From: Candidatus Omnitrophota bacterium
GTDB lineage: Bacteria > Omnitrophota > Gorgyraeia > Gygaellales > JAMWDD01
Direction of reading: 5' to 3'
Length of the DNA: 64,000 bases
Assembly (NCBI GenBank): GCA_028717645.1
Contig: JAQUNK010000001.1
Span: forward strand, 4,184-68,183
In this document: positions 1-64,000 of the stretch, piece by piece
Position numbering within the stretch: position 1 is the first letter of the stretch
Layout: the number at the start of each line of letters is the position of its first letter
Made by a program: the position numbers and the translations under genes
The notes under the pieces: generated by a model
Database searches by the model: none
The model's input: only the letters and a program-made list of their open reading frames with translations
What the model was told of the DNA's origin: nothing

Positions 1-1
1 T

Positions 2-139
2 TCTGACGTAAGAAGATTCAGGGATATCTTTTCCTTTAAGGTAATTCTTGCTACTATCATAGTCGTTTTGATCATCTGCGGACCGCTTATCTATAAATTC
101 ATCAAGAAAATAGGAAAACAAATAAACGATAAAGACTAA
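2..139 (+). CDS. 3' end of an upstream gene truncated by the window edge. The last 45 codons encode a hydrophobic TM helix and a basic tail. It may be the first half of a split UPF0016/GDT1 pair.
   Basis: An open frame runs from the window edge to a TAA at 137-139. The TM-like segment FKVILATIIVVLIICGPLIYKFI is followed 2 nt later by a UPF0016 gene. Confidence 0.3.
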   Translation, partial: SDVRRFRDIFSFKVILATIIVVLIICGPLIYKFIKKIGKQINDKD

Positions 140-141
140 AG

Positions 142-426
142 ATGGAGGTCATCGTGGACTGGAAAGTATTTTTTATGACTTTTAGCGCTATTTTTGTTGC
201 GGAACTGGCGGATAAAACGCAGATTGTTGGGATAGGCCTTAGCGCAAAGTCAGGAAAGCCTTTTGGGGTATGGCTTGGTTCGGTATCCGCGTATATGGTA
301 GTGACCCTTATTTCCGTAATCATCGGAACGGTCCTGGGCAAATATATCAGCCCTGAATTGATCCGCTATCTGGGTGCTGCCATATTTATACTGATGGGTG
401 CTTTGATGCTATTTAAAATAATTTAA
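142..426 (+). CDS. Single-repeat UPF0016 (GDT1/TMEM165/MneA-type) membrane protein, putative cation (Mn2+/Ca2+)/H+ transporter half
   Basis: Carries the signature E-x-G-D-K-T motif (AELADKTQ) in the first TM helix. It has 3 predicted TM helices and is 94 aa, consistent with a half-size UPF0016 unit. Confidence 0.7.
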   Translation: MEVIVDWKVFFMTFSAIFVAELADKTQIVGIGLSAKSGKPFGVWLGSVSAYMVVTLISVIIGTVLGKYISPELIRYLGAAIFILMGALMLFKII

Positions 427-435
427 GGAGAAAAA

Positions 436-1383
436 ATGCGGAAGATTACTATTTACTCGGTATTCGTTTTGATCATCTGCGGTTTGTTTTGTAATCCTGT
501 TTTTGCCGCAGGCGAAGATTTAAGCGGTACAATCACAATATCGGGCGCATGGGCGATATACCCTACGGTTGTGGCCTGGGCGGATAGTTTTAAAAAGATG
601 CATACTAAAGTAAAAATCGATGTGTCCGCAGGCGGCGCCGGCAAGGGCGCAGCCGATGCCATTGCCGGGTTAGTGGATATCGGTATGGTTTCCCGCGAGC
701 CGGACCCCGCAGAAATGGCCAAGGGCGTGACCGCTGTCTATATTCTACACGATGCTGTTTATCCGATTATCAGTGAAAATAATTTCGTAAAGGATGCTAT
801 TCTTAAGCAGGGTTTGAAGAAAGATGTCTTAATCGGTATTTACATCAAAGAGACAATAAAATTATGGGACGATGCTGTTATCGGCAAATCGGGAAGATCT
901 TTGCACGTCTATACGCGTTCTGATTCTTGCGGAGCAGCTGCGGCCTGGGCAGGTTATTTGGGCAAAAAGCAGGAAGACTTAAAAGGGATAGGTATATACG
1001 CAGACCCGGGCATAATCGAGACGGTAAAAAAAGACCCGCTGGGAATAGGTTATTCTAATTTTAGTTATGTGTTTACCCGTGAAGGAAAAGTATTGGACGG
1101 TATAAAATTAGTTCCCATAGACGCCAATGAAAACGGCGTTGCCGACCGCGAAGAAATATATAACGATAGGCAATCGGCGATCAAGGCCATAGAAGCGGGT
1201 AAATACCCGGTGACCAGAAAAAATTATTTATTTGTTAAAGGCAAACCTCAAGGGTTAGTTTTAGAATTCATAAAGTTTGTACTCTCTGATGAAGGTACAA
1301 AGGTCGTGGAGGAGGTGGGGACGAGCCTTGCTCTTCCTAAGCAAGAGAGGGAGAAGGTGCTAAGCCAGTTTTCAGCTAGATGA
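436..1383 (+). CDS. pstS: Phosphate ABC transporter substrate-binding protein PstS
   Basis: N-terminal signal peptide and a type-2 periplasmic binding protein fold, with a gly-rich SAGGAGKG segment. It is followed directly by pstC, pstA and pstB. Confidence 0.85.
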   Translation: MRKITIYSVFVLIICGLFCNPVFAAGEDLSGTITISGAWAIYPTVVAWADSFKKMHTKVKIDVSAGGAGKGAADAIAGLVDIGMVSREPDPAEMAKGVTAVYILHDAVYPIISENNFVKDAILKQGLKKDVLIGIYIKETIKLWDDAVIGKSGRSLHVYTRSDSCGAAAAWAGYLGKKQEDLKGIGIYADPGIIETVKKDPLGIGYSNFSYVFTREGKVLDGIKLVPIDANENGVADREEIYNDRQSAIKAIEAGKYPVTRKNYLFVKGKPQGLVLEFIKFVLSDEGTKVVEEVGTSLALPKQEREKVLSQFSAR

Positions 1384-2318
1384 ATTATAGTAAGTTAGAC
1401 TCAAGAAAGATAAAAGATATTTTCGCCAAGCGGGCAATGTTTTTTTTGTGTTTGTGTATCTTGAGCCTTACTCTATTCATAGCAGTCGGGCTGTGGCATA
1501 AATCCGCTGCGATATTTTCTCTGGTAAGTCTAAAAAGTGTAATATTCTCTACGGCCTGGCGTCCTTTTAGCGGCCAATTTGGTTTGGGTGGATTTATCAT
1601 CGGAACTTTTTGGGTTACGGCTATCGCAATGCTCATTTCTATCCCCTTAAGTGTCCTGACGGCGATCTATCTTTCCGAATACGCCGGACGCAGGTTGCGG
1701 AATATCTCTGAACCGATAATAGACCTCTTAGCCGGGATTTCTCCGGTAGTTTACGGAGTTTGGGGCGTAATCGCCATTGTTCCTTTAGTACGTAACTGGC
1801 TGATGCCTTTTTTTAGCAGGAGATTGCCGTTTTTCCCTTTCGCCTCGGATAACTTCACGGGCTTTAGCGTTTTGTCCGCCGGTATCGTCCTGGCCGTAAT
1901 GACTTTTCCGATCATCATTTCTATCTCAAAAGAGGCGTTAAAGACCGTTCCTTTGGAAATAAGGGAAGCTTCGCTTGCCTTGGGAGCGACAAAATGGCAG
2001 ACCATAAAATATGCGGTCCTGAAAAAAGCCTGGCCGGGGATCATCGCTGCAGTGATCCTGGGCCTTTCGCGCGCTTTTGGCGAAACTATGGCCGTATTGA
2101 TGGTGGCAGGTTGCGCCATCGGTGTCATCCCGAAATCTATATTTGACGCGGGCTATCCTTTGCCTGCCCTGATCGCCAATACTTACGGAGAAATGATGTC
2201 CGTGCCTCTGTATGACGCAGCCATCCTTTTGGCGGCATTTATGCTTTTGACGGTGACGACTTTATTCAATGTGATCGGCTGGGGTGTGCTTCTACACATC
2301 CACGCAAAAGAATCCTGA
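1380..2318 (+). CDS. pstC: Phosphate ABC transporter permease PstC
   Basis: Polytopic permease with an EAA-like loop (EASLALGATKWQT). Its ATGA start overlaps the pstS stop. Confidence 0.85.
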   Translation: MNYSKLDSRKIKDIFAKRAMFFLCLCILSLTLFIAVGLWHKSAAIFSLVSLKSVIFSTAWRPFSGQFGLGGFIIGTFWVTAIAMLISIPLSVLTAIYLSEYAGRRLRNISEPIIDLLAGISPVVYGVWGVIAIVPLVRNWLMPFFSRRLPFFPFASDNFTGFSVLSAGIVLAVMTFPIIISISKEALKTVPLEIREASLALGATKWQTIKYAVLKKAWPGIIAAVILGLSRAFGETMAVLMVAGCAIGVIPKSIFDAGYPLPALIANTYGEMMSVPLYDAAILLAAFMLLTVTTLFNVIGWGVLLHIHAKES

Positions 2319-2319
2319 T

Positions 2320-3186
2320 ATGGCGAAAAAGTATTTTGACAAGAGAAATACGGAAGAGGCAGTGTTCAAGTGCCTGATGGTTCTTTCTATTTTTATCGTA
2401 GCGGTAAGCCTGATTTCCATACTTGCTACCGTGCTCGTAAAGGGTATTGGCGCGTTAAACATTGCCATGCTTACGAAGACGCCTGAGGGCGGTTATTATT
2501 TGGGTAAGACCGGAGGCATCCTGAACGCTATTTTAGGCTCGGTTATCTTAGGGGTAGGAGCGACATTGATGTCCCTGGTCATAAGTTTACCGGTAGTCTG
2601 TTATCTTAACTTATACCTGAAAAAGAATTCCCGCTTTGCACTTTTAGTACGTTTTTCACTCGATGTCTTATGGGGCGTACCGTCGATAGTGTATGGAGCG
2701 TTCGGTTTCGCGGCTATGTTATTTCTGGGCCTAAAGGCATCGCTATTGTCCGGAACGGTCACCGTAGCGTTATTAATTACTCCGATCATGGCCAGAAGCA
2801 TGGATGAGATCATCCGCATCATCCCTTTTGAATTAAAGGAAGCGGCCTATGCCCTTGGTTCGACAAGGCTGGAAACCGCATTTAAGATAATCTTTAAACA
2901 AGCCCAGCCGGCGATATTAGCCGCGACTTTAGTCGCTTTTGGCAGGGGCATAGGCGATGCAGCCTGCGTCCTTTTTACTGCTGGTTTTACCGATTCATTG
3001 CCTTATTCGTTATTTAAACCCGTCGCTACGCTTCCGCTGGCGATATTCTTTCAGCTTGGTACGCCTTTTCCCGAAGTGCAGAAACGCGGCTATGCCGCAG
3101 CCCTTATACTGACGTTGCTGATCTTAACAGTGAGCCTCTCGGCCAGGTTTTTATCAAAAAGATTCACAGAACATCTCTTAAAATGA
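2320..3186 (+). CDS. pstA: Phosphate ABC transporter permease PstA
   Basis: EAA-loop sequence EAAYALGSTRLETAFKIIF. An ATG lies 2 nt after the pstC stop. The ORF-track GTG at 2284 would overlap pstC by 35 nt. Confidence 0.8.
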   Translation: MAKKYFDKRNTEEAVFKCLMVLSIFIVAVSLISILATVLVKGIGALNIAMLTKTPEGGYYLGKTGGILNAILGSVILGVGATLMSLVISLPVVCYLNLYLKKNSRFALLVRFSLDVLWGVPSIVYGAFGFAAMLFLGLKASLLSGTVTVALLITPIMARSMDEIIRIIPFELKEAAYALGSTRLETAFKIIFKQAQPAILAATLVAFGRGIGDAACVLFTAGFTDSLPYSLFKPVATLPLAIFFQLGTPFPEVQKRGYAAALILTLLILTVSLSARFLSKRFTEHLLK

Positions 3187-3953
3187 AACCGCATATAAGC
3201 ACGAAGAACTTAAGCGTCTGGTACGGCGAGCACCACGTTCTAAACAATATCAGTATAGATATCCCAGATAAGAAAATTACCGTGATTATCGGCCCATCGG
3301 GATGCGGTAAAACTACGCTGCTTAAATCTTTCAACCGCTTAATAGAGCTTCAAGACGGCGTAAAGATCTCCGGCAAGGTGCTCTTGGATGGGGAGGATAT
3401 TTATGATCCTTCTTGCGATATCACTCACTTAAGAAAAAAAATGGGTTTGCTTTTCCAGAAACCGCAGGTCCTGCCCATGTCTATTTATGAGAATGTGGCT
3501 TATGGCCTGCGTATCCATGGCACAAAGGATAAAGAAGAGTTAGATTATAGCGTCGAGCATTATCTGAAGGAGGCCAGCCTTTGGAATGAAGTAAAGGATA
3601 GGCTCAATACTTCGGCGTGGAAGCTTTCTATCGGCCAGCAACAAAGGCTTTGCCTGGCCAGGGGTATGGCCATCGAGCCGGAAGTTATACTGGGAGATGA
3701 GCCTACGGCCGCCTTAGACCCGATCTCGGCCGAACGCATTGAGCAGCGCTTCCTGGGGCTAAAAAACAAATATTCCATAGTCTTGGTAACACATATTCTA
3801 AGGCAGGCCAGGAGGCTGGCGGATTATGTTATCTTTTTATATTTCGGGAACTTAATTGAACACGGCCCGGCCGAAGCAGTCTTTAACCATCCCAAAGACC
3901 CCAGGACGCAGGCCTATATCGACGGACGCTTTTTCGAAGAACACACCTCTTAA
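3183..3953 (+). CDS. pstB: Phosphate import ATP-binding protein PstB
   Basis: Walker A GPSGCGKTT, ABC signature LSIGQQQRL and Walker B ILGDEPTAALD. ATGA overlap with pstA. Confidence 0.9.
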   Translation: MKPHISTKNLSVWYGEHHVLNNISIDIPDKKITVIIGPSGCGKTTLLKSFNRLIELQDGVKISGKVLLDGEDIYDPSCDITHLRKKMGLLFQKPQVLPMSIYENVAYGLRIHGTKDKEELDYSVEHYLKEASLWNEVKDRLNTSAWKLSIGQQQRLCLARGMAIEPEVILGDEPTAALDPISAERIEQRFLGLKNKYSIVLVTHILRQARRLADYVIFLYFGNLIEHGPAEAVFNHPKDPRTQAYIDGRFFEEHTS

Positions 3954-3970
3954 AAGAACCAATTGTCTGT

Positions 3971-5125
3971 ATGCGAAAAATAAATCTTCTCTATGTGATC
4001 ACTAAGCTTGAATTGGGCGGGGCGCAGAAGCAACTGTTGAGCCTGATAAAGAGCCTGGATAGAGAACGGTTCAATATATTTTTATTTACCTGCCGGCAAG
4101 GCTTATTGTTAAGGGAGTTTTCTTCGGTTAACGGCCTTTTGATAAAGAGATCGGGGTTTCTCGATCGGCCGGTAAACCCGTTTAAAGACTCGCTTGCCTT
4201 ATGGGAAATAAGTTCTTTTATCAAAAACAATAAAATAGATATCGTCCATACCCATAGTTCCAAGGCGGGTATCTTGGGCAGGTTGGCTGCAAGGATATCC
4301 GGCGTAAAGATCATCTTGCATACGGTACACGGTTGGTCCTTTCACAGCTATCAGAATAAACTGGTGCGCGGTTTATTTATCCGCCTGGAGAGATTTTGCG
4401 CAAAATTTAGCGATAGATTAATTGTGGTTTCTTTCTTTGATAAGCAAAGAGGCCTTGAGAATAGGATCGGCAATGAAGCCAAATACCAGGTTATCAAATA
4501 TGGTATAAATTGCGGGGTTACTCCGAATAAGGAGGGCGCCATAAGGAGAGAATTAGGTATTGCTGGCGATAAGTTCCTCGTCGGAACGATCTCGTGTTTC
4601 AAGCCGCAGAAAGCGGTGGATGATTTTATCAAGGCTGCGGCTCTGGTAAAAGAATCTTTACCGCAGGTAAAGTTCATTGTGGCCGGTGATGGGGCCTTAC
4701 GCGCAAAGTTTGAAAAACTGATAAAAAAGTTGGGCCTGGAGAAGGAAATAGTATTGTTAGGATGGCGCAGGGATATCCCCCAGCTGCTTAGCGCCTTGGA
4801 TATCTTTACCCTCACTTCTCTATGGGAGGGTATGCCCATAGCGGCCCTAGAAGCGCTGGCTTGCGGCTCTGTAGTGGTGGCTACGGATACAGGCGGCATT
4901 TCTGAAGTTATCAGGGAAGGCGAAAATGGATTTCTGGTCCCCGCGCGTGATGTCAAAGGGCTTTCTGAAAAAATAACATTTCTGTTAAAAGATGATAAGT
5001 TAAGAAAGGCGATTCGCGAAAAAACGAAGAACTCCCTAGGCAATAATTTTACCGTAGAGCGCATGGCGAAAGAAACAGGGGATCTTTATGAAAGATTATT
5101 TAAAGAGGCATCCCAGGCATGCTGA
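3971..5125 (+). CDS. Glycosyltransferase family 4 (GT-B fold, retaining)
   Basis: C-terminal GT4 motif EGMPIAALEALACGSVVVATDTGGISEVI plus KFIVAGDG. Confidence 0.8.
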   Translation: MRKINLLYVITKLELGGAQKQLLSLIKSLDRERFNIFLFTCRQGLLLREFSSVNGLLIKRSGFLDRPVNPFKDSLALWEISSFIKNNKIDIVHTHSSKAGILGRLAARISGVKIILHTVHGWSFHSYQNKLVRGLFIRLERFCAKFSDRLIVVSFFDKQRGLENRIGNEAKYQVIKYGINCGVTPNKEGAIRRELGIAGDKFLVGTISCFKPQKAVDDFIKAAALVKESLPQVKFIVAGDGALRAKFEKLIKKLGLEKEIVLLGWRRDIPQLLSALDIFTLTSLWEGMPIAALEALACGSVVVATDTGGISEVIREGENGFLVPARDVKGLSEKITFLLKDDKLRKAIREKTKNSLGNNFTVERMAKETGDLYERLFKEASQAC

Positions 5126-6102
5126 TTAATTATTTATCTATTTTAGGCATAGGTTTTTTAGCAGCAGTTTTCTTGGTTAAGGCGGTAATGGTATATTCCT
5201 TGAGAAAAGGGCTGCTGCTCAGGCATGGTATCCCTTCAACCGCAGGGTTGGGCATAGCTTTAGCATTCGTTTTTTCCTGCTTAGCCGGTTCTTTTCTTTT
5301 CCGGGGCTTAACGCAAAAAGCATCGGGCATCATTTTATCTTCGCTGATAATGTTTATTTTCGGCCTGGTAGACGATCTTAAAGAGCTGCCCGTCCACAAA
5401 AAATTTTTGGTCGAAATTATCGCTACTTCTTGTCTGGTCTTATTTGGCGTAAGGACCAATATCGTCTATTTAGGTAACGCGCTAAATATAATCATAACTT
5501 TTATTTGGGTAATAGGGATTACCAATGCCATCAATCATTTGGATGTAATGGATGGCTTAGCCGGCGGCATAACCTGGATTGCTGCAGCTTCTTTTTTTCT
5601 CATAGCTTCATTCACCTCGGATCTGCAGTCCCAGATCATTTCCCTCTCATTGGTCGGCACGGTATCGGGTTTTTTGCTGTATAATTTTCCCGCAGCCAGG
5701 GTCTATATGGGTAATGCTGGCAGCCACTTCTTGGGTTTTGTTTTGGCCGGCCTTTCTTTAAATATAAGCTATGCGAATTTAGGTAAGGTCACCGCACTTT
5801 TAAGCCCTTTACTGATCTTAGGTTTTCCTATTTTTGATACGGCATTTCTTATTATCGTGCGTACGGCGCAGGGAAAGTCGGCACTTTTAAAAAGTGACGA
5901 CCATTTGGCATTAAGGTTCCTCAAGTTAGGCTATTCTAAGAAGAAGACCTTAGCCCTGATGTTGATTTTAGCCCTATTCTTTTCTTCTGCCGGAATATTG
6001 CTCAGCGGGGTCCCCAATGCTCTTGGGATATTTATCATCGTATTTATGGCGGTTGTGAGTATAGCATTGGTGAAAAAAATGGGGTTTTCTCAAAATGCCT
6101 AA
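5119..6102 (+). CDS. Polyprenol-phosphate:HexNAc-1-phosphate transferase (WecA/MraY family), initiating glycosyltransferase
   Basis: About 10 TM helices with VDDLKEL and NAINHLDVMDGLAGG motifs characteristic of MraY/WecA. Confidence 0.75.
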   Translation: MLINYLSILGIGFLAAVFLVKAVMVYSLRKGLLLRHGIPSTAGLGIALAFVFSCLAGSFLFRGLTQKASGIILSSLIMFIFGLVDDLKELPVHKKFLVEIIATSCLVLFGVRTNIVYLGNALNIIITFIWVIGITNAINHLDVMDGLAGGITWIAAASFFLIASFTSDLQSQIISLSLVGTVSGFLLYNFPAARVYMGNAGSHFLGFVLAGLSLNISYANLGKVTALLSPLLILGFPIFDTAFLIIVRTAQGKSALLKSDDHLALRFLKLGYSKKKTLALMLILALFFSSAGILLSGVPNALGIFIIVFMAVVSIALVKKMGFSQNA

Positions 6103-7387
6103 AAAGAGAATCGTTATTTTGGGGGCGGGGTTGGCGGGTTTAAGTGCTGCTTGGCACCTGGAAAAAAAAGGCCTGGATTATAAAGTATTTGAAAAAGAAG
6201 ATGAGGTCGGGGGCCTGTGCCGTAGCAGTAGAATAAAAGGGTTTACTTTTGACCGTTCGGGGCACCTGCTGCATTTTAAGCATGCCTATACGTTCAATTT
6301 GATCCGTAGCCTCTTGGGTGATAATTTATCTGATCATCAGAGGAGTGCCTGGATTTATTATTCGGGCACATTCAACCGTTATCCGTTTCAGGCCAATCTG
6401 CATAGCCTTGCTCCGGAAGTGGCCAAAGAGTGCCTTATGGGTTTTATCGAGGCAGCTAAGAACGGCCACCCTAAGAAAAAAGAAGACTTGGATTTCTTAA
6501 GTTGGATAGACCGGACCTTTGGCAAAGGCATAGCCAAGCATTTCATGGTCCCTTACAACACCAAGTTCTGGAATATGCCGCCGCAGAAACTAACCTGTGA
6601 TTGGTTCGGTGATTTTATCCCTGTTCCGTCGTTGCCTCAAGTGATCGAGGGCACGGTAGAAGAGAGCCATCGCCAATACGGCTATAATGCCAGATTTTGG
6701 TACCCTCGCCATATGGGCATAGGATGCTTACCCCTGGCATTTAAAAAACACCTTAAAAATGTACATACGGGTTCTAGGGTAGTGGAAATAGACCTCGACC
6801 GGAAAGAATTAAAATTGGCTTCGGGAGAAAAAGAGAAATTTGATTATATAATTTATACGATCCCCCTGCCGGAAATCCCGAATTTGATTAAGAAGATACC
6901 CCAAAATACGCTTTCCTTGTTCAAGAAGCTGAAATGGAACTCTATTTTTAATCTGAATTTGGGCCTGGATGCGCATGACGATAGCGGCAGGCACTGGATA
7001 TATTTCCCGCAGAAGGAACCCTGCTTTTTCAGGCTCGGTTCTTTCCATAATTTTTATGAACCGTGCCAAAAAAGGAGTTCTTTTTACGTCGAAGTTTCGT
7101 ATTCCAGGGATAAGCCATTAGATAAAAATAAGGTCATTGGGCAGATCAAGGCGGATTTAAAAAAGATAAAACTGATATCTTCGCCAGATAAGATCCTGGC
7201 TGAAGAAATAAATGATATAGAATACGGCTATCCTATTTATGATGAGAATTATAAAGAGGCCAGAGAAATTATCGTAAAGTACCTTACGATGAATAATGTC
7301 ATACCCTGCGGCCGTTATGGCGCCTGGCGCTATTTTTCCATGGAAGACGCGATATTGGACGGAAAACAAGTAGCGGATATCCTATAA
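6095..7387 (+). CDS. FAD/NAD(P)-binding flavoenzyme, UDP-galactopyranose mutase (Glf)-like. First of 3 paralogs in the window.
   Basis: N-terminal GxGxxG Rossmann motif (VILGAGLAGLSAAWHL ... EKEDEVGG). Internal YPFQANLHSL and C-terminal CGRYGAWRYFSMEDAILDG resemble the Glf C-terminus. Confidence 0.55.
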   Translation: MPKKRIVILGAGLAGLSAAWHLEKKGLDYKVFEKEDEVGGLCRSSRIKGFTFDRSGHLLHFKHAYTFNLIRSLLGDNLSDHQRSAWIYYSGTFNRYPFQANLHSLAPEVAKECLMGFIEAAKNGHPKKKEDLDFLSWIDRTFGKGIAKHFMVPYNTKFWNMPPQKLTCDWFGDFIPVPSLPQVIEGTVEESHRQYGYNARFWYPRHMGIGCLPLAFKKHLKNVHTGSRVVEIDLDRKELKLASGEKEKFDYIIYTIPLPEIPNLIKKIPQNTLSLFKKLKWNSIFNLNLGLDAHDDSGRHWIYFPQKEPCFFRLGSFHNFYEPCQKRSSFYVEVSYSRDKPLDKNKVIGQIKADLKKIKLISSPDKILAEEINDIEYGYPIYDENYKEAREIIVKYLTMNNVIPCGRYGAWRYFSMEDAILDGKQVADIL

Positions 7388-8476
7388 CAATAACCCCAGG
7401 ATCGCCCACCAGACCAGGCTTACCTCCGGAAGGAAAAAACTGAAATCAAAAAAGTTGTGGATCAGGAATATGGCTACAGCTGTGATGAGTACATTCCTGT
7501 AAAGCGTATTGCCCTTCTTAAGGCCGGTTCTTAAAATCGCAATAATGAGCCAGGCGAAAGACGCGAATCCGAAAATTCCTATTTCTGCGCAGAGCTGAAG
7601 AAAGGAATTGTGCGCGTAACGCGATTGCATAAGATTAAAATTCCCTAAGCCTACCCCGGTTAACGGATGCTCAAGGATCATTTTAAAAGTATCTTTCCAA
7701 TAGCCCCAGCGCATATTTAGAGAAAACAACGGCTGCAGGTGTTGTTGGGGGCCTGCTGAACGCAAGAAAAAGACAATTAGTATTGCGATCAGGAAGGCGA
7801 ATAAAAAATACATTTTTTTTCTATCTAATTTAGCCTCCAGGTATAAATAAACAACGCCGCCTAAGAAAACACTTAGCAAGGCACCGACGGATTTCGCCAG
7901 TAAAATAGCTGCTACGATCGGGATAATGAACCAGAGCCGGTCTTTATAGAGTAAGGCAAGCGGCAGGATCATGCCCAGATATCCGGCCAATATATTCGGA
8001 GTGATAAAAGGGAAAAATATTCTTTTGCTTTCTAAGGTCGCCAGTATGAAAGTGTCGGTGATCTTATATTTATTTATATATTCTAACGTATGCCTTACGC
8101 CAAAAAAATACTGGTATAGGGCCAAGACACTGATGATCAACCCCGCCAGGAGGATAGCGCGGGTTAGCCGGCTCTTATCTTTATCCGGTAAGGAACGGGC
8201 GATGAAAAACAAGATGATACCTCCGGCATACTTATAGATCTCCTCCAGGCTGTTTAATCTATCAGTGGAAAAAACCAGGGAGGCCAATAAAAAGGCAATG
8301 AATAAGATGGCGGGCTGTTTTAACGATCCCAGGTCCTTTAGGCCGAGTCCTTTGCGGATGATCCAGAGCGTGAAGAACAAAAAGAGGAAAAAGACATATA
8401 TGGAATTAAGATAGGGGAAGGCTGGGGAAGCAATAAAGGGTCGCGCAAATACTAAGATTAGCATTATGTTCAGCAT
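7382..8476 (-). CDS. O-antigen ligase / Wzy_C-family polytopic membrane protein (WaaL/PglL-like)
   Basis: About 10 TM helices and the Wzy_C hallmark RYAHNSFLQLCAEIGIFG in a periplasmic loop. Confidence 0.65.
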   Translation of the reverse strand: MLNIMLILVFARPFIASPAFPYLNSIYVFFLFLFFTLWIIRKGLGLKDLGSLKQPAILFIAFLLASLVFSTDRLNSLEEIYKYAGGIILFFIARSLPDKDKSRLTRAILLAGLIISVLALYQYFFGVRHTLEYINKYKITDTFILATLESKRIFFPFITPNILAGYLGMILPLALLYKDRLWFIIPIVAAILLAKSVGALLSVFLGGVVYLYLEAKLDRKKMYFLFAFLIAILIVFFLRSAGPQQHLQPLFSLNMRWGYWKDTFKMILEHPLTGVGLGNFNLMQSRYAHNSFLQLCAEIGIFGFASFAWLIIAILRTGLKKGNTLYRNVLITAVAIFLIHNFFDFSFFLPEVSLVWWAILGLLL

Positions 8477-8498
8477 TATGATATAATTTTATGCGAAA

Positions 8499-9482
8499 AT
8501 GAATGTGCCGTCAACAAATAGAATTATCAGTGTTGTTGTGGTAACTTCCGGGGCGCTTGATCATTTATGGCGCTGCCTGAGTTCCTTAAGGGAACAAAGT
8601 TATCGTAACCTGGAAATAATCCTTATCGATAATTCAGCGGATGAAAATTTAAGCAAAGAAGTAAATAGGCTGTACCCTGAAGTAAAAGTATCAAGAAGCG
8701 GAAAAAATTTATTTTACGGCAGGGCTTTGAATAAGGGCATAGAAATAAGCAGCGCGGATCTTATACTTTGTTTAAACGACGATGTTATTTTAGATAAAGA
8801 TTTCGTCGCGCTTGCTTCCCGGGGTTTTGAAAAGGATGCCAGGATCGGTATGGTCAGCGGGAAGATCCTGCGCCTGGATAAAAAAACCATTGATAGCACC
8901 GGATTGTTTTTAACTATCTGGCGTACGGCCAGAGAGCGAGGACATGGTAAGCCGGATACCGGACAATACGGCAAGGAAGGTTATATTTTTGGCGCACCTC
9001 TTGCTGCGGGTTTTTTCCGAAGAGCTATGTTGGAACAAATAAAGGTAGAGGGTTATTTCGACGATGATTTCGATATGTTCTATGAAGACCTGGATATCGC
9101 CTGGCGTTCGCATAGATTTTCCTGGAAAGCCTATTATCTACCGGATGCAGTGGCGTATCACGCCAGGGGCGCATCGGCTAGATGTCCCAACGCGATAGGA
9201 AAAAAATTCGCGCGTACCCAACTTAGCGAAGCGCTGCTTTTTGAATTAATGAAGAATAGGTATCTTACTATTATTAAGAACGAGACGTTGCTTGGCTTGG
9301 CATTACATTTACCGTTTATCCTAATTTATGACATCTTGGCCTGGGGCTATGTTTTTTTCTTCCGGCCCCTTTATTTAAAAAGGTTATTATTTACGCCTCT
9401 TCCCGTAGGGCCTGCTTTCCGTAAAAGAAAGGCGATCATGGCGAAAAGAGCTTCCCTAAAAAACGATACGAGTTTATTATGA
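8499..9482 (+). CDS. Glycosyltransferase family 2
   Basis: N-terminal GT-A fold with ISVVVVT ... LEIILIDNSAD and the DxD region CLNDDVIL. Confidence 0.8.
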   Translation: MNVPSTNRIISVVVVTSGALDHLWRCLSSLREQSYRNLEIILIDNSADENLSKEVNRLYPEVKVSRSGKNLFYGRALNKGIEISSADLILCLNDDVILDKDFVALASRGFEKDARIGMVSGKILRLDKKTIDSTGLFLTIWRTARERGHGKPDTGQYGKEGYIFGAPLAAGFFRRAMLEQIKVEGYFDDDFDMFYEDLDIAWRSHRFSWKAYYLPDAVAYHARGASARCPNAIGKKFARTQLSEALLFELMKNRYLTIIKNETLLGLALHLPFILIYDILAWGYVFFFRPLYLKRLLFTPLPVGPAFRKRKAIMAKRASLKNDTSLL

Positions 9483-10843
9483 AAATAAAAACATTATTCT
9501 TTTTTCTTTATCTGGCGGCATTTTTTCTTTGTACCTCTAGCGCCCAAGGCATCACAGACATTCTGCCTTTTGAAAAAACGGACAGGGTGCTCTTTATGGC
9601 CCCGCATCCGGATGATGAGGCCATAGGCACCGGCGGGCTGATCCAGCAGGCAGTGAGCCAGGGATTGCCGGTAAAGGTGGTCTATTTTACCAATGGAGAT
9701 AATAACCAGCTTGCTTTTATCGTTTATGAAAAGCGCATCTTATTTCGTAAGGGCGCTTTTGTCTTTATGGGTGAAGTAAGGCGTAAGGAAGCGATAAAAG
9801 CAATGGGTTTAGCCGGCATAGATAAAAAGAGTTTAATATTTTTAGGATATCCGGATTTCGGCACCATGCATATTTTTACCAAATATTGGATGGATAAGGT
9901 TCCTTTCAGGAGCATGCTTACCCGCGTTACCGAGGTACCCTATAAAGAATGTTTTTCTTACCGTGCTTCTTATACCGGAGAAAGCATCCTGATAGATCTA
10001 AAGACCATCTTAGAGGACTTTATGCCGACAAAAATTTTTGTTTCCCATCCGGTTGATGCCAATGTTGACCACCGCGCGTTTTATTTATTTTTACGGGTTG
10101 CTTTATGGGACCTGGAAAAAAACATCAAGGCCCCCATAATTTATCCTTATCCTGTCCATTCCGTGGGTTGGCCTAAGCCGCGCGGTTTCCATCCCGACCT
10201 AGACTTAAGGCCTCCTGAAACGCTGGCCGGAGCGGATATCCGGTGGTTCAAATTTGATTTGGATAAGAAAAAAATAGAAAAGAAAAGATCGATGATCTCC
10301 TGTTACCGCAGCCAGATCCAATATAATCCGCCTTATCTTTTCTCCTTTGACCGTAAAAATGAATTAGTAGGCGATTTTCCCGATATTACGGTTACCGAAC
10401 AGATAGGCCAGGTAAATTGGCAGGGGATAAAAGAAGAACTTGGCAGTTCGCAGGTCTCCGATACGGACAGCGAAGAGTCTTTTGAAGGCGTATCTTATGC
10501 GCAAAAGAACGGCATACTCTACATCAGAATGGAATTAAAAAAAATATTGAGTGTAAATATGGGGATAAACGTTTTTCTCTTCGGCTACAATAAACATGTT
10601 CCTTTCGCGGCCATGCCCAAGATCCGTATTCGCATAGGATTCCGCGGTAACACCATAGTTTATGATAAACGCAGGCAGATCTCTATACCCGGGCTCCAAG
10701 TGAAGCAGGGAGAGAAAGAATTATTCGTCCAGGTCCCATTAGCAAGAATAAATAACCCCGATTATATCTTGAGTGCTGTATTGGCCTCCAATAAAGGCTT
10801 ACCTTCCTACGAAACGGCATGGCGGATCCTGAAATTAAAATAA
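9479..10843 (+). CDS. Secreted LmbE/PIG-L-family N-acetylglucosaminyl deacetylase with a roughly 200-aa C-terminal extension
   Basis: Signal peptide, then the HPDDE zinc-binding motif (FMAPHPDDEAIGTGG) and a later H-x-x-H region, then a long extra C-terminal domain. Confidence 0.7.
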   Translation: MKIKTLFFFLYLAAFFLCTSSAQGITDILPFEKTDRVLFMAPHPDDEAIGTGGLIQQAVSQGLPVKVVYFTNGDNNQLAFIVYEKRILFRKGAFVFMGEVRRKEAIKAMGLAGIDKKSLIFLGYPDFGTMHIFTKYWMDKVPFRSMLTRVTEVPYKECFSYRASYTGESILIDLKTILEDFMPTKIFVSHPVDANVDHRAFYLFLRVALWDLEKNIKAPIIYPYPVHSVGWPKPRGFHPDLDLRPPETLAGADIRWFKFDLDKKKIEKKRSMISCYRSQIQYNPPYLFSFDRKNELVGDFPDITVTEQIGQVNWQGIKEELGSSQVSDTDSEESFEGVSYAQKNGILYIRMELKKILSVNMGINVFLFGYNKHVPFAAMPKIRIRIGFRGNTIVYDKRRQISIPGLQVKQGEKELFVQVPLARINNPDYILSAVLASNKGLPSYETAWRILKLK

Positions 10844-11469
10844 GGAAATACGAAAAAAAAGACCGGCAGTTTATCAGGGAAATTGCTTGTGCTACTGCTT
10901 TTATCGGCAAAGATTCAAGCGCATTTTTCGACGATAGAGAGATCATGGCTGATGCCCTGACGCTATATTTTACGGATTATGAACCGGAATCATGTTTCGT
11001 CGCCGAAAATAAAAATGAGATCATAGGATATCTTACCGGCACTAAAGACGAAGCGGCAATGAATAAAGTATCCGGCGCCAAAATATTCTGGCCGTTATTC
11101 CTTAAATCTCTAAAAAAGGGCGCTTTATTCCGTAAAAAGAACTTTGTTTTCCTTTTACACTGCCTGATCAGTTCTTTAAAAGGAGAATTCAGGCTTCCGG
11201 TATCCCTCAAAGAATATCCTGCGGTATTGCATATTAATTTAAAAGAGGGGTCCCGCAGTTTAGGCATCGGTGCCGGGCTAATAAAGGCATATCTGGATTA
11301 TCTTAAAGAAAACAAAGTGCAGGGTGTACACTTGGCCACTATGTCTAGCCGCGCAGCGGATTTTTTCAGCCAGCAGGGCTTTAAATTATTGTTCAGTGCC
11401 AAGAGGTCATATTTTAGCCACATCTTGCACGAAGATATCACAGTTTATGTCTATGGCAGGCATTTATGA
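10819..11469 (+). CDS. GNAT-family N-acetyltransferase
   Basis: About 216 aa with the GNAT-like core GIGAGLIKAYLDYL (motif A-like R/Q-x-x-G-x-G/A). Confidence 0.5.
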   Translation: MADPEIKIRKYEKKDRQFIREIACATAFIGKDSSAFFDDREIMADALTLYFTDYEPESCFVAENKNEIIGYLTGTKDEAAMNKVSGAKIFWPLFLKSLKKGALFRKKNFVFLLHCLISSLKGEFRLPVSLKEYPAVLHINLKEGSRSLGIGAGLIKAYLDYLKENKVQGVHLATMSSRAADFFSQQGFKLLFSAKRSYFSHILHEDITVYVYGRHL

Positions 11470-11687
11470 AGATATCCGTTAAGGTAAAACCCAATGCCCG
11501 GCAGGCAAAAGTCGAAGAAATAGGGCAAAATAGCTTCGTGGTCTGGGTTAAGGCTAAGCCGGTAGAGGGAAAAGCCAACCAAGCGGTAATCAAGGCCCTG
11601 GCGGATCATTTTCACCTGCCGCAGTCCGCGATCAGCCTACTAAAGGGCCAAACTTTCAAAGAAAAGTTATTTGAGATAAGTTTGTAA
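11466..11687 (+). CDS. DUF167 (YggU/UPF0235) family protein
   Basis: A 73-aa protein with the typical DUF167 pattern VKVKPNARQ ... EGKAN ... LA. ATGA overlap with the GNAT gene. Confidence 0.7.
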   Translation: MKISVKVKPNARQAKVEEIGQNSFVVWVKAKPVEGKANQAVIKALADHFHLPQSAISLLKGQTFKEKLFEISL

Positions 11688-11760
11688 CTATAAGAAATCA
11701 TTATAGTTGGGCTATAAGTTTGACAAGGCCGCCATTTTTTCTGGCAAATCTCCGATTTTG

Positions 11761-11769
11761 TGTTATACT
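11761..11769 (+). promoter_or_regulatory. Candidate extended -10 promoter element (TGtTATACT) for rlpA
   Basis: TGn + TATACT lies about 118 nt upstream of the rlpA start. The nearest TTGACA is 38 nt away, so it was not used. Confidence 0.25.
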
Positions 11770-11886
11770 TTAAAGACGTTATTCACGTAAGTTCGATTTG
11801 ATCCTTAGTCTAATCTAAGGTGTTTTCGCCATCCAAATCCTAAATCCTTAAAGCAGGCAAATTATATACAAAGGAGTTTCTGTCGA

Positions 11887-12309
11887 ATGGCCACTTTATC
11901 TTTAGAAACAAGTGTTGATACTATGACTAAAAGGCTGGTTTTGGCCGCATTATTATGGTTTACGCTTTGTGAGTGCGCTGCAGCCAAGATCCTGGACAGG
12001 CCAGGCTTAGGCATCGTCGCCATCCACCAAGGCAAGGCTTCTTATTACGGCAAACAATTCCATGGCAGAAAAACAGCCAGCGGAGAAAGATTCAATATGC
12101 ACAAACTTACTGCTGCGCATCGTAAGCTTGCCTTAGGCACGGTAGTAAAAGTGACTAATTTAGATAACGGCAAGTCCGTAGTAGTGGTGATCAATGACCG
12201 CGGGCCGTATATAAAAGGAAGGGATATCGACTTATCCAAAGGCGCAGCCAAACGGATCGGCATGGTGCATAAGGGCGTAGTCAAGGTTAAGATCGAAAAG
12301 CTGAATTAA
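11887..12309 (+). CDS. rlpA: Septal ring lytic transglycosylase RlpA-family protein (DPBB domain)
   Basis: Signal peptide plus DPBB motifs ASYYG ... [10 protein letters not shown] ... AAH ... LALGT ... VTNL ... [14 protein letters not shown]. Confidence 0.8.
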
Positions 12310-12341
12310 ATAAGAGTATAAATCAGGTTCATTTTTACCTA

Positions 12342-12375
12342 AAACCCAAGCATTTTTTTGCTTGGGTTTTTTATT
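12342..12375 (+). terminator. Rho-independent terminator downstream of rlpA
   Basis: AAACCCAAGC-atttttt-GCTTGGGTTT hairpin followed directly by a T6 run, 33 nt after the rlpA stop. Confidence 0.65.
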
Positions 12376-12480
12376 TTCATCAGGTATAATAATGCAAGAT
12401 AAATAGAATAGTTGATCAGGGCATTTTTTGCGTATGTTTTTGTTTACCAGTGAGTTTGGTTTATACAATAAGAGGAAAAA

Positions 12481-12711
12481 ATGCAGATCGCGATTGGTTT
12501 GACCTTCCCGAATGTTTTGCAGGATGAAGCTGTATTGTGCCGCGTTTGCAAGCAGTTTGACGTAGAATTGAGCATAATCGAAGCTTCATTTTCTTCTGTT
12601 TCCGGATGGGCCATCCTTAAGATAGCGGGCGAAGAGGATGAGATCAGGAGAACCTTTGAGTATCTAAACGGCCGGGGCATCAAAATTCAGCAGATAGAAA
12701 TAAAAAGATAA
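12481..12711 (+). CDS. Small NIL/ACT-like-fold protein (hypothetical)
   Basis: A 76-aa protein whose pattern (IAIGLTF ... SGWAILKIAGEEDEI ... GIKIQQIEI) resembles NIL-domain proteins. It is preceded by an AGAGGAAAAA SD-like stretch. Confidence 0.35.
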   Translation: MQIAIGLTFPNVLQDEAVLCRVCKQFDVELSIIEASFSSVSGWAILKIAGEEDEIRRTFEYLNGRGIKIQQIEIKR

Positions 12712-12722
12712 TGGAGGATTCT

Positions 12723-13061
12723 ATGCAGATCGCGAATCTGGAAGGTAAATTGGTGCTCTTTAAATTTTCCGAGGAAATAAGAACTGACCTGGCGTTGTTC
12801 CAGATCTATAAGGATGAAGTATGGGCCCTGGTAACGGGTGTGGAGAATGAGGGGGTTTGGATAGAAAATCCGGCATACGAACTGGGGATCTGGTGGGATG
12901 AGAAAGGCAATCTTATTCCGCAGCATAAGCAGGTAAAAGAAAAGGTGAAGGCGCACATTTTTATCGCCTTTCGTTACATCAAGGCATTGATGAGCGTGGA
13001 AGATGAGCGGTTCCAGAAATCCAAGAGCGAAAGGATGCCGGGTTTTAATGTCTATAAATAA
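12723..13061 (+). CDS. Hypothetical protein
   Basis: GGAGG SD at 12713-12717 with an ATG 5 nt downstream. The ORF-track start at 12711 falls inside the SD. No recognisable domain. Confidence 0.4.
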   Translation: MQIANLEGKLVLFKFSEEIRTDLALFQIYKDEVWALVTGVENEGVWIENPAYELGIWWDEKGNLIPQHKQVKEKVKAHIFIAFRYIKALMSVEDERFQKSKSERMPGFNVYK

Positions 13062-13977
13062 AATCGCGAAGCAGATAATGAAGAATCCAATTAAGTTCCT
13101 GGTGCTATGCCTGATTATTTTTAGCGTGTCTAGCGGCTGCACGGGCAGAACAACCGATATCCGCAAGGCAAAGATAAAGAAGGTGAAGGCCGGCGATATA
13201 GAAATAGCCTATAAAACCATCGGCCGCGGTTATCCTTTGATCATGATCATGGGTTATAGCGCGACAATGGATATCTGGAGCCCGCGGCTGTTGAAGGACC
13301 TGGCCAGGTATTATAAAGTGATTGTGTTTGATAACCGCGGTATGGGTGAGACTTCTTTTTCAGAACAGATGTTTTCCATAGAATTATTTGCGGATGATAC
13401 CGCGCATCTTATGGATGCGCTGGGGATAAAAAAAGCAAATATCTTAGGCTGGTCTATGGGTACAAATATCGCTTTGGACTTTGTTTTGGAATATCCCGAT
13501 AGAGTAAATAAACTTATTCTTTATGCCGGTGATTGCGGAGGCCAGGAAGATATCTGGCCGGCTCCGGAAGTCATGGAGGCGCTGGGAGATGTTTCGGGAA
13601 CTTTTGAAGAGAGAGGTAAGCGCATGCTTAAACTCCTATTCCCCGAAGATTGGCTGAAACAGCATCCTGACCCGCGCAAGTATTTTCCTCTACCGCGGGA
13701 AAAAGTGCTGGCGGAGAATGTCGTACGCCAGCTGGGCGCGATGGAAAAATGGCAGGGCGCCTACGAACGCCTGCAGGAGATAAAACAGCCGACTTTACTG
13801 GTAATCGGCACAGAAGACGTGCTTACGCCGCTAAAAAATTCCTTTATCATTGCTGAAAAAATCCCGGGCGCCTGGCTGGCAGAGTTTAAAGGCGCCGGGC
13901 ACGGGCTGATGTACCAGTATCCCAAGACCCTGAGTAATCTTTTGCTTACTTTTCTTAGAGAAGAGTATAATCGTTAG
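13048..13977 (+). CDS. Alpha/beta-hydrolase fold protein (secreted esterase/lipase-like)
   Basis: N-terminal hydrophobic signal, the nucleophile elbow GWSMG (G-x-S-x-G), and a C-terminal GAGHG. The start was chosen at the internal ATG to limit overlap. Confidence 0.7.
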   Translation: MSINKIAKQIMKNPIKFLVLCLIIFSVSSGCTGRTTDIRKAKIKKVKAGDIEIAYKTIGRGYPLIMIMGYSATMDIWSPRLLKDLARYYKVIVFDNRGMGETSFSEQMFSIELFADDTAHLMDALGIKKANILGWSMGTNIALDFVLEYPDRVNKLILYAGDCGGQEDIWPAPEVMEALGDVSGTFEERGKRMLKLLFPEDWLKQHPDPRKYFPLPREKVLAENVVRQLGAMEKWQGAYERLQEIKQPTLLVIGTEDVLTPLKNSFIIAEKIPGAWLAEFKGAGHGLMYQYPKTLSNLLLTFLREEYNR

Positions 13978-13988
13978 GGAGGTTCGGG

Positions 13989-14144
13989 ATGAAAATAGGA
14001 AAATGCGAGGTAAAAGTTTTCAAGATCAAGAACAGAAATGGTTACGCCGCTATTTGCTGCAATAATCTTACGGAAGGCAAAACCGTCCAACAGGCCTATG
14101 ATCGGATGGTAAAGGCAGTACGCAGGACTGCTAAATCTAGATAA
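13989..14144 (+). CDS. Unannotated small ORF (51 aa), possibly a HicB/UPF0150-like fold
   Basis: Strong GGGAGG SD 6 nt upstream of the ATG. The pattern NGYAAICCNNLTEGKTVQQAYDRMVKAV resembles HicB-like small proteins. Its stop lies just before the SD of the next gene. Confidence 0.35.
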   Translation: MKIGKCEVKVFKIKNRNGYAAICCNNLTEGKTVQQAYDRMVKAVRRTAKSR

Positions 14145-14163
14145 GAGAGGTAACGGAGGAACG

Positions 14164-15114
14164 ATGTTTCGCGAGAAGATCAAAGTATTAGATTGCACGA
14201 TAAGGGATGGGGGGCTGATCAATAACCATGGTTTTGAATTCAAATTCGTGCGTGCCGTGTATAAGGCCCTATCCGATGCGGGCGTCGATTACATGGAGAT
14301 AGGTTATAAGAATTCCAAGCGGCTATTTTCTTCTAAAGAATTCGGCGCATGGAAATTCTGCGATGACGCGGATATCCGTAAGGCCATCGATGGAATCGAA
14401 TCCAATACCAAAATTTCCGTAATGGTAGATGTGGATAGGGTTGATCCTGAAGACATACTGCCGCGTAAAGACAGCCCCGCGCATATGATCAGGGTCGCCT
14501 CCTATATAAAGGACATAGATAAGGCGATACACCTGGTGAATCATTTCGCGGATAAAGGCTATGAAACTACGGTAAACATTATGGCAATTTCCAAGGCCCT
14601 GGATAACGAATTGACCGAGGCGCTACAACAGCTGGAGAGCGAAAGCAAGGCGAAGGTTATTTATATCGTGGATAGTTTCGGTTCGTTATACCAGGAGACA
14701 ACGGAATTCTTGATCAAAAAGGCAAAAAATATTTTGAAGACCAAAGAAGTGGGAATGCACGCGCATAATAACCAACAGCTTGCTTTCGGTAATACCATCG
14801 AGGCGATCATCCACGACGCCAATTACGTGGACGGCACTATTTACGGGTTGGGCCGCGCAGCAGGGAACTGTCCTCTGGAATTGTTGTTGGGGTTCCTGAA
14901 GAATCCTAAGTTCGACATCCGGCCGATACTCGATGTGATTTCCAAAGAATTCATCCCTTTAAGGGAAAAAATAGAATGGGGTTATATCATTCCCTACGCG
15001 ATTACAGGGATATTGGATGAGCATCCCCGCGCGGCCATGGCACTACGTAACAGCGATAAAAAAGAGAATTATCGCGAATTCTACGAGAGCCTGGTCGGAG
15101 AAGATGAAGAATAA
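14164..15114 (+). CDS. DRE-TIM metallolyase, 4-hydroxy-2-oxovalerate aldolase (DmpG/HOA)-like
   Basis: N-terminal LDCTIRDGG (compare DVTLRDGSH in DmpG) and the metal-binding GMHAHNNQQLAFGNTIEAI ... GLGRAAGNCPLE (compare GMHAHHNLSLGVANS ... GMGAGAGNAPLE). Confidence 0.7.
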   Translation: MFREKIKVLDCTIRDGGLINNHGFEFKFVRAVYKALSDAGVDYMEIGYKNSKRLFSSKEFGAWKFCDDADIRKAIDGIESNTKISVMVDVDRVDPEDILPRKDSPAHMIRVASYIKDIDKAIHLVNHFADKGYETTVNIMAISKALDNELTEALQQLESESKAKVIYIVDSFGSLYQETTEFLIKKAKNILKTKEVGMHAHNNQQLAFGNTIEAIIHDANYVDGTIYGLGRAAGNCPLELLLGFLKNPKFDIRPILDVISKEFIPLREKIEWGYIIPYAITGILDEHPRAAMALRNSDKKENYREFYESLVGEDEE

Positions 15115-15116
15115 AA

Positions 15117-15761
15117 ATGGATGTAGCTGAATTTAAAAAGCTGCCGATCATGGGGATCTTGAGAGGCGTGGAGCCGGGTATGATAGAGCCACTGGTGGAA
15201 ACGGCGATCTCCGGCGGCCTGAAGACCCTAGAAATTACCATGAACACCGAAGGCGCTGCAGAATTAATCAGTAAAGCAGTAAGGTTAGCCCAAAAAAGAC
15301 TATGTATTGGGGCAGGCACGGTATTAAGCAAGGAAAGTTTAAAATCAGCGCTTGACGCCGGAGCGACATTTATCGTTACGCCGGTTTTGGTCGGTGATGT
15401 GATGGGTGTATGCAGGAAGAATAAGATTCCCGTATTCCCGGGGGCATTGAGCCCATCGGAGGTCTACCAGGCCTGGAAGGCAGGTGCAACTATGGTCAAA
15501 GTCTTTCCGGCCAAATTCTTCGGCCCGCATTATTTCAAAGAAATAAAAGGGCCGTTTAATGATATAGAGCTTCTGGCCTGTGCAGGCGTGACTCCGGAAA
15601 ATTTAGCGGAGTATTTTGCCAATGGCGCAAGCGCTGTCAGTTTTGGCGCCAGCGTATTCAGGCAGGACTGGCTTAAAGAAAGGGATTTTCAGAGTATAAA
15701 TAGAAGCATAAAAAGGTATTTAGAGGCATTCAGGGAAAAAGAGAAAGGAGGAGAGCAGTGA
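15117..15761 (+). CDS. eda: KDPG / KHG aldolase (Eda family)
   Basis: Class I aldolase TIM barrel with GAGTVL, the catalytic-lysine region MVKVFPA, and a length of about 214 aa. Confidence 0.8.
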   Translation: MDVAEFKKLPIMGILRGVEPGMIEPLVETAISGGLKTLEITMNTEGAAELISKAVRLAQKRLCIGAGTVLSKESLKSALDAGATFIVTPVLVGDVMGVCRKNKIPVFPGALSPSEVYQAWKAGATMVKVFPAKFFGPHYFKEIKGPFNDIELLACAGVTPENLAEYFANGASAVSFGASVFRQDWLKERDFQSINRSIKRYLEAFREKEKGGEQ

Positions 15762-16690
15762 AAAGTTCCAGGATCAGTTTTATAGGGTTAGTGGTATATA
15801 TATTTGTGCTCGGTGTTTTAGCTGAGGCCTTTGCCGCACCAGGAGGCATTGCTCCGGGTATCCGTGAACAAGAGCAGTTAACCGGGGTAGTAACTCCTCA
15901 AGAGGAAGAAGAATTCGTTAACGAAGTAGACACTTACGCCAGATATATGCCCAGCCGCAAGGTAGACGCACAGGCGGGAAAAGTGGCGATCGTAGAAACT
16001 AATGCCGGATATGCCTATAATTTAAAGGCCTTTGGAAAATTGCCTATCGAACTTTCTGTACAGAGCGAATATGTCGGAATAAATAATAGTACCGTTGTTA
16101 AGTTGCCTGCACATTTGACCGCCGTATCTACTGGCATTGAGGTAACATTACCATTTTTTACGCTTGAGAAAACATATATTCGTTTTGGGGTATCACCGAG
16201 CTACTATACCGACAACTGGAGTGCTGAATCCTCAGCTTTTCGTATACCCATCCTCACCTATCTTATTTATCAGCCGAATGAAAAACTGACCTTTGTTTTA
16301 GGTGTATCGGAAAGGCCGGATTTTTATAATGAAGAAGTAAGCCCTATCGTGGGCGTAATTTATAAACCAAACGATAAGTTGGCTTTTAACCTAGTTCCTC
16401 CGAGGCCAAACATTACTTATATGCTGAATAATAAACTCGGGGTATTTGTAGAAGGCGCATTGGCCTATGACGAATACGAAGTCACGCAAAATGGCCAAAA
16501 AGGCCTTATCCTGATGTATGAAAAAAAGCGTTTAGGTACCGGCCTAAAATATAAAGTCAACCGTTTTATCCAGGCCTGGGTCACAGTTGGTGGGGTATTC
16601 AATCAGACCTTGCAATATAGGGATAGCACCGGCAAGGTAAAGATGGATAATGGTTTTTATAGCGAAGTAAGGCTAAGAGCAAGATTCTAA
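15758..16690 (+). CDS. Outer-membrane beta-barrel protein (hypothetical)
   Basis: Signal peptide, alternating amphipathic beta-strand pattern, and a C-terminal RLRARF ending in Phe, which is the OMP C-terminal signature. Confidence 0.5.
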   Translation: MKSSRISFIGLVVYIFVLGVLAEAFAAPGGIAPGIREQEQLTGVVTPQEEEEFVNEVDTYARYMPSRKVDAQAGKVAIVETNAGYAYNLKAFGKLPIELSVQSEYVGINNSTVVKLPAHLTAVSTGIEVTLPFFTLEKTYIRFGVSPSYYTDNWSAESSAFRIPILTYLIYQPNEKLTFVLGVSERPDFYNEEVSPIVGVIYKPNDKLAFNLVPPRPNITYMLNNKLGVFVEGALAYDEYEVTQNGQKGLILMYEKKRLGTGLKYKVNRFIQAWVTVGGVFNQTLQYRDSTGKVKMDNGFYSEVRLRARF

Positions 16691-16706
16691 GCATTCAGTA
16701 CGCAGC

Positions 16707-17108
16707 ATGAAAATACAAATCTATTATCATCAGACCGACTGTGGTGGGGTGGTCTATTACGCAAAATACCTTGAATTCTTGGAAGAGGCACGTACAGAGT
16801 TCTTCGAGGAAAATGGTTTGCCTCTGACTGACCTGTATAAGGGAGGAGTTTTTTTTGTGGTCGCGCGGCAGGAAATAGATTATAAAGCGCCTGCCCATTA
16901 TCTGGACGTCCTGGATATCTCAACCTGGATCGAAGATGTGTCCAACGTGCGCGTGAATTTTGGGTACGAAATAAAAAATCAGGCAGGCAAGGTCATTGTC
17001 AGGGCAAAAACCATTATGGTTTGCGTTGATAAGAATTTAAGGCCCCAGGCCTTCCCTGAAGAAATAAAGAAAAGGTTGGAAGGCCTAAAAGTGCATGGTC
17101 CTAAATAA
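16707..17108 (+). CDS. Acyl-CoA thioesterase, 4HBT/YbgC hotdog family
   Basis: YHQTDCGGVVYYAKYLEFLEEARTEF matches the YbgC-type N-terminal catalytic region. Confidence 0.8.
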   Translation: MKIQIYYHQTDCGGVVYYAKYLEFLEEARTEFFEENGLPLTDLYKGGVFFVVARQEIDYKAPAHYLDVLDISTWIEDVSNVRVNFGYEIKNQAGKVIVRAKTIMVCVDKNLRPQAFPEEIKKRLEGLKVHGPK

Positions 17109-17619
17109 AAAAGAGATCGAAAAGCTGATCAAGGAAAAGGCGCTGGTCGAGGATTACGTTGATCTAGAGACCCAGGTGACCCCAAATGGTTTTGACCTTA
17201 CCGTAAGGGCGATTTCCGAGTTCGATAGCGCCGGCGCCCTGGATTTTTCCAATAAAGAAAGAAAAACTCCGCAGGGTAAAGAGGTAATCGCGCAAAAGCA
17301 ACAGCCGCAGGACCGCTTTGGCTGGTGGGAGCTTAAAAGAGGCGCTTATAAAATAGCCAGTAATGAAATAGTCAATCTTCCGAAAAACCTTATCGCTATG
17401 GCCTTTCCACGTAGCTCGCTTTTGAGGATGGGTGCTTTTTCCCAGAATGGCGTCTGGGACGCGGGTTTTCAGGGCAGGAGCGAGTTTATTCTTGTAGTTG
17501 AAAATCCCCACGGCATAAAGATCAAGCAAAATGCCCGGCTGATCCAACTTGTTTTTATCAGCATAGACGAAGTGGATAAGGGCTACAGCGGCATTTATCA
17601 GAACAACCACCAAAAATGA
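17095..17619 (+). CDS. dcd: dCTP deaminase (dUTPase superfamily)
   Basis: About 174 aa. The N-terminal MVLNKKEIEKLI resembles the dCTP deaminase start, and the C-terminal GYSGIYQNN matches the conserved Y-x-G-x-YQ tail. Confidence 0.7.
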   Translation: MVLNKKEIEKLIKEKALVEDYVDLETQVTPNGFDLTVRAISEFDSAGALDFSNKERKTPQGKEVIAQKQQPQDRFGWWELKRGAYKIASNEIVNLPKNLIAMAFPRSSLLRMGAFSQNGVWDAGFQGRSEFILVVENPHGIKIKQNARLIQLVFISIDEVDKGYSGIYQNNHQK

Positions 17620-18002
17620 AGTTCTTTAAATACTGGCTGCCGGTACTTATCTGGTGCACGCTGATTTTCTTTCTTTCCGGAACCCCCAATTTAAGTACGG
17701 GCTTGGGGGCCTGGGACGCGATCTTAAGGAAAGCCGCCCATATCATTGAGTATTTAATTTTAACTTTTCTTTTCTACCGTGCTTTTAAAGGAAGTTTTTC
17801 CCTGGTTCCATTTTATTCGCTAATATGGCCGTTTATTTTTTCTCTGCTTTATGCCTGCTCCGATGAAATTCACCAAAGGTTCGTCCCGACCAGGAACGGC
17901 AATATTATGGATATCTTTATTGATTTATTAGGTATAATTTCTTTCTTCATTTTGCTCAAATACAAAAAATCCCTATCTGATATGGCCTCGGAAAAACATT
18001 GA
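17616..18002 (+). CDS. VanZ-like family membrane protein
   Basis: 4 TM helices with the conserved DEIHQRFVPTRNGNIMDIFIDLLG motif. Confidence 0.75.
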   Translation: MKFFKYWLPVLIWCTLIFFLSGTPNLSTGLGAWDAILRKAAHIIEYLILTFLFYRAFKGSFSLVPFYSLIWPFIFSLLYACSDEIHQRFVPTRNGNIMDIFIDLLGIISFFILLKYKKSLSDMASEKH

Positions 18003-18009
18003 CTTTGTA

Positions 18010-18045
18010 ACCTGCAAGGATTACAATTGTAATATAAAGATATTA
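18010..18045. promoter_or_regulatory. Perfect 14-bp palindrome ATTACAATTGTAAT, nested in TTGTAA ... TTACAA arms, immediately upstream of the wHTH regulator gene. Candidate operator.
   Basis: ATTACAATTGTAAT is its own reverse complement. It lies about 10 nt upstream of the regulator ATG at 18050. Confidence 0.4.
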
Positions 18046-18049
18046 CAAA

Positions 18050-18673
18050 ATGGACTTATCCCATATTTTTAAATCCAAAACCCGCCAGGCCCTTCTGAAG
18101 CTATATTTCTGTGATTCAGATTCCTCTTACTATCTTCGAGAACTAGAACGTATTTTAGACATCCCGGTAAGCATGATCCATAAAGAGCTCTTAAGGCTAA
18201 AAGAAGAAGGGAGCTTTTTATCCATAAAGAAAGGCAACCGCAGTTATTTTTATATCAATAAATCATACCCGCTTTTCGATGAACTCAAGAATATTGTGCG
18301 TAAAACCATAGGTATCGAAGGGATAATCGAAGATGCCTTAAAAAAGATAGAAGGCATAGAAAGCGCGTATATTTACGGTTCTTTTGTTAAAAACAAAGCA
18401 AACCTGGCAAATGAAATCAACTTATTCATCATCGGCAAGCTTAGGGAGGATGTATTATCAAAAGAATTGGACTGTGTCCGGAAATTTGCAAAAAGAAAGA
18501 TCAGTTATAATCTGTATACCAAAGATGAGTTCAACAGAAAGATAGAGAAAGACTCATCCATACTTAATTTTATTAAAAGTCCCAAAATACCCCTTAAGAA
18601 CGAAAATGGCGCATATTGCGATAATAACGCCGCGAATTTTACTTATAAAAGTTTAAGGGCCGGCCATGTTTAA
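18050..18673 (+). CDS. Winged-helix DNA-binding protein fused to a degenerate nucleotidyltransferase-like domain. Putative locus regulator.
   Basis: The N-terminal wHTH (LRELERILDIPVSMIHKELLRLKEEG) resembles ArsR/MarR-type regulators. The central YGSF-x10-EIN matches the Pol-beta NTase hG[GS] ... DhD pattern, but with the acidic residues replaced. Confidence 0.5.
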   Translation: MDLSHIFKSKTRQALLKLYFCDSDSSYYLRELERILDIPVSMIHKELLRLKEEGSFLSIKKGNRSYFYINKSYPLFDELKNIVRKTIGIEGIIEDALKKIEGIESAYIYGSFVKNKANLANEINLFIIGKLREDVLSKELDCVRKFAKRKISYNLYTKDEFNRKIEKDSSILNFIKSPKIPLKNENGAYCDNNAANFTYKSLRAGHV

Positions 18674-19454
18674 ATTATTTTTAAACCGATTTAAGAAAGT
18701 ATATACATTCCGTCATGCTTTATTGGAAATGACCATAAAGCAGCTGAAGATAAAGTATGCCGGTTCTATGCTGGGGATCTGGTGGGCGGTAATTACACCT
18801 CTTATCCTTACGATGAGCATTTATTTTGTTTTTGAGAAAGTTTTTAAAGTAAATATTCCCCATAATGCATTCTTTATATTGGCGGGCATCATACCCTGGT
18901 TTTTCTTTTCTAATGCTCTTCAGGAAGCCGCAAATTCATTTATTGTCAATACACCTGTATTAAAACAGGGGATATTTCCCAGGGAACTTATCCCGATTTC
19001 AACGGTACTGGCAAATCTGCTGAATTTTCTAATAGGGCTTTGTGCGCTATTACCGTTTTTCATCTTTCTAAATATAAAGTCGTTGAACTCGCTGATCTTG
19101 TTGTTGCCTTTAATAGCATTTAATTTAATATTTATTTTGGGTCTGGGTATATTATTTTCTTGTATCAATATATTTTTTCGTGATTTTTCTCATTTTTTAA
19201 ATATCGCATTCTTGCCCTGGTTCTGGGTCACGCCGATATTCTATTCTCTGGATATGGTCCCTTTAAACCTACAGTGGATATGCAAAGCAAATCCCATGAC
19301 CTACTATATAAGTTCCTATCAAAGCATATTGATAAAAGCAGAAGCCCCGGCATTATTTACGATTTTAGTTTTGATATTTCTTTCCCTGGGTTCTTTTGTT
19401 ATTGGCTACCTATTTTTCATAAAAAATGAAAGCGTATTATTAAAAAGAGCATGA
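18666..19454 (+). CDS. wzm: ABC-2 type polysaccharide export permease (Wzm/TagG/KpsM family)
   Basis: The N-terminal IKQLKIKYAGSMLGIWWAVITPL is the ABC-2 signature. It has 6 TM helices. ATGA overlap with the ATPase gene. Confidence 0.85.
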   Translation: MFKLFLNRFKKVYTFRHALLEMTIKQLKIKYAGSMLGIWWAVITPLILTMSIYFVFEKVFKVNIPHNAFFILAGIIPWFFFSNALQEAANSFIVNTPVLKQGIFPRELIPISTVLANLLNFLIGLCALLPFFIFLNIKSLNSLILLLPLIAFNLIFILGLGILFSCINIFFRDFSHFLNIAFLPWFWVTPIFYSLDMVPLNLQWICKANPMTYYISSYQSILIKAEAPALFTILVLIFLSLGSFVIGYLFFIKNESVLLKRA

Positions 19455-22189
19455 ATACGATAATTGAATTTAATAATGTCTGGGAAAAGTATCGCGTGAA
19501 GTTTGTTAAGGATACGGATGTTTCCTGGGAAGAAGTTTGGGCCTTGCAGGACGTTAATCTTAAGATAGAGAAAGGTAAGATACTTGGGATTATCGGAGAA
19601 AACGGGGCAGGAAAGACGAGCCTTTTAAAATTGATCGCCGGCATGCTTATTCCGGATAAAGGTACCTTAAATATTTCTGGCAGGGTAGCTGCCTTAATGG
19701 AATTAGGCGCTGGTTTTAATCCGGAATTTACCGGTATAGAAAATATCAAGCTGAATGCAAGGATGTATGGCTTAAGCGAGAATGGCCTGGAAGAATGCTT
19801 AAAAAAGATCGTCGAATTCGCCGATATAGGTAAATTCATTTATGCGCCGGTAAAATACTATTCACAGGGTATGTATATGCGCCTGGCTTTTGCTTTAGCC
19901 ATATTTGTCGAGCCGGACATCCTTCTTATAGATGATATACTGGCTGTTGGCGACAAGGAAGCCCAGGCTAAATGCTTGAAAAAGATCAATGAGTTTAAAC
20001 AAATGGGCAGGACCATTATTTTAGTCAGCCATGACATGAATCTAGTGGGTAGTTTTTGCGATCGCGCTGTTCTTTTAAAGCAGGGCAAGGTCATACAGGA
20101 TGGCCCTCCGGAAAAGGCAATTTCTTCTTATATAGAAAGGGAAACAAGCAAAGACGGGCAGGCATTATTAAAAAAAGAAAGATTTAATTTCATATTTAAT
20201 AATGGTTGCATGAATTTGTCTTGCTCGGATATGCTTATAACTAAAGGCAATAACAGCACTTTTTCTTTCTTTGTACCCAAATTTAACTCTTGGTTCTGTT
20301 CTAGCGATCTCTATTGGACAACAGGAACTTCGTCCGACAGCAGTGTTAACGCCGTAGGTCGTTCCCTCGATGGGAATTTTAAACAAGCCTGGAATATCAA
20401 GGCTACAGAGGGAAACATCGTATTTCGAATAGAGACAGAAGGGGAATCAGCAGAAAAATGCTTTAATTTCTTTGTAATACCTATTTATGATAAATGGTTC
20501 ACATTGAATGAAGGAGGGCGCTTTCCTCCGTATATGCATAGGGTCAATTGGCAAGATATAGGCCTAACTAGTTTTCCTGAGAATTTTATAGGGTTGTGTT
20601 CTGCTGCGAAGGAACATGGCTTTCCCGTTATAATCTTTGAAGCAAATGATGAAGAGTCAAAAATACGGCTTTTAAACAGCGGCAGCGAGTTGGAATCAAG
20701 GATCATTCAGGTACAAACCAACAAAAATGCCTTATCGATTGGAACAAAGATCATATTTACGGAAAAAGATTTAGAAGAATATTTAAAAGTAAAAAAAGAT
20801 GCTTTTTTTCTGAAGCAAAAAGCCGAAGAAGAAAAAGCCTTGTTAGAGCAGAATGCTGAAAGAAAAAAATCTATACCCCGAAGAACCGTGTCTTCTGGAA
20901 AATTGAGCGTTTTTGCGGATGCAGAAGGCAGGTTGATCAGGCTTTATCATAACGGTAAAGAAATCACTGGCCCGGGGATGGGTATAAGTACGCCGTTTCC
21001 CATGATTTCATCCCAGTGGGGGATCAAAAAAATATCTGAAGAAGAAATGGTTGTCGAAATTCCCCGCGAAAATATGCTGGAAATATGGTCTTTATCCTGC
21101 AAGCAAGATACCCTCCAGATAAAGGTTGAGCTGGAAATAACAAAACCCATATCTTTGGTCCAAAAATTCATAAGCCTGGAACTAATAGACGAATATGCGA
21201 ATTGGAATACGGCCTATGAATCGGGAGAATTTTTAGTAAATCAATATGTAAATGATATGGGGCCGGTGAGATTAAAAGATGATAGGGTTTCGGAAGTGGC
21301 GGTTAAGCCAAAAAATAATTGCAATTTTACAACCCTGAACTTCGAGGCTGCGGATGACCAGAATAAGAAGATTTTGGGTATTTTTAAAAAAAGGAATTTA
21401 TACGGAGAATCTATTTATCTGACTTTTTCTCAGAATATTCCAGGTAGCGAACATTTTGTTGATCAGGGTAGGCGTCTTTATTTTGAAGGCAGGATTATTT
21501 TCGACAAAAAAGAAATTACGCCTAAAGAAAGGGCAGCCAGTGATGTCGCTGAATTCAGCGGGAAAAAGTTGAAATTAGCATTAGAAAGAGGAATAGGCAG
21601 GATATACTGGCAGGAGAAAGAATTGACTTCCGGATTGGGTATCTTTAGTTCGTTGCGCCATAATGGGATCTGGCATGATTCATCGCGTGCAGAATGGAAA
21701 ATAATTAAAAAAGATAAAGATAGGATTATTGTTTTTGGGGAGTGGATAAATATCCCGATTACGCAAAAATGGGATATAAAGCTAATAGACGATTCTTTGG
21801 TCTCCTGGAATGTAGATGTAGAAACCTTAAAGGAAATCTCTTTGGATATATCACAGGTTAATATTATGCTTTCTTCCGAATTCAGGCATTGGATGGCCCC
21901 CGGATCAAACCAGGGAGACTTTGCCGATGAATACCCCGAGCATTACGATATCCTTCCTTTCAGGTTCTGGTATGGACAAGCAAAAGAGATCGTATCTTTT
22001 GGAGAAAATTTACCCAGGGTTATTTTCAAGAATAATACAGATAGCGATTTTACCCGCGCCATTATAGAAAATAGCGATTATTTATATAAATCCAGATTAA
22101 TACAGTATCAAAAAACAAATAGCAAAAAATCTAATTCCGGGGATCACTATTATTTTAACGGAGCGATAAAAATTGAAAATAGCCCGTAA
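19451..22189 (+). CDS. wzt: Polysaccharide export ABC transporter ATP-binding protein (Wzt/TagH-like) with a roughly 680-aa C-terminal extension containing repeated beta-rich modules
   Basis: Walker A GENGAGKTS, signature YSQGMYMRLAFALA and Walker B LLIDDILAVGD, with Asp where Glu is expected. Two to three internal roughly 100-aa repeats follow the NBD. Confidence 0.85.
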   Translation: MNTIIEFNNVWEKYRVKFVKDTDVSWEEVWALQDVNLKIEKGKILGIIGENGAGKTSLLKLIAGMLIPDKGTLNISGRVAALMELGAGFNPEFTGIENIKLNARMYGLSENGLEECLKKIVEFADIGKFIYAPVKYYSQGMYMRLAFALAIFVEPDILLIDDILAVGDKEAQAKCLKKINEFKQMGRTIILVSHDMNLVGSFCDRAVLLKQGKVIQDGPPEKAISSYIERETSKDGQALLKKERFNFIFNNGCMNLSCSDMLITKGNNSTFSFFVPKFNSWFCSSDLYWTTGTSSDSSVNAVGRSLDGNFKQAWNIKATEGNIVFRIETEGESAEKCFNFFVIPIYDKWFTLNEGGRFPPYMHRVNWQDIGLTSFPENFIGLCSAAKEHGFPVIIFEANDEESKIRLLNSGSELESRIIQVQTNKNALSIGTKIIFTEKDLEEYLKVKKDAFFLKQKAEEEKALLEQNAERKKSIPRRTVSSGKLSVFADAEGRLIRLYHNGKEITGPGMGISTPFPMISSQWGIKKISEEEMVVEIPRENMLEIWSLSCKQDTLQIKVELEITKPISLVQKFISLELIDEYANWNTAYESGEFLVNQYVNDMGPVRLKDDRVSEVAVKPKNNCNFTTLNFEAADDQNKKILGIFKKRNLYGESIYLTFSQNIPGSEHFVDQGRRLYFEGRIIFDKKEITPKERAASDVAEFSGKKLKLALERGIGRIYWQEKELTSGLGIFSSLRHNGIWHDSSRAEWKIIKKDKDRIIVFGEWINIPITQKWDIKLIDDSLVSWNVDVETLKEISLDISQVNIMLSSEFRHWMAPGSNQGDFADEYPEHYDILPFRFWYGQAKEIVSFGENLPRVIFKNNTDSDFTRAIIENSDYLYKSRLIQYQKTNSKKSNSGDHYYFNGAIKIENSP

Positions 22190-24548
22190 TATCCATAAAT
22201 TCATAAAATACACTGGAACCGGTGGTTTATCTTATGCCTTTAGGCGAAGCATCGAGTATTTTATATTTTTGTCAAAAACCAGCTTTAGTCATCCGGGTCA
22301 GCGCATGGCGCAATGCACGGCAATCAGTTATGGCAGGATGAGATTGTCTTTTACAGAAAAATGGACGAATATTTTATGGAATGATCATCAAATAGCGAAA
22401 TTAAATACCAGCATCGAAACGCTGGGCCTCTCGATCGATTCTACTAAGGCCCGCTGGGATATCCTGGAGAAAAGCAGCAATTGCCTTAGATTAAGGTTAT
22501 CTTTCGAAGAGCTACCTCTGGCCCAGGTATGGTCTTTAAAAATAAATAACGAAAAAGAGATCAGTTGGAATATTGATCTAGAACTTTACGATTGGGTAAA
22601 TTTAGATGAATTTAGGGTGTTGCTTTTAACAAATACAAATTGTAAAAGCTGGTTTGTAGGTTTCGAAGAAGGCAATTTTATAAAACCGGATAATAATTGG
22701 CATCAGTTATATTTAAATGACCGTATCTCTGATTTGATAGGTGCCAAATTCACAGAAGGTAGCCCTTTGTCTTCTTTGGCTTTTAAGGTGGAAAATAAAG
22801 AGGCACTGCCTCTTGTGCAGAGTGCGCCGCAAAGTATGCCGGCTAACATTTTGGGTTTTAGGCTAAAGAATTTTATCCAGAACAAAGAATTTACTTCAGA
22901 ACGTTATAATTTATTCTCAGGAAATATACTTTTGTTCCAAGACGACCTCTTTTTAGATAAAAAGATAGAAAAGTCCCGCCAGGCTTATTTTTCTAATAAT
23001 TTCAATAAAATTCAAGCCGCAGAGGAAAAAAGTTTAAAAATAATTTTAACAAACCTTCCTTGGCAGAGGGATTATAAGTGGGGCGTAAGGGCAGGTTCCC
23101 GCTGGCCGCATATCAAAGACGATAGCGAACGGGATTATTTACCTTATCCGTTCTTTCTTGGCTACGCAGCTTCTTTATTAAAAAAGCATAACTTTGATAA
23201 TGTAGAATTGATCGATGCAATAGCCCAGCAACTTAGCGAAGGCGTATTTTTAAACAGGATCTTAGACAAAGATTGTGATTATTTGGTAGCCGAGACATCG
23301 ATACCTTCTTTCTGCGAAGACCTGAAACTATTGGAAAAAATCCATACATCCGGCATAAAAATAATCCTCTGCGGCCCTAATTCAGAGATCTATAAGAAAG
23401 AGTTTTTGGAAAACCATTCATTTATAGACTTTGTTCTGTTCGGCGAATATGAATTTACGCTTTTAGAATTGGTAGAATCATTACAGAAGGGAAAACAATT
23501 ATCCGGGATAAAAGGCCTTATATACAGAGAAGGGAACAATATTGTTAAAAATCCCAGAAGGGAATTGGCAAGTTTGGATCTTCTGCCTTGGCCGGAACGG
23601 GAAGATCTGGGTATGGATAGGTATCTGGATTTACCCGGGGGCATACCTTTTCCTTCCGCCCAAATGATTGCTTCCAGGGGTTGTCCTTTTGGATGCAATT
23701 TTTGCCTTTGGCCGCAGATTATCTATCAGGGTAACCAATATAGGGTAAGGAACATAACAGATGTCGTAGATGAAATGGAGTACCTGCTTGTAAAAAAAGG
23801 GTTTAAATCGGTTTATTTTGATGACGATACATTTAATATCGGCAAAGACAGGATGCTTGGGCTCTGCAGGGAGATCAAAAAGAGAAAACTAGAAAAGTTC
23901 CCCTGGGCAATAATGGCAAGGGCCGATTTAATGGATAAGGATATTTTGGAAGAAATGAAATCTGCAGGCCTGCAGGCCGTTAAATACGGCGTAGAGACGC
24001 ATAACCACAAGTTCATTAAGTACTGCAATAAAGGTCTGGATGTGGATAAGAATACCGAGATGATAAGATTAACAAAACGTTTAGGGATCAAGACGCACCT
24101 TACATTCACTTTTGGATTCCCTGGAGAAACAGAAGAAACGATCATGGATACCATACGTTATGCCTTGAGCCTGGAACCCGATTCGGTACAGTTTTCTATT
24201 CTTACGCCTTTTCCGGGAACAGCATTTTTTGAAGAACTGAAAAGCAAAGACATGATCTTAACAAGCGATTGGTCTAAGTACGACGGCCATGATGGCAGTG
24301 TTTTGAGGCACGATAACCTTACTTCCCGGGATCTGGAAAATGCAAAGAAAAAAGCATATTTATTATGGGCGGAGCAAAAAAGAAGGAAAAGAGGTATCTT
24401 GGGGGACGTGCTGAAGTTCAATGAACATTTAAGCCAATATGGGTTCAGCCGTACCCTCAACAAAACATTAGATTACCTGATATTCACCTTTTTTAAAAAG
24501 AAAAAAATATTGAACAAAGAAGATTTAAAATTAATATCAACCAACTAG
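22173..24548 (+). CDS. Class-B (B12-binding domain) radical SAM protein whose N-terminal domain is homologous to the Wzt C-terminal repeat
   Basis: B12-binding-like Rossmann segment (KIILCGPNSEIY ... LFGEYEF) and the radical SAM cluster motif ASRGCPFGCNFC (C-x3-C-x2-C). The N-terminal roughly 150 aa align with the Wzt repeats. Confidence 0.8.
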   Translation: MKIARNIHKFIKYTGTGGLSYAFRRSIEYFIFLSKTSFSHPGQRMAQCTAISYGRMRLSFTEKWTNILWNDHQIAKLNTSIETLGLSIDSTKARWDILEKSSNCLRLRLSFEELPLAQVWSLKINNEKEISWNIDLELYDWVNLDEFRVLLLTNTNCKSWFVGFEEGNFIKPDNNWHQLYLNDRISDLIGAKFTEGSPLSSLAFKVENKEALPLVQSAPQSMPANILGFRLKNFIQNKEFTSERYNLFSGNILLFQDDLFLDKKIEKSRQAYFSNNFNKIQAAEEKSLKIILTNLPWQRDYKWGVRAGSRWPHIKDDSERDYLPYPFFLGYAASLLKKHNFDNVELIDAIAQQLSEGVFLNRILDKDCDYLVAETSIPSFCEDLKLLEKIHTSGIKIILCGPNSEIYKKEFLENHSFIDFVLFGEYEFTLLELVESLQKGKQLSGIKGLIYREGNNIVKNPRRELASLDLLPWPEREDLGMDRYLDLPGGIPFPSAQMIASRGCPFGCNFCLWPQIIYQGNQYRVRNITDVVDEMEYLLVKKGFKSVYFDDDTFNIGKDRMLGLCREIKKRKLEKFPWAIMARADLMDKDILEEMKSAGLQAVKYGVETHNHKFIKYCNKGLDVDKNTEMIRLTKRLGIKTHLTFTFGFPGETEETIMDTIRYALSLEPDSVQFSILTPFPGTAFFEELKSKDMILTSDWSKYDGHDGSVLRHDNLTSRDLENAKKKAYLLWAEQKRRKRGILGDVLKFNEHLSQYGFSRTLNKTLDYLIFTFFKKKKILNKEDLKLISTN

Positions 24549-24562
24549 CATTTATTTCTGAT

Positions 24563-25813
24563 ATGGGATCTGAAGAAAAAAACATATTTACGAATATTAA
24601 AAAAGCATTACGATACATAAATTCCGGTAATTTATTTAATGATTACTGGGATATTGTAGGTATCTACAATGGCGAGTATGCCTTTACTGGCCCTTCCCAT
24701 GTGCAGATCGATTTGACATACAATTGTAATAATAATTGTATTGCCTGCTGGTGCAACTCTCCGCTTTTGGAAGAAAAAACATTGAGCGAAGCAAGGAGGA
24801 CGCAAACCCTGCCTTTGGGATTAGTCAAGAAATTATTAGACGACCTATCTGGCATGGGCACGCGGGAAATTTATTTTTCAGGCGGTGGCGAACCCTTTAT
24901 CCATCCTGCTATTATAGAAATTTTGGAGTATGCCAAGAAAAAGAAATTCATATGCTATGTAAATACTAATTTTACGTTAATCAATAGAGAGATAGCAAAG
25001 AAGATCATAGATTTAGGCATTGAGCATCTTACTGTAAGCACCTGGGCAGCTAGCCCCGGAACTTATGCCCTTACTCATCCCAATAAGAGTGAAAACACCT
25101 TTTTAGAGATACTGAAAAACTTGAAATATATGAATGAGCTTAAAGCCATTAATCCAAAGATCAAATTATACAATGTTATTTTTAATCTTAATTATCATGA
25201 ATTAAAAGATATGATCAGATTGGCGGGAGAGACTAAATCGGAATATGTAGAATTTACTTTAGTAGATACAATACCGGGTAAGACCGATAAGCTTCTTTTG
25301 GATTACAGGCAGATAAAAGAATTACAGGATATGGCTAATGAGGTTTACCGGGCCATGGATGCCGAAGGAAGCTATGGAGCGGTAAAAATATTGAATTTTG
25401 AATCATTTTTAAGGCGGATTTCTTCCGTCTCTGACCTGGCCAAGGCCACTTATGACCGCAACATCATAGATAGTATGCCTTGCTACATAGGCTGGAATTT
25501 CAGCCGGATCATGCCTAACGGTGATGTGAATGCCTGTTTGAAGGCGCATCGATTTCCCGTAGGGAATCTTTACCAAGAACGCTTTAAAAAAGTTTGGAAC
25601 GGAGAGAGGCAGCGTTATTTTCGTAAGAAAGCATTGGCCTGCGAGAAAAAAGATCCGTTTTTTAAACTTATAGGCAATGACCCTGAAACAAAAGAAGCCG
25701 GCTGTTATAAGAGCTGCGACGACTTATGCAGGAATTTACATATTCATAGCCGGATAAAATTATTAACTAAATTTAAGCAAAAGATCGTTAAGGCATTGTC
25801 CCGCTTAAAATAG
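24563..25813 (+). CDS. Radical SAM protein with a C-terminal SPASM/twitch-type Cys-rich domain
   Basis: Cluster motif YNCNNNCIAC plus a GGGEP-like FSGGGEPF. The C-terminal cysteines (CYIGWN ... NACLKAH ... CEKKD ... GCYKSCDDLC) fit auxiliary Fe-S sites. Confidence 0.75.
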   Translation: MGSEEKNIFTNIKKALRYINSGNLFNDYWDIVGIYNGEYAFTGPSHVQIDLTYNCNNNCIACWCNSPLLEEKTLSEARRTQTLPLGLVKKLLDDLSGMGTREIYFSGGGEPFIHPAIIEILEYAKKKKFICYVNTNFTLINREIAKKIIDLGIEHLTVSTWAASPGTYALTHPNKSENTFLEILKNLKYMNELKAINPKIKLYNVIFNLNYHELKDMIRLAGETKSEYVEFTLVDTIPGKTDKLLLDYRQIKELQDMANEVYRAMDAEGSYGAVKILNFESFLRRISSVSDLAKATYDRNIIDSMPCYIGWNFSRIMPNGDVNACLKAHRFPVGNLYQERFKKVWNGERQRYFRKKALACEKKDPFFKLIGNDPETKEAGCYKSCDDLCRNLHIHSRIKLLTKFKQKIVKALSRLK

Positions 25814-25823
25814 CTGAATAAAA

Positions 25824-27413
25824 ATGGATAAAGAACGAGTTCTTATTGTTATGTGCCCTATGTGGGATATTTTATATCCTCCGATAGGGATGGCGTACCT
25901 GGCTTCTTACCTGGAAAAAAAAGATATTTCTGTCGATGCCCTCGATATAAACATAGAAATATACAATAAATCAGATGAAAATATAAAGGCTTTATGGAAA
26001 TTTGAAAATTATAATCTGTGGACAAGGGAAGATTTATTCAGGGAAATAAAAAATATCCTTCAAAATGATATAGACAGGTATGTAAACGAAATAATCAAAA
26101 AAAATTATAAGATAGTAAGCTTCTCTTTATACGGCAGCAATATCCTTTTTTCAATAGAATTGGCAAGCGCCTTAAAAAAAGCAAACCCGAATTTATATAT
26201 CATATTTGGCGGTCCATCCTGTTCTTTTTTTACGGATCATCACAACCTTCCCATGAGGTTCATGCATTCTTCATTAACCGGGCGCAATTTGCTCGAGCCC
26301 GGGCTGGTAGATGCATTCGTTGCAGGTGAAGGAGAGGAAACCTTTTTAAATTTGGTCGAATCATTTTTTACAAAGAAGGTCGGATCGGTCCCGGGATCGC
26401 TGCAGTATGCCAATAGCGGATATTCAAAATTTTCCCAGCGTACCCTGATCGGCGACTTGAATACTATCCCATATCCGGCATGGGAAAAGTTGCCTTTAAA
26501 TTCATATCTCAATAACCGTATATTGCCAATATTATTCAGTAGGGGTTGTGTAAATAACTGTTCTTTCTGCAACGACTGGAAGATCTGGATGGGAAAATAT
26601 AGATACAGGTCTGCTTTGAATATTTTTGAAGAGATCAAAACAAACTTAAATAGGTTCAAGGTCAATAATTTTATATGTAATGATTTGATGTTCAACGGAA
26701 ACTTGAAAACTCTGGACGAACTAACCGGATACATAATCGATTCAAAATTAGATATTAACTGGACTGCTCAAGGCGCGATCAAGAAAGATATAACCGTCGA
26801 TTTTTTAAAAAAATTGAGAAAAAGCGGCTTTACTTCTGTAACTTATGGTGTAGAAAGCTTATCGGAGAACGTGCTCGACAAAATGCGGAAGAGATATACA
26901 TTCGCCGATATCAAGAATAATTTGATCAAAACAAAAAAAGCCGGTATCAACACATATATCAATCTGGTTATTGGTTTCCCCAACGAGAGAGAAGAGGATT
27001 TTGATGTCACAAAGCGTAGATTAAGGTCTATTAGGAGGTATCTGAGCGGAGTATCCAGCTTAAACCCCTGTTATATCACGGCAGAGGCGGATTTGGAGAA
27101 GTTCCCGCAAGATTTTTCGCTATATCTTCCCGATAAGGAATATGATTCGCAGTGGGTTTCCAGAGAATATGCCAATGATTATAATGTCAGAAAAAGAAGG
27201 GTAAGGGATATTTATAATTTTGCTAAAAAGATCGGATTAAATGTTCTATTTGTAGGTATTTACGATGGTGATGGTAGCATCAAATCTTCTAGCCGCCGTC
27301 CAAGCAATATTTTTAAATTCGCTATGCTATGCATCCTTTTCAATATTACATTATTCTATACCTTTTATTTCTGGTTGGTCGAAAAGACCAGGAATAAACA
27401 TTTTTTTAAATAA
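25824..27413 (+). CDS. Class-B (B12-binding domain) radical SAM protein
   Basis: N-terminal B12-binding-like domain and radical SAM motif FSRGCVNNCSFC. There is a C-terminal hydrophobic helix. Confidence 0.8.
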   Translation: MDKERVLIVMCPMWDILYPPIGMAYLASYLEKKDISVDALDINIEIYNKSDENIKALWKFENYNLWTREDLFREIKNILQNDIDRYVNEIIKKNYKIVSFSLYGSNILFSIELASALKKANPNLYIIFGGPSCSFFTDHHNLPMRFMHSSLTGRNLLEPGLVDAFVAGEGEETFLNLVESFFTKKVGSVPGSLQYANSGYSKFSQRTLIGDLNTIPYPAWEKLPLNSYLNNRILPILFSRGCVNNCSFCNDWKIWMGKYRYRSALNIFEEIKTNLNRFKVNNFICNDLMFNGNLKTLDELTGYIIDSKLDINWTAQGAIKKDITVDFLKKLRKSGFTSVTYGVESLSENVLDKMRKRYTFADIKNNLIKTKKAGINTYINLVIGFPNEREEDFDVTKRRLRSIRRYLSGVSSLNPCYITAEADLEKFPQDFSLYLPDKEYDSQWVSREYANDYNVRKRRVRDIYNFAKKIGLNVLFVGIYDGDGSIKSSSRRPSNIFKFAMLCILFNITLFYTFYFWLVEKTRNKHFFK

Positions 27414-27418
27414 AGAAT

Positions 27419-28594
27419 ATGCGGATACTTCTTATCCATCCACATGATATTTTTTCTCCCTCTGAGCCTTGGACAAGGCGGATAAGGGCCTTTGCGAAAG
27501 AATTTACAAAGAGCGGGCACGAGGTGAAGCTTGTTTATTTTCCTTCAGCCGATTCCAATACCGGTAATAAGGAGCCAGCTTTTCCCGTCGGTTACGAAGT
27601 CATATCTTTGAGCCGTTCGCAATCGCCGGTAATTTTTATTAAAAATATTATTGAAATTACGAAATTAGCCAAATGGTCCGACGTAGTCCATTTTCAGAAA
27701 TGCCATCATTATGCAGCTCTACCGGCCGTCATAGCTTCTTATATTACGGGCAAACATTTACATTACGACTGGGATGATTGGGAAGAGCAAATATGGTATG
27801 AATCGTGCGGTGAGAGTGCGCACTCTTTATTTATCGGTTCTTTTTTTAAAATCCTGGAAAGGGTCCTGCCGTTATTATCCGATACTCTTTCCGTGTCGAG
27901 TAGTTGCTTAAGAGATCTGGCACTAGGATTTGGTGTAAGCGAAAAAAATATTTATCTTGCTCCGGTGGGAGCGGATCCAGAAGAATTCGATCTCAATTTA
28001 GATGGCAGCGAGATAAGAAAAAAATATAATATCGCCTCGCCTCTGATTTTATATGTAGGGCAGCTTCATGGCGCCCAGTACATAGATTTATTTATCAAGG
28101 CGGCGAATATTATCCTGCATAATGAACCAGGTGTTAAATTTATGATCGTGGGGAAAGGATTCATGGAAGAGTCTTTGAAGAGATTGACTTTTGAATTGGG
28201 GATAAACGATAAGGTCATATTTACCGGATCGGTCCCCCATGATGAAATCCCTCAATATATTGCCGCAGCCGATATTTGTGTGGCGCCTTTTAAAGATACA
28301 AAGGCTGTCCGCTGTAAAAGCCCTTTAAAAATAGTTGAATATATGGCTATGGGTAAGCCGGTAGTTGCTAGCTCTGTGGGCGAAGCAAGAATTATGCTGG
28401 GCGGAGTAGGGGTTATGGTTTCACCCGGAGATTACCGCGCCCTCGCGGGCGGGATCTCGAGGCTGCTTAAGGACAATGTTTTAAAAGAAAATTTAGGGAT
28501 ATTCGCTCGTAAAAGAATAGAAAAAAAGTACAATTGGCGCAATATTTCTAGTTGCTTGGTGGCCGCATATAAGAACAATGCAGCCGAACAATAA
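27419..28594 (+). CDS. Glycosyltransferase family 4
   Basis: GT-B fold with FMIVGKG ... EYMAMGKPVVASSVGEA ... G. Confidence 0.8.
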   Translation: MRILLIHPHDIFSPSEPWTRRIRAFAKEFTKSGHEVKLVYFPSADSNTGNKEPAFPVGYEVISLSRSQSPVIFIKNIIEITKLAKWSDVVHFQKCHHYAALPAVIASYITGKHLHYDWDDWEEQIWYESCGESAHSLFIGSFFKILERVLPLLSDTLSVSSSCLRDLALGFGVSEKNIYLAPVGADPEEFDLNLDGSEIRKKYNIASPLILYVGQLHGAQYIDLFIKAANIILHNEPGVKFMIVGKGFMEESLKRLTFELGINDKVIFTGSVPHDEIPQYIAAADICVAPFKDTKAVRCKSPLKIVEYMAMGKPVVASSVGEARIMLGGVGVMVSPGDYRALAGGISRLLKDNVLKENLGIFARKRIEKKYNWRNISSCLVAAYKNNAAEQ

Positions 28595-28610
28595 AGATCG
28601 ATAAGGGTAT

Positions 28611-29711
28611 ATGAAAATAATCTTTATTACTCGAGAAGGATACGATTTGGCCGGAGCAAGGATAAGATGCTATAATTTTTCCAGAGAAATAGCCAGCTCT
28701 GGCATAAAAACCGAAGTCTTTTCGTTTAAGGATTGCCTGGGCGCGAAGGATGGCCAGGAAGAATCCGAGATGAACTTTAGAGAGAAGATAAAGTATAATT
28801 ATCTGGCCTTTAAGAAGATATCTCAAGATAAAGAAGCTATTTTATATTTACAGCGCTTTAATTACCATGCCTTGGCTCCGTACCTGGCGCATCTAGTGAA
28901 TAAAAATAGGCTTATCCTTGATCTTGACGACTGGGAAATGAGGGAGGACCCACGCTACCTTTGTGGCGTTTGGCCATTATCCAAGGCACATTTTTTTACT
29001 AAGCGTATTGCAAGAAGTAGTGTTATTTGTATCGCTGCTAGTAGTTTTCTTCAGCAGTTTCTTGCACAATTCAACAAAAAAGTATACCTTGTTCCTACGG
29101 GAGTGGATACAGAGCTGTTCAGGCCTTCTTCGGAAAGATCGAATAAAGATAAGGTTATCTTCTCTTGGGTAGGGACTTTTCATAAGAATGAGTATATAAA
29201 TAACCTGAAACTTGCAATCGATTGTTTTATGGCTTTAAGAAATAAATACGACCATATTTATTTTGAAATAGCCGGAGACGGGATCCATAAAAATAGCATA
29301 GGTAAGATAATAAATGAGAATGGCGATCCTCATATTCTGTTAAAAGAATGGATCCGCCCCGGCGATATGCCTGAATATTTAGATAATATCGACATCGGGC
29401 TTTTACCGATAGCCGAAGATAATAACTTCAATAGGGCAAAGAGCCCTACAAAGCTTTTTGAATATATGGCTATGGCCAAGCCTGCGATTTGTAGTAGTAT
29501 TGGAGAAGCAAAAAATATAATAAAAGATGGAGAGAGCGGCTTATTGGCAGGAACTAAAGATGAATTTATCAAGAAAATGCAGTTTCTTGTTGAGAATCCC
29601 GGTCTTTCTAGAAAAATAGGAATAAACGCCAGAAGGATTGTACAGGAAAATTTTTCTTTGCGTATATTAGGAAAGCGGTTATGCGGTGCATTCAAGGCCA
29701 TGCAATGCTAA
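28611..29711 (+). CDS. Glycosyltransferase family 4 (tandem paralog of the previous gene)
   Basis: FEIAGDG ... FEYMAMAKPAICSSIGEAKNIIKDGESGLL. It shares the EYMAM.KP motif with its neighbour. Confidence 0.8.
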   Translation: MKIIFITREGYDLAGARIRCYNFSREIASSGIKTEVFSFKDCLGAKDGQEESEMNFREKIKYNYLAFKKISQDKEAILYLQRFNYHALAPYLAHLVNKNRLILDLDDWEMREDPRYLCGVWPLSKAHFFTKRIARSSVICIAASSFLQQFLAQFNKKVYLVPTGVDTELFRPSSERSNKDKVIFSWVGTFHKNEYINNLKLAIDCFMALRNKYDHIYFEIAGDGIHKNSIGKIINENGDPHILLKEWIRPGDMPEYLDNIDIGLLPIAEDNNFNRAKSPTKLFEYMAMAKPAICSSIGEAKNIIKDGESGLLAGTKDEFIKKMQFLVENPGLSRKIGINARRIVQENFSLRILGKRLCGAFKAMQC

Positions 29712-30556
29712 AAATATCCATAATAGTTATTACATACAATAGTTTAAAATTTATAGAGCCATGCCTTAATTCGATATTTTTTCAAGACTACCGCCAGATC
29801 GATGTAACAGTTATTGATAATAATTCAACAGATGGAACCCCGGATCTTATCAAGGAAAAATTTCCGCAGGTAAGAATTATCGAAAACAATTCTAACGTCG
29901 GCGCGGCAAAGGCAAGGAATCAGGGCGTAGAGAGCGCAAGTGGTGAGTGGATCATAACTTTGGATTGTGATACGGTGCTTGAAAGGCAATTTATTTCAAG
30001 TATAGTGGCCACCGTAGAAATGCTTCCTGAAAATGTCGGCATAATACAGCCGAAGATATTAAAGAGCGATAAGAAAACAATTTATTCTACGGGCATCTTT
30101 CTTTCTTCTTTAAGAAGGTTTTATGATATGGGCCAGGGAAAAATCGATAATGATGAATTTAGCAATCGTAAAAATATTTTCGGCGCATGTTCCGCCTCCG
30201 CCGTATATCGTAGTAAAATGCTCAAAGAAATAAAAGAAACTACGGGATATTTTGATGAAAGATTTTTCTTTTTAGTGGAAGATGTGGATTTGTCGTGGCG
30301 CGCCCAGAGGCATAATTATAAAACGCTCTATCTGCCGGAAGCGGTATGTTACCATTACGGTAATAGCTCCGGCCATAACAAGAAAATAAGGAGATATCTT
30401 TGTTTCCGGAACCGCTTGTTATTAATTTTAAAAAACGAAAGGCTTATGGGTAAAGTTAAGCTTTTTCCCGTTTTTTTTATATATGACCTACCAAGGGCAT
30501 TATTGCTCATATCTTATGCGGCGATAGGCCGTAGCAAAAACCGCATAGCGGTATAG
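29705..30556 (+). CDS. Glycosyltransferase family 2
   Basis: ISIIVITYNS ... IDVTVIDNNSTDGT and the DxD region TLDCDTVL. The internal ATG start overlaps the upstream stop (ATGCTAA). Confidence 0.75.
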   Translation: MLKISIIVITYNSLKFIEPCLNSIFFQDYRQIDVTVIDNNSTDGTPDLIKEKFPQVRIIENNSNVGAAKARNQGVESASGEWIITLDCDTVLERQFISSIVATVEMLPENVGIIQPKILKSDKKTIYSTGIFLSSLRRFYDMGQGKIDNDEFSNRKNIFGACSASAVYRSKMLKEIKETTGYFDERFFFLVEDVDLSWRAQRHNYKTLYLPEAVCYHYGNSSGHNKKIRRYLCFRNRLLLILKNERLMGKVKLFPVFFIYDLPRALLLISYAAIGRSKNRIAV

Positions 30557-30572
30557 AAAGAAGTGAGACCTT

Positions 30573-31910
30573 ATGAAAAAAATTGATACTGATTTTCTCA
30601 TTATCGGGGCAGGCTGGAGCGGTTTAGTCGCAGCCGAAATTCTATCTAGTAAAAATCAGAAGGTACTAGTCTTGGAAAAGGAAGCAGAAGTTGGAGGCCT
30701 GGCAAGGACTTTTAATTTTAAAGGATTTAAATTTGACATCGGAGGGCACGGTCTATTTTTTAAGAACCAAAGGAATATCTCCTATCTTAAGAACCTGATC
30801 GAACAAAATGAACTCTTGGTTTTAAAAAGAAACAGCAAGCTTTTATTCAAGAACAAATATATCGATTACCCGGTAAATATCCGCTCGCTGTTCACTTTCA
30901 ATAAAAAAGATATGCTTAAGATAATGTTCAATTTATTAAGCTTGAATAAAAATAAAAGGAGAGATAATTTTGAAGAATGGATAAAGTCCAATTACGGGCA
31001 GCATTTATATAAAATTTACTTCCGTGATTATACCAATAAAGTATGGGGTATCCCATGCGATCAGCTATCCGCGGCATGGGCGGATACAAGGATCGGGGGG
31101 AGTAATTTATTAAAATATTTAAAAAAGTTTTTTATGAATGATTACAGCGTCAAAGAGTCTGCACGTTCTTTTTATTATCCGCGCAAAGGGATCGGTTTAT
31201 TAGTGGAAACCCTAGAGCAAAAACTCAAAGAGAGCAGTATATATAAAAATGTTCAGTTACAGCAATTCCATAATGAAAACGGTAGATTAAGTTCCTTATC
31301 TTTTATGCATAATGGTTCTCCTGCTGAAGTATCGTTTAAGCATGTCATTTCTTCTATTCCGGTCAGGGAACTTGTCAAAACCTTGCCCTTGCACAAGAAT
31401 CATGAATTTATGGGTATTGAAGCAGGTATAAAATACCGGAGCTTGATCATAGTGAGTATCGAAATAAACCGGAAAAATGTCTCTAATTGGCACTGGTGTT
31501 ATATTCCGTCCAAAGATGTAATATTTTCCAGGATCCATGAGCCTAAATTTTGGAGCTTAGATATGGCAGAAAAGGAAAAGACCTTGCTATGTGTAGAAAT
31601 TTTTTGCGACAAAAATGATGCAGTATGGAATAAGGAGGAAAGCGAGATCGCAAAAGTTGCTATTGAAGGCCTGCGGCGCCTAGAACTGATCAAGAAGGAA
31701 GATAAAATTATTGATTATTGCATCAAGAAAATAGATTATGCCTATCCGCTTTATTATAATGGCGCGGAAAAGAGTTTAAGTACTATAAAGAGCCTAATAA
31801 ATTCTTTTTCTAATTTACGATTGATCGGTCGTAGCGGTACGCATTCTTATTTCGACATGGAAGAGTGCCTTGATAATGTAAGGCAGGAAATTAATCTTAT
31901 ATCAGGTTAA
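30573..31910 (+). CDS. FAD/NAD(P)-binding flavoenzyme, Glf (UDP-galactopyranose mutase)-like. Paralog 2.
   Basis: The GxGxxG motif LIIGAGWSGLVAAEIL ... EKEAEVGG. The YFRDYTNKVWG and C-terminal GRSGTHSYFDMEECLDNV parallel Glf YTEKQWG and GRLAEYKYYDMHQVI. Confidence 0.6.
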   Translation: MKKIDTDFLIIGAGWSGLVAAEILSSKNQKVLVLEKEAEVGGLARTFNFKGFKFDIGGHGLFFKNQRNISYLKNLIEQNELLVLKRNSKLLFKNKYIDYPVNIRSLFTFNKKDMLKIMFNLLSLNKNKRRDNFEEWIKSNYGQHLYKIYFRDYTNKVWGIPCDQLSAAWADTRIGGSNLLKYLKKFFMNDYSVKESARSFYYPRKGIGLLVETLEQKLKESSIYKNVQLQQFHNENGRLSSLSFMHNGSPAEVSFKHVISSIPVRELVKTLPLHKNHEFMGIEAGIKYRSLIIVSIEINRKNVSNWHWCYIPSKDVIFSRIHEPKFWSLDMAEKEKTLLCVEIFCDKNDAVWNKEESEIAKVAIEGLRRLELIKKEDKIIDYCIKKIDYAYPLYYNGAEKSLSTIKSLINSFSNLRLIGRSGTHSYFDMEECLDNVRQEINLISG

Positions 31911-31933
31911 AGCAGCGATTATATTTAGTGGCT

Positions 31934-32680
31934 ATGAAGAAGAATACTTTATCAATAATAATACCAGCACATGACGAAGAGGCCTCAATTTCCGCGGTTA
32001 TAGACAAATGCATAGAAGCCAGGGGAACCATATATAAGAATACTTCTATTAAAAATGTAGAAATTATCGTGGTCAATGACGGCTCGACGGATAGGACGGA
32101 AAAGATCGCGAAGACGTATGAATTTTGTAAAGAAATCTCCCTGATTTCATATAAAGAAAAAAAGAGTTACGGAGCAGCGCTCAAGATGGGTATAAGCAGG
32201 GCAAGGGGAAATTATATTTCTTTTATAGATGCCGATTCTACATATGATCCGGAATATTTCGTAAATTTATTTAATAATCTAGAGAATAGAAAAGCAGATA
32301 TTTCGATAGGTTCGCGCATGACACCGGCTAACGATATGCCGATAATAAGAAAATTCAGTAATCTTATAGGAGCATTTTTGATTACTGTTTTAAGCCAGAA
32401 AAGAATTACGGATATAGCCAGCGGTATGGTCTTGATCAACAAAGAAGTTTATGAAAAGATCCTGCCTCTGCCAGATGGCTTAGATTTCACCCTTGCAATA
32501 ACCGTTAAAGGCTTGATGTCTCCCGGCATAAAGATAATCGAGACTTTTGTGCCGTATAGGAAAAGAGTCGGTAAATCAAAATTAAATTTTTTGGTAGATG
32601 GCCCGAAGATCGTCGCAACATTCATTAAATTAGGATTTTACCAAGGGTTTATTAAGTCGCAGTATTTTTGTACTAACTAA
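31934..32680 (+). CDS. GT2 polyprenol-phosphate glycosyltransferase (DPM1/ArnC/GtrB-like)
   Basis: LSIIIPAHDEEASI ... VVNDGSTDRTEKIA ... FIDADSTYDP, about 250 aa with no TM anchor. It is encoded next to a GT-C-like membrane protein. Confidence 0.7.
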   Translation: MKKNTLSIIIPAHDEEASISAVIDKCIEARGTIYKNTSIKNVEIIVVNDGSTDRTEKIAKTYEFCKEISLISYKEKKSYGAALKMGISRARGNYISFIDADSTYDPEYFVNLFNNLENRKADISIGSRMTPANDMPIIRKFSNLIGAFLITVLSQKRITDIASGMVLINKEVYEKILPLPDGLDFTLAITVKGLMSPGIKIIETFVPYRKRVGKSKLNFLVDGPKIVATFIKLGFYQGFIKSQYFCTN

Positions 32681-32695
32681 AGATTCCTTCCGTGT

Positions 32696-34165
32696 TTAAT
32701 CGATATATTGATACAAGTAAAAACTTTCATCTTCCGCGCCGAGCGGATTATTCTTACTTTTATCTGTCTTATATAAAAGCCTAAATTTTTTCCCCTCCGT
32801 AGGATCTAAACCAGTTATCAATAAAAAGATTTTTTTCCCCTTGTTCGGAAACTTTTCCTTAGCCCTGGATATAGTTTCAAAAGCTGATAGGGGATGGGAG
32901 AGGCGATTCTGGAGGGAAAAAATAACATATGTACCAAATTCTTTTTCTCCTGCATACCAGAATTTCGCGTGGGGTAAATATGGCAAAAGCGCTGAGGCGC
33001 TTGGCGAATTTTGCGCGATAATTATACTGTCATCCAAGTCGTTCTTTTGTATGAATTCTGCCATATCTCTGGCTCCGGAAAAACAATATTTATACTCCAG
33101 AAGATATGCCTTTATGGTAAATATCACGGATAGGATCAGGCAGATATTTAAAAAAAACAAGGACAATCTTGTGTAGTCCTTAATAAATAGCGATTTTAGT
33201 AAACGCTTATCTGTTTTTTCTTTTACGTGATTACTGTAATAGGTGGCTATCCATAGTGAAAAAATCAGAATAATAAGCAGGAAACCGGCATGCCATCGTT
33301 CGGCGGAGTGGAAGATGAGAACATAGAATAATCCGGTATACGAGAGAGCCAAAATAGAGAAGGCCATCGCTTCTGTTAGTATTGGCAGGGCCATTATAAT
33401 CAATATGATTGAGGCTAAGGAGATATAAAACAATGATGAGGGGGCGAATGGAATAAATGTTCTTGCTATAGCATAAAATGGCTCTAGGTAATTAGTTTTA
33501 TAGAACAGGTCGAAATTAAATAGATACCAACTATCTTTATAGGGATAAATTTGCAAGATGGCCAATACAGATCCCAAGAGCATGATAAGTATGGATAGGT
33601 AGGTTTTTTTATCGCGCACTGCGTATTTATGGAATTCTAAGATAAAGATAATGATTAAGGCAAATGCGGGAAATATGCTTAAAGCGTTGGTGTTGCTTAA
33701 TAAAAATATCAATAATGAATAAATAATGGGCAGCTTGAATCGTTTAGGATATAAAATGGCGATTAAAAAGAGCAGAAGAATGCTTATGCTATAATTTCTA
33801 GCTATAACCGAATATTCATAAGCCAGGTAATAAGAAAAAATAAATAACAACTTAGTCAGGTTCGGAAAGGGGGCATAGTATAAGAATAGCGTTACGGCAG
33901 CAATGGCGATAAATAGATGGATGATGAATTGTGTTATAAATGGAAGACCGGCCTTAGCAAAAGGCATTATCAGCAGATGCCATAAGGCGGGGGTTGCTTC
34001 GTAGTGCATTGATTTAAACAGAGAAAATAAGTTTGCATCCCTTGCTAAAAGCCATGCCTGGGCTTCGTCTCTCCAGGGTTCATGATGCATAATCGCAAAT
34101 ACATTAATTACTGTATAGACTAAAATTAATAAGGGGATAAGATATATAATAATATTTTTTTTCAT
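32696..34165 (-). CDS. GT-C-fold-like polytopic membrane protein (putative polyprenol-phosphate-sugar-dependent glycosyltransferase)
   Basis: More than 10 TM helices. The first extracytoplasmic loop has EPWRDEAQAW, a DE-containing motif like ArnT/PMT. The start was chosen at MKKNIIIY to abut the downstream gene. Confidence 0.45.
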   Translation of the reverse strand: MKKNIIIYLIPLLILVYTVINVFAIMHHEPWRDEAQAWLLARDANLFSLFKSMHYEATPALWHLLIMPFAKAGLPFITQFIIHLFIAIAAVTLFLYYAPFPNLTKLLFIFSYYLAYEYSVIARNYSISILLLFLIAILYPKRFKLPIIYSLLIFLLSNTNALSIFPAFALIIIFILEFHKYAVRDKKTYLSILIMLLGSVLAILQIYPYKDSWYLFNFDLFYKTNYLEPFYAIARTFIPFAPSSLFYISLASIILIIMALPILTEAMAFSILALSYTGLFYVLIFHSAERWHAGFLLIILIFSLWIATYYSNHVKEKTDKRLLKSLFIKDYTRLSLFFLNICLILSVIFTIKAYLLEYKYCFSGARDMAEFIQKNDLDDSIIIAQNSPSASALLPYLPHAKFWYAGEKEFGTYVIFSLQNRLSHPLSAFETISRAKEKFPNKGKKIFLLITGLDPTEGKKFRLLYKTDKSKNNPLGAEDESFYLYQYID

Positions 34166-35280
34166 TTCGGGCTGATATTGCGTAATAGGGAATTGACTTT
34201 TAGGATCAACGATCTTATCAGTAGCTTCGGCCAATATTTAATATTAAAAATAATATTAACAGTGACAAAGCACTCATGGGTGCAATAGCACTTGTTCTTT
34301 TTTATTAACTGGCGGCTTATTTCAGCTTTCTGCGAAAACCATATTTTTTTAAAATCATAACCAAAATCACGGATATTACCCCAATTTTCTTCTCTTATTT
34401 CGCAGGGATATATCTTCCCATTATGAGATAGGACAAAGGCCAGCTTTCCCGCATAGCACGGTATCTTGTATCTATTATATTTAGCAATCTCATAAATCAT
34501 ATTCCTGCTAATTAGATTCTTGGCATTAATTACTTCAGACAGGAAAAAATGCTGATAACCCGCCATTTTCTTGTTTTTTAGATCATTATCGATAAGTAAA
34601 TTCAATTTCTTAAAATTCTCTATATTCTTTACTTTGGCGTCTTTTGATCGCGGGTTGCCCCTTGTTAAAGTATTAAATATATTTTTGGCTGCGAATATGT
34701 CTTTAATAGCAGGGTATATTTTATCTAATGCATCTTCGTTGTAAGAAGATACATTGATAGTGATATTTACGTTAAAATTATTATATTTTTCCTGTAAATC
34801 CTTTAATCCCTTATATGTTTCCAGGCATTTTGCAAATAGGCCAGGGTGTTTTCTTATTTCATCATGCTTTACACCTATCTGGTCGATTGAAATACTTACG
34901 CCTATATGCATATTGGGGCATCTTTTAGCCATTTCTTCGCTATGCATAATTATTTTGTCTGTTAAGCTGCCATTTGTTGGAATTTGGATCTTGGCCACTT
35001 TATTATTTTTATAATAAATATATGCGATTTCTGCTATGTCATTTCTAAGAAAAGGTTCTCCGCCGGTCAAGAAAACGAATAATAACTTTCCGGCGTGCAG
35101 AGAAAACTTCTCTATCTCATCCAGCGAGAGTTCTGCGTCCTTAGATGCGAAGCGATCGATAAAACAATGGCCGCATTTGCACGTGCACCTGTTGGTAATG
35201 AAATGTATGAGATAAACAGGCATTGTATTATTCTTATTAATAAGCGAGGGCAAAGAATTAAGAAAATTTTTTGGGATCAT
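34162..35280 (-). CDS. Radical SAM protein with a SPASM/twitch domain
   Basis: FITNRCTCKCGHCF (C-x3-C-x2-C) and FLTGGEPF. The C-terminal cysteines are CYAGKLA ... YPCEI ... CYCTHECF. Confidence 0.75.
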   Translation of the reverse strand: MIPKNFLNSLPSLINKNNTMPVYLIHFITNRCTCKCGHCFIDRFASKDAELSLDEIEKFSLHAGKLLFVFLTGGEPFLRNDIAEIAYIYYKNNKVAKIQIPTNGSLTDKIIMHSEEMAKRCPNMHIGVSISIDQIGVKHDEIRKHPGLFAKCLETYKGLKDLQEKYNNFNVNITINVSSYNEDALDKIYPAIKDIFAAKNIFNTLTRGNPRSKDAKVKNIENFKKLNLLIDNDLKNKKMAGYQHFFLSEVINAKNLISRNMIYEIAKYNRYKIPCYAGKLAFVLSHNGKIYPCEIREENWGNIRDFGYDFKKIWFSQKAEISRQLIKKNKCYCTHECFVTVNIIFNIKYWPKLLIRSLILKVNSLLRNISPK

Positions 35281-36290
35281 AAATATTTTTTGCCTTTTAT
35301 AAAAGTAAAAATACCGGATAAGATTCCTACGCCCTGGAAAAAAGCTACCAAAGGCAGGTATGCCAGACTCAGTATTAAAAAATATGCACCCCTTTTTTTA
35401 TAAATATAATAAATAAATCTAATGTTAAGTAAAATGCATAAAAAATATAGCATAAGTGTTAATGATATGTTCCTGGAATTAGGATTTAGGATAGTAAAGG
35501 CCGATAAGACCGGCAGCATCATGGCGATAGGTATGGATAGCAGGTAATTTATTCTTGGTGCGCACATTAGTATCTCTTCCTTCTTGTACTCTTTTTTCCT
35601 TAAAATAATTTTTATTGCTCCGCTTCCTTTGCGGTAATTCAATGCGAATAAACCGCATAGAGAGAGTTCTTTATAATGCTTTAAGCGCACATTCCGCAGA
35701 ACCTCTATTTTGATTCCCGCTTCATTTAATCTTTGGCCGAATTCCATGTCTTCGATGCTGGATGAGGTATAATTTACATCAAAGCCATTTAATTCCATAA
35801 ATGTCTTTTTTGAAATTCCCGCAAAACTTGTATAAAAAATAGGAAAGTCCCCCTTAAAGGACAAATAATGGTAGTTCATATAGATATTTTCATAAGTAGA
35901 GGAATTATTTTTAAATATCGTTTTTTCATCAAGGACCCCTATATATGCTTTTTTATCATCATTGCTTAACGCCGCATATAATATATCAAGATGCACAGGG
36001 TTTATTTCAATATCAGAGTCAATAAAAACAATATATTGTGATTGGGCTTTCTTGGCGCCTATATTTCTTGCAAAAGCAGGGCCTTTACTTTTAGCAAAAA
36101 TAAATAATTTAATTTGTTCACCATGCGGGATATTCTCAATAGTATTTTTTGATCCGTCGTCTATAAGAATAATCTCATAATTTCTTTCTATTAGGGTTTC
36201 CAACGTGGGTAGCAGCGTTTTTTTTAATAAATCCCCATTATTTTTAATAGGTATAATAATCGATAATTTATATTTCTGCATATTAACCAA
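35277..36290 (-). CDS. Glycosyltransferase family 2 with a C-terminal membrane anchor
   Basis: LSIIIPIKNNGDLL ... YEIILIDDGS ... FIDSDIE, with C-terminal TM helices. Confidence 0.75.
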   Translation of the reverse strand: MVNMQKYKLSIIIPIKNNGDLLKKTLLPTLETLIERNYEIILIDDGSKNTIENIPHGEQIKLFIFAKSKGPAFARNIGAKKAQSQYIVFIDSDIEINPVHLDILYAALSNDDKKAYIGVLDEKTIFKNNSSTYENIYMNYHYLSFKGDFPIFYTSFAGISKKTFMELNGFDVNYTSSSIEDMEFGQRLNEAGIKIEVLRNVRLKHYKELSLCGLFALNYRKGSGAIKIILRKKEYKKEEILMCAPRINYLLSIPIAMMLPVLSAFTILNPNSRNISLTLMLYFLCILLNIRFIYYIYKKRGAYFLILSLAYLPLVAFFQGVGILSGIFTFIKGKKYL

Positions 36291-37578
36291 TGATTTTTTC
36301 TGCTACATTTAAGCCATTAATGATTGAATGGTCCATATTGTTATACCAGAATAACCCTGTTCTGCCGGCCATATATAGATTTCTATATGTTTTTAACCTT
36401 GAGTTCGCCTCTGCTAGATTTGTTTCATAATTCAAATAGAGGATGGGATATGCCTCATTAATTTTTTCTATATGAAGCGCCTTTATATGTTTGATTTGAT
36501 TAATAATCCCGAGTTTAAGCATCTCAGTTTTTATTTTTTCAACTAATTGCTCTGGGTTATTCCATACGCTGTCTTTTTCTGGGCAGGTAACTTCAGCGCA
36601 TAAAGCAGTTGTGCCTTTGGGGCTATTATACTTGCTAAACATGGAATAATTGGTTATCCTTACGAATGGGATATCTTTATCGCTAAAGTAGCACCATTGA
36701 TACTTATTCTCTATTTCTGTATCAATTTCAAAATTATATAGGACGGTATTAAGGTAGTCTAACCTAGGCTTAGGCAGATTCAATAGCTTAGATATCGCGT
36801 GGATGGACCCGGTCCAGATAATATCATCGATTTTTTCTTCCTTACCAGAGATGGATATAGACTCGATCTTTTGATCGGCACAGATTATCTTGTCGATTTC
36901 TTTATTAGTGAGTATTTTTCCGCCATATTCTTCGATCGCGGCGGAAATTTTATTAGGAAAAGTATCTATGCCGTTAATCGGATATATGAATTTTATTGTA
37001 TTTTTGCGTAAAAACATCGTATAGATGAGTTCAGATAATGAATTGGTATTTAATTTTTCATCGATCGCCGCTCTCTCTAGGGCTATTTTGGCCCAATATT
37101 TGTGGACTTTCTTGGGGTCTGCTTTAAGGAATTTCAAGGTATAATTCTCGAAGAAACATTTATATAATGTCTTAGTATATCGGTTACTAACGTATTCTTT
37201 AAAGTTATTCGGCTCCATTTTTTTCTGTAGAATTAAGTCTACGCAGGTTTTTATCAAAATATTTACTGGTAATCGAAAGATATCACTAGGGCTTAATGGC
37301 CAATCGAGGTATTTACTAAATAAGTAAATACCGGATTTTCTAGGTATGATTATTTTCTCTTTCAGGATATCATTTATAAAATTTGATACTTGGGGTACTT
37401 TAGTATAGAGTCTGTGCGGCCCTATATCAAAAGTATAACCGTTGTATCTAAAACTTCTCGCCAATCCCCCTGAATTCCCTTCTTTTTCGACAACTAAGAC
37501 TTTGTATCCTGCTTTCGTAAGCTTATACGCCGCTGTCAATCCGCATATCCCGGCTCCAACAACAACTATTTTTTTCAT
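36283..37578 (-). CDS. FAD/NAD(P)-binding flavoenzyme, Glf-like. Paralog 3.
   Basis: MKKIVVVGAGICGLTAAYKL ... EKEGNSGG, with a C-terminal GRTGLFWYNNMDHSIINGL. The ATG directly abuts the upstream stop. Confidence 0.6.
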   Translation of the reverse strand: MKKIVVVGAGICGLTAAYKLTKAGYKVLVVEKEGNSGGLARSFRYNGYTFDIGPHRLYTKVPQVSNFINDILKEKIIIPRKSGIYLFSKYLDWPLSPSDIFRLPVNILIKTCVDLILQKKMEPNNFKEYVSNRYTKTLYKCFFENYTLKFLKADPKKVHKYWAKIALERAAIDEKLNTNSLSELIYTMFLRKNTIKFIYPINGIDTFPNKISAAIEEYGGKILTNKEIDKIICADQKIESISISGKEEKIDDIIWTGSIHAISKLLNLPKPRLDYLNTVLYNFEIDTEIENKYQWCYFSDKDIPFVRITNYSMFSKYNSPKGTTALCAEVTCPEKDSVWNNPEQLVEKIKTEMLKLGIINQIKHIKALHIEKINEAYPILYLNYETNLAEANSRLKTYRNLYMAGRTGLFWYNNMDHSIINGLNVAEKIIG

Positions 37579-39266
37579 TGTTTTGTGCCTATTATAGGTT
37601 TTTTCCAGATAGAACAATAAAAGCCGTTATATATGCTCTGATAGCAGGCATTCTTTATTTCTTCGGGATATTCCCGGGGAGGTATTGTGATGATGTAATC
37701 AGGGTTTTTATTAATTTCTACATAGTTAAGTTTTTTTCCAAAACGTTTGAATAGAATACTAAAAAGCATGTGCGGTTCATAGAATCTATCCGGCTTAGAG
37801 GTCCATTTACAGTTCTTATTAATAGTAAGGGAGCCGTTGTCTTCTATGATGCGAAAGGTAAATGTGGTGGTCTTATTTCCTCTAGGGATATCCCCGGATA
37901 TCATTTTTACAATTTTCATTCTTTCTTCAGATGGCATTAGCGCGTATATTAGTTGCTTTGGATGCTTTATATCTTGTGCTATCGAAACTGTAAATATAGT
38001 ACATACCAGTACCAAGGTTATGCAGCCAACGTATACTGTATTTTGTATAGCAACAAAAATAAGCTTGGTCCTATTATTTAGCCTATTTTTATTTGATACC
38101 AGTAGAAAATATATGCCTATTGAAGTGGCGAAGTTGCATAGCCCGATAAATTGCCCTCCGTAATCAGGCCGTTGGCTGAAAGGGAAAAATCCGATGAACA
38201 AAATTAGAACGTAAGATATATAGCAGGCCCCATAAATTATAGCCACAATAAAAGCAGGTATGAATAAACGCCCTGATTTGGTCTTGGTAAGTGATTGCCT
38301 GAAAGAATAAAACACCGACCAGCTAAATATGGTTAAGGTAAAAACCCATCTTATTGTTGCCAGGATCGTGCTTAAAACGATGGTTAGCAATGAATTGAAG
38401 TTTAGTTCGGAATTTATGTTCTGATCTAATAACTGTAAAATAGTTCCTGCATTTGCAGAAGAAAGCATTTTTCCCCATTCTTTTATTGCTAAAACAAATA
38501 AATTTATGTAGTACCCCAAGGGCCGTAAAGAGATATTTGTCGCTATCAGATTGACGGATTCTTTCCAGTCTTGGGAAGATAATATCCAGGGAAGCCATAT
38601 TTGCAAGAAAGAGGTAGCTGCACCTATTAAAAAAAACATAATATTTTTTAGAGTAATTTTCTTAGTTAGGAATAAGCCAGAGTAAATCAATATTATAAAA
38701 GGTAACCATACCGCCGGTATTGGATGTATACCGGGTAAAAAGAACGTAAGGTATCCGGTCAGGAAGGAACAGAGGAGGCTACGCGAATAAAAGGAAATAA
38801 ATATAAGGGTAAATAATAACACGATCAATGTCCTTGAGATATATTGTTCCCATAGATTTGTACCCGTTAATATCAGAGAGATATCGAAGAGAAGGTATGA
38901 GGCTGCTGCTAAATAAGCTATTTTATTCTTTAGATAGGACGCATCTATTCTTTTCAAAATAGAATTTAAGCAGATTAAGAGAATTATCGCATGGGCACAT
39001 AATAGCACTATTGATAGTGTAACCAAATTTTTAAATAAAACTACAAAGGGCAGGGATAGCCATATCATGCCTGGTGGAAAAAGAAGGCCCAGAGATGACA
39101 CTGTCCCATGGGTAGGAATTTGTGGTTTTAAGATTAGATTATAACTTAATTTATAAATTATGGATTGATCAAGCCCCCAGATAGTAATGGGTGCCGCTAG
39201 CAAGGCCAGAGCGAGAATAGATAGAAGGGGTAAACCATATGGAAAACCCAACTTTTTAATTTCCAC
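37575..39266 (-). CDS. Large polytopic membrane protein with a C-terminal soluble domain (hypothetical; polysaccharide polymerase or GT-C-like)
   Basis: About 13 TM helices with no catalytic motif recognised. It sits within a glycan operon. Confidence 0.4.
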   Translation of the reverse strand: MEIKKLGFPYGLPLLSILALALLAAPITIWGLDQSIIYKLSYNLILKPQIPTHGTVSSLGLLFPPGMIWLSLPFVVLFKNLVTLSIVLLCAHAIILLICLNSILKRIDASYLKNKIAYLAAASYLLFDISLILTGTNLWEQYISRTLIVLLFTLIFISFYSRSLLCSFLTGYLTFFLPGIHPIPAVWLPFIILIYSGLFLTKKITLKNIMFFLIGAATSFLQIWLPWILSSQDWKESVNLIATNISLRPLGYYINLFVLAIKEWGKMLSSANAGTILQLLDQNINSELNFNSLLTIVLSTILATIRWVFTLTIFSWSVFYSFRQSLTKTKSGRLFIPAFIVAIIYGACYISYVLILFIGFFPFSQRPDYGGQFIGLCNFATSIGIYFLLVSNKNRLNNRTKLIFVAIQNTVYVGCITLVLVCTIFTVSIAQDIKHPKQLIYALMPSEERMKIVKMISGDIPRGNKTTTFTFRIIEDNGSLTINKNCKWTSKPDRFYEPHMLFSILFKRFGKKLNYVEINKNPDYIITIPPREYPEEIKNACYQSIYNGFYCSIWKKPIIGTKQ

Positions 39267-39316
39267 GGTCCCTCAGGTATGCTATCTTTATACATTCAAA
39301 CATAGGAATAACCATA

Positions 39317-40726
39317 TTACCTATCCTTTTGGCTCAAAAAAAGACCTATAGCCGAACGCATGTATCTTTTAAGTTCGTCCCACGAACGTATGCCAGATAA
39401 CAGTTTTAGCAGGTATCTGGGCCTAAAATAAAACCCAAGATAAGCCTGTTTAGCTGCTCTTTGTATTTGGTCGTCTGAGACTTGTGTCCAGGGGGCGGGG
39501 AGCCTTTTTTCCGGGACGCGGCCTTTTATATATTCCTTCCAGAAATCATATCCCAATACCGTATTTACCTGTTCGCTTAATTCCGTATCTGGCTTTGCCA
39601 TCGTCCTATGATATTGTGCATAGTCGAGGCCGAGTTCGCGAGAATATTTTATTGTTCTATATAAAGTATCAACGGTTTCTCCGGGTACTCCCAGCATAAA
39701 AAATCCCAAAGCCATAATACCGGATCCTTTAGTCATGGCTACAGCTTTTTTTGCTTGTTTAACTGTAATTCCTTTTTTCATTTTGTTTAAATTTTCATCT
39801 GTTCCACTTTCGATGCCATAGAGTATTCTTCTGCACCCAGCTTTATACATATTATCCAATAACTCTTCATCTACTTGGTCCACGCGCGCGCGGCAGGCCC
39901 AATGGATATCTATTTTTTTCTCTATTATCCCTGTGCATATTTTTAGTACCCTGTTTCTTGATATTGTAAAGGAAGGATCGAAAATGTCCATTTCTCTTAT
40001 TCCGTGTTTACGATAACATTCTTCTACTTCCGAAATTACCGCTTCTTCTTTCCTGAAACTTAGGGGTATTTTATGTATATGGCAGAAAGTACATTTGGCG
40101 TTACAGCCTTTGCTGGTTACCATAATGGTATAGTTCTTCCTTTTAGACATAATTGCGTGGTACTTTTCATTAGGGAGAAGGTGCCGCGAAGGGAAAGGTA
40201 GCCTATCAAAATCTTCTTTTATTGTTTCAGGGGCCGAAATCATTATTCGGCCATGATTTTTATAACATACACCCGGTATGTCTACAGGTTTCGTGTTATC
40301 TTGTAGGCTCTTTATAAGCGCAGGTAAAGAATCGGTTGCCGGCCCTATAATTATATAATCTATTTCTTTATGCTGCAGCACTATTTCGGGATATAAACTG
40401 CAAAGAATGTTACCGGCAATAACTGGTAATGCCATTTTTTCTTTAAAATATTTTATCCAATTAAGCGTTTCAAAGAAACCATAAGCAGTAAGCATAAAAC
40501 CAAGCATATCCGGTTTAAATTCTTGGACTCGCGCTAATGCTTCTTCTTTTTTTAACTTTTCTGCGTTAGCATCGATTATGAATGATTTATTACCCATTTT
40601 TTCATTAATTGCGGCTGCATAGGCCAAACCCAGAGGGGGGAATACTCCGAATTCCCTGCTGACGATATCCATATCTTCTTCAAAGCTCTTATGCGATTGT
40701 GGAGGATATATAAAAGCTACATTCAT
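39317..40726 (-). CDS. Class-B (B12-binding domain) radical SAM protein
   Basis: The N-terminal B12-binding-like domain is PPLGLAYAAA ... IIGPATDS. The cluster motif is VTSKGCNAKCTFC. Confidence 0.8.
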   Translation of the reverse strand: MNVAFIYPPQSHKSFEEDMDIVSREFGVFPPLGLAYAAAINEKMGNKSFIIDANAEKLKKEEALARVQEFKPDMLGFMLTAYGFFETLNWIKYFKEKMALPVIAGNILCSLYPEIVLQHKEIDYIIIGPATDSLPALIKSLQDNTKPVDIPGVCYKNHGRIMISAPETIKEDFDRLPFPSRHLLPNEKYHAIMSKRKNYTIMVTSKGCNAKCTFCHIHKIPLSFRKEEAVISEVEECYRKHGIREMDIFDPSFTISRNRVLKICTGIIEKKIDIHWACRARVDQVDEELLDNMYKAGCRRILYGIESGTDENLNKMKKGITVKQAKKAVAMTKGSGIMALGFFMLGVPGETVDTLYRTIKYSRELGLDYAQYHRTMAKPDTELSEQVNTVLGYDFWKEYIKGRVPEKRLPAPWTQVSDDQIQRAAKQAYLGFYFRPRYLLKLLSGIRSWDELKRYMRSAIGLFLSQKDR

Positions 40727-40757
40727 ATAAAATTATATTTTATGGGTAATTTAAGGG

Positions 40758-42413
40758 TCATTTTCCTGTTTTATAGATGCTAATTGATGCATTTAATCCG
40801 AGCAAAGGCATATAGCGTAAGGGATATTTTACAAGATAATCCTGATAAAAGAAACGATTAAGAACATGAAGGTTATTTTTTGGCATCGGGATTTTTTTTA
40901 GTAAGGGAAAATCGGTCAGGGGATAGAAATCAGAAACTAAATATTTAACGGAATTTATTTTACTTAAGATTTCCGGATCCAATTCTTTTATTATTTTTCC
41001 ACGTCGTATGTATTGCCTAAGGTCAAGATAATCTAAATCTAAATGGTGCAAGATGATAAAATATTTTAATACATCATTTAGTGTATCTTCAGATGCATAT
41101 ACAATTACTAAGTTTGTAGTTTTTGTTTTGAGAGCAGCTGTATCTTTATCTATTTCCAGCAAGGCTTTTTCTACGGGATGATATTTTTCTATAGTTGTAG
41201 ATAGATAAAGGATATTAGAAATAAGGGAATAAAATAACACAAAAATAGTGGTTGCTAACATTACTTTTTTCAGTAGTTTCCCTTTTATGTATGATAATCC
41301 GCAGGCAATAATTATCGCTTGCGCCGGAAGTAACGGTAAAATATACCTAGGTTGCGCGTTAGGGACGATCAGAGAAAGAATAGCTGCTGGTACGAAAAAA
41401 TAGGCCAAGATCAGGTACATATTTTTTCTTTCGGCATTAGTTATAAATGAGTAAAAAGTAAATATTATTAAAGAGGGGATCAAGGTGCTTAGTATAAGTA
41501 TTGCTAGACAAAAATAATTGTTTATAAGGCTAGAATAAACAGATGTTGGCATGAATAGAAAAAGCACATACTTAAAAAATAAAATATGCGGGAAAAAACA
41601 TTGGCTAAAATCTGCTTCATATCTAAAAGTATTGATGTAACGCTGGATGAAGCCGTTTAAGTCTAAAAATCGAATAGCCCAGATTACAAATAGCCCTAAA
41701 ATAAGGGAAAAAGCGTAAAGTATATTCCTGGACCGATTAATTTTTTGTTTTTCATCATCTTTCGTTAATTCTTTAAAGGTGTATACCATATATACCAATA
41801 GCGGACCGAGGATATAGATCGCGAAGGTCCATTTCATAAGCATGCCGATGCCAGATGAGATCCCGAAAAGGATAGAGTAAAGCGGGTTTTTAAAATAATC
41901 CGTTTTTATGAGCAAGAATATGCTAAGGCACACGAAAGCAGTAAGGCCGACTTCCATGACAAAAAGATGTAAAAAAGTTAAGAAATAGAAGTTCAGGAAA
42001 GAAACTACCAATACGGCCAAGAGAGCAGTTGCGCGGTTTTTAATTATTTTTAGAGTTAAAAGATAAGTAGATGCCGCAGTGATTAGGTAATAGAACAGAT
42101 TAAAAGATGCGCATATCTTGTATGAGAAATATTTGAATAAAAAACAAATAAAAGCCGGTAACAGGAAATATAAAGGGGTATAAAATTCGTTATGGTAAGA
42201 AACTTTTGTATTTCCCAAGAAATTATTATAATATCCCAAAGCGAGTATTAATTTTTTTGCCTCGTCTCCAGAAGGCCTGCCGCTGTCTTTAAGGATGAAA
42301 AATAAGGATATGCATAAAAATGCCAAAACGATCAATATAAAAATCGTTAAATAAAAATACTTATTATCCGCTAAAGTTTTAAATTTCATCAGGTTTTTTA
42401 TTAAAGGGCTCAC
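40758..42413 (-). CDS. GT-C-fold membrane glycosyltransferase (ArnT/PMT GT39/GT83-like)
   Basis: About 12 TM helices with an SGDEAKKL DE motif in the first loop. Hydrophobic throughout. Confidence 0.5.
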   Translation of the reverse strand: MSPLIKNLMKFKTLADNKYFYLTIFILIVLAFLCISLFFILKDSGRPSGDEAKKLILALGYYNNFLGNTKVSYHNEFYTPLYFLLPAFICFLFKYFSYKICASFNLFYYLITAASTYLLTLKIIKNRATALLAVLVVSFLNFYFLTFLHLFVMEVGLTAFVCLSIFLLIKTDYFKNPLYSILFGISSGIGMLMKWTFAIYILGPLLVYMVYTFKELTKDDEKQKINRSRNILYAFSLILGLFVIWAIRFLDLNGFIQRYINTFRYEADFSQCFFPHILFFKYVLFLFMPTSVYSSLINNYFCLAILILSTLIPSLIIFTFYSFITNAERKNMYLILAYFFVPAAILSLIVPNAQPRYILPLLPAQAIIIACGLSYIKGKLLKKVMLATTIFVLFYSLISNILYLSTTIEKYHPVEKALLEIDKDTAALKTKTTNLVIVYASEDTLNDVLKYFIILHHLDLDYLDLRQYIRRGKIIKELDPEILSKINSVKYLVSDFYPLTDFPLLKKIPMPKNNLHVLNRFFYQDYLVKYPLRYMPLLGLNASISIYKTGK

Positions 42414-43884
42414 TGACCAGGACTTCGGGTATATATTTTAGATAGCGCATAAAATACCTCCTTCTGGGGATATCTAAGCGGTCGCGGCTAAAAATAGTAT
42501 AAAAATAGCTGATGGCAGCTGGATTCATCGAAGGCAGATAGCGGAATATTCTATGCTTCAGCATCCATCTGAACAGGAATGGCGGTAGGACATGGTATAA
42601 TTCAAGAAATAGACAATAGCGTTGCATATTCTTGGAATGCGTCTTATTATGCAGGGTATTGGCGGTTTCGCACGGTTCGGCAGCCAGTTTCTCTATATCA
42701 CTATCGTTCAGCACTCCTTTTTGTTTAGCGATATCAACGATATCTGTCTGAGGATAATATACTAGCCAGAAGACGCAGATCCTATTAGCCCTATGCTTGC
42801 TGTAGAAATCCGCGGTTTCCATGAAGCTATTTTCTGTTGCTTCCGGATAGCCTATTATATTATCTGCCACTACTCGAATAGCATGCTCACGGCAGAGTTT
42901 TATCGCTTTTATTATCTGTTCATTCGAATCCCGGCGGTTAAAGATTTCTTTTCTTACACGCTGATTTACACTTTGTACCCCTAAGCATAGCTGATAGCAT
43001 CCAGCCTTTTTAAGATAAGCAATAACATCTTCATCTATGGTAGAAGGCGAGCCGAAACAATATAGGGGAATGCCTATTTCCCGGCTATAATGTTGCGAGA
43101 ATTCTTTAAGCCAATCCTTATCGAAGGTAAAAAGATCGTCATTGATCCTTAATAGTTTAAAATTGTATTTTTTCTTTGCTGACTTCAACTCTTCTATAAC
43201 GTTAGGCACACTCCTTAACCTTATTTTTCTTTTTTCTTCAGGATAAAGCTTTTGCCAAACCGTATTATGGCAATAAGAACAATTGTAAATACAACCCCGC
43301 CTTGTAATAATAGTATAACCTGTCCTATATCTTGGTATTTCATTATAGTATAGTTCCTTGTCGGGGAAGGGCATAGAATCTAAGTCTTCTATGTACGGTC
43401 TAAGGGGATTCCTTATGATCCGGTCTCTATCTTTAAACCAGATATTCTTAATGGCATAGTCAACTTTATTATGCTTCAGAGAATTGGCGAGCTCTAAGAT
43501 GGCAAACTCGCCTTCTCCGATAGCAATAGAGTCTACACACTCCTGGCTGATCACTTCTTCGGGTGCCGAGCTGGGATGTATCCCTCCAAAAATTATATGG
43601 GCTGATGAGAAACTTTTTATTTTCCGGGCAAGGTTTAATGCCCAGGGGTAGGTAGAGCTTAGAACAGAAAAAGCCACTATCTTTGGATCATAGTTTTTGA
43701 TCTTGGTAAGCAGGTTCTTTTCATAATTAAAAAATGTATTTAACCCCTTTATTCTTATAAACTGGTCATTGAAGAGCAGCGGATCGAAGGCGATTTTGGT
43801 TTGGAACCCATTTTGTTTCAATACTGCGGAAAGGTATTCTATGCCTATATTCTCAAAAGCAGGGTAAACAAACATTACTTTCAT
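42379..43884 (-). CDS. Class-B (B12-binding domain) radical SAM protein
   Basis: IIFGGIHPSSAPEEV ... IGEGEF, with cluster motif ITRRGCIYNCSYC. It is a paralog of 54382..55914. Confidence 0.8.
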   Translation of the reverse strand: MKVMFVYPAFENIGIEYLSAVLKQNGFQTKIAFDPLLFNDQFIRIKGLNTFFNYEKNLLTKIKNYDPKIVAFSVLSSTYPWALNLARKIKSFSSAHIIFGGIHPSSAPEEVISQECVDSIAIGEGEFAILELANSLKHNKVDYAIKNIWFKDRDRIIRNPLRPYIEDLDSMPFPDKELYYNEIPRYRTGYTIITRRGCIYNCSYCHNTVWQKLYPEEKRKIRLRSVPNVIEELKSAKKKYNFKLLRINDDLFTFDKDWLKEFSQHYSREIGIPLYCFGSPSTIDEDVIAYLKKAGCYQLCLGVQSVNQRVRKEIFNRRDSNEQIIKAIKLCREHAIRVVADNIIGYPEATENSFMETADFYSKHRANRICVFWLVYYPQTDIVDIAKQKGVLNDSDIEKLAAEPCETANTLHNKTHSKNMQRYCLFLELYHVLPPFLFRWMLKHRIFRYLPSMNPAAISYFYTIFSRDRLDIPRRRYFMRYLKYIPEVLVSEPFNKKPDEI

Positions 43885-44008
43885 ATGCCTAGAAGTATCC
43901 TCTGAAATAAGATTTCAACGGGGCTTTTTTATGATATAATAACTATGCTAATATTCTAACCCCAGCATTTAAAATAGGTTAATTAAAAGTCTTGTTTTTC
44001 CCAATAAT
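43885..44008. promoter_or_regulatory. Divergent intergenic promoter region between minus-strand and plus-strand operons
   Basis: 124-bp AT-rich gap between divergently oriented starts. It contains TATAAT-like hexamers. Confidence 0.3.
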
Positions 44009-45016
44009 ATGCCGCAGACTTGTTTAGTGACAGGCGCAACCGGTTTTATCGGAAATCATTTAGTAAAAGCCCTGTCAGAGCATGGTTTTCATATTAAATG
44101 CCTAGTTGTACCTAAAGACAGAACAGATCATTTAAGAAAATTAGGCGTAGAATTGATTGCCGGCGATATCCAGGATAAAGGTTCTCTGGCAAAAGCTGTT
44201 AAAGGCGTCAACAGAGTATACCACTTAGCCGCCCATATCAGGCCAACTAAAGCCATAAATCATTTTCATGCTCAACATAAATTATATCAGAATATCAATG
44301 TTGCAGGAACAAGAAATTTAGCAGATGTTTGTTTGGGCGAAGGCATTCAGCGGTTCATTTATTTCAGCAGTTTTGAGGCTGTAGGCCTTGGCAAGGAAAT
44401 AACAGAGCAATCTTCTTGCCAGCCTGTTACCGACTATGGAAGAAGTAAGCTTGAGGCTGAAAAGTACATATTAGGGCTCTCTAGGGACAAAAATTTTCCA
44501 GCTCTGGTTATCCGTCCGGGTATAGTATATGGCCCGGGGAATATGAGCATCCTGCCGTTGTTCCGCCTAGCAAAGAGAAAGTTGATAATAACTATTGATC
44601 ATGGCGCCAATCTAATGCCTTTTTGTTTTATCGATGATTTAGTAAGAGGGGTATTAATGGCCGATAGCCATGGCAGAGATGGTTCAATATATAACATCTC
44701 CGGTAAGGCCTGTACTTTCAGGGAATTTATTAATACGATATGCGCTACCTTAGCCACAGAACCCATTATTTTGAACGTATCCCATAATTTAATTAAAAAA
44801 GTTGCCAGAGTAAAAGAAACTATAGAAAAAATGTCCAGGCTTAGTATTAATCCTTTTCTCGTGCATTTTAATAAAGATACAGTTTGTTTAATGCACAACG
44901 ATTGCAATATTATGGGTGATAAGTCCAAAAAAGAATTCGGGTATGTTCCGCAGGTTGAAATCAGAGAAGGGGTGTATTTAACGGTAAAATGGTATAAACA
45001 ACAAGGTTTACTATGA
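44009..45016 (+). CDS. NAD-dependent nucleotide-sugar epimerase/dehydratase (extended SDR)
   Basis: N-terminal CLVTGATGFIGNHLV Rossmann motif and the YxxxK region SDYGRSKLEAEKY. Confidence 0.85.
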   Translation: MPQTCLVTGATGFIGNHLVKALSEHGFHIKCLVVPKDRTDHLRKLGVELIAGDIQDKGSLAKAVKGVNRVYHLAAHIRPTKAINHFHAQHKLYQNINVAGTRNLADVCLGEGIQRFIYFSSFEAVGLGKEITEQSSCQPVTDYGRSKLEAEKYILGLSRDKNFPALVIRPGIVYGPGNMSILPLFRLAKRKLIITIDHGANLMPFCFIDDLVRGVLMADSHGRDGSIYNISGKACTFREFINTICATLATEPIILNVSHNLIKKVARVKETIEKMSRLSINPFLVHFNKDTVCLMHNDCNIMGDKSKKEFGYVPQVEIREGVYLTVKWYKQQGLL

Positions 45017-46059
45017 CAAGCGGGATCCGGGATTTTTTAAAGGAATGCGGATTAATTTGGAGAATGGGAGGCGGCCCATCGTCTTTTAAGAAGAAAATAA
45101 GGGCAGCCAGGTATATTTACAGTACAAAAATACTCCAAAAGAAAGTTCCGCTTTGTGCGATCTTGGGCCTTACCCATGAATGCCAATGCCGCTGTGAATA
45201 TTGTTCCGTAGAGGGATACCGGAGAAACCAGTCCTCTCCAGAATTAGATACGCAAGCAATAAAGAAACTTATTGATGATCTTATTGCCTTGGGAACAGTA
45301 AAAATAAATTTTTTTGGCGGAGAGCCATTGCTGCGTAAAGACATCATTGATTTAGTTTCATATGCTTCGCATAAAGGGCTCTTTGTGTTCGTCGATACCA
45401 ATGGTATCCTATTGAATGAAGAAAGAGTCAGAGAATTAAAAAAAGCGGGTGTATCGTGCGTTTTAGTGCATTTATCCAGCGCGCAGGAGGAAAGACACGA
45501 TAAGGTGGCTGGCCTGAAAGGCGCCTATAAAAGATCCGTTGCGGGCCTTATGCATTGCCTGAAGGAGAAAGTACCGTGTGTTATTTCTACTGTTGCTACA
45601 AAAGAGTCTATCAATTCGGGGGATTTAGCTAATCTGATAAAGTTTGCAAGAAAGAACAAGGCATCCGGAGTAAGGATGCTGCTGCCGATATTATCCGGAA
45701 AATGGCACAATAAGGAGGAGTATTTATTATCTGAAACAGAGCGCCGTGAGGCCATCAAATACTTAGACCCGGGTTTTGTTTATTTAGAAAGCGGGTTTTC
45801 ATACAAAAAAAACAAGCTTAACAGAATAAAATGCAGCGCCGGGAATAAAGAAACAATATACATAGCACCATCCGGAGACGTTCATCCCTGTTATGCGGTT
45901 CCTTATAGTTTCGGGAATATCAGAGAGGATCCTATAAAAGATATCATTAATCATATGTGGAACATCGATTTGTTTAAAAATTTTCCTCACGGAGATTGCA
46001 TTGCTAATCATGGAGAATATGGGAAATTCTTTGAAAGCGAAGCCGAGGTGAAGAATTGA
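45013..46059 (+). CDS. Radical SAM protein with a SPASM/twitch domain
   Basis: LTHECQCRCEYC, FFGGEPLL, and C-terminal CSAGN ... HPCYAVP ... GDCIANH. Confidence 0.75.
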   Translation: MTSGIRDFLKECGLIWRMGGGPSSFKKKIRAARYIYSTKILQKKVPLCAILGLTHECQCRCEYCSVEGYRRNQSSPELDTQAIKKLIDDLIALGTVKINFFGGEPLLRKDIIDLVSYASHKGLFVFVDTNGILLNEERVRELKKAGVSCVLVHLSSAQEERHDKVAGLKGAYKRSVAGLMHCLKEKVPCVISTVATKESINSGDLANLIKFARKNKASGVRMLLPILSGKWHNKEEYLLSETERREAIKYLDPGFVYLESGFSYKKNKLNRIKCSAGNKETIYIAPSGDVHPCYAVPYSFGNIREDPIKDIINHMWNIDLFKNFPHGDCIANHGEYGKFFESEAEVKN

Positions 46060-47084
46060 GTTTAAAAACGGCCGGAAGATTTTTGAATCTTTTGAAGTTT
46101 ATAATGAATACGGTTTATTCCCAGCAAGCAGGCTCGTTAGCCATCTATCATTTCAAAAAATATACTCTAAATACATGCGTACCCGAGGTTGTTTATTTGG
46201 CGCTTACTTTTAAGTGCCAGTTTAAATGCGAGTATTGCGGGATCGATTCTTATCCTAAACATAATAAGGAACTTTCTTACGATGAATGGAAAGGTATCAT
46301 CAACAAGCTGAAATTATCGGGAGTGCTGCGGATAGAATTTTCCGGAGGCGAGCCCTTTTTGCGGGAAGACCTAGAAGACTTGGTGTATTTTTCTTCTAAG
46401 AAAGGCCTGATAACTACAGTTTCGACTAATGGCTGGAGTGTTACAGGGGGAAGAATTAAAAAATTAAAAAATAATGGTTTGAATTGTTTATGCGTAAGTT
46501 TAGACGGCGCATCTGAAGAAAATCATGATAAGGCCTGTTTAACGAAGGGGAGTTTTTCTAGGGTACTAGAATTAATAAATATTTGTCGAAAAGAAAGATT
46601 ACCCTGCGTAATCAGCACTATTTTGAGAAAAGAAATTATCGCTTCAAGAGAATTTGCCAGGATCTTAGAATTGGGAGAGAAAATGCACGTATCAGGAATA
46701 AGATTAATATCTCCTCTTGCCGTTGGAAAGTGGCTGGGGAAAGATAAGGAAATTCTTACGCCTGAAGATAAGGACGCAATAAGAGGAATGATCGATTGTC
46801 ACTTTGTTCCTGTTGTCGGAAGAGGGATCAATGATGGTCCGTGCGGGGTATCAAATGGCTATTCTATTTTTATTTCTCCTATAGGCGAGGTTCAGCCCTG
46901 CGGGTATATACCGTATTCTTTCGGCAATATCCTTAAGGATGAATTGCCTAGTATCTCAAAGCGCATATTAATTAATGAGATGTTCAAGAAAAAGAGCTCG
47001 TGCAGGATAGAGAACTATGAATTCAGGCATAAATATCTATATCCTATCGAACAAGGCGCCGAAACGCCGATTAAATTATATTAA
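46056..47084 (+). CDS. Radical SAM protein with a SPASM/twitch domain (tandem paralog)
   Basis: LTFKCQFKCEYC, FSGGEPFL, and C-terminal GPCGVSNG ... VQPCGYIP. Confidence 0.75.
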   Translation: MSLKTAGRFLNLLKFIMNTVYSQQAGSLAIYHFKKYTLNTCVPEVVYLALTFKCQFKCEYCGIDSYPKHNKELSYDEWKGIINKLKLSGVLRIEFSGGEPFLREDLEDLVYFSSKKGLITTVSTNGWSVTGGRIKKLKNNGLNCLCVSLDGASEENHDKACLTKGSFSRVLELINICRKERLPCVISTILRKEIIASREFARILELGEKMHVSGIRLISPLAVGKWLGKDKEILTPEDKDAIRGMIDCHFVPVVGRGINDGPCGVSNGYSIFISPIGEVQPCGYIPYSFGNILKDELPSISKRILINEMFKKKSSCRIENYEFRHKYLYPIEQGAETPIKLY

Positions 47085-47087
47085 TAG

Positions 47088-48269
47088 ATGAACGAAAAAT
47101 CAAGCACCTCTGTGGCGGTTTTAACAGAAAGTCCGCAATGGGACCGTATCCTGAGAAAATACAAATGGGGAGTGCGGCAGATCACAGATTTTAATAATGC
47201 CGACAGGGCTAATATTTTAAATCTGGTAAGATCTCACTATGGTAATGCAGATGAGACATATCCGGAGTATTTTCAATGGGAATATATAGATAATCCCTGC
47301 GGGAGGGCGATTATCTGGGTAGCGATGTATCAAAAAGAATTTGTAGGGCAGTACATATTGAATCCTATGAGGATCAAGATTGGAGATGTGGTTCGAAAAG
47401 GGGGATTAGCCATTAAAACCATAACCAGAAGTGATTTCCGCGGGAAAGGGATCCATATTTATCTTGCCAAGAAGGCATTTGAAACGATCGACCAGGTAGA
47501 CTTTATGTATGGATTTCCCAACAAGACCGTTTTTACTCCATGTGTAAGAAGATTAGGATATAGGGTCGTCGGTAAAGTACCATTAATGATCAAGCCCTTG
47601 GATACCGGAAAGTTGATAGGCAGGTATATAAAAATTAAGATTTGTGCCGGTATATTAGCTATACCAGCTTCTTTGCTATTAAAAAGTTATGATTTTTTTA
47701 TAAGCCTTCCATTCTTTAAAAAATCGCCTTTTAACCGCAAAGAGGTATATTTTAGAGAAATTAACGAGTTTGATAAGCGTTTCGATGAATTTTGGCAGAA
47801 GATAAAGGCAGGGCACAAAAATATTTTGGTCCGTGATAGCGAGTTCCTAAATTGGAGGTATCTTAAAAATCCTAGGCGTAAATATAAAATATATACGGCA
47901 GAAGACGGACAAAAAAATATCGTTTCTTATATAATATTGAGATTTACTGTTATTGATGGAGTCAGGGTGGGGCATATAGTTGATATGATGTCTGAAGAAG
48001 GGAAAAACAGCGAATGGGCGCGTTCAACGCTTATAAAAAAATCAGTCGAATATTTTAAAAAGCAGTCTGTCGATATAATTTGTTGTTTGATGCTGCGCAA
48101 CAATAGTTGTTTCAGCGCGTTGAAGAAAAGCGGCTTTTTCGTATGTCCTGAATTTCTTCAGCCACAGCCCTTTAGATTGGTTTTACGTCCGAATACAGAA
48201 GATATTACAGAAGATATCTATGCGCTAGATGATTGGTTTCTTACCTTGGGTGATTTTGATGTGGTGTAG
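47088..48269 (+). CDS. Two-module GNAT-superfamily acetyltransferase (FemAB/Acetyltransf_6-like)
   Basis: RGKGIHIYLAKKA matches motif A. The second half has EFLNWRYLKNP, typical of Acetyltransf_6. 393 aa. Confidence 0.45.
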   Translation: MNEKSSTSVAVLTESPQWDRILRKYKWGVRQITDFNNADRANILNLVRSHYGNADETYPEYFQWEYIDNPCGRAIIWVAMYQKEFVGQYILNPMRIKIGDVVRKGGLAIKTITRSDFRGKGIHIYLAKKAFETIDQVDFMYGFPNKTVFTPCVRRLGYRVVGKVPLMIKPLDTGKLIGRYIKIKICAGILAIPASLLLKSYDFFISLPFFKKSPFNRKEVYFREINEFDKRFDEFWQKIKAGHKNILVRDSEFLNWRYLKNPRRKYKIYTAEDGQKNIVSYIILRFTVIDGVRVGHIVDMMSEEGKNSEWARSTLIKKSVEYFKKQSVDIICCLMLRNNSCFSALKKSGFFVCPEFLQPQPFRLVLRPNTEDITEDIYALDDWFLTLGDFDVV

Positions 48270-48297
48270 TAAATAATATAACTACAATTAAGGTGAT

Positions 48298-49782
48298 ATG
48301 AAAGTAGTTTTAATAAATTTACCATGGCATTTCGGGCTGGGGAGTTATAAATTACTGGCAAGAAGATTCATTTCTCAGATCCCGCTTGCCTTATGTTATT
48401 TGGCCGCGGTATTACGCAGGGATGGCCATCAAGTATGCATTATTGATGGTGCTACAGGCGGGCGCTCTATCTATGATATAGCAAGGGAAGTACATGAATT
48501 CAATCCTGCTATTGTAGCGATAGGCTCAACTACCTTCATACATCCGTTGGCAGAAAAGTTAGCCGCTTTGATAAAACAAAAAAACCCTTCTCTATGCTTG
48601 ATTAACGGCGGATATCATATTTCTGCGTTAAAAGAAAAAGTTTTAGAGGAATCCCGATATTTTGATATAGGCATATATGGTGAGGGCGAAATTACTTTAT
48701 CTGAAGTGGTAAGGAAAATAGAGGATAAAGAAAGCCTTCATACGGTAAGGGGGGTCATTTTTAAAGAAGGCGGTAGGATACACGTAAATCCTGGGCGTGC
48801 GCTGATCCCTTCGTTAGATGATATCCCGCTTCCTGCGCGTGATTTATTGAATAAGGCAGAGTATTATAGGTATAAATCGAATAAAAAAGTAATGGTCACC
48901 GGATTTATTGCTTCTCGAGGGTGTACTTTTGGCTGCATTTTTTGCGGCTGCCATAATGTTTTCGGAAAAGAAGTGCGGTATCGTTCGCCGAAACTTGTCG
49001 TAGATGAGATCGAAGAATGCATTGAAAAATATGGGATACGGGGGTTTATGTCTTATGACGATACCTTTACTTTGAATCGTAAATTCATTATGGAAATGTG
49101 CGAAGAAATAATCAAGAGGGGCATTAAGATCGATCTGATCGCTGCGACAAGGGTTGATTGCGTTGATAAAGAGATGCTTCTGAAGCTAAAAGAGGCGGGG
49201 TTAAGCGAAATAGGATTTGGCGTTGAAAGCGGGAACCAGGATATATTGGACCGGATCAACAAAAAAATAACCCTTAATCAGATCAGGGAGAGCCTTCATT
49301 TGGCAAAGTCGTTAGGGCTGGTTACTTACACTACGGCGATGATCGGTAATCCTTATGAAACACGAAAAACGGTTAAGGATACCATTGATTTTTTATCATC
49401 AAACAGGGATCTAGATGTTACCATGTTATCCATTGCTACTCCCTTGCCCGGAACGAAGCTCTATGAAATGTCGCAAAGAGGAGAGGGTGGCATAAGGGTG
49501 ATCCCGGGTACTTCTTTAAAATACAATCGTTACGGAGGATCGATAATTTCAGTAAACGATATTACCCACCGGGACCTGGTAAAGTGCCAGTTTTTTGGAT
49601 TAATCAGGTTTTATTGCAATCCCCGCAGGGCTATAGTCCAAATACGGCTGTTAGGCTTGAATAATTTTTTACTTACAGCCTGGTCTTTCTTAAGGTTCCT
49701 CTTCGAAACAACCACTGGGTACATAATTGAATCCGGAAAAAACGGATACAGAAAATTATATGCAAAATTATCTTACAATTGA
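48298..49782 (+). CDS. Class-B (B12-binding domain) radical SAM protein
   Basis: LINGGYHISALKEKV ... IYGEGE, with cluster motif ASRGCTFGCIFCGC. Confidence 0.8.
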   Translation: MKVVLINLPWHFGLGSYKLLARRFISQIPLALCYLAAVLRRDGHQVCIIDGATGGRSIYDIAREVHEFNPAIVAIGSTTFIHPLAEKLAALIKQKNPSLCLINGGYHISALKEKVLEESRYFDIGIYGEGEITLSEVVRKIEDKESLHTVRGVIFKEGGRIHVNPGRALIPSLDDIPLPARDLLNKAEYYRYKSNKKVMVTGFIASRGCTFGCIFCGCHNVFGKEVRYRSPKLVVDEIEECIEKYGIRGFMSYDDTFTLNRKFIMEMCEEIIKRGIKIDLIAATRVDCVDKEMLLKLKEAGLSEIGFGVESGNQDILDRINKKITLNQIRESLHLAKSLGLVTYTTAMIGNPYETRKTVKDTIDFLSSNRDLDVTMLSIATPLPGTKLYEMSQRGEGGIRVIPGTSLKYNRYGGSIISVNDITHRDLVKCQFFGLIRFYCNPRRAIVQIRLLGLNNFLLTAWSFLRFLFETTTGYIIESGKNGYRKLYAKLSYN

Positions 49783-50554
49783 TGTTGAGGAATGGTATCA
49801 GACGGTCTTGTTTGGCAAAGACCAAAACCAGGCAAGCAGCTTACCCCAAGACCTGGATAACATTTTATTGATGCTGGATGAGCACAATATCAGGGCGACT
49901 TTTTTTATAGTAGGTTCTGTGGCCCAAAAATATCCCGCTAGCATCAGGGCCATAGCTAAGCAGGGCCATGAAATAGCAAGCCATGGATTCCTACACAAGC
50001 TTGTTTATCGGATGTCAAAAGATGAATTCGCCAACGATATAAATAAATCGATAGGTACATTAGAGGAAATTACAAATATCAAAGTTTCCGGTTACCGGGC
50101 CTGTACCTGGTCTATTACCGAAAAAATGCTTTGGGCCATAGATATTCTTGAAGCAGCCGGCCTCAGGTATGATTCCAGTATATATCCGGTAAGTTTAAAT
50201 CCCTTAAAGAACAAGTATTTTAAAAATATCCCCTATAAAATTAAAAATAATTTTTTAGAGTTCAGCCCTTCGGTCTTTAATTTCCTGGGCTGGAATATCC
50301 CTTTTGCCGGAGGGACATTTTTACGCTTTTTTTCTTCAAGCTTCATGCTAAGCAAAATAATCCAGCTAAATAAAGCCGGCTATCCGGCGATGCTATATTT
50401 TCATTCCTGGGAATTCGATAACCAGGTAGCTCTGGCATCTGATATGCCCGCATGGAAACGTTTTATCCAATATAAAAATGTAGGTACCGTCAAGCATAAG
50501 ATCGAAACGATGGCCAATAACCTTAAATTAGGCCCGATAAGCAATAGTTTATAA
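49757..50554 (+). CDS. Polysaccharide deacetylase-family protein (PEP-CTERM-locus / DUF3473 subfamily)
   Basis: The N-terminal LTIDVEEWYQ, then ATFFIVGSVAQKYP ... GHEIASHGFLH, match the N-terminal signature of that subfamily. Confidence 0.65.
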   Translation, partial: YMQNYLTIDVEEWYQTVLFGKDQNQASSLPQDLDNILLMLDEHNIRATFFIVGSVAQKYPASIRAIAKQGHEIASHGFLHKLVYRMSKDEFANDINKSIGTLEEITNIKVSGYRACTWSITEKMLWAIDILEAAGLRYDSSIYPVSLNPLKNKYFKNIPYKIKNNFLEFSPSVFNFLGWNIPFAGGTFLRFFSSSFMLSKIIQLNKAGYPAMLYFHSWEFDNQVALASDMPAWKRFIQYKNVGTVKHKIETMANNLKLGPISNSL

Positions 50555-50562
50555 AAGCACCT

Positions 50563-52173
50563 ATGGCGATAAAAAAAGAAACACTGATAATTATTTTTAT
50601 TATAGCTGCATCGTTAGCGGTAACTTTATTTTGCCAGAAGCAAGGTATTACAAGTAAATACATCATTCATGACGATGTTGTGCAATACGTGCCTCCAATT
50701 TATGCTTTACATAAAGGGGCGCTTAATGACGCACTTTTAGACAATGACCTGATGCTTAAATATATGGTCATTAAAGATTCTCCCGGCCATCTCTATTTAT
50801 ATTACATATTTAGTTTTTTTATTGACCCATTGGCCCTTTCCAAGGTTTTGCCTTTTATACTTGCTCCCCTGGGAGCTGTTTTACTGTTCCTTATCGGTAA
50901 GAAACTAAAAAATACGACCGTAGGGTTCTTTTCATCATTCATATTCTTATTTTATATCTGGACATTATGGTTTGGTGGTTTTCTGGCGGGTGGTTATGCA
51001 AAGGCATTCGCGTTCCCTATTTTCTTCTTTTTCCTTTATTTTTTGTTGTCAAAAAACCAGATCGGATGCCTCGCCGTATTAATAATGCAAATTCTATTTT
51101 ATCCTCCGGTCGCCGTTATTTCGTTAATGATATATCTTTTTGATCTGTTAGAAAAGAAGGGCAATGCCAAAAAAGAGATACTATTTTTTATTATTTCTTC
51201 TTTGGTATGTTTTATTCTTGCATATCTTATCTATAAACGGCCGAATGATTTCCTGGGGCCGGAGGTATCTTTATCCGAGATGCTGAGAATGCCGGAATTC
51301 GGCCCTTTTGGAAGAGACCCGTTATTCGGCTCCGGTATATTGAATTTCCTTAAATCTGAAGATATGAGCTCGATTTTCTTAAGCCCCGTAATGCCTTATT
51401 TATCCGCCTGTTTTTTGATCGCAGCATTTTATTTGGGTAAGAAATTATTCAGGCTCCCGGCTATTATCTTTCATATTTTTATTACAGGTATCATTGCCTT
51501 TCTTTTAGCTTACATTTTTTTATTTTTTCTTTTCTTTCCCGGGCGCTACTTAGAATATACCCTACCCATATTCCTGATACTTGTTAGCGCATTCGCCATA
51601 GAAAAATTAATTGCTTCTACGGATTCAAGGAAAATAAGGGCATTTTTGTATATTTTTTTCATATGTATGATTACATCGCTAAATATTCCGTATTTAAAAG
51701 AAAACGTATTTAACTATAACAGACTTTTCTATAAATTCGTCATGACAACTCCTGAGGATTCCCTTATAGCCGGGCATCCTTATGATATGGACCCGGTAAC
51801 AACTTTTACCAAGCGGAAAGTTCTGGTCCAATTTGAGCTATCAAATGCCTGGTATAAAAATTATTACTCCAAGGTAGAAGAGAGGACCCGCGACCTGTTC
51901 GGGGCGTATTATTCCGATTCTTTAGGGGATATATACAAATTTTTTAAGAAATATAACATAAATTATTTGGTGGTCAATAAAAGTTATTTTAATGCTGAAT
52001 ATCTAAGGAATAAGCAATATTATATCCAGCCGTTCAATGATTACATAGATAAGCTCGTGCGTAAAAATGAAGGGAAATTTGTATTGATGGATAGTAAAAT
52101 AATAAATAAATACAAGGTTTACGAAGACGCCGGTGGGTATTTTATAATTAGTTTCAACAAGGAAAACCTCTAG
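50563..52173 (+). CDS. Polytopic membrane protein with a C-terminal soluble domain (hypothetical)
   Basis: About 12 TM helices. The C-terminal KKYNINYLVVNKSYF motif is shared with 52807..54357. Confidence 0.45.
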   Translation: MAIKKETLIIIFIIAASLAVTLFCQKQGITSKYIIHDDVVQYVPPIYALHKGALNDALLDNDLMLKYMVIKDSPGHLYLYYIFSFFIDPLALSKVLPFILAPLGAVLLFLIGKKLKNTTVGFFSSFIFLFYIWTLWFGGFLAGGYAKAFAFPIFFFFLYFLLSKNQIGCLAVLIMQILFYPPVAVISLMIYLFDLLEKKGNAKKEILFFIISSLVCFILAYLIYKRPNDFLGPEVSLSEMLRMPEFGPFGRDPLFGSGILNFLKSEDMSSIFLSPVMPYLSACFLIAAFYLGKKLFRLPAIIFHIFITGIIAFLLAYIFLFFLFFPGRYLEYTLPIFLILVSAFAIEKLIASTDSRKIRAFLYIFFICMITSLNIPYLKENVFNYNRLFYKFVMTTPEDSLIAGHPYDMDPVTTFTKRKVLVQFELSNAWYKNYYSKVEERTRDLFGAYYSDSLGDIYKFFKKYNINYLVVNKSYFNAEYLRNKQYYIQPFNDYIDKLVRKNEGKFVLMDSKIINKYKVYEDAGGYFIISFNKENL

Positions 52174-52175
52174 AT

Positions 52176-52799
52176 ATGAGCCTTTCTGCGAGATTTTATA
52201 ATTTTATTCGTTCGAGGACCTGTCCTTTTTCTAAGATCGCCGAGTTTGTCCCTGACGGGGGTACTATAGTTGATCTTGGGTGCGGCACAGGTATTTTTAT
52301 CCAGTATTTGAGAACGAATTCTCCACGGCGCTTATTGTACGGATTTGATTGGAACAAGGGAAAAATTGAATTTGCCAGAAACCACTTATCCAGGTTGGAG
52401 GGAATTAAATTCGCAGAAGCAGATATAAGTAGCGATTCTTTCGTCATGCCTGTTGCCGATTGCATAATGCTGATAGATTCATTGTATTATTTAAATGATG
52501 CATTTAAGAAAAAGATATTGAAAAAATGCTTTGATTCTTTAGGGCATGGCGGAACGCTCCTGGTCAAGGATATCAATAAAGATTTCAGCCTAAAATTCAT
52601 ATGGACATTCTTCCAGGACTTTATTTCCTCCAGGGTTTTTAGATTCAATCGTATTGATGGGTTTTATTTCAAATCCAGAATAGAATATCTTAAACTTTTA
52701 AACGAATGCGGATTCAGGGCCGAAGACTTCGATATCAGCAAGGGGTATTTTTATAGCCATATTTTATATGTGGCCAAGAAAAATGTTAAACCGGGTTAA
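52176..52799 (+). CDS. Class I SAM-dependent methyltransferase
   Basis: Motif I is IVDLGCGTGIF. There is a motif-II-like acidic residue after MLIDSLYY. Confidence 0.75.
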   Translation: MSLSARFYNFIRSRTCPFSKIAEFVPDGGTIVDLGCGTGIFIQYLRTNSPRRLLYGFDWNKGKIEFARNHLSRLEGIKFAEADISSDSFVMPVADCIMLIDSLYYLNDAFKKKILKKCFDSLGHGGTLLVKDINKDFSLKFIWTFFQDFISSRVFRFNRIDGFYFKSRIEYLKLLNECGFRAEDFDISKGYFYSHILYVAKKNVKPG

Positions 52800-52806
52800 T
52801 CCATTT

Positions 52807-54357
52807 ATGCAGAAATTAATAAATAAAAAATCAATTTTTTTCATATCGATAATATTATTGGCTTGTTTTGCTAACTGTTTTAACAGTTCTTTCAAATTCG
52901 ATATTCAATTTTCATATAAGCCGGATTCAGCGGGCTTTTACTTTATTCAGGGGTTGCTCGATAAAAGCTTATTCAATAATGATTTGTTCGCCCTGGCAAT
53001 GAGAAAACAGGCTGAAGTTCTTGGTTTTTGTTTTTTAGCATGGAAATTATATGTTATCCTCATGCATTTTTTCTCTTTAGTCATTGCGCTTAAAATAGTA
53101 TCCATAGCTTTCTGCGTTATTTGCGCCGCTATAATATATAAAATCGGCACTCATTTGTATGCACAAAATGAAGCTTTCTTGCTTTCCGGGCTATTCTCGG
53201 TATATTTCCTATCCTCGGATATCTTTATTGGCGGGCAGTTGCGCGCTTTCGGCGCCTCGATGCTTATTGTTTTCTTATATTTCTTCGTGAAAGAAAAGTA
53301 CATATATCTGCCGCTGATTTCTTTATTGACTTTTTTTGTTTATCCGCCCATCGTTCCCATGCTAATGATCCAATGTTTTATAGTTTTGTTTTTTCTAGAC
53401 AATAAGAAGCCCCGCATAATGAGATCATATGTATTTATTTTAGCGGTCGCCTGCCTAAGCATCGGTTTATCTGCTTATTTCGGACCAGCCGGAGAATTCA
53501 TAAAAGTCATTTTCAAAAGTTTACCGGTCTTTAGCCAGTATAAATACACGCAAGGCGTAAATTATCCTCTCAACCCGTATAACCCATTATCATCCATATG
53601 GTACTTCATATTTAATATTAACGAATATACTGCGCAGTATAAATATTTCACAGTGGCATTTATCATCTTGTCGTTATTTTTTATTGCTGCCAGAAGAAGG
53701 AGGGCGTTATTGCTTCCCAGGCAGATATGGATCATGCTTCTTGCTTCAGGCTTAAGTTTTTTATTGCTCTATCCGTTTCATCCGACTTTTGCTTCCAGGC
53801 AATTCGTATTCAGCATACCCTTATTGCTGGTTTTTTTAAATTCAACCAACCTTTCAAACGTTAACAAGATTAAAGATAAACCTTTTGTTTTTCTTCTGCC
53901 ATTGGCATTAGTATTTATTTTAATTAATCCCCGGTACAACGCTACTATTAGCGTCCGTAAATATAGCCCGGTCTATGATTATATAGAAAAGCTGCCCAAA
54001 GGAGTTATGATCGCCGGCGATCCGGGAAGCGTATTGCTGCAATCCGTGCCTCTTTTTTCGAAAAGAACCATATTTTATGCCGATGAGATGCACGATATTT
54101 CATTGCTGGCTTATTCCGGGCAGGAACTTGTTGAAAGAAAGAATGAATTAATGAAAGCGCTTTATGCCGGCTCAAAAGAAGCATTGAACAGTTTCATCGG
54201 CAAATATAAAATAGACTATTTTCTTATAGAGGCTTCTCGCTACAGCGGCAGGCCCAACCGTCAGTTTTTATTTGACCTGGCAAAGAAAAATTATGAATTT
54301 AAAATTGAAATAGATGGCCAGGAGATCATTGTTCTGAATACAAGGGAAATAAAATAA
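52807..54357 (+). CDS. Polytopic membrane protein, paralog of 50563..52173 (hypothetical)
   Basis: Similar TM architecture, with the C-terminal GKYKIDYFLIEASRY motif. The start was chosen at the ATG after the methyltransferase stop. Confidence 0.45.
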   Translation: MQKLINKKSIFFISIILLACFANCFNSSFKFDIQFSYKPDSAGFYFIQGLLDKSLFNNDLFALAMRKQAEVLGFCFLAWKLYVILMHFFSLVIALKIVSIAFCVICAAIIYKIGTHLYAQNEAFLLSGLFSVYFLSSDIFIGGQLRAFGASMLIVFLYFFVKEKYIYLPLISLLTFFVYPPIVPMLMIQCFIVLFFLDNKKPRIMRSYVFILAVACLSIGLSAYFGPAGEFIKVIFKSLPVFSQYKYTQGVNYPLNPYNPLSSIWYFIFNINEYTAQYKYFTVAFIILSLFFIAARRRRALLLPRQIWIMLLASGLSFLLLYPFHPTFASRQFVFSIPLLLVFLNSTNLSNVNKIKDKPFVFLLPLALVFILINPRYNATISVRKYSPVYDYIEKLPKGVMIAGDPGSVLLQSVPLFSKRTIFYADEMHDISLLAYSGQELVERKNELMKALYAGSKEALNSFIGKYKIDYFLIEASRYSGRPNRQFLFDLAKKNYEFKIEIDGQEIIVLNTREIK

Positions 54358-54381
54358 GCAGGTCATTTAAAACAGTTAAAG

Positions 54382-55914
54382 ATGCAAAATAGAATAAAGA
54401 AATTTAAGGTTTGTTTTGTCCATCCCGGGTATGAAAACTTAGGCATTGAGTATCTTTCTGCTTGCCTTAAGGCAGGAGGTTTCGATACGAAGTTATTTTT
54501 AGACCCGATCCTCTTTGCGGAAAGCGGATTTCTGAACAGCAGGTTTTTATCCGGTATTTTCTCGTTCAGAAAAGAACTTCTTAGAAGGATCGTGGATTAT
54601 CGGCCCGACCTTATTTGTTTTTCGGTGTTGACAGATAATTATAAGTGGGCTTGTGATTTTAGCAGGGAGATCAAGTCGAATATCTCTGTACCGATCGTAT
54701 TCGGAGGGATACACCCTACTTCCGTGCCGGAGAGGGTAATAAAGAACCCTTTTGTTGACTTTTTATGCCTGGGAGAAGGAGAAGAGGCTTTGGTAGAACT
54801 GGCAGAAAACTTAGCGGAAGGCAATACTCCCACAGGCATAAAAAATATTTGGGCAAAAAGCGATGGCCGGGTTTTTAAAAATGACTTGCGTCCGATTACT
54901 CCAGACCTCGATCATTTCCCTTTTCCCGATAAAGATTTGTTCTACGGCGAAGCGCCTATATTCAATAGCGGCTACCTTATTTCTACTTCCAGGGGCTGTC
55001 TCTTCCGCTGCAGTTATTGTTGCAATAACGTATGGAAGAGCATTTATGCAGAAGAAAAAACGGTTTTTAGAAGAAGAAGCAGTGAAAGCGTGATAAATGA
55101 ATTAGAAACAGCAAAATCAAAATATAAGCCCAAGTTCATATTTTTTACAGACGAAGTATTTAATACCGACAATAAATGGTTAGAGCAATTTTTATATCAG
55201 TACAAAAAAAGGATAAATCTGCCTTTTTTTTGTTATATATATCCAGACCTGGTTACGGCTGATTCGGCCAAGAGCCTTAAAGAGGCGGGTTGTTATAAGG
55301 TACAAATGGGAGTTCAGGTCATCGATGAGAATAAGCGCAGGGCCATATTAAAAAGAGATTCATCCAATGAAGCCATTGCGGACAGCATAGGCCTGTTTAA
55401 GGGCGCAGGGATCTATGTTTCCTGCGATAATATTTTAGGCCTTCCTAACGAAGGGGTGAAGGACCTGGAGGATATTTCTTATTTTTATGACAGGCATCTA
55501 CCCGATCATATCGAGGTATTCTGGTTAAGATATTATCCCAAGGCAGAGATCGTTTCCTGGGCTACCGAGAATAATTACATCGACCATAATAAAATTGAAG
55601 AAATAGAAGAAGGGCGTTTATCTTGCGGGATTGTCCGTGGAGGCGATCATAACAGTAAAATTGCCAGAAAGTTCTCGTTATTGTTCTGCTTCTTTCATGC
55701 ATTGCCTGCTAAGTGGAGAAGGTATATTTTAAACAAGCGGCTCTATAGATTTTTACCTTCCTTTTTCTCTCCGGTAAGTTTATATATCATGGAAAGAGTT
55801 TTTAACCATTCAAAATACGATTTAAATATTTCCAGGACGATAAGCAGGTATGCTTATTTTGTCCGGCTTTTCTTTACTCCAAGAATGAGGTATGCAAGAA
55901 ATGGTAGAAAATAG
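54382..55914 (+). CDS. Class-B (B12-binding domain) radical SAM protein
   Basis: IVFGGIHPTSVPERV ... LGEGEE, with cluster motif TSRGCLFRCSYCC. Confidence 0.8.
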   Translation: MQNRIKKFKVCFVHPGYENLGIEYLSACLKAGGFDTKLFLDPILFAESGFLNSRFLSGIFSFRKELLRRIVDYRPDLICFSVLTDNYKWACDFSREIKSNISVPIVFGGIHPTSVPERVIKNPFVDFLCLGEGEEALVELAENLAEGNTPTGIKNIWAKSDGRVFKNDLRPITPDLDHFPFPDKDLFYGEAPIFNSGYLISTSRGCLFRCSYCCNNVWKSIYAEEKTVFRRRSSESVINELETAKSKYKPKFIFFTDEVFNTDNKWLEQFLYQYKKRINLPFFCYIYPDLVTADSAKSLKEAGCYKVQMGVQVIDENKRRAILKRDSSNEAIADSIGLFKGAGIYVSCDNILGLPNEGVKDLEDISYFYDRHLPDHIEVFWLRYYPKAEIVSWATENNYIDHNKIEEIEEGRLSCGIVRGGDHNSKIARKFSLLFCFFHALPAKWRRYILNKRLYRFLPSFFSPVSLYIMERVFNHSKYDLNISRTISRYAYFVRLFFTPRMRYARNGRK

Positions 55915-57325
55915 AACCAGGGTCCTGATTATCCGGCCGGTGGACAATGTTGTTTTTAAGACAAACCATATTCGCGATATCAGGGTCCCATTCCTTCTAA
56001 AGTATATAGAAGCCATTTTACTTAAAGAGGAAAAGTTTGATGTGCATCTCTTGGACTGCATGGTCAAACGCATGGATATTCAAGGCCTATTGGCCTTTTC
56101 CAAGGATTACCTGCCGAATGTGATCATCCTTTGCCCTTCAACAACTGAATACCGAATTTCGCTTGAATATGCAAAGATAATCAAAAATAGCACCAATGCC
56201 GTTATAATTGCGATAGGCCAGGATGCTACGGCAAGCCCCCAGCGCTATATTTATGAAGATTCGCCGATCGATTTTGTGCTGAGAGGGGAAAGTGAGCTAT
56301 CTGCGATAAAGCTACTGGAACGTATAGCGGCAAATAGTACGGACTTTACCGGCATTGAAGGTATTTATATGCGCGGATACATTCATCCGGACATCGCGTA
56401 TGTAAAGGATCACCATGCTTTGCCATTCCCTGTTTATAAGGATAGCGAATTTAACAAATATACAATTTACTATCCTTTACCCGTGGTTAAAAAAATAATA
56501 TGGGGGCACGTTCTTTCAAGCAGGGGCTGTCCTTATAATTGTATATTTTGTTCACAGACCATCAGGGAAAGTTATGGCAAAGAGCTTAGGGCGAGGGATC
56601 CTAAAGACGTAGTTGATGAGATAGAATATCTGCGGGAAAAAGGGGCCAATATGATTTCTTTCGCAGACGATAATTTTACGACCTCCAAAGAACATGTTAT
56701 CAATATCTGTAAGGAGATAAAAAGAAGGGGTTTGAAAATCATCTGGTCTGCGCATGCAAGGATAGATAATTGCGATGAATATTTATTGAATACTATGAAA
56801 GACGCGGGATGTATCCTTTTAAGATTCGGGGTAGAGTCGGGTTCGGAAAAAGTGATCAAGGCCTTAAAAAAGACAGATATACATAATTGGATAGATAAGG
56901 CCGAAACCGTATTTGGTGCGGCACGTAAAATTAATTTATCCACAGTAGCGCTTTTTCTCATAGGCAGCCCGCTGGAAGAAGAGAAAGACGTAAGGGAAAG
57001 CATTGCCTTCGCAAAAAAAATCAATCCGGATTTATTACAGATCTGTTTTTTTACTCCTTATCCGGGCTCGAAGGCTTATGAGATGTTCAAAGAAGAGATT
57101 AATTTTTCTCATATACAAGATATGTATCACTACCGGATAGCCCCTTTGAACTTCAGCAATATCCCTACGGACAGGCTCGCAGGTCTATACAGAGATTTTT
57201 ATCGCCAGTTTTATTTAAGAAAGAGTTATGTTGTCCGCCACTTTTTAAACTACTCGATGTTTTACGCACTCAATAACAGCGTTTTCTTAAAATTATTCAA
57301 TATGACAAAGTTGCTGCGTAATTGA
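55892..57325 (+). CDS. Class-B (B12-binding domain) radical SAM protein
   Basis: N-terminal B12-binding-like domain. The cluster motif is SSRGCPYNCIFC. Confidence 0.8.
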   Translation: MQEMVENRTRVLIIRPVDNVVFKTNHIRDIRVPFLLKYIEAILLKEEKFDVHLLDCMVKRMDIQGLLAFSKDYLPNVIILCPSTTEYRISLEYAKIIKNSTNAVIIAIGQDATASPQRYIYEDSPIDFVLRGESELSAIKLLERIAANSTDFTGIEGIYMRGYIHPDIAYVKDHHALPFPVYKDSEFNKYTIYYPLPVVKKIIWGHVLSSRGCPYNCIFCSQTIRESYGKELRARDPKDVVDEIEYLREKGANMISFADDNFTTSKEHVINICKEIKRRGLKIIWSAHARIDNCDEYLLNTMKDAGCILLRFGVESGSEKVIKALKKTDIHNWIDKAETVFGAARKINLSTVALFLIGSPLEEEKDVRESIAFAKKINPDLLQICFFTPYPGSKAYEMFKEEINFSHIQDMYHYRIAPLNFSNIPTDRLAGLYRDFYRQFYLRKSYVVRHFLNYSMFYALNNSVFLKLFNMTKLLRN

Positions 57326-58566
57326 TGAATATGAGAATTATACCGCGAAAAACAGTTAATGTATCTTTGGAGGAATTCAGGGCCGCAGTAAACGCATTGG
57401 CCAAAAATCAATGCGTAACCGGTCCGCAAATAGAGTTATTCGAGAAGCAATTTGCCGGTTATATAAATGCCAAGTATGCCATAGCTGTTTCTTCAGCGCG
57501 ATTGGGGATCTGGGCGATATTTAAAGCCCTGGGTTATTCCGCAGGAGATGAGGTCATAGTTTCTTCATTTAATTTTTCAGTTATCCCGGATCTGTTGAGA
57601 TCCATGGGGCTTAATCCCGTATTCGTTGACATAGACCCGGATACTTACAATATAAATGTAGCGGGCATAGAGAAAAAAATCAGCCCAAAGACAAAGTACA
57701 TATTGATAACCCATATGTACGGCCAGCCTTGCGATCTGGCCCCTATTCTTGATATTGCAAAAAAATACAACCTGAAAGTAATCGAAGACTGCGCTCATGC
57801 GTGTGGTTCGGAATACAAGAGCAAGAAAGTCGGTTCTTTCGGGGATGCGGCCTGTTTCAGTTTCGGCATAGGCAAGGCCATGGTTACTTTTGGCGGAGGT
57901 ATGGTTACCGTCAATAGCCAGGAATTATATAATAGTATAAAAGATATAGTTGCAGGTTCCAGGATGTTGTCCGGAAGCGAAGCGGTTAAGAAAATATTTT
58001 TGGGCTTCATTCTGGCGTATTCGACTAAAAAATTCGCTACGTACTTACTTTATCCTTTGAATTTGATCACTGATATGTTAGGCCATGACCTTGAAGAACT
58101 CCTGGATAAAGCCTTTTTACACGAAGAAGATTTCTCAAACTATAAAGTAAAGTTTACGAATATTCAGGCATCGATAGGCATTGAGCAATTAAAGAAGATC
58201 GAGCGCTTAAACAGCATAAGAATAACGAATTCCGAGAATCTTACAAAGGGTTTATCCGTTTTTGGCGGCATAAAAGTCTTTAAAGTGCTGGATGAAGTTA
58301 AGCATACTTACTTATATTATCCGCTAAGAGTACCTGCTCCTAAAAAGTTAAAAAGGTTTTTGTTGAGAAAAGGTATCGATATAAAAATAAGCAGCCAGAA
58401 GAATTGTTCTTGCCTAGACCCTGGCCGCGAGCCTAAAGATGAATATGTATATGCAGATTCTGTCAGCAATAAGGTCATAGAATTACCGAATTCCTATAAT
58501 TTGAATAAGAAAGATATAGATTATATCATCAGGGCGATAGGCGATTTTTCCGTAAAAGAAAATTAG
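57322..58566 (+). CDS. DegT/DnrJ/EryC1/StrS-family PLP-dependent sugar aminotransferase
   Basis: FEKQFAGYINAKYAIAVSSARLG ... GDEVIVSSFNF, with the PLP-lysine region CFSFGIGKAM. Confidence 0.8.
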   Translation: MMNMRIIPRKTVNVSLEEFRAAVNALAKNQCVTGPQIELFEKQFAGYINAKYAIAVSSARLGIWAIFKALGYSAGDEVIVSSFNFSVIPDLLRSMGLNPVFVDIDPDTYNINVAGIEKKISPKTKYILITHMYGQPCDLAPILDIAKKYNLKVIEDCAHACGSEYKSKKVGSFGDAACFSFGIGKAMVTFGGGMVTVNSQELYNSIKDIVAGSRMLSGSEAVKKIFLGFILAYSTKKFATYLLYPLNLITDMLGHDLEELLDKAFLHEEDFSNYKVKFTNIQASIGIEQLKKIERLNSIRITNSENLTKGLSVFGGIKVFKVLDEVKHTYLYYPLRVPAPKKLKRFLLRKGIDIKISSQKNCSCLDPGREPKDEYVYADSVSNKVIELPNSYNLNKKDIDYIIRAIGDFSVKEN

Positions 58567-58591
58567 GCCCAGGCATAGCCGCCAGGTAAAT

Positions 58592-59980
58592 ATGAAAAAA
58601 ATACTGCTATTGAACCCTCCGGGGGAAAATTATTTCATAAGGGATTATTACTGCAGCCAGGTATCTAAGGGTGATTACTATTGGCCGCCCCTGGATCTAT
58701 TGGTTTTGAGCGGTTTATTCAGGGATAAATTTGAAGTGTGTGTCCTGGATGCGTTGGCGCAGAGGATAGATAAGGCCGGTGCATACAGTTTTATAAATAA
58801 AATAAACCCGGATTTTATAATTTGTTTGGCTGGTGCGGCATCCTGGGAGCAGGATATAGGGTTCCTTGGGGAATTGAAGAAAATAAACAGGGCCGCGGTT
58901 ATTTTGTCCGGAGATTATCCTTTGGCCTACCCGAAAGAAATAATCGAAAAGTATCCTTTTGTAGACGCTATCTTATTGGATTTTACTGACAGCGAAATAG
59001 AGCTTTTTATCCGCGGCGTGCGCAATGATTCATTGAAAAATATCTTTACCAGGTCTGATACGGCAGACCCAGAGCTTGTCAGCCGGGATAATTTTTCCAT
59101 TGCTGTCCCGCAGCACAGTCTTTTTACATCAAGGCTATATAACTTACCGCATATCTACTACCATCCTTTTGCTACTATAATGACCGACTTTGGTTGCCCT
59201 TATCACTGCACCTTTTGTTCATATGAGCGGATCAAGTATAAGATGCGCGATATGGGAAATATCGCTGAAGAAGTAGATTACATAATATCTTTGGGGATAA
59301 GGGAACTATGGCTCAGGGACCAGAGCTTTGGTTCTGCAAAAGACCACGCCTTTGATTTTTGCAGCCTATTAGAAAATAAGGGCAGAAAGTTCTCCTGGAG
59401 CTGCGAAATGCGCGTTGATGCCGTTAGCGAAGAACTTTTAAATAAGATGGCTGCATGCGGATGCCATACGATCATGTTAGGAGTAGAAACTGCCAGCCAA
59501 AAAGTATTAGATATGCATAAAAAAGGTATTACCCTGGAACAAACCAAAGCAGCTTTTAAAATCGCCAAAAAGGCCAAGGTCAGGACGCTGGCCCATTTCA
59601 TATTCGGCTTAAACGGAGAGAATTTATTGTCGCAGGAAAAACTTATAGATTTTTGTTTGTCTCTTGAGCCGGACTTTGCTTCTTTTAATGTAGCTAATCC
59701 TTTGTGGAACACGACATTCCGCGAAGAAGCTACGAGAAATAAATGGTTGCTGGGAGAGGGCGTAAGCGTAGACGCATCCTGTTCTTTTCCCGTCTGGGAA
59801 AATGATATATTAAAACGTTCCGATATCTGGTCCATGAGAAAGGCGGCCCTGCAAAGGTTTTATTTCAGGCCAGCTTATGTCTGGAGGCAGATGCGGGATG
59901 TAAAGACAGGGTATCAGCTGCGTACATTAATAAAAGAAGGCGCACACTTAACCAGGGATCTGATTTTTAAAAAACAATAA
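58592..59980 (+). CDS. Class-B (B12-binding domain) radical SAM protein
   Basis: N-terminal B12-binding-like domain. The cluster motif is MTDFGCPYHCTFC. Confidence 0.8.
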   Translation: MKKILLLNPPGENYFIRDYYCSQVSKGDYYWPPLDLLVLSGLFRDKFEVCVLDALAQRIDKAGAYSFINKINPDFIICLAGAASWEQDIGFLGELKKINRAAVILSGDYPLAYPKEIIEKYPFVDAILLDFTDSEIELFIRGVRNDSLKNIFTRSDTADPELVSRDNFSIAVPQHSLFTSRLYNLPHIYYHPFATIMTDFGCPYHCTFCSYERIKYKMRDMGNIAEEVDYIISLGIRELWLRDQSFGSAKDHAFDFCSLLENKGRKFSWSCEMRVDAVSEELLNKMAACGCHTIMLGVETASQKVLDMHKKGITLEQTKAAFKIAKKAKVRTLAHFIFGLNGENLLSQEKLIDFCLSLEPDFASFNVANPLWNTTFREEATRNKWLLGEGVSVDASCSFPVWENDILKRSDIWSMRKAALQRFYFRPAYVWRQMRDVKTGYQLRTLIKEGAHLTRDLIFKKQ

Positions 59981-59992
59981 TTCTATTTTTCG

Positions 59993-61330
59993 ATGAATAT
60001 ATTATTAATTAACCCCCAGTTTAAAAAGACCGAAAAAGCTTATCCTTTAGGGCTGGGGTACCTTTCTTCGGTGCTGAAAGAAAAAGGGCATACCGTCCGG
60101 GGGCTGGACCTTTCAATGGCCACTATCGAAGAAGCCGTTGGCCTTGTAAATAAAAATAATATAGGATTAGCCGGCATGTCCGTTATTTCTTCTAATTCAG
60201 GGCAGGTAATAAAGTTGATCGAGTATTTTAAGAGCAGATGCCCTATCCCGATAGTTGTGGGCGGCCCCCATGCAACTATAACCAGGGACGCATTTATGAA
60301 ATTAGCACCTTCAGACTTTCTCGTAGAAGGAGAAGGAGAATCAACTATTTTAGAATTGGCAGAAGCGATCGAAGCCGGTAAGGACGTAGCTGGTATCCGC
60401 GGGCTGGTTTGGAGAAAGGGAAGAGAAATCGTCACCAATGAAAATAGGCAGGAAGTCGAGAACCTTGATTCTTTGCCTTTCCCCGATAGAAAGGCCTTTC
60501 CTTTATTGGATTATAAGGGCATGGTTACCAGAGAAAGAAATTATACCCAGATAATTACAAGCAGGGGATGTCCGCATAGCTGCCTTTATTGTCCGGAATC
60601 GAGTTTATGGAAGTGCTGGAGAAGGCGTTCTCCTAGGAATGTAGTGGATGAGATGGAGCTTATTTTCAAAGAATATAATATTAGAGAATTTCATATCGAA
60701 GATGCGAATTTTTTCGGTAGAGATCCAGGCAGGATAAGGGCTATATGCAAAGAGATATTAGATAGAAATTTAAAAATATCATGGCAATGTACCAATGGCA
60801 TACCGCTTTTAGAATTGCAAGATAATATAGATATGTTAGATATCATGGCAGAAGCAGGCTGTTACAGCATATCTTTAGGCGTAGAATCATTCGATGAAAA
60901 AATACGTAATTCCATGAAGAGGCGGGGCGACCTCAAGGCGATCCCGGAGATCGTTAAGCAGTGCAAGAAAAATAGGATAGAGATCAATTGTTATCTTATT
61001 ATCGGGTTCCCGCAGCAGACGTTGAGCCAAGTTAAGAGGGATATTTTAATTTCACACGGTTTTAATTTTGATTTTACCCATTTTTCCATATTTCAGAATA
61101 TCGCCGGATCAAAAATAGAATATTTACGTAAAACGGACAATCTTAAAAATGGAGATACCGGTATTAACCGTTTTTTCATTAAAATAATACAAAGATTGGC
61201 ATATATTTCCCTGTGTTTAAATCCGGCGGTCATTATTTTTATTTTTAGGCGGTTATCGCATACGAAAAGGCCGGGGATTATTTTTAACAAAGCCTGTAGC
61301 TATATTTTCGGGGACCATCTCGCAAATTGA
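59993..61330 (+). CDS. Class-B (B12-binding domain) radical SAM protein
   Basis: IVVGGPHATITRDAF ... EGEGE, with cluster motif TSRGCPHSCLYC. Confidence 0.8.
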   Translation: MNILLINPQFKKTEKAYPLGLGYLSSVLKEKGHTVRGLDLSMATIEEAVGLVNKNNIGLAGMSVISSNSGQVIKLIEYFKSRCPIPIVVGGPHATITRDAFMKLAPSDFLVEGEGESTILELAEAIEAGKDVAGIRGLVWRKGREIVTNENRQEVENLDSLPFPDRKAFPLLDYKGMVTRERNYTQIITSRGCPHSCLYCPESSLWKCWRRRSPRNVVDEMELIFKEYNIREFHIEDANFFGRDPGRIRAICKEILDRNLKISWQCTNGIPLLELQDNIDMLDIMAEAGCYSISLGVESFDEKIRNSMKRRGDLKAIPEIVKQCKKNRIEINCYLIIGFPQQTLSQVKRDILISHGFNFDFTHFSIFQNIAGSKIEYLRKTDNLKNGDTGINRFFIKIIQRLAYISLCLNPAVIIFIFRRLSHTKRPGIIFNKACSYIFGDHLAN

Positions 61331-61351
61331 CGACAGTGCCTTAAGGGCCAT

Positions 61352-62530
61352 ATGAAGATCAAAATGAGAAGATTGCTAAGTAAGTTATCAAAGATAGTTG
61401 TTTTTATCTTTTTATTCAAATTCGTCTTAAGGATCATTCCCGCTTTTTCAGACCAGGCGCTCGAACCCAAGAAGGCTGGTCCGAACCTCATTGTAGTTAA
61501 GAACCCGCATTTTTTGCCAGAATCGGATCAGGCCAAGATCGTTTCTTCCAGTGTCTCTATAGTAAAGGGATTCGATCTGTATGCCATGACTAAACAGGCC
61601 ATAGATCTAATAGGGGGTATGAAAAAAATAGTCAAGCCGGGTAACAAGGTATTCATTAAACCTAATTATATAACCGGCGGGCTCGATGGCCACGACCCGG
61701 TTATCGCCGGCGAAATATCCCATCCAGAAGTCGTTGCTTCTGTGGCTGAAGAATGTATCAAGGCAGGGGCCAAAGAAGTAATAATCGGAGAATGGGTGGA
61801 ACGCCCTCCTAAGATAAATTTTGCCGGAAAGCGGAACAGGGAGGGGGCCCAGGTCAAGGGATTGGTAGACCGGTTAAATAAAAAATATGGGCACAAGGTT
61901 TATTTAATAAATCTTATGGATCATACCACTTATTTTAGATACGTTCCTTCCAGGACAAAATTAAAATTTTTGGCAATTCCTAATATAGTCGCCGAAGCAG
62001 ATGTGATTATTTCTATCCCCTCCCTGAAGACGCACCATAAGCCTTCGCCGGTAAGTTTAGGTATGAAAAATTTCATGGGCATAATGCCGTCCCTATTCTA
62101 CGGTGAGCCGCGATATAAACTCCATGAGGCAGGTGTGCACCAGGTGATCGTAGATATAAATAGAGCCCTGAAGCCGGACCTGGTTGTGGTGAGCGGTGCT
62201 TTCGGAATGGAAGGCAAGGGCGCTTCTTTATTTCTGGGAGGTAAGGCAGTGGATGTCAGCCAGCGCATAGGGGCATTTTTAGTCATTGCCGGGACTGACC
62301 CTGTAGCTACGGATGCTACGGCTACGCGCCTGATCACAAAAAACTGGGAACCGGTCCCGGATAATTTTAATTTGGGCACTCCCTGGTATGTCCATCATCT
62401 TCGGATGGCCTGTGAACAGGGCTTGGGACTTATTGATAAATCAAGAATAAATATAATGGGCGAGAAGCTGGAAGATCTACAGATGAATTGGGAAACCTCC
62501 AATGATGGCGTATATCCAGAGATACCTTAA
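61352..62530 (+). CDS. DUF362 domain protein with an N-terminal membrane anchor
   Basis: VFIKPNYITGG ... HPEVVASVAEECIKAGAKEVIIGE fits the DUF362 core. No ferredoxin-type Cys cluster is present. Confidence 0.6.
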   Translation: MKIKMRRLLSKLSKIVVFIFLFKFVLRIIPAFSDQALEPKKAGPNLIVVKNPHFLPESDQAKIVSSSVSIVKGFDLYAMTKQAIDLIGGMKKIVKPGNKVFIKPNYITGGLDGHDPVIAGEISHPEVVASVAEECIKAGAKEVIIGEWVERPPKINFAGKRNREGAQVKGLVDRLNKKYGHKVYLINLMDHTTYFRYVPSRTKLKFLAIPNIVAEADVIISIPSLKTHHKPSPVSLGMKNFMGIMPSLFYGEPRYKLHEAGVHQVIVDINRALKPDLVVVSGAFGMEGKGASLFLGGKAVDVSQRIGAFLVIAGTDPVATDATATRLITKNWEPVPDNFNLGTPWYVHHLRMACEQGLGLIDKSRINIMGEKLEDLQMNWETSNDGVYPEIP

Positions 62531-63437
62531 GGTATCAATAAGTGTTTTTTTATTTTCGATATTAATAAATAATAGCCAGGCGCTTTCATATGGCTTGATC
62601 GCCGATGCTTTGGCAGCTAAAGGGCAGTGGGTAAAGGGCGTTGTCGCCGATAGAAAAGCGGTTATAGCCAGGGAAAGCGGGGCAATATCAGAAATAGAAA
62701 TCCAGGTTCCCCGGCAGGGGCGCTACAATCTTCTTGTCTATGTCTATCATAATTGGAAGAAATTTTCACCCTGCATCTATGTAGAAGCAGTGGATTCTGA
62801 AGGTAAAAAGCATTTTGGTTCGCATAGGATCGAAAACTGCTGGTATCTAAAGGAGCCGGGCCAGGGCCGCTGGTTTATGGTTAGCTTAAGCGATAACCCG
62901 TGGTGGGTGCTGCCGAAAGGGAATTTGACTATCAGGTTCTGGGCCAAGGGCTGTGCCCTGGATGCCGGCAAGGGGACAGAAGTCCCTATGGAAGGGGATA
63001 TAGCAATAGAACGATTCTTTCTTGTTCCAGTGGTGGATGAGCTTGCCGTGAGCATAATTAATCCTGAATCAACATCCGGCGGCTGGGGATTCTCATATTA
63101 CGACAAAAATTACCAGACAGGATATATATTCACGGATAAGAAAAATTCATTGAATTCATATGCTATCAAAGTTCCTTTTTCCGGGTATTATCAGGTTTAT
63201 TTGTCACTTCTTTCTCTTGATCCGTCAGCCCTGGATATAGGGATAAGCAACGGCCGCATTGCCAAAAATGCCAGGGTCGTTGTAAAGCCTGAAAAAGAAT
63301 GGGGCCTGGTGGTTACGGAGCCTTTATTTTTAAATAAGGGAGAGTATACCCTGTCACTTAAAAATGTTGAAGCGAAACGTGTACTTTTAGATTATTTGTT
63401 ATTATTGCCGTTTATTGAAAAGAACTCGATAAAATGA
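62502..63437 (+). CDS. Secreted hypothetical protein built from two beta-rich repeats (possible carbohydrate-binding modules)
   Basis: Signal peptide followed by two roughly 140-aa halves with a similar alternating hydrophobic pattern (YNLLVYVYHNW ... NLTIRFWAKG and YYQVYLSLLSL ... EYTLSLKNVE). Confidence 0.4.
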   Translation: MMAYIQRYLKVSISVFLFSILINNSQALSYGLIADALAAKGQWVKGVVADRKAVIARESGAISEIEIQVPRQGRYNLLVYVYHNWKKFSPCIYVEAVDSEGKKHFGSHRIENCWYLKEPGQGRWFMVSLSDNPWWVLPKGNLTIRFWAKGCALDAGKGTEVPMEGDIAIERFFLVPVVDELAVSIINPESTSGGWGFSYYDKNYQTGYIFTDKKNSLNSYAIKVPFSGYYQVYLSLLSLDPSALDIGISNGRIAKNARVVVKPEKEWGLVVTEPLFLNKGEYTLSLKNVEAKRVLLDYLLLLPFIEKNSIK

Positions 63438-63476
63438 TGAAAGTTTTCCATAAAAATTTGGTCTATTTAAGAAAAA

Positions 63477-64000
63477 TGTTATTTCTTCTTTATATTTTTG
63501 CCTCCAGGGGTAGATTTATCGCAATTAGCATAAATCTGCTATATTTTGCCTTCCATAAGGCCCGGCCGCCGTTTATGCCATCGTTCATACAAATAGAGCC
63601 GACCAATATCTGCAATCTTTCGTGTTCTTTGTGCCCATGCGGCAACGGCCAGCTTACAAGGCCTAAGGGCAACATGCCGTTCCATACTTTTAAAAGTTTT
63701 CTGGATAAAAATCACGGCAACTTAGCCTTCATAGTATTTTACAATATGGGCGAACCCTTTCTTAACGAAGAGATCTTTAAGATGATCAATTATGCTGTTT
63801 CAAAAAAAATATTTGTTAAGATAAGTACAAACGGCCTGTTTAAAGACAAAGATACCGTTAAAAAAATTGTTGATTCAGGATTGGATGAGTTACTGATAAG
63901 CCTAGATTTTATAGACCGGGAAAGCTATAAATTATTCAAGGGAAAAGACAATTTCGATGAGGTTAAGTCTAATGTCTCCATGTTGTTAAAAGAGAGAGGC
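63477..64000 (+). CDS. Radical SAM protein, 5' portion. The gene continues past the window end.
   Basis: Open frame to the window edge with cluster motif EPTNICNLSCSLC (C-x3-C-x2-C) and YNMGEPFL (GGEP-like). Missing from the ORF track because no stop is reached. Confidence 0.7.

Follow-up and report, generated by a model that had tools for sequence, protein, structure and literature searches.

Radical SAM enzymes in a putative Wzm/Wzt-dependent surface-glycan locus of an uncultivated Omnitrophota bacterium

What are 14 radical SAM (rSAM) enzymes doing in one surface-glycan gene cluster? Sugars are known substrates of radical SAM chemistry in a few antibiotic and hopanoid pathways, and we know of no case in which such chemistry is a systematic component of cell-surface polysaccharide assembly. 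The source of the DNA was a MAG of an uncultivated Candidatus Omnitrophota bacterium. Omnitrophota are abundant nanobacteria, some of them host-dependent, and their surface glycans are therefore probably central to attachment to other cells.

The window (the whole stretch of DNA analyzed, 64,000 nucleotides) contains 14 rSAM genes between 22173 and 64000, nine of class-B architecture and five SPASM/twitch-like. They make up 14 of the 35 genes of the surface-glycan cluster, a count far beyond chance (binomial P ~1e-15) if a background of ~2% rSAM genes is assumed; this background is our own assumption. The rSAM genes are interspersed with those for Wzm/Wzt and with context genes whose identities were confirmed: GT4 (two), GT2 (three), PMT_2/GT-C, Glf-like flavoproteins, SDR, DegT, GNAT, a deacetylase with DUF3473 and a methyltransferase. 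In all, the locus encodes 8 Leloir glycosyltransferases and at least four (four to six) GT-C proteins. An earlier note, made on the letters alone, had set the limits of the locus at 18666-64000; these were too narrow, further conserved pathway genes being located at 3971-10843 and the cluster running at least 3 kb beyond the window end. The features identified are listed below with their window coordinates, strand and supporting evidence.

3971-5125, plus strand: GT4 (Pfam, NCBIfam)
5119-6102, plus strand: WecA-like polyprenyl-phosphate HexNAc-1-P transferase (Pfam, NCBIfam)
6095-7387, plus strand: PRK07208/Glf-like flavoprotein (Pfam, NCBIfam)
7382-8476, minus strand: WaaL/PglL-type ligase-like membrane protein, Wzy_C, ~10 transmembrane segments (PF04932, E=2e-16)
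8499-9482, plus strand: GT2 (GT2_a; Pfam)
9479-10843, plus strand: PIG-L family de-N-acetylase (Pfam)
18666-19454, plus strand: Wzm, ABC-2 permease, five hydrophobic segments (PF01061, E=1.5e-16)
19451-22189, plus strand: Wzt ATPase, 912 aa (PF00005, E=4e-20; structure match of the nucleotide-binding domain)
Wzt aa 7-235, plus strand: nucleotide-binding domain (E=1.4e-67 to Aquifex Wzt, 6amx)
Wzt aa 237-421, 462-684 and 699-907 (nt 20159-20713, 20834-21502 and 21545-22171), plus strand: three Ndom modules (HMM 3e-6, 9e-5 and 2e-22)
22173-24548, plus strand: class-B-type rSAM, 791 aa (PF04055; class-B models; CX3CX2C at C504; 100% identity to a protein of an NCBI Omnitrophica MAG)
791-aa rSAM domains, plus strand: Ndom aa 1-285 (nt 22173-23027), B12-like ~aa 300-490, then rSAM core
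24563-25813, plus strand: SPASM-type rSAM, 416 aa (PF04055, PF13186)
25824-27413, plus strand: class-B rSAM, 529 aa, C-terminal transmembrane-like tail (PF02310, PF04055)
27419-28594, plus strand: GT4 (Pfam)
28611-29711, plus strand: GT4 (Pfam)
29681-30556, plus strand: GT2, last gene of the conserved core (Pfam)
30573-31910, plus strand: PRK07208/Glf-like flavoprotein
31928-32680, plus strand: DPM1/AglJ-like GT2
32696-34234, minus strand: 10-TM protein
34162-35280, minus strand: SPASM rSAM (PF04055, PF13186)
35277-36290, minus strand: GT2
36283-37617, minus strand: flavoprotein
37575-39266, minus strand: 11-TM near-orphan protein, 563 aa
39317-40726, minus strand: class-B rSAM (PF04055, PF02310)
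40758-42413, minus strand: PMT_2-like GT-C
42379-43884, minus strand: class-B rSAM (PF04055, PF02310)
44009-45016, plus strand: SDR
45013-46059, plus strand: SPASM rSAM (PF04055, PF13186)
46056-47084, plus strand: SPASM rSAM (PF04055, PF13186)
47088-48269, plus strand: GNAT
48298-49782, plus strand: class-B rSAM (PF04055, PF02310)
49727-50554, plus strand: polysaccharide deacetylase with DUF3473 (XrtA/ArnD-like)
50563-52173, plus strand: GT-C fold membrane glycosyltransferase
52176-52799, plus strand: class-I methyltransferase
52768-54357, plus strand: GT-C-like protein, paralogous to the GT-C at 50563-52173
54382-55914, plus strand: class-B rSAM (PF04055, PF02310)
55892-57325, plus strand: class-B rSAM (PF04055, PF02310)
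57322-58566, plus strand: DegT aminotransferase
58592-59980, plus strand: AprD4-like class-B-fold rSAM (PF04055; PF02310 only at E=0.004)
59993-61330, plus strand: class-B rSAM with transmembrane-like tail (PF04055, PF02310)
61352-62530, plus strand: DUF362 protein (co-linear on independent contigs)
62502-63437, plus strand: protein of unknown family, 311 aa (co-linear on independent contigs)
63434-64000, plus strand: SPASM rSAM, cut by the window end (full copy 344 aa, N-terminal transmembrane-like segment)
Past the window end (locus L001), in order: PMT_2 GT-C (521 aa), ArnC/PgfS-like GT2 (255 aa), HAD hydrolase

Three independent Logan contigs covered 19864-29473, 32379-51621 and 52099-64000 in the same gene order at 99.98-100% identity (of the second, 22,178 bp in length, 19,243 bp was retrieved), and the single uncovered junction falls within an uninterrupted ORF. 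A chimeric assembly, which would have refuted the earlier note, was ruled out by these contigs, which tile the region co-linearly. Neither a cobalamin riboswitch nor any other RNA was found in Rfam and tRNA scans of the window.

PF04055 was significant in all 14 rSAM proteins (Pfam E-values 1e-12 to 5e-27), each of which has exactly one CX3CX2C motif, and the original count was thus confirmed. Nine of them had been described as having an N-terminal B12-binding domain. PF02310 (B12-binding) was significant in seven (25824, 39317, 42379, 48298, 54382, 55892 and 59993); the proteins at 22173 and 58592 were without a significant match and were found to align over the B12-like and rSAM regions of class-B models (HpnJ positions 13-429 and 49-463 of 472). 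The description holds in this form, except that in the 22173 protein an extra 285-residue domain precedes the B12-like domain, which is therefore not N-terminal. Judged from their sequences, all nine meet the class-B rSAM architecture, while cobalamin binding or use is unverified. PF13186 (SPASM) matched the genes at 24563, 34162, 45013 and 46056, and SPASM is also carried by the complete copy of the fifth protein on an independent contig, as had been proposed for all five. The members of this group have 6-9 downstream Cys residues each; the canonical CX2CX5CX3C motif was present in none of the five. The start of the fifth gene, previously placed at 63477, is at 63434 or 63476.

The best NCBIfam scores of the nine class-B proteins were 93-238 bits against cut-offs of 282-750 bits, and none of the nine reached the curated class-B equivalog cut-offs (HpnJ, BchE, HpnR, PhpK, TsrM, KedN5, AprD4, ladderane B12). 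When chemistry was sought in NCBIfam and the PDB, no rSAM protein reached any curated family cut-off, all matches being sub-threshold; methylases therefore cannot be told from non-methylases, and the substrates could be inferred only from context. The best family and structure matches of the class-B proteins were to the non-methylating class-B-like enzymes HpnJ, BchE and AprD4, with AprD4 the nearest solved structure for three class-B-fold proteins and HpnJ the nearest named family for five. The multiple C-methylations envisaged in the earlier note thus have no specific support. AprD4 itself, as far as we are aware, has the class-B fold yet does not use cobalamin. The 14-15 rSAM proteins of the locus share only 22-31% identity with one another.

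The Wzm/Wzt context was upheld by the Pfam matches listed and by the nucleotide-binding domain of Wzt, which matched the structure of the Aquifex O-antigen Wzt (6amx/7k2t). The wzm and wzt genes overlap by 4 bp. The C-terminal jelly-roll carbohydrate-binding domain (Wzt_C) is absent from Wzt, and no Pfam match, PF14524 included, was obtained for its extension even at relaxed E-values; under the same relaxed settings there was likewise no match for the N-domain of the 791-aa rSAM protein or for four membrane proteins. When the Wzt extension was compared by BLASTP with this N-domain, a match of E=2e-12 was obtained. By sequence comparison, then, a previously unnamed domain (Ndom) is common to Wzt, in three copies, and to the first rSAM protein (791 aa). 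Only 5 sequence homologs of the Wzt extension were found in 5.8 billion proteins, so a deep-alignment model could not be made and the rSAM N-domain was modelled instead. Ndom is a galactose-mutarotase-like supersandwich, a fold of sugar-binding type, although no binding data exist. In related loci at least one Ndom was present in 21/22 long Wzt ORFs, and relatives also have SPASM rSAM fusion proteins with two to four copies of the domain at the N-terminus, as well as ORFs that consist of the domain alone. We infer, without binding data, that Ndom binds the lipid-linked glycan or a glycan terminus; alternatively, it could mediate protein-protein docking or oligomerisation, or have a catalytic, mutarotase-like role. 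Its presence in both the polymer exporter and the first rSAM enzyme suggests a coupling between export and radical chemistry on the polymer. No co-variation of the Wzt Ndom with the rSAM Ndom of the same genome was detected (median rank 8-9.5 of 20), which is neither support for nor evidence against a shared ligand.

The order Wzm-Wzt-class B (791 aa)-SPASM (416 aa)-class B (529 aa)-GT4-GT4-GT2 is recurrent in Omnitrophota MAGs. Relatives of the 791-aa enzyme were found in at least 504 species genomes, and its full-length homologs, at 43-54% identity, number more than 400. In 24 related loci, some of them outside the Omnitrophota, the gene after that of the 791-aa ortholog encodes the 416-aa SPASM enzyme, and all 31 Ndom-bearing 791-aa orthologs with a close labelled downstream neighbour were followed by a 416- or 529-type rSAM gene. 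The GT4-GT4-GT2 orthologs of the relatives kept their order at 41-58% identity. Genes of the upstream part travel with this core: the GT4, WecA-like and flavoprotein genes lie directly upstream of Wzm in five related loci, the Wzy_C protein co-occurs with the core in four, and GT2_a orthologs adjoin Wzm in three. In related genomes, as here, rSAM genes are tied to glycan genes. A relative's locus holds up to 13 rSAM genes in 22 kb; high rSAM density is thus a lineage-wide trait and not unique to this genome. The earlier note was aware of no described system with such a density in a Wzm/Wzt context, and in the literature nothing relevant was found on rSAM-rich Wzm/Wzt or O-antigen loci.

The distal half is variable. 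The whole minus-strand block (32696-43884) was recovered on one independent contig (L086). Orthologs of the block 44009-50554 occur in L087 and L088 in the same order at 45-61% identity, those of 54382-61330 in L087, and L087 shares a conserved block of 12 orthologous genes with the locus. No family was detectable for two of the six large membrane proteins. For the 563-aa protein only 10 relatives were found among 1.84 billion representatives, and its family remains unclassified; the 536-aa protein has a GT-C fold. Two polyprenyl-P-sugar-synthase-like GT2 proteins are encoded, one at 31928 and the other just past the window end. No Pfam family of flippases for polyprenyl-P-sugars (GtrA, MATE, ArnEF/ArnE/F type) was matched by any window ORF, and no Wzx-type match was seen in the window. 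The WecA-like protein matched PF00953 at E=2e-32 and TIGR02380 at 74 bits against a cut-off of 326, and the Wzy_C protein was read as a ligase.

The locus is interpreted, with a probability of about 0.6, as a Wzm/Wzt ABC-transporter-dependent glycan pathway with rSAM enzymes built in at the core and distal levels; the surface-glycan assignment of the earlier note is supported by domains, synteny and the Ndom-rSAM and GT2-rSAM fusions. The polymer is probably LPS O-antigen-like. On family membership, the WecA-like enzyme would start the chain on polyprenyl phosphate, Wzm/Wzt would export the glycan, and the WaaL-like ligase would join it to its final acceptor, lipid A-core or protein being unresolved. 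At the core level the rSAM trio conserved directly after wzt (791-aa class-B, 416-aa SPASM, 529-aa class-B) may edit the polymer itself, the three Ndom copies stand in place of the usual jelly-roll domain at the Wzt C-terminus, and the exporter may recognise the same glycan as the trio, much as in the cap-dependent systems of E. coli O9a and Aquifex. At the distal level a decoration resembling the Arn/Gtr-type three-component periplasmic systems is envisaged, in which SDR, DegT and GNAT would make N-acyl aminosugars and DPM1/ArnC-like GT2 enzymes would attach sugars to polyprenyl phosphate. Tailoring of these sugars in the cytoplasm would fall to the deacetylase, the methyltransferase and the other 11 rSAM enzymes, several of them tethered to the membrane, and the GT-C enzymes would transfer the products onto the exported glycan. 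Our reading is that membrane-proximal rSAM enzymes edit the lipid-linked glycan before and alongside ABC export; none of the proteins encoded here has been characterised biochemically or structurally. The chemistry might be C-methylation, a deoxygenation like that of AprD4, a ring contraction like that of HpnJ, or an epimerisation or oxidation.

The cap-dependent frame is provided by WbdD/Wzt-CBD of E. coli O9a and by WzmWzt of Aquifex aeolicus (PMC9445017, PMC3482155). Like these pathways, the locus has a Wzm permease and a Wzt whose nucleotide-binding domain closely resembles that of Aquifex and is fused to a C-terminal extension; an initiation apparently of WecA type, polymerisation by GT4 and GT2 enzymes, a Wzy_C protein resembling a ligase and a modifying enzyme encoded beside the transporter are further common features. 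In contrast to O9a and Aquifex, the Wzt extension consists here of three ~220-aa supersandwich modules rather than a ~150-aa jelly-roll CBD, the adjacent candidate modifiers are rSAM enzymes instead of a kinase/methyltransferase or Kdo transferase, one of them carries the same module as Wzt, and cap dependence is undemonstrated. The distal half was compared with GtrAB-GtrC and the Citrobacter PPPRS/MATE/GT136 system (PMC11127046) and with the Arn L-Ara4N pathway. It has in common with them a polyprenyl-P-sugar synthase-like GT2 (ArnC/PgfS/AglJ-like) and GT-C transferases, and with Arn the SDR, DegT aminotransferase, N-acyltransferase and deacetylase in ArnA/B/C/D/T logic; it differs in that a recognisable flippase is missing, that a single locus contains four to six GT-C genes and that rSAM genes flank each of them, and its family scores are all below equivalog cut-offs. 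AprD4, GenK, DesII, BtrN and HpnJ are likewise class-B-fold or SPASM/twitch enzymes acting on carbohydrate carbon (inferred here), but they occur one or two per pathway, for antibiotics or hopanoid head groups, whereas 14-15 divergent ones are found here in a polymer export locus.

A more specific proposal is offered only tentatively, as its odds are below even: that lipid-linked surface glycans of Omnitrophota, and possibly of some DPANN and CPR organisms (conserved 791/416 rSAM pair), undergo radical (C-H) editing after polymerisation, that the new supersandwich glycan-binding module targets the rSAM enzyme to the polymer and is reused three to five times by Wzt for substrate recognition, and that radical tailoring licenses export. 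Were this true, such licensing would be a new quality-control logic for ABC-dependent glycan export, and the locus would offer a dozen or more radical chemistries on carbohydrate that are as yet unexplored. The 791/416/529 trio, Ndom and the Wzt repeats are a conserved, phylum-wide and experimentally approachable set for testing radical glycan editing; in Ndom an O-antigen-type exporter has a new candidate module for recognising carbohydrate, and many orphan class-B and SPASM subfamilies are flagged for enzyme discovery.

Soluble nucleotide sugars might instead be the substrates of the rSAM enzymes, just as small sugars are those of DesII, AprD4 and GenK; the unusual monosaccharides so made would be incorporated by ordinary glycosyltransferases, and Ndom would serve only for docking or oligomerisation. 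This we regard as doubtful. In its favour, beside the AprD4 matches of three class-B-fold proteins, the order DegT then AprD4-like rSAM recalls DesI/DesII logic, the SPASM proteins weakly match BtrN, DesII and BlsE, and most rSAM proteins of the locus have no membrane anchor. Three, however, bear transmembrane-like tails, the adjacent GT2 and SPASM rSAM genes of the minus-strand block are represented by one fused 710-aa protein in L087, GT-C and rSAM genes adjoin throughout the locus, and the fold of Ndom is of a carbohydrate-binding type, with duplicate copies in an exporter that handles polymer. A different question is whether the glycan ends on proteins (S-layer or giant Omnitrophota surface proteins) rather than on lipid A, in which case the Wzy_C protein would act as an O-oligosaccharyltransferase of the PglL type, and some of the GT-C enzymes as PMT/OST-like protein glycosyltransferases. 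This concerns the acceptor and not the idea of radical tailoring. The Wzy_C domain is common to WaaL and PglL, the locus has PMT_2 matches, very large surface proteins are encoded by Omnitrophota, and the top structural matches of the modelled GT-C were Pmt4, STT3B, AglB and PglB; but AftA, ArnT and ALG enzymes, with glycan or lipid acceptors, scored similarly, no acceptor protein gene is present in the locus, and a core in synteny with WecA, Wzm and Wzt is what O-polysaccharide loci typically show. A protein acceptor is considered unlikely.

Tailoring of a lipid (hopanoid, ladderane or membrane-spanning) or of the polyprenyl carrier, with the glycosyltransferases making a glycolipid head group, is given very little weight. 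The best NCBIfam names include HpnJ, ladderane B12 rSAM and an HpnA-like SDR, and a KAS III gene lies beside one class-B rSAM gene in L087; the NCBIfam matches, however, are 2- to 6-fold under the curated cut-offs, and no squalene, hopene, isoprenoid or fatty-acid synthesis genes (squalene-hopene cyclase, HpnCDE/H, FAS-type) were found in the window. The sugar-binding-type extension of the exporter and the number of Leloir and GT-C glycosyltransferases also speak for a glycan. In genome mining, loci of this kind may come out labelled as 'ladderane' or 'RiPP', and antiSMASH 'ladderane' clusters, which would fit the lipid reading, have been reported in Omnitrophota (PMC9902471). Least credible of all is a RiPP cluster in which the SPASM and class-B enzymes mature a peptide, notwithstanding that the best family name of the 529-aa protein is a RiPP C-methyltransferase subfamily and that the SPASM proteins resemble PqqE, CteB and SkfB. 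PqqD/RRE matches were absent from all proteins, the widest intergenic gap in 18666-64000 is 124 bp at a coding density of ~100%, and clustering of small ORFs over 80 related loci gave no conserved precursor-like ORFs, only small transmembrane peptides or anchors that are not leader-core peptides. The RiPP reading was ruled out on the lack of intergenic space and on these small ORFs, in agreement with the absence of precursor peptides stated in the earlier note. One ~40-aa ORF family was considered as a precursor peptide; its members turned out to correspond to the C-terminal membrane tail of the 529-aa rSAM enzyme, split off and encoded as a separate transmembrane peptide in three related loci.

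Every window ORF of 100 aa or more was translated and scanned against Pfam. Radical_SAM (PF04055; E = 1e-12 to 5e-27) was found in 14 proteins encoded between 22173 and 64000, each with exactly one CX3CX2C motif, in agreement with the 14 radical SAM (rSAM) proteins claimed in the earlier note. The features discussed are as follows.

Features of the window
436-3953: ordinary PstSCAB phosphate ABC transporter operon at the window start, unrelated to the glycan locus
3971-10843: first half of the syntenic core
10819-18673: about 8 kb of housekeeping genes (GNAT, RlpA-like DPBB protein, alpha/beta hydrolase, HMGL-like, KDPG aldolase, DUF6268 protein, thioesterase, dCTP deaminase, VanZ, nucleotidyltransferase)
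19451-22189: 912-aa Wzt
22173: 791-aa class-B rSAM
24563: 416-aa SPASM-type rSAM, PF13186
25824: 529-aa class-B rSAM, PF02310
31928: GT2
32696-43884, minus strand: gene block
34162-35280, minus strand: 372-aa SPASM-type rSAM, PF13186
35277-36290, minus strand: GT2
37575-39266, minus strand: 563-aa protein with 11 transmembrane segments, a near-orphan
39317, 42379, 48298 and 55892: class-B rSAM, PF02310
45013 and 46056: SPASM-type rSAM, PF13186
50563-52173: 536-aa GT-C-fold protein
52768-54357: 529-aa membrane protein
54382-55914: class-B rSAM, PF02310
58592: class-B rSAM
59993: 445-aa class-B rSAM, PF02310
61352-63437: DUF362 protein and an overlapping 311-aa protein without any family, between rSAM genes
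63434 or 63476 (start): SPASM-type rSAM truncated by the window end

The B12-binding domain PF02310 was significant in seven of the nine proteins that had been assigned to class B. It was not significant by Pfam in those at 22173 and 58592 (the latter matched weakly, E=0.004), though both align to NCBIfam class-B models across the B12-like and rSAM regions. SPASM (PF13186) was detected in four of the five proteins assigned to that type, and the complete 344-aa copy of the fifth on an independent contig also carries it; the start previously given for this ORF, 63477, was one base off. Since a motif search found the canonical full-SPASM motif CX2CX5CX3C in none of the five, "SPASM/twitch-like" is the proper level of claim. 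Pairwise identity is 22–31% among the class-B proteins, except for one pair at 40%, and 22–36% among the SPASM proteins; from these low values the proteins are inferred to be old, functionally distinct paralogs rather than recent duplicates.

Wzm was identified by PF01061, and the nucleotide-binding domain of Wzt matched Aquifex aeolicus O-antigen Wzt structures at E=1.4e-67. The rSAM genes are accompanied by two GT4 and three GT2 genes (Pfam), Glf-like PRK07208 flavoproteins, SDR, DegT, GNAT, a class-I methyltransferase, PMT_2-type GT-C proteins and a deacetylase carrying DUF3473, so that domain searches recovered every companion gene named earlier. The region 18666-64000 is essentially 100% coding. 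We read the locus as genuine and conserved, and as an apparently undescribed form of ABC-transporter-dependent glycan pathway to which the rSAM enzymes are integral, and place the probability of the glycan-locus reading at about 0.85.

A chimeric assembly, which would have refuted the locus, was ruled out. An independent assembly of run SRR22315506 yielded three contigs that span 19864-29473, 32379-51621 and 52099-64000 at 99.98–100% identity in unchanged order (19,243 bp of the 22,178-bp second contig were retrieved), and the minus-strand block is contained in one independent contig. Shorter contigs from two other runs and one NCBI MAG also match, and the sole junction without independent coverage lies inside an uninterrupted ORF. 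In a second MAG of the same population (L083; GCA_028713695.1, JAQTNT010000072.1) the first 132 bases differ from the window at approximately 55226-55357, inside the class-B gene 54382-55914, while the sequence is 100% identical from 55358 onward; the mismatch could reflect either variation between strains or an artefact at the contig end.

A "Candidatus Omnitrophica bacterium" MAG (NCBI, 134,972-bp contig) encodes proteins identical to the 791-aa rSAM and the Wzt. More than 400 homologs of the 791-aa rSAM were found, some fused to a second rSAM domain; the best 120 of these are full length, 43–54% identical and nearly all from Omnitrophota. A scan using one genome per species located relatives in at least 504 genomes. 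Eighty related loci were fetched, and their six-frame ORFs were labelled by BLASTP against the window proteins. The gene order [WaaL-like ligase, GT2, GT4, WecA-like, flavoprotein]-Wzm-Wzt-791-aa class-B-416-aa SPASM-529-aa class-B-GT4-GT4-GT2 is conserved (e.g., loci L006, L008, L011, L013, L024, L040, L052 and L071), which answers the proposed search for synteny. In the window the housekeeping genes part the first half of this core from Wzm, and G+C falls from approximately 0.44 to 0.34–0.41 from 18 kb onward. Such a drop is usual for variable surface-glycan cassettes.

Full-text literature searches turned up no account of Wzm/Wzt or O-antigen loci rich in rSAM genes; the earlier note likewise knew of no system with such a density in a Wzm/Wzt context. 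The density itself, however, is a lineage trait: in related loci of 15 kb or more the number of rSAM genes ranges from 1 to 13 (median 3), with 13 in 22 kb in locus L022, and the window stands out mainly by its nine class-B members. A 2026 preprint on Omnitrophota notes hypervariable polysaccharide cassettes but is silent on their rSAM content. "Ladderane" clusters have been reported in Omnitrophota by genome mining (PMC9902471), and we infer that these may be loci of the rSAM-rich glycan kind.

Residues 236-912 of Wzt and 1-290 of the 791-aa rSAM gave no Pfam match even at E<=5, and a search of 5.8 billion proteins gave just five sequence homologs of the Wzt extension. One weaker match fell at the N-terminus of an rSAM fusion protein, which prompted a comparison of Wzt with the neighbouring 791-aa enzyme. 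Wzt residues 456-589 aligned to residues 41-169 of that enzyme (E=2e-12). Against the fused homolog, the extension aligned at the N-terminus with E=2e-17, and a further copy gave 9e-5. An HMM built on the N-terminal 285 columns of the 791-aa family alignment (Ndom) identified three tandem copies in the window Wzt (aa 237-421, 462-684 and 699-907), 2–5 copies in Wzt of related loci, and at least one in 21 of 22 Wzt ORFs longer than 2 kb from these loci. Thirty-seven orthologs of the 791-aa rSAM have a single N-terminal copy; 1100–1460-aa SPASM rSAM fusion proteins have 2–4 N-terminal copies, approximately 1030-aa class-B proteins have C-terminal copies, and Ndom also occurs as stand-alone ORFs of about 255 aa. 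An AlphaFold2 model (65-sequence alignment; mean pLDDT 89.3, pTM 0.82) is an all-beta domain of about 18 strands with flanking helices. Because Trp, Tyr and Phe are plentiful among the conserved positions and no His is conserved, Ndom is read, in the absence of binding data, as a putative binding module rather than a mutarotase catalyst. The exporter and one core rSAM enzyme thus have a sugar-binding-type module in common. The characterised Wzt carbohydrate-binding domain is a jelly-roll on the nucleotide-binding domain that reads a chemical cap at the glycan terminus (PMC9445017); the Ndom extension has a different fold. A test for within-genome co-variation between the Wzt and rSAM copies was negative.

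Further links between rSAM and glycan genes were found. An orthologous counterpart of window 44009-59980, a block of 12 genes in unchanged order at 45–61% identity, was found on a metagenomic contig (L087/L088). It contains an extra gene (L087:14682-16814; L088:10685-12817) for a 710-aa protein in which a GT2 domain and a SPASM rSAM are naturally fused. Its rSAM half is most similar to the window 372-aa rSAM, which adjoins the GT2 at 35277-36290 in the fusion's order with a 4-bp overlap. Transmembrane-like segments occur at the C-terminus of the 529-aa and 445-aa class-B proteins and at the N-terminus of the 344-aa SPASM rSAM, and an rSAM gene flanks every gene in the locus for a large polytopic membrane protein. 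Six proteins of 510–563 aa have 7–11 hydrophobic segments. PMT_2 was matched above the cut-off by a 521-aa protein just beyond the window and below it by a 551-aa protein; the 529-aa membrane protein is a paralog of the 536-aa GT-C-fold protein, and Pfam found no family for the 512-aa and 563-aa proteins. For the latter, a search of 1.84 billion representative proteins gave just 10 relatives at E<1e-3; at E<1e-30 there were only 3 matches, one being its own sequence. The GT2 at 31928 is similar to AglJ and Dol-P-hexose transferases, and the one just past the window end to ArnC and PgfS (E~1e-36). For the deacetylase the nearest match is the XrtA-system deacetylase, with ArnD a weak one; DegT is nearest to PseC and ArnB. 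By analogy, the GT2s, deacetylase, DegT, SDR and GNAT would follow the Arn/Gtr-type "three-component" scheme of periplasmic decoration (PMC11127046); no flippase of that type was recognised among the window ORFs.

None of the 14 rSAM proteins reached a curated NCBIfam cut-off. The best class-B scores were 93–238 bits against cut-offs of 282–750 bits, the best families, all below cut-off, being HpnJ (five proteins), BchE (two), a RiPP C-methyltransferase subfamily (one) and the ladderane-type B12 rSAM (one). The nearest solved structure for three proteins was AprD4, a sugar 1,2-diol dehydratase with a class-B-like fold, followed by TsrM, TokK, CysS and OxsB; the SPASM proteins weakly resemble PqqE, CteB, SkfB, GDGT-MAS, BlsE, DesII and BtrN. 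The C-methylation emphasised earlier is possible, but these nearest family and structure matches (HpnJ, BchE, AprD4) do not favour it, and dehydration/deoxygenation, ring contraction and epimerisation/oxidation are equally open. No cobalamin riboswitch was found in the window. The DUF362 and 311-aa pair is co-linear on independent contigs. DUF362 is often annotated as Fe-S binding, and we speculate that the two proteins could deliver electrons to the rSAM enzymes.

A RiPP cluster is disfavoured. There is no intergenic space for precursor genes, the widest gap in 18666-64000 being 124 bp at a divergent promoter, and no RRE/PqqD domain was found. The conserved small ORFs of the 80 related loci encode only membrane peptides: a DUF5989-like peptide, a two-transmembrane protein of about 100 aa after Wzt, and a peptide of about 40 aa corresponding to the fused transmembrane tail of the window's 529-aa rSAM. 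The earlier argument from missing precursor ORFs holds. For a lipid cluster there are sub-threshold Hpn and ladderane names and nothing else, and lipid-forming genes are absent from the window. Within the preferred glycan-locus reading, rSAM editing of the polymer coupled to export is tentative, at best an even bet; a live alternative is that the enzymes act on nucleotide sugars instead of lipid-linked glycans, and whether the glycan acceptor is protein rather than lipid A-core is open.

Among the small ORFs, a 52–63-aa single-transmembrane peptide ending ...PFIY(A/T)LF, which we take to be the DUF5989-like family, was observed in L013:6381-6539, L015:15063-15242, L016, L026, L045 and L055. 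The two-transmembrane protein (96–104 aa) directly follows wzt in L039:5163-5477, L040:10648-10938, L045, L047 and L052, in loci whose 791-aa ortholog is without the N-terminal helix. Outside Omnitrophota, the B12 and rSAM core of the 791-aa protein (aa ~288-770) was found at 47–58% identity, without the supersandwich N-domain and usually followed by a 416-type SPASM rSAM, in a complete DPANN archaeal genome and in Aminicenantes, Patescibacteria and Woese-/Nanoarchaeota MAGs (L044, L023, L043, L057 and L058). L044, the Archaeon GW2011_AR15 chromosome (CP010425.1), has a Wzt-like gene and GT4 nearby. This suggests that the 791/416 pair is shared across domains among groundwater ultra-small lineages. 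One 1236-aa homolog of the 791-aa rSAM (P0029) contains intein/LAGLIDADG domains (PF14528, PF14890) and would be an intein inserted in a class-B rSAM enzyme.

Follow-up and report, generated by a model that had tools for sequence, protein, structure and literature searches.

The stretch analysed here (the window) comprises 64,000 nt from a Candidatus Omnitrophota bacterium (assembly GCA_028717645.1, contig JAQUNK010000001.1, positions 4,184-68,183, forward strand). It carries a glycan locus in which a PF00005 nucleotide-binding domain (NBD) adjoins a PF01061 permease, the arrangement of Wzm/Wzt (ABC-2, type V) exporters. Glycosyltransferases are encoded downstream, and radical SAM genes number 13 in the locus. 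The genes and gene parts considered are listed below; module E values were obtained with a family HMM trained on 316 module instances from other proteins and on no window sequence.

18666..19454, plus strand: Wzm-like ABC-2 permease (PF01061 ABC2_membrane, E 1.5e-16), directly 5' of the ATPase gene, as also in related loci
19451-22189, plus strand: Wzt-like ATPase ORF, 912 aa, with ABC_tran at residues 32-162
19451..20140, plus strand: Wzt/TagH-type NBD, ATPase residues 1-230 (PF00005, E 4e-20)
20135..20854, plus strand: module copy 1 ("first" type), Wzt residues 229-468 (family HMM, E 5e-44)
20849..21514, plus strand: module copy 2 ("middle" type), Wzt residues 467-688 (family HMM, E 2e-33)
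21518..22177, plus strand: module copy 3 ("last" type), Wzt residues 690-909 (family HMM, E 8e-69)
22173-24548, plus strand: module-bearing radical SAM (rSAM) ORF, 791 aa, immediately 3' of the Wzt-like ATPase
22173..22283, plus strand: N-terminal helix pair of the rSAM protein, residues 1-37, from a TTG start; conserved in 65 orthologues
22317..23021, plus strand: module copy of the rSAM protein, residues 49-283 (family HMM, E 1.6e-37)
23040..24548, plus strand: catalytic part of the rSAM protein, residues 290-791, with a Rossmann (B12-binding-like) domain, the radical SAM core and C-terminal helices
24563..25813, plus strand: radical SAM/SPASM protein (PF04055 and PF13186), in some orthologues one polypeptide with the module-rSAM protein

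The Wzt-like ORF of 912 aa and the radical SAM ORF of 791 aa were recovered as given in the preliminary description of this DNA. The best matches to the NBD were the TagH and Wzt/RfbE models of NCBIfam, with scores under the equivalog cutoffs, and the TagH/Wzt models cover only residues 7-228 of the 912-aa protein. The TTG start of the rSAM gene is preceded by GGAG 9 nt upstream, and in the structure model of its product helices were placed at residues 3-17 and 19-37. The protein thus does not start with the module, as had been stated; the conserved helices of residues 1-37 precede a module that begins at residue 49. Orthologues of 1170-1290 aa contain PF13186 as well, long M-RS ORFs being found in L011-L013 and L015. 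Transmembrane segments were found neither in the Wzt-like ATPase, including everything after its NBD, nor in the module-rSAM protein, and both proteins are therefore taken to be cytoplasmic.

Three full tandem copies of the module follow the NBD of the ATPase, and one copy lies near the N-terminus of the rSAM protein. The unit measures about 215-240 aa, consisting of a domain of about 215 aa and then a helical linker; in the rSAM copy these are a beta-supersandwich at residues 49-255 and a linker helix at 258-279. The repeat of about 95 aa reported before corresponds to the N-terminal, best-conserved 40% or so of this unit. Searching all six frames of the 64 kb window with the family HMM returned exactly four copies, with E values from 2e-33 to 8e-69, so that the segments described as homologous, beta-rich and common to the ATPase and the adjoining rSAM protein are indeed so. 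Neither the remaining 12 radical SAM proteins of the window nor its PMT_2 protein yielded a further copy in this search. What had been called a possible third copy on Wzt is present, and the wording was too cautious: it is a complete first module.

The original short segments were also compared by Smith-Waterman alignment against 1000 shuffles. Wzt 715-808 against rSAM 54-152 scored 116 (z = 14.1, reached by 0 of 1000 shuffles), and Wzt 493-580 against Wzt 715-808 gave z = 4.6 (0 of 1000 shuffles). The segment at Wzt 284-350 was weak in its pairings (z 1.9-2.8), as was Wzt 493-580 against rSAM (z 1.3). The expectation that such segments would exceed shuffled controls thus held for the first two of these pairs, while other pairs fell as low as z 1.3. 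Of the proposed tail motif, LP..Q.W..K; SWN.D.E, Wzt copy 3 and the rSAM module have clear versions and Wzt copy 2 only an approximate one. Taken by themselves, the weak pairs (z 1.3-2.8) would suit a chance or compositional similarity in which there is no genuine shared module. The probability of this reading is close to nil: Wzt copy 3, the Wzt type nearest the rSAM module, aligned with the rSAM N-terminus at a Smith-Waterman score of 142 (z = 18), and together with z = 14 for the shorter segments, the E values of the independent profile, the 558 members of the family and the confident common fold predicted for it, this refutes a chance origin.

The module family comprises 558 cluster representatives, 159 of them with E < 1e-30, and its tandem arrays reach 7-8 diverged copies. 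No consistent Pfam match was found among 46 modules at E <= 1, and PDB sequence searches returned nothing significant, whether the query was the rSAM N-terminus, the Wzt extension or a profile of 46 sequences; a weak WbdD match (E ~1) was discarded as noise. With the rSAM N-terminus as sole query, a word-indexed search gave no homologues, and an exhaustive profile search was needed to recover the family. A literature search for a description of the module found none. The module is a domain family previously without annotation, shared by the exporter ATPase and the adjoining rSAM enzyme.

The fold was predicted with high confidence (pLDDT 92.7, pTM 0.88) as a 17-strand, galactose-mutarotase-like beta-supersandwich of the "glycoside hydrolase-type carbohydrate-binding" kind, and the model could be superposed on known members of this superfamily at fold level. 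Structure prediction thus yielded the beta-sandwich that had been anticipated, and one of a carbohydrate-associated superfamily. The fold is overwhelmingly that of carbohydrate-active proteins, and the closest structural neighbours bind sugars; it is also found in YidC P1 and PBCV-1 P19, which are not known as sugar binders. Compared with established galactose-mutarotase-like domains (aldose 1-epimerases, OpgG/OpgD, and the N-terminal or accessory domains of GH15, GH31, GH36, GH38, GH65, GH94 and GH97), the module is only 3-12% identical, has no Pfam or PDB sequence match even by profile, lacks a conserved catalytic His/Glu, and is joined to new partners (an ABC ATPase, radical SAM enzymes, GT-C enzymes). 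Columns were considered conserved when kept in at least 55% of the 316 modules. These carry W, Y, F, G, P, T, S, N, D, R and Q, and none holds a His or a catalytic Glu. Conservation is strongest at aromatic positions (W, Y, F) and at N, D, R and Q, a pattern typical of sugar-binding sites. In rSAM numbering the residues conserved in the family include W95, Q118, W120, Y/C157, W160, F169 and W176, and the Wzt types have N..D..R.LQ.

A catalytic function of the mutarotase/epimerase or glycanase type, as in aldose-1-epimerase, OpgG/D or GH174, is very improbable in view of these features. The family has no conserved His or Glu/Asp catalytic set, the module of about 215 aa is shorter than the 270-384-residue aldose-1-epimerase chains that it matched, up to 7-8 diverged copies stand in one array, and no Aldose_epim (PF01263) match was obtained in 46 members. 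The module was likewise rejected as a trimmed mutarotase because the catalytic residues are not conserved.

The preliminary description had related the module to the C-terminal carbohydrate-binding domains (CBDs) of characterised Wzt proteins. The position is the same: as with the Wzt-C CBD (PF14524) of E. coli O9a, R. terrigena and A. aeolicus, an all-beta array follows directly on a Wzt NBD (residues 1-230, the first module beginning at residue 229), with Wzm encoded directly upstream. Recognition of the polymer before export would be the presumed common role. Kinship was not borne out. The whole 912-aa protein gave no match to PF14524 at E <= 0.1, and the Wzt CBD is a jelly roll dimerised by exchange of its C-terminal strands (PMC9445017), whereas the module is a supersandwich of about 215 aa and 17 strands. 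It further differs in occurring as 1-7 tandem diverged copies rather than one, and in being present on biosynthetic enzymes as well.

Partners of the module in other genomes, mostly Omnitrophota, are Wzt ATPases (1-7 copies), either end of the module-rSAM family, SPASM radical SAM proteins and GT-C glycosyltransferases; a stand-alone module ORF also occurs between wzt and the rSAM gene. Among the 150 best family matches, 88 consist of an NBD with 2-7 modules, 10 of PMT_2/GT-C with 2-4 modules, three of modules with rSAM/SPASM, and one of B12-rSAM, module, SPASM and module in that order. The rSAM family of the window was located at 83 loci, fused to modules in 45 and accompanied by an adjoining stand-alone module ORF in 13. 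Where fused or adjacent loci had enough upstream sequence, Wzt with modules was found upstream in 29 of 40, and no Wzt was present in the fetched flank of the remaining 11. The order Wzm, Wzt with modules, module with rSAM is conserved across Omnitrophota. The recurrence of both the fusion and the gene order in many genomes gives good grounds for linking the exporter and the enzyme functionally.

The four copies in the window belong to paralogue types that are defined by position (first, middle, last and rSAM-type) and that separated long ago. Wzt copy 1 has its orthologues in the first modules of Wzt proteins elsewhere, and copy 2 most resembles the middle modules found in other genomes. For the rSAM module, similarity to the Wzt modules of its own genome is no greater than to those of other genomes, and a search for within-genome co-evolution or gene conversion between rSAM and Wzt modules revealed no excess over between-genome similarity. 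The first and last types keep the conserved N/D/R/Q positions of the family, and the middle Wzt type and the rSAM type do not. One genome has a Wzt with the first type only, and its rSAM protein still bears a module. The proposal that Wzt and the enzyme bind the same glycan terminus is weakened, since the paralogue types are old and differ in the polar residues that they conserve; the types probably read different polymer features rather than one identical terminus. The rSAM module of the window is the most deviant of 65 orthologues, departing at 11 of 33 conserved module positions (median 1.5), and its catalytic domain is typical among them. To judge from these substitutions, the binding function of this particular copy may be altered or weakened.

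An alternative reading is a protein-protein docking scaffold, in which modules bind one another or the NBD and recruit enzymes to the Wzt array without contacting glycan. Stand-alone module ORFs and the variable position of fusion are in keeping with it, and distinct, positionally conserved types suggest specific pairings. Polar positions that Wzt types 1 and 3 conserve are missing from the rSAM type, whose own positions are nonetheless each conserved across genomes with differing glycan loci. Canonical Wzt CBDs are, moreover, themselves dimerisation domains (PMC9445017). Docking is nevertheless judged unlikely: the fold comes overwhelmingly from carbohydrate-active proteins, 11 of 40 fused or adjacent loci show no Wzt nearby, and the same module is carried by GT-C enzymes, where modules, if extracytoplasmic, could not meet a cytoplasmic Wzt array. 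The GT-C fusions have 10-12 helices of ambiguous parity by hydropathy of single sequences and of the alignment. In all GT-C structures known to us, large C-terminal domains are extracytoplasmic.

Conservation of each module type despite variable polysaccharide loci is easier to reconcile with an invariant ligand than with a repeat unit that varies. Such a ligand could be the undecaprenyl-(pyro)phosphate carrier, a primer sugar or the membrane surface, in which case enzymes and exporter would be located at the lipid-linked end and not at the non-reducing terminus of the polymer. Lipid-linked substrates would be common to Wzt, the GT-C proteins and these rSAM enzymes, and the YidC P1 domain, which has the same fold by structural match, has been proposed to bind hydrophobic ligands. 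Against this, the module itself has no hydrophobic or amphipathic signature, a single lipid head group would hardly call for as many as 7-8 tandem copies, and the nearest structural neighbours are sugar-binding. A non-glycan ligand is accordingly held to be improbable.

The catalytic part of the rSAM protein matched PF04055 (E 3e-23), and the cysteines of the CxxxCxxC cluster motif (C504, C508, C511) are invariant in 65 orthologues. The Pfam B12-binding model (PF02310) reached 17.6 bits, under its cutoff of 32.1 bits. Residues ~290-716 matched the NCBIfam models of HpnJ (2e-70), BchE (1e-51) and AprD4 (1e-28), all with scores far under the equivalog cutoffs (for HpnJ, TIGR03471, 238 bits against 577.6). 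Among solved structures, the nearest is that of AprD4 with its sugar substrate bound (TMt 0.81). AprD4 is a sugar diol-dehydratase whose B12-like domain is not known to hold cobalamin. The likeness to the HpnJ/BchE/AprD4 branch, with its B12-binding-like Rossmann domain, is confined to the catalytic part; alignments with solved structures of this type span that part, and the supersandwich module and terminal helices are unmatched. To our knowledge none of HpnJ, BchE and AprD4 is a methylase. This resemblance, with the sub-cutoff score of the B12-binding model, weakens the radical methylation suggested earlier, and we infer sugar-directed radical chemistry of the HpnJ/BchE/AprD4 kind, not necessarily methylation. 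In the full-length model a low-confidence linker joins module and catalytic domain (pTM 0.66), which fits a tethered module.

On balance we lean, with modest confidence, towards a non-catalytic glycan-binding module, functionally a carbohydrate-binding module (CBM), that ties exporter and rSAM enzyme to one polymer. The shared domain probably tethers both to the same sugar polymer pathway. The tandem array of Wzt would replace the canonical jelly-roll CBD, capture the undecaprenyl-linked polymer on the cytoplasmic face and pass it to the Wzm channel. The flexibly tethered copy of the rSAM protein would keep the enzyme on the same nascent polymer, and tailoring and export could thereby work on one substrate pool. 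There is established precedent both for tandem CBMs that raise avidity and for CBMs borne by GT-C enzymes, EmbC among them. The arabinosyltransferases EmbA/B/C and AftD, in which GT-C is combined with sugar-binding beta-sandwich modules, parallel the PMT_2-module proteins of the family; Emb modules belong to fold families other than the supersandwich. The module-rSAM gene also holds a position relative to wzt equal to that of WbdD, the chain terminator of E. coli O9a, which is encoded next to wzm-wzt and acts on the polymer that Wzm and Wzt export. In WbdD a kinase/SAM-methyltransferase is combined with a coiled-coil ruler, and none of its domains is present in Wzt, whereas the enzyme of the window belongs to the radical SAM proteins and has one domain in common with the exporter.

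A more speculative extension, to which we give little credence, is that the Wzt array is a multi-site "checklist" reader. Each type would recognise a different radical-SAM-installed modification, the rSAM- and GT-C-borne copies would order tailoring by the same code, and export would be licensed only by the full set. If so, the 13 radical SAM genes of the locus would make the modifications that are read, and the system would be a new, fold-unrelated and more elaborate form of cap-gated O-antigen export, with a direct link to radical chemistry on the glycan.

What textbooks teach of cap-gated export by Wzm/Wzt derives from reader domains of one structural type only, known from work on a few proteobacteria and Aquifex. 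The module would add a second, structurally unrelated reader-like domain, in tandem arrays of diverged copies, from a family of 558 cluster representatives entirely missed by current annotation. Its presence on tailoring enzymes, with conserved gene order, offers a testable handle on the coupling of modification to export. The surface-glycan loci of Omnitrophota contain many radical SAM genes that lack an explanation, and one enzyme among them is singled out here as tied to the exporter, physically or functionally.

Four copies of one beta-rich module were identified, three in the Wzt-like ATPase and one in the radical SAM protein (rSAM) encoded directly downstream of it.

18666-19454, Wzm-like permease
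19451-22189, + strand, Wzt-like ATPase, 912 aa
22173-24548, + strand, rSAM, 791 aa

The window belongs to a metagenome-assembled genome of Candidatus Omnitrophota, and an exact match to the 912-aa protein was found on contig JAQTNT010000001.1 of GCA_028713695.1. Residues 32-162 of Wzt correspond to ABC_tran and residues 7-228 are matched by TagH/Wzt-type NCBIfam models, while the ~680 residues after the nucleotide-binding domain (NBD) gave no Pfam match. rSAM comprises ~290 N-terminal residues without Pfam match, a weak B12-binding-like match and the radical SAM core. GGAG lies 9 nt upstream of its TTG start codon, which is the correct one, as residues 1-37 are conserved across 65 orthologues. 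No transmembrane segments were found in either protein.

The preliminary description had proposed units of ~95 aa, two clear ones in Wzt (493-580 and 715-808), a possible third (284-350), and one in rSAM. Compared by Smith-Waterman alignment with 1000 shuffles, Wzt 715-808 and rSAM 54-152 lay far above the shuffled controls (z = 14.1), the two clear Wzt copies gave z = 4.6 against each other, and pairs involving the possible third gave 1.9-2.8. Longer segments aligned in register over ~200 residues, with z = 18 (score 142) for Wzt 691-912 against rSAM 1-300, 7.7 for Wzt 471-690 against 691-912, and 5.2 for Wzt 231-470 against 471-690. The module unit is therefore ~215-240 aa, and the 95-aa stretches correspond to the N-terminal region of each unit, where conservation is highest. 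An independent HMM, built from 316 module instances from other proteins with the window sequence excluded, was run on all six frames of the window and matched exactly four times:

Wzt copy 1, residues 229-468, E 5e-44
Wzt copy 2, residues 467-688, E 2e-33
Wzt copy 3, residues 690-909, E 8e-69
rSAM module, residues 49-283, E 1.6e-37

The suspected third Wzt copy is thus a full one, giving three in total, and the homology between Wzt and rSAM holds along these boundaries. Beside such E values, chance similarity is a practically negligible explanation. The same scan found no module in the other 12 radical SAM proteins of the window or in its PMT_2 protein.

The module was modeled with AlphaFold2 (rSAM residues 41-300, 46-sequence alignment; pLDDT 92.7, pTM 0.88), yielding 17 beta-strands and, after them, a helix of ~35 residues. 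Structural neighbours of the model, with scores, were:

galactosaminidase 9awt, 17.4
aldose-1-epimerases, 15-17
supersandwich domains of GH38/GH97/GH15/GH94/GH2 enzymes, 13-16.5
OpgG/OpgD, 13.8-14.5
YidC periplasmic P1 domain, 13.4-13.8
PBCV-1 minor capsid protein, 13.6

Foldseek was in agreement, and the predicted structure establishes the fold class. A catalytic role of the module is very unlikely. The full-length rSAM model (pLDDT 87.4) had a pTM of only 0.66 and low-confidence linkers at residues 36-46 and 277-284, so in this prediction the module seems to sit on a tether and not to pack onto the active site.

Among solved structures, AprD4 (TMt 0.81), a radical SAM 1,2-diol dehydratase solved with its substrate paromamine, came closest to the catalytic part of rSAM; next were TsrM, OxsB, CysS, MgmA and TokK. 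The best NCBIfam models, HpnJ and BchE, were both far below cutoff, and PF02310 (residues ~329-433, 23040-23500) reached 17.6 bits against a 32.1-bit cutoff. With this weak B12-binding match and AprD4 as nearest structure, cobalamin dependence should not be assumed. To our knowledge none of HpnJ, BchE and AprD4 is a methylase; for this reason, and given the sub-threshold B12-binding match, the radical methylation suggested earlier is one option among several. The N-terminal (residues 1-37, 22173-22283) and C-terminal helices (residues 718-791, 24324-24545) of rSAM have a common motif (GGLSYAFRRSIEYFIF and YGFSRTLNKTLDYLIFTFF, respectively). Both are amphipathic and basic, the former being conserved in the 65 orthologues, and they may serve in membrane or partner docking.

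When 1.84 billion cluster representatives were searched with a profile built from the four window copies, 558 proteins matched at E <= 1e-3, of which 159 reached E <= 1e-30; in most of them 2-8 stretches matched. Two very long members (2244 and 1881 aa) had eight stretches apiece, the shorter one without NBD or any Pfam domain. Pfam gave no consistent match in 46 diverse modules at E <= 1, no PDB sequence matched the profile at E <= 10, and rSAM orthologues are named merely "radical SAM protein" at source; present annotation does not capture the family. No description of the module was found in the searchable literature.

Among the 150 best family members, 88 had a Wzt-type NBD followed by 2-7 modules (most commonly three), ten a PMT_2/GT-C membrane glycosyltransferase followed by 2-4, three had 2-3 modules ahead of a radical SAM/SPASM enzyme, and one the order B12-rSAM, module, SPASM-rSAM, module. 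The full-length layout of the window enzyme, which joins a module to the catalytic part in ~780-800 aa, recurred in >100 clusters at 45-55% identity, and all full-length orthologue clusters bearing a name were Omnitrophota. Orthologues of 1170-1290 aa carry a fused SPASM radical SAM part resembling the neighbour at 24563-25813. All three long contigs had the order Wzm, Wzt with modules, module-rSAM, more rSAMs; their Wzt proteins were of 1146, 459 and 686 aa with 4, 1 and 2 modules, respectively.

Gene order was surveyed at 83 loci (80 from species-representative genomes plus the three long contigs). rSAM was fused to modules in 45, N-terminally (one or two) or C-terminally (one or two, two being present at seven loci), a stand-alone module ORF adjoined it in 13, and neither applied in 25, of which 19 also lacked a module-bearing Wzt in the upstream sequence fetched. 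A module-bearing Wzt lay upstream in 29 of the 40 fused or adjacent loci with enough upstream sequence. One or two small separate module ORFs stood between wzt and rSAM at eight loci. Such a mixture of fused, split and neighbouring genes speaks strongly for joint action of module, Wzm/Wzt exporter and rSAM enzyme. As to what the module does, the main rival of carbohydrate binding is a protein-protein docking scaffold, though an unlikely one. Among the loci without a module were eleven with a close homologue of the catalytic core (48-56% identity) in Woesearchaeota and Nanoarchaeota (DPANN archaea), Aminicenantes and Patescibacteria, which suggests that the enzyme has spread laterally over a wide range and that modules were gained mainly in Omnitrophota.

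Judged by sequence, the copies diverged long ago as paralogues and are orthologous by position. Wzt copies 1, 2 and 3 had their best matches (100-200 bits) in the first, middle and last modules, respectively, of other genomes, and the Wzt of one genome had a first-type module only. rSAM modules formed one cluster (126-236 bits), had the last type as their closest relative among the Wzt modules (~50-60 bits), and were no closer to the Wzt modules of their own genome than to those of others. Conserved positions across the family were aromatic residues (W, Y, F), T, S, Q and an N..D..R.LQ motif. Its N, R and Q are kept in Wzt copies 1 and 3, with D kept also in copy 3; these positions are not kept in copy 2 or the rSAM-type module, and rSAM orthologues conserve QN.P...NAH instead. 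That the module recognises an invariant ligand other than a glycan, for example the undecaprenyl-pyrophosphate end, is less probable still than a scaffold. At positions conserved in >= 85% of the 65 orthologues, the window rSAM module (22317-23021) was the most deviant (11 of 33, median 1.5; including W87S and Y157C), while its catalytic domain was ordinary (5 of 184, median 5); in this genome, selection on the module may be relaxed or altered.

At ~18 kb, exactly at the start of a large surface-glycan locus, GC content falls from 0.43-0.47 to 0.34-0.40, and it remains low up to ~54 kb, a sign that this surface-polysaccharide region may be variable or of horizontal origin. Besides the Wzm-like permease and the Wzt-like ATPase, the locus holds GT4 and GT2 glycosyltransferases, a PMT_2 protein, sugar-nucleotide enzymes, one class I SAM methyltransferase (52176-52799) and 13 radical SAM genes packed into ~40 kb (22173-61330). 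By Pfam, eight of the 13 have a B12-binding match (the 22173 gene only below threshold), four are of SPASM type and one is neither; only the wzt-adjacent one carries the module. Five ORFs of the locus (311-563 aa) had no Pfam match at E <= 1e-3:

32696-34234, - strand
37575-39266, - strand
50563-52173, + strand
52768-54357, + strand
62502-63437, + strand

The earlier proposals, that every copy reads one and the same glycan terminus and that methylation by rSAM sets the export signal, are weakened by the divergence of the paralogues and by the affinities to HpnJ, BchE and AprD4. A polymer-reading domain on Wzt is already known as a concept. What appears new is this family and fold in that role, the tandem arrays of diverged copies, the module's presence on radical SAM and GT-C enzymes too, and the conserved wzt-rSAM linkage. 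On balance we slightly favour a carbohydrate-binding module acting as a CBM-like tether: on Wzt a multivalent array would replace the canonical CBD, and on rSAM, SPASM and GT-C enzymes the module would keep each on the same lipid-linked polymer.

What the first reader, a model, noticed from the sequence alone, without database searches (positions are those of the whole stretch)
54382..61330. Four class-B radical SAM genes bracketing a DegT-family sugar aminotransferase
A run of B12-radical SAM genes (54382, 55892, then 58592, 59993) flanks a DegT/DnrJ/EryC1-type aminotransferase, with only short or overlapping intergenic gaps. This looks like one transcription unit. In secondary-metabolite sugar pathways, DegT-type aminotransferases work on NDP-4-keto-sugars next to radical SAM enzymes. 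Examples are DesI/DesII, and the GenK/GenD1 C-methylases of aminosugars. The arrangement suggests biosynthesis of a C-methylated or otherwise radical-modified aminosugar that is then incorporated into the polymer.
Basis: inference. Interest (0 to 1): 0.55.

Follow-up and report, generated by a model that had tools for sequence, protein, structure and literature searches.

The report
Radical-SAM/aminotransferase sugar-tailoring block in glycan locus
Four radical-SAM enzyme genes really do flank a sugar-type aminotransferase gene inside a very large cell-surface polysaccharide locus of an uncultivated Omnitrophota bacterium, and this enzyme pairing recurs in other anaerobes, which points to an uncharacterised, oxygen-independent way of making unusual amino sugars.

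Summary
ORFs at 54382, 55892/55901, 57322/57325, 58592 and 59993 encode rSAM, rSAM, DegT, rSAM and rSAM, and their junctions either overlap or are at most 25 nt apart. Three rSAMs have an above-threshold B12-binding domain. The fourth (58592) scores only 17 bits and is closest in sequence and fold to AprD4, a cobalamin-free sugar diol-dehydratase.

The block is not a stand-alone operon. It lies in a co-directional array running from 44009 past the window end, within a >45-kb Wzm/Wzt glycan locus that holds 13 rSAM genes.

The DegT belongs to a distinct "long-form" subfamily with a ~55-aa insert and an invariant catalytic Lys. A class-B-type rSAM gene directly abuts this subfamily in 7 of 10 of its closest homologues' loci, against 5 of 51 for distant ones. 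The trio 55892-like–DegT–58592-like recurs in other Omnitrophota. The same families also co-occur in a Methanosarcinales MAG.

Best reading (confidence about 0.4): the adjacent rSAMs generate or remodel a keto-sugar on an already attached hexosamine, DegT aminates it, and the outer B12-type rSAMs possibly C-methylate. No family cut-off is met and no literature describes the module. I rate it a new variant of a known kind, interest about 0.6.

The parts
54382..55914 (+). Class-B-type radical SAM (510 aa) with a strong B12-binding domain. It is a paralogue of the gene at 42379-43884(-), at 40% identity.
   Evidence: Pfam B12-binding scores 64.5 bits and Radical_SAM 67.4 bits. CLFRCSYC lies at residue 206. 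No NCBIfam cut-off is met; the best hit is rSAM_ladder_B12 at 92.7 bits against a cut-off of 360. PDB hits are weak only (OxsB, E 3.5e-5). Orthologues at 55-61% identity occur in L089, L096 and L098; in L096 the orthologue lies directly upstream of DegT.
55901..57325 (+). HpnJ/AprD4-like radical SAM (474-477 aa) with a marginal B12-domain signature. Its stop codon overlaps the DegT start codon. It is the most widespread partner of the long-form DegT.
   Evidence: NCBIfam HpnJ scores 188 bits over residues 51-450, against a cut-off of 577.6. Pfam B12-binding scores 33.6 bits. PDB sequence search gives AprD4 6fd2 at E 1.3e-21 and QCMT 9ccb at E 1.7e-16. The AF2 model has pLDDT 95, and its best PDB fold match is AprD4 (TM 0.74/0.77), followed by QCMT at 0.66/0.74. 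It is adjacent to DegT homologues in L001, L089, L092, L093, L094, L098 and L025, and within 2-3 genes in L002, L090 and L091.
57325..58566 (+). Long-form DegT/DnrJ/EryC1 PLP aminotransferase (413 aa from the ATG at 57325; the ORF opens at TTG 57322). It has a ~55-aa insert (residues ~210-268) between the large and small domains.
   Evidence: Pfam PF01041 scores 269 bits in two stretches. K184, D155 and E154 are invariant, and K184 aligns with the PLP lysine of 7b0d. The insert is absent from canonical DegTs and from every PDB hit, where only 19-208 and 267-410 align. Subfamily motifs are SSAR.G, EDCAHACG and FGGG. No NCBIfam equivalog cut-off is met; PseC scores 170 bits against 423.5.
58592..59980 (+). 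AprD4-like radical SAM (462 aa). Its N-terminal Rossmann domain has only a sub-threshold B12-binding signal.
   Evidence: Pfam B12-binding scores 17.4 bits (E 0.004), below the 32.1 cut-off. PDB sequence search finds AprD4 6fd2 at E 1.5e-20 over residues 28-389. The AF2 model has pLDDT 95. Its best fold match is AprD4 at TM 0.80/0.82 (E 7e-28), ahead of TsrM at 0.64, QCMT at 0.63 and TokK at 0.62. NCBIfam gives HpnJ 125 bits and AprD4 106 bits (cut-off 500). It lies directly downstream of DegT in L001, L089, L090, L096 and L098. In the distant loci L086 and L087 it sits next to an SDR.
59993..61330 (+). Class-B-type radical SAM (445 aa) with a strong B12-binding domain. It is not conserved in the related loci.
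   Evidence: Pfam B12-binding scores 56.2 bits and Radical_SAM 75.2 bits. PDB sequence hits are TokK (E 3.9e-12), OxsB, TsrM and CysS. NCBIfam's best hit is BchE at 129 bits against a cut-off of 481. Only weak counterparts of 23-28% identity occur in L025 and L094, and none in L089, L096 or L098.
61352..62530 (+). DUF362 protein (392 aa), co-directional and 21 nt downstream of the last rSAM gene.
   Evidence: Pfam DUF362 scores 110 bits. NCBIfam Npun_F2552_fam scores 64 bits against a cut-off of 500. A second DUF362 fused to 4Fe-4S ferredoxin domains lies further downstream in the source contig (L082 10498-11571).
62502..63437 (+). Unknown 311-aa protein. It overlaps the DUF362 gene by 29 nt, and its stop overlaps the start of the next gene, a SPASM rSAM that runs off the window.
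   Evidence: No Pfam or NCBIfam family was found. The junction sequence was read, and the downstream genes are listed.
52768..54357 (+). Polytopic membrane protein (529 aa, about 10 TM segments) of an unannotated family, with a paralogue at 50563-52173. It ends 24 nt before the 54382 start.
   Evidence: No Pfam hit was found. The family also occurs in L088, L089, L090 (twice), L096 and the archaeal L025.
52176..52799 (+). Class I SAM-dependent methyltransferase (207 aa).
   Evidence: It hits Pfam Methyltransf_25, _23, _31 and related models.
44009..64000 (+). Co-directional gene array that contains the block. In order: HpnA-like SDR, two SPASM rSAMs, GNAT, B12-rSAM, polysaccharide deacetylase, membrane protein, methyltransferase, membrane protein, the five-gene block, DUF362, an unknown protein, then a SPASM rSAM running off the window.
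   Evidence: All junctions overlap or have gaps of at most 28 nt. No terminator-like site falls in a plus-strand intergenic gap. The array continues downstream with SPASM rSAM, PMT_2, GT2, HAD and DUF362-ferredoxin genes in the identical contigs L081 and L082.
18666..22189 (+). Wzm (ABC-2 permease) and a 912-aa Wzt-like ATPase. Together they mark the locus as an ABC-transporter-dependent glycan pathway.
   Evidence: Pfam ABC2_membrane scores 61 bits and ABC_tran 73 bits.

Best explanation
The block is the core of a sugar-tailoring section in a >45-kb cell-surface glycan locus of an uncultivated Omnitrophota bacterium. The locus is of the Wzm/Wzt export type.

The DegT gene encodes a PLP aminotransferase of a distinct long-form subfamily. 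In many anaerobes this subfamily sits directly against radical SAM genes that carry an N-terminal B12-type Rossmann domain.

I propose the following pathway. Every step is inferred; none is shown.
1. The substrate is a hexosamine that is already attached, to polyprenyl phosphate or to the growing glycan, rather than a free NDP-4-keto-6-deoxy sugar.
2. The rSAMs that touch DegT (58592, AprD4-like; 55892, HpnJ/AprD4-like) use the 5'-deoxyadenosyl radical to turn a carbinol carbon into a ketone. The simplest route is 1,2-diol dehydration as in AprD4, which needs neither NAD nor O2. They may also rearrange the ring in other ways.
3. DegT converts that ketone to an amine through its Lys184-PLP.
4. 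The outer rSAMs (54382 and 59993, both with strong B12-domain signatures) and the class I methyltransferase (52176) add further decorations, most simply C- and N/O-methyl groups.
5. Neighbouring GT-C-like membrane proteins transfer the finished residue to the polymer, and Wzm/Wzt export it.
For: Shown:
- Gene content and order are as described.
- DegT has the catalytic Lys and Asp, and all its PDB relatives are sugar or cyclitol aminotransferases.
- The 55892 stop overlaps the DegT start.
- The long-form DegT subfamily is separated from canonical ~365-aa DegTs by a score gap (at least 264 bits against at most 237) and by a ~55-aa insert.
- A class-B-type rSAM gene directly abuts DegT in 7 of 10 loci whose DegT scores at least 250 bits to the window protein (8 of 11 with L001). 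The figure is 7 of 21 at 190-250 bits and 5 of 51 below 190 bits.
- The trio 55892-like, DegT, 58592-like recurs in L001, L089 and L098. The 55892-like/DegT pair recurs in L092, L093 and L094. The archaeal L025 holds the same families.
- 58592 is closest to AprD4 by sequence (E 1.5e-20, near full length) and by fold (TM 0.80/0.82, clearly above the cobalamin enzymes).
- 55892's best family is HpnJ (188 bits) and its best fold is AprD4.

From the literature:
- AprD4 dehydrates the glucosamine ring of paromamine to a 4'-ketone and needs no cobalamin (PMC5461906, PMC12931638).
- HpnJ is proposed to ring-contract lipid-bound glucosamine after the glycosyltransferase HpnI and the deacetylase HpnK have acted (PMC13459092, PMC9204698).

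Context that fits an attached substrate:
- The 250-aa GT2 at 31928 hits dolichyl-phosphate hexose transferases best (AglJ 75 bits, DPhHxTase 66 bits).
- The cytoplasmic deacetylases at 49727 and 9479 belong to families whose members act on lipid-linked GlcNAc or related substrates (family role from my own knowledge).
- At least five large polytopic membrane proteins are present, two of them PMT_2/ArnT-like.
- L091 has the order DegT, GT2, YdjC, 55892-like rSAM, which mirrors HpnI/HpnK/HpnJ.
- In the distant loci L086 and L087 the 58592-like gene sits beside an SDR, as AprD4 sits with AprD3.
- No 4,6-dehydratase reaches a cut-off in the window.
Against: - No enzyme here reaches any curated family cut-off: AprD4 106 and 94 bits against 500; HpnJ 188 and 125 bits against 577.6.
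- 58592 has the canonical CX3CX2C motif, whereas AprD4 has CX3CX3C.
- About half of the 58592 homologues and most of the 55892 homologues carry a Pfam B12-binding hit. Cobalamin use, and hence methylation, cannot be excluded.
- The residues shared with AprD4 are also shared with the 55892 family, so they are not specific to dehydratases.
- Gene order is fluid among relatives. In L096 the gene upstream of DegT is 54382-like. In L088, L095, L096 and L097 the 55892-like gene sits beside an amine-oxidase/UGM-like flavoprotein instead of DegT.
- L089, L090, L094 and L095 were retrieved through rSAM queries, which biases adjacency counts. Taking only loci retrieved through DegT gives 7 of 10.
- The nature of the substrate (lipid-linked, polymer or NDP-sugar) is pure inference.
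- The hydrophobic insert in DegT was not modelled.
Confidence: 0.4

Rival explanations
1. DegT aminates an NDP-4-keto (or 3-keto) sugar made by a conventional dehydratase or oxidoreductase. The four flanking enzymes are cobalamin-dependent C-methyltransferases of the GenK/GenD1 type. Together they produce a C-methylated amino sugar that is then polymerised.
For: Three of the four rSAMs have above-threshold B12-binding domains. 59993's best PDB sequence hits are the methylases TokK, TsrM and CysS, together with OxsB. GenD2/GenS2/GenN/GenD1 is a documented precedent for aminotransferase, N-methyltransferase and class-B C-methylase acting on one sugar (PMC5461906), and a class I methyltransferase lies at 52176. 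Many 55892 and 58592 homologues score for PF02310. An SDR is present at 44009.
Against: The two DegT-adjacent rSAMs are closest to the non-methylases HpnJ and AprD4 in sequence and fold. 58592's B12 signal is sub-threshold at 17.4 bits. No 4,6-dehydratase, nucleotidyltransferase or methylase family cut-off is met: KedN5-type C-methyltransferase scores 22-71 bits against 700, and dTDP-glucose dehydratase scores 79 bits against 365 for 44009. Four separate C-methylations on one sugar would be unprecedented.
Confidence: 0.2
2. There is co-location without a shared substrate. The locus is a hypervariable surface-glycan island in which each rSAM tailors a different sugar residue, possibly paired with its own membrane transferase. 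DegT makes an ordinary amino sugar independently.
For: The locus holds 13 rSAM genes among 35, so rSAM neighbours are likely a priori. Gene order is shuffled among close relatives. rSAM-plus-membrane-protein pairs recur within the locus. GC content drops from about 0.44 to about 0.37 at 18 kb, as is typical of exchangeable glycan islands.
Against: Adjacency between DegT and a class-B-type rSAM persists in distant lineages with otherwise different neighbourhoods (L092, L093, L094, Acidobacteria L005-L020, the archaeal L025), and it scales with DegT similarity. The 55892 stop and DegT start overlap. The within-locus chance of four class-B neighbours is 0.0027.
Confidence: 0.15
3. This is an HpnJ-type ring contraction. 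The 55892 and/or 58592 enzymes convert a lipid- or glycan-bound glucosamine into a five-membered carbocyclic aminocyclitol, as proposed for BHT cyclitol ether or calditol. DegT adds or repositions an amino group.
For: HpnJ is the top NCBIfam family for both 55892 (188 bits, full length) and 58592 (125 bits). L091 has GT2, YdjC and a 55892-like rSAM beside DegT, mirroring HpnI/HpnK/HpnJ. The SDR at 44009 is best matched by the hopanoid-associated HpnA (166 bits). Deacetylases are present. The pathway is described in PMC13459092 and PMC9204698.
Against: The scores are far below the HpnJ cut-off of 577.6. No squalene-hopene cyclase or HpnH context was seen in the ORFs scanned. HpnJ chemistry itself has never been reconstituted (PMC13459092). 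The hopanoid pathway does not use a DegT.
Confidence: 0.1
4. The genes make a non-glycan product, such as a RiPP, a ladderane-like lipid or an aminolipid, and they only sit next to glycan genes.
For: Several NCBIfam hits are to RiPP C-methyltransferases (ApyD, rSAM_ocin_1) and to the ladderane B12-rSAM, which is the top hit for 54382 at 92.7 bits. SPASM rSAMs are common RiPP maturases.
Against: All such hits are far below their cut-offs. The whole co-directional array is filled with glycosyltransferases, deacetylases, GT-C-like proteins and a Wzm/Wzt exporter, and the same mix recurs in every related locus. All structural relatives of the DegT act on sugars or cyclitols. I did not systematically search for a precursor-peptide gene.
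Confidence: 0.05

Closest known systems
AprD4/AprD3 (apramycin C3'-deoxygenation: a radical SAM 1,2-diol dehydratase plus an NADPH reductase)
   Same: 58592 aligns with AprD4 over nearly its full length (E 1.5e-20), and AprD4 is its best structural match (TM 0.80/0.82). 55892 also has AprD4 as its best fold match. AprD4 acts on a glucosamine ring that is already glycosidically attached, and it yields a ketone. In the distant loci L086 and L087 the 58592-like gene sits beside an SDR, like AprD4 with AprD3.
   Different: Identity is only about 20%. The NCBIfam AprD4 model scores 106 and 94 bits against a cut-off of 500. The motif is CX3CX2C, not AprD4's CX3CX3C. The partner here is an aminotransferase, not a reductase. 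The context is a surface-glycan locus of an anaerobe, not an actinomycete antibiotic cluster.
HpnI/HpnK/HpnJ (hopanoid BHT-glucosamine to cyclitol ether)
   Same: HpnJ is the best-scoring curated family for both 55892 and 58592. The logic of glycosyltransferase, then deacetylase, then B12-type rSAM acting on a lipid-bound hexosamine is mirrored in L091 (DegT, GT2, YdjC, rSAM). In the window it is mirrored by GT2, deacetylase and HpnA-like SDR genes.
   Different: The scores are about one third of the family cut-off or less. No hopanoid core genes were seen. The hopanoid pathway has no DegT aminotransferase. The HpnJ reaction is only inferred from a knockout (PMC13459092).
GenD2/GenS2/GenN/GenD1 and GenK (gentamicin garosamine/purpurosamine tailoring)
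   Same: A DegT-type aminotransferase, a SAM N-methyltransferase and class-B rSAM enzymes act on one sugar after it has been attached (PMC5461906). The window has DegT, the class I methyltransferase at 52176 and the B12-domain rSAMs 54382 and 59993.
   Different: There is no specific sequence relationship to GenK or GenD1, and only generic class-B similarity. No GenD2-type dehydrogenase is adjacent. Methyl transfer was not demonstrated.
DesI/DesII and BtrN/BtrS (radical SAM enzymes that feed or follow a DegT-family aminotransferase)
   Same: The principle is the same: a radical SAM enzyme creates or consumes the keto or amino group handled by a DegT-family enzyme on the same ring. This rests on my own knowledge; the DesII paper PMC11434129 was listed.
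   Different: DesII and BtrN are not B12-domain-type rSAMs. BtrN is a SPASM/twitch enzyme. Neither appears among the sequence or fold hits of the four proteins.
Arn pathway (ArnB/ArnC/ArnD/ArnT: an amino sugar built and carried on undecaprenyl phosphate, then transferred by a GT-C enzyme)
   Same: The same enzyme classes co-occur in the window and in related loci: a DegT aminotransferase (ArnB model 155 bits), a small GT2 of the polyprenyl-phosphate type, a polysaccharide-deacetylase-family enzyme and PMT_2/ArnT-like membrane transferases.
   Different: There is no ArnA-type dehydrogenase/decarboxylase. Radical SAM genes occupy that genomic position instead. No Arn equivalog cut-off is met.

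Membership tests
Radical SAM superfamily | Pfam PF04055 above the gathering score, and a CX3CX2C cluster motif | tested here: met
   All four score 63-78 bits against a cut-off of 29.5. The motifs are CLFRCSYC at 206, CPYNCIFC at 213, CPYHCTFC at 202 and CPHSCLYC at 193.
Class B (cobalamin-dependent) radical SAM | An N-terminal B12-binding domain (PF02310) above the gathering score of 32.1 bits | tested here: inconclusive
   54382 scores 64.5, 59993 scores 56.2 and 55892 scores 33.6 bits, so all three meet it. 58592 scores 17.4 bits and does not. The AF2 models of 55892 and 58592 both show an N-terminal alpha/beta domain.
Class B (cobalamin-dependent) radical SAM | Actual binding and use of cobalamin | not testable with these tools
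   No conserved sequence motif defines it. AprD4 has a related Rossmann domain but binds no cobalamin (PMC12931638).
AprD4 family radical SAM diol-dehydratase (NCBIfam NF033070) | Score at or above the curated cut-off of 500 bits | tested here: not met
   58592 scores 105.7, 55892 scores 94.1, 59993 scores 45.8 and 54382 scores 19 bits.
AprD4 family radical SAM diol-dehydratase | Overall fold and domain arrangement of AprD4 (PDB 6fd2) | tested here: met
   The 58592 model gives TM 0.80/0.82 (E 7e-28) as top hit. The 55892 model gives TM 0.74/0.77 as top hit.
AprD4 family radical SAM diol-dehydratase | The atypical CX3CX3C cluster motif of AprD4 | tested here: not met
   The alignment shows AprD4 CPYPCRFyCPY with one extra residue relative to 58592 CPYHCTFC.
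HpnJ (NCBIfam TIGR03471) | Score at or above the curated cut-off of 577.6 bits | tested here: not met
   55892 scores 188.2, 58592 scores 125.2, 59993 scores 114.9 and 54382 scores 87.4 bits.
HpnJ (hopanoid cyclitol-ether pathway) | Genomic context of hopanoid core genes (squalene-hopene cyclase, HpnH, HpnG) | tested here: not met
   None of the 51 ORFs of 150 aa or more in the window hits those families. The only related hits are an HpnA-like SDR (166 bits against 368) and weak HpnH/HpnB similarity.
DegT/DnrJ/EryC1/StrS aminotransferase family (PF01041) | Pfam score above the cut-off, a PLP Schiff-base lysine, and an Asp to the pyridine N | tested here: met
   The score is 269 bits against 19.8. 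K184, D155 and E154 are invariant in the subfamily alignment, and K184 aligns with the lysine of 7b0d, 7b0m and 3bn1.
Named sugar aminotransferase equivalogs (PseC, ArnB, LegC, WecE, DesI) and the RfbH dehydrase | Score at or above the curated NCBIfam cut-off | tested here: not met
   The best hit is PseC at 170 bits against 423.5. ArnB scores 155 against 631 and DesI 129 against 650. Only residues ~11-213 align.
3- versus 4-aminotransferase clade of DegT enzymes | Phylogenetic placement with characterised members | not tested
   Reference sequences could not be imported. PDB hits mix C4 enzymes (perosamine synthase), C3 enzymes (QdtB, WbpE) and cyclitol enzymes (BtrR) with similar scores.
GenK/GenD1-type cobalamin-dependent sugar C-methyltransferases | Specific sequence relationship or methyl-transfer activity | tested here: inconclusive
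   No dedicated model is available. The related KedN5 C-methyltransferase model scores 22-71 bits against 700. 59993 hits the TokK, CysS and TsrM structures at E 1e-9 to 1e-12. Activity is not testable here.
ABC-transporter-dependent (Wzm/Wzt) glycan assembly locus | ABC-2 permease and ABC ATPase together with an initiating phosphoglycosyl transferase and glycosyltransferases | tested here: met
   ABC2_membrane is at 18666 and ABC_tran at 19451. Glycos_transf_4 is at 5119 and Wzy_C at 7382(-). GT2 and GT4 genes are present.

The most novel reading that the evidence does not exclude
Anaerobic uncultivated bacteria and archaea (Omnitrophota, Acidobacteriota, Methanosarcinales and others) possess a modular, radical-SAM-based toolkit for diversifying surface glycans. 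In it, a conserved pair of a B12-domain-type rSAM and a long-form DegT forms a new route to amino(deoxy) sugars that needs neither NAD nor O2. The rSAM makes the ketone, by AprD4-like dehydration or another radical oxidation, on a polyprenyl-phosphate- or glycan-linked hexosamine. Dedicated GT-C-like membrane proteins then install each tailored residue.
Probability: 0.3. Interest if true: 0.75.

Novelty: new variant of a known kind. Interest (0 to 1): 0.6.

Why it matters
Radical SAM chemistry on sugars is known almost only from antibiotic pathways (AprD4, DesII, BtrN, GenK/GenD1) and from the unreconstituted HpnJ.

Here three uncharacterised rSAM families and a distinct DegT subfamily sit inside a primary cell-surface glycan locus, and the arrangement recurs across phyla of anaerobes. 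If the proposed chemistry is right, three things follow:
- It gives new enzymology: a second radical diol-dehydratase lineage, or the first tractable HpnJ relatives, coupled to transamination.
- It explains how strict anaerobes generate keto-sugar intermediates without NAD-dependent dehydratases.
- It predicts unusual deoxy-amino, and possibly C-methyl, sugars on the envelopes of Omnitrophota, a phylum with no cultured representatives and no known glycan chemistry.

The proteins are small and soluble, and their AF2 models are confident (pLDDT 95), so the hypothesis can be tested directly in vitro.

Tried and rejected
1. Metagenome-contig scan with 58592 gave only two distant loci, L086 and L087.
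2. phmmer of the 71-aa DegT insert alone against 1.84 billion representatives found only the protein itself. The size of the long-form subfamily could therefore not be measured this way.
3. The AFDB50 fold library was unavailable.
4. An iterated HMM of the 50563/52768 membrane family found no link to PMT_2/GT-C families, even at E 10. Pfam at E 1 also gave nothing. Their GT-C assignment therefore stays a guess.
5. NCBIfam: none of the 20 proteins scanned reaches a curated cut-off.
6. Promoter and terminator scans were uninformative. Promoter-like sites are fewer than in shuffles, and no terminator-like site falls in a plus-strand gap.
7. There are no tRNA, tmRNA or Rfam matches in the window.
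8. Six literature searches found no paper on class-B rSAM plus DegT in O-antigen, capsule or Omnitrophota glycan loci.
9. I considered a RiPP or ladderane-lipid reading and rejected it as the main one because of the consistent glycan context.
10. I considered using residues conserved between AprD4 and 58592 as evidence for dehydratase function. I rejected this because the same positions are conserved in the 55892 family.

Full report
**Observation.**
- Pfam finds Radical_SAM in all four flanking proteins.
- B12-binding scores 64.5 bits for 54382, 33.6 for 55892 and 56.2 for 59993. For 58592 it scores only 17.4 bits (E 0.004), below the 32.1 gathering score.
- The central protein scores 269 bits for DegT_DnrJ_EryC1.
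- All four rSAMs carry a canonical CX3CX2C motif near residue 200.
- The 54382 and 55901 genes overlap. The 55892 stop overlaps the DegT ATG (TGATG at 57323-57327). The following gaps are 25, 12 and 21 nt.
- Nine of the 35 genes in the 18-64 kb locus are of this B12-domain type. The chance that DegT's four nearest neighbours are all of this type is C(9,4)/C(34,4) = 0.0027.

The one caveat is that "class B" is not established for 58592.

**Surroundings.**
- The window comes from a Candidatus Omnitrophica/Omnitrophota MAG. Identical proteins carry that name, and identical contigs are GCA_028710905.1 and GCA_028713695.1.
- Positions ~4-11 kb and 18-64 kb form a surface-glycan locus. It contains a WecA-like Glycos_transf_4, GT4 and GT2 enzymes, a Wzy_C (O-antigen-ligase-like) protein, a PIG-L deacetylase and Wzm plus a 912-aa Wzt.
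- The same locus also contains three amine-oxidase/UGM-like flavoproteins, a polysaccharide deacetylase and a GNAT. In addition it has a class I methyltransferase, an HpnA-like SDR and at least five polytopic membrane proteins of 500-560 aa, two of them PMT_2/ArnT-like.
- The locus holds 13 radical SAM genes: 9 with the B12-type architecture and 4 SPASM.
- GC falls from about 0.44 to about 0.37 at 18 kb.
- The five-gene block is not an autonomous unit. From 44009 onward every gene is on the plus strand, with overlaps or gaps of at most 28 nt and no intergenic terminator-like site.
- In the identical contigs the array continues past the window with a SPASM rSAM, PMT_2, GT2, HAD and a DUF362-ferredoxin gene.

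**The rSAM proteins.**
- The nine B12-type rSAM paralogues in the window are only 21-40% identical to one another, so they are old, distinct families.
- None reaches any NCBIfam cut-off.
- 55892 is best matched by HpnJ (188 bits, full length). 58592 is best matched by HpnJ (125 bits) and AprD4 (106 bits).
- Against solved structures, 58592 aligns with AprD4 (6fd2) over residues 28-389 (E 1.5e-20). 55892 hits the AprD4 core and the methylase QCMT. 59993 hits TokK, OxsB, TsrM and CysS. 54382 has only weak hits.
- AF2 models built with family alignments are confident (pLDDT 95 for both).
- The 58592 model matches AprD4 best (TM 0.80/0.82), well above the cobalamin enzymes at 0.62-0.72.
- The 55892 model also matches AprD4 best (0.74/0.77), with QCMT and CysS close behind.
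- AprD4 is the radical SAM 1,2-diol dehydratase that converts the glucosamine ring of paromamine to a 4'-ketone. It works with the reductase AprD3 and binds no cobalamin (PMC5461906, PMC12931638).
- HpnJ is inferred from a knockout to ring-contract hopanoid-bound glucosamine after HpnI (glycosyltransferase) and HpnK (deacetylase) have acted. It has never been reconstituted (PMC13459092, PMC9204698).
- 58592 differs from AprD4 in having CX3CX2C rather than CX3CX3C.

**The aminotransferase.**
- The DegT has the Schiff-base lysine (K184), D155 and E154. All its PDB relatives are sugar or cyclitol aminotransferases.
- It belongs to a distinct long-form subfamily of 400-432 aa. About 40 cluster representatives score at least 264 bits. 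Scores then fall to 237 bits and below, and most of the remaining hits are canonical DegTs of about 365 aa.
- The subfamily has a ~55-residue, moderately hydrophobic insert (window residues ~210-268; conserved T234, Y243-P244, D255). The insert is absent from canonical DegTs and from every solved structure.
- Its altered motifs are SSAR.G, EDCAHACG and FGGG.
- No equivalog cut-off is met, and only the N-terminal half aligns to named families. The 3- versus 4-aminotransferase question stays open.

**Comparative genomics.** This is the main new result.
- The complete five-gene cassette occurs only in MAGs of the same organism.
- The trio 55892-like, DegT, 58592-like is conserved at 48-57% identity in L001, L089 and L098. 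L089 and L098 also carry the 54382-like gene, and L089 the 52768-like gene, nearby.
- In L096 the order is 52768-like, 54382-like, DegT, 58592-like, with the 55892-like gene a few genes away beside an amine-oxidase-like gene.
- More distant loci keep a 55892-like/DegT pair. These are L092, L093 (in an LPS-core-like setting with GT9, LpxA-like and PMT_2 genes) and L094.
- L091 has the order DegT, GT2, YdjC, 55892-like. L002, L026, L094 and L097 have a 39317-like rSAM abutting DegT.
- Several Acidobacteriota MAGs have a class-B rSAM directly upstream of DegT, and a Methanosarcinales MAG (L025) holds the 59993-, 58592- and 55892-like genes and DegT in a row.
- A class-B-type rSAM directly abuts the DegT homologue in 7 of 10 loci with a DegT of at least 250 bits (8 of 11 with L001). 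The figure is 7 of 21 at 190-250 bits and 5 of 51 below 190 bits.
- Some loci were retrieved through rSAM queries. Using only DegT-retrieved loci, the top class is still 7 of 10.
- Counter-examples exist. In L088, L095, L096 and L097 the 55892-like gene sits beside an amine-oxidase/UGM-like flavoprotein. In L086 and L087 the 58592-like gene sits beside an SDR, an arrangement that resembles AprD4/AprD3.

**Mechanism.** I commit to this at about 0.4. Every step is inferred.
1. DegT enzymes need a keto substrate. No NDP-sugar 4,6-dehydratase or nucleotidyltransferase reaches a cut-off in the window.
2. The genes welded to DegT are relatives of enzymes that perform radical chemistry on an already attached glucosamine.
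3. I therefore propose that 58592 (and/or 55892) produces a ketone by AprD4-like radical dehydration or an equivalent reaction. DegT then aminates it.
4. 54382, 59993 and the methyltransferase at 52176 add further decorations, most simply methyl groups.
5. Four things fit a polyprenyl-phosphate-linked or polymer-bound substrate:
   - the small GT2 at 31928, whose best hits are dolichyl-phosphate hexose transferases;
   - the cytoplasmic deacetylases;
   - the many GT-C-like membrane proteins;
   - the recurring GT2 / PMT_2 / LPG_synthase_TM neighbours in related loci.
6. If DegT is C4-specific, as its best partial matches (PseC, Per, ArnB) weakly hint, the prediction is a 4-amino-3,4-dideoxy-hexosamine-type residue. 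This last point is speculation.

**Rivals.**

| Rival | Confidence |
|---|---|
| Co-location without a shared substrate in a shuffling glycan island | 0.15 |
| HpnJ-type ring contraction to an aminocyclitol | 0.1 |
| A non-glycan product | 0.05 |

Cobalamin use by 55892 and 58592 cannot be excluded, because many of their homologues score for PF02310.

**Comparison with known systems and novelty.**
- The module works like the AprD4/AprD3, DesI/DesII, BtrN/BtrS and GenD2/GenS2/GenN/GenD1 systems, in which an rSAM and a DegT-type enzyme act on one sugar. Its context recalls the Arn and HpnI/J/K logic.
- It is a member of none of these. Every curated family cut-off tested was missed.
- Literature searches found no description of class-B rSAM plus DegT modules in surface-glycan loci or in Omnitrophota.
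- I rate it a new variant of a known kind. It is real and conserved but functionally unresolved, with interest about 0.6.

Noticed in passing
window 18050-64000 (rSAM genes at 22173, 24563, 25824, 34162-, 39317-, 42379-, 45013, 46056, 48298, 54382, 55892, 58592, 59993): Thirteen radical SAM genes (9 B12-domain type, 4 SPASM) lie among 35 genes of one Wzm/Wzt glycan locus, and at least one more SPASM rSAM lies just past the window end. The B12-type paralogues are only 21-40% identical to one another.
   Followed up: partly
window 19451-22189 (residues 691-824) and 22173-24548 (residues 41-169): The C-terminal extension of the 912-aa Wzt-like ATPase shares a ~130-aa domain with the N-terminus of the 791-aa rSAM encoded next to it (24% identity, E 2e-11). 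Wzt C-terminal domains usually recognise the glycan's terminal cap (my own knowledge), so this rSAM might be tied to chain termination.
   Followed up: no
window 42379-43884(-)/40758-42413(-); 39317-40726(-)/37575-39266(-); 34162-35280(-)/32696-34234(-); 52768-54357(+)/54382-55914(+): There are repeated pairs of one rSAM gene next to one 10-12-TM membrane protein of 510-560 aa. This suggests modules of a tailoring enzyme plus a dedicated transferase. A further SPASM-rSAM/PMT_2 pair lies downstream of the window.
   Followed up: no
window 50563-52173 and 52768-54357; L088 3146-4795; L089 128-1729; L090 1948-3552 and 10897-12636; L025 5245-6822(-); L096 2452-4005 and 11722-13284: An unannotated family of polytopic membrane proteins has no Pfam or NCBIfam hit, yet it recurs in the rSAM-rich glycan loci of Omnitrophota and of a Methanosarcinales MAG. 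An iterated HMM search found no link to PMT_2.
   Followed up: partly
window 6095-7387, 30573-31910, 36283-37617(-); L088 7234-8577; L095 7684-8994; L096 8912-10273; L097 1-604: The window has three paralogous amine-oxidase/UDP-galactopyranose-mutase-like flavoproteins. In four other loci a flavoprotein of this Amino_oxidase type (clearly 30573-like in L088 and L096) sits immediately beside the 55892-like rSAM instead of DegT. This hints at an alternative partner for that rSAM family.
   Followed up: partly
L091 9001-13293: An Omnitrophota contig has the order long-form DegT, 247-aa GT2, YdjC-family deacetylase, 55892-like rSAM. This is the same enzyme-class order as hopanoid HpnI/HpnK/HpnJ, with an aminotransferase added.
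   Followed up: partly
window 39317-40726(-); L002 8487-9998; L026 8469-9896; L094 6222-7730; L090 14727-16139: Orthologues (41-42% identity) of the window's 39317 rSAM directly abut DegT homologues in four other loci. In this window that gene lies 17 kb away on the opposite strand.
   Followed up: no
window 45013-48269; L096 161-2357: Tandem SPASM rSAM paralogues (36% identical) are followed by a 393-aa GNAT-like protein. The pair of 46056-like rSAM and 47088-like GNAT is conserved in L096 at 46% and 42% identity.
   Followed up: no
window 61352-62530; L082 10498-11571: A DUF362 protein closes the rSAM run, and a second DUF362 fused to 4Fe-4S ferredoxin domains lies further downstream in the source contig. 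Either could be an electron donor for the rSAMs, but DUF362 is not conserved next to the trio in related loci.
   Followed up: no
window 1-18000 versus 18001-64000: GC content drops from about 0.42-0.47 to about 0.34-0.41 at the start of the Wzm/Wzt locus. This is consistent with an exchangeable surface-glycan island.
   Followed up: no
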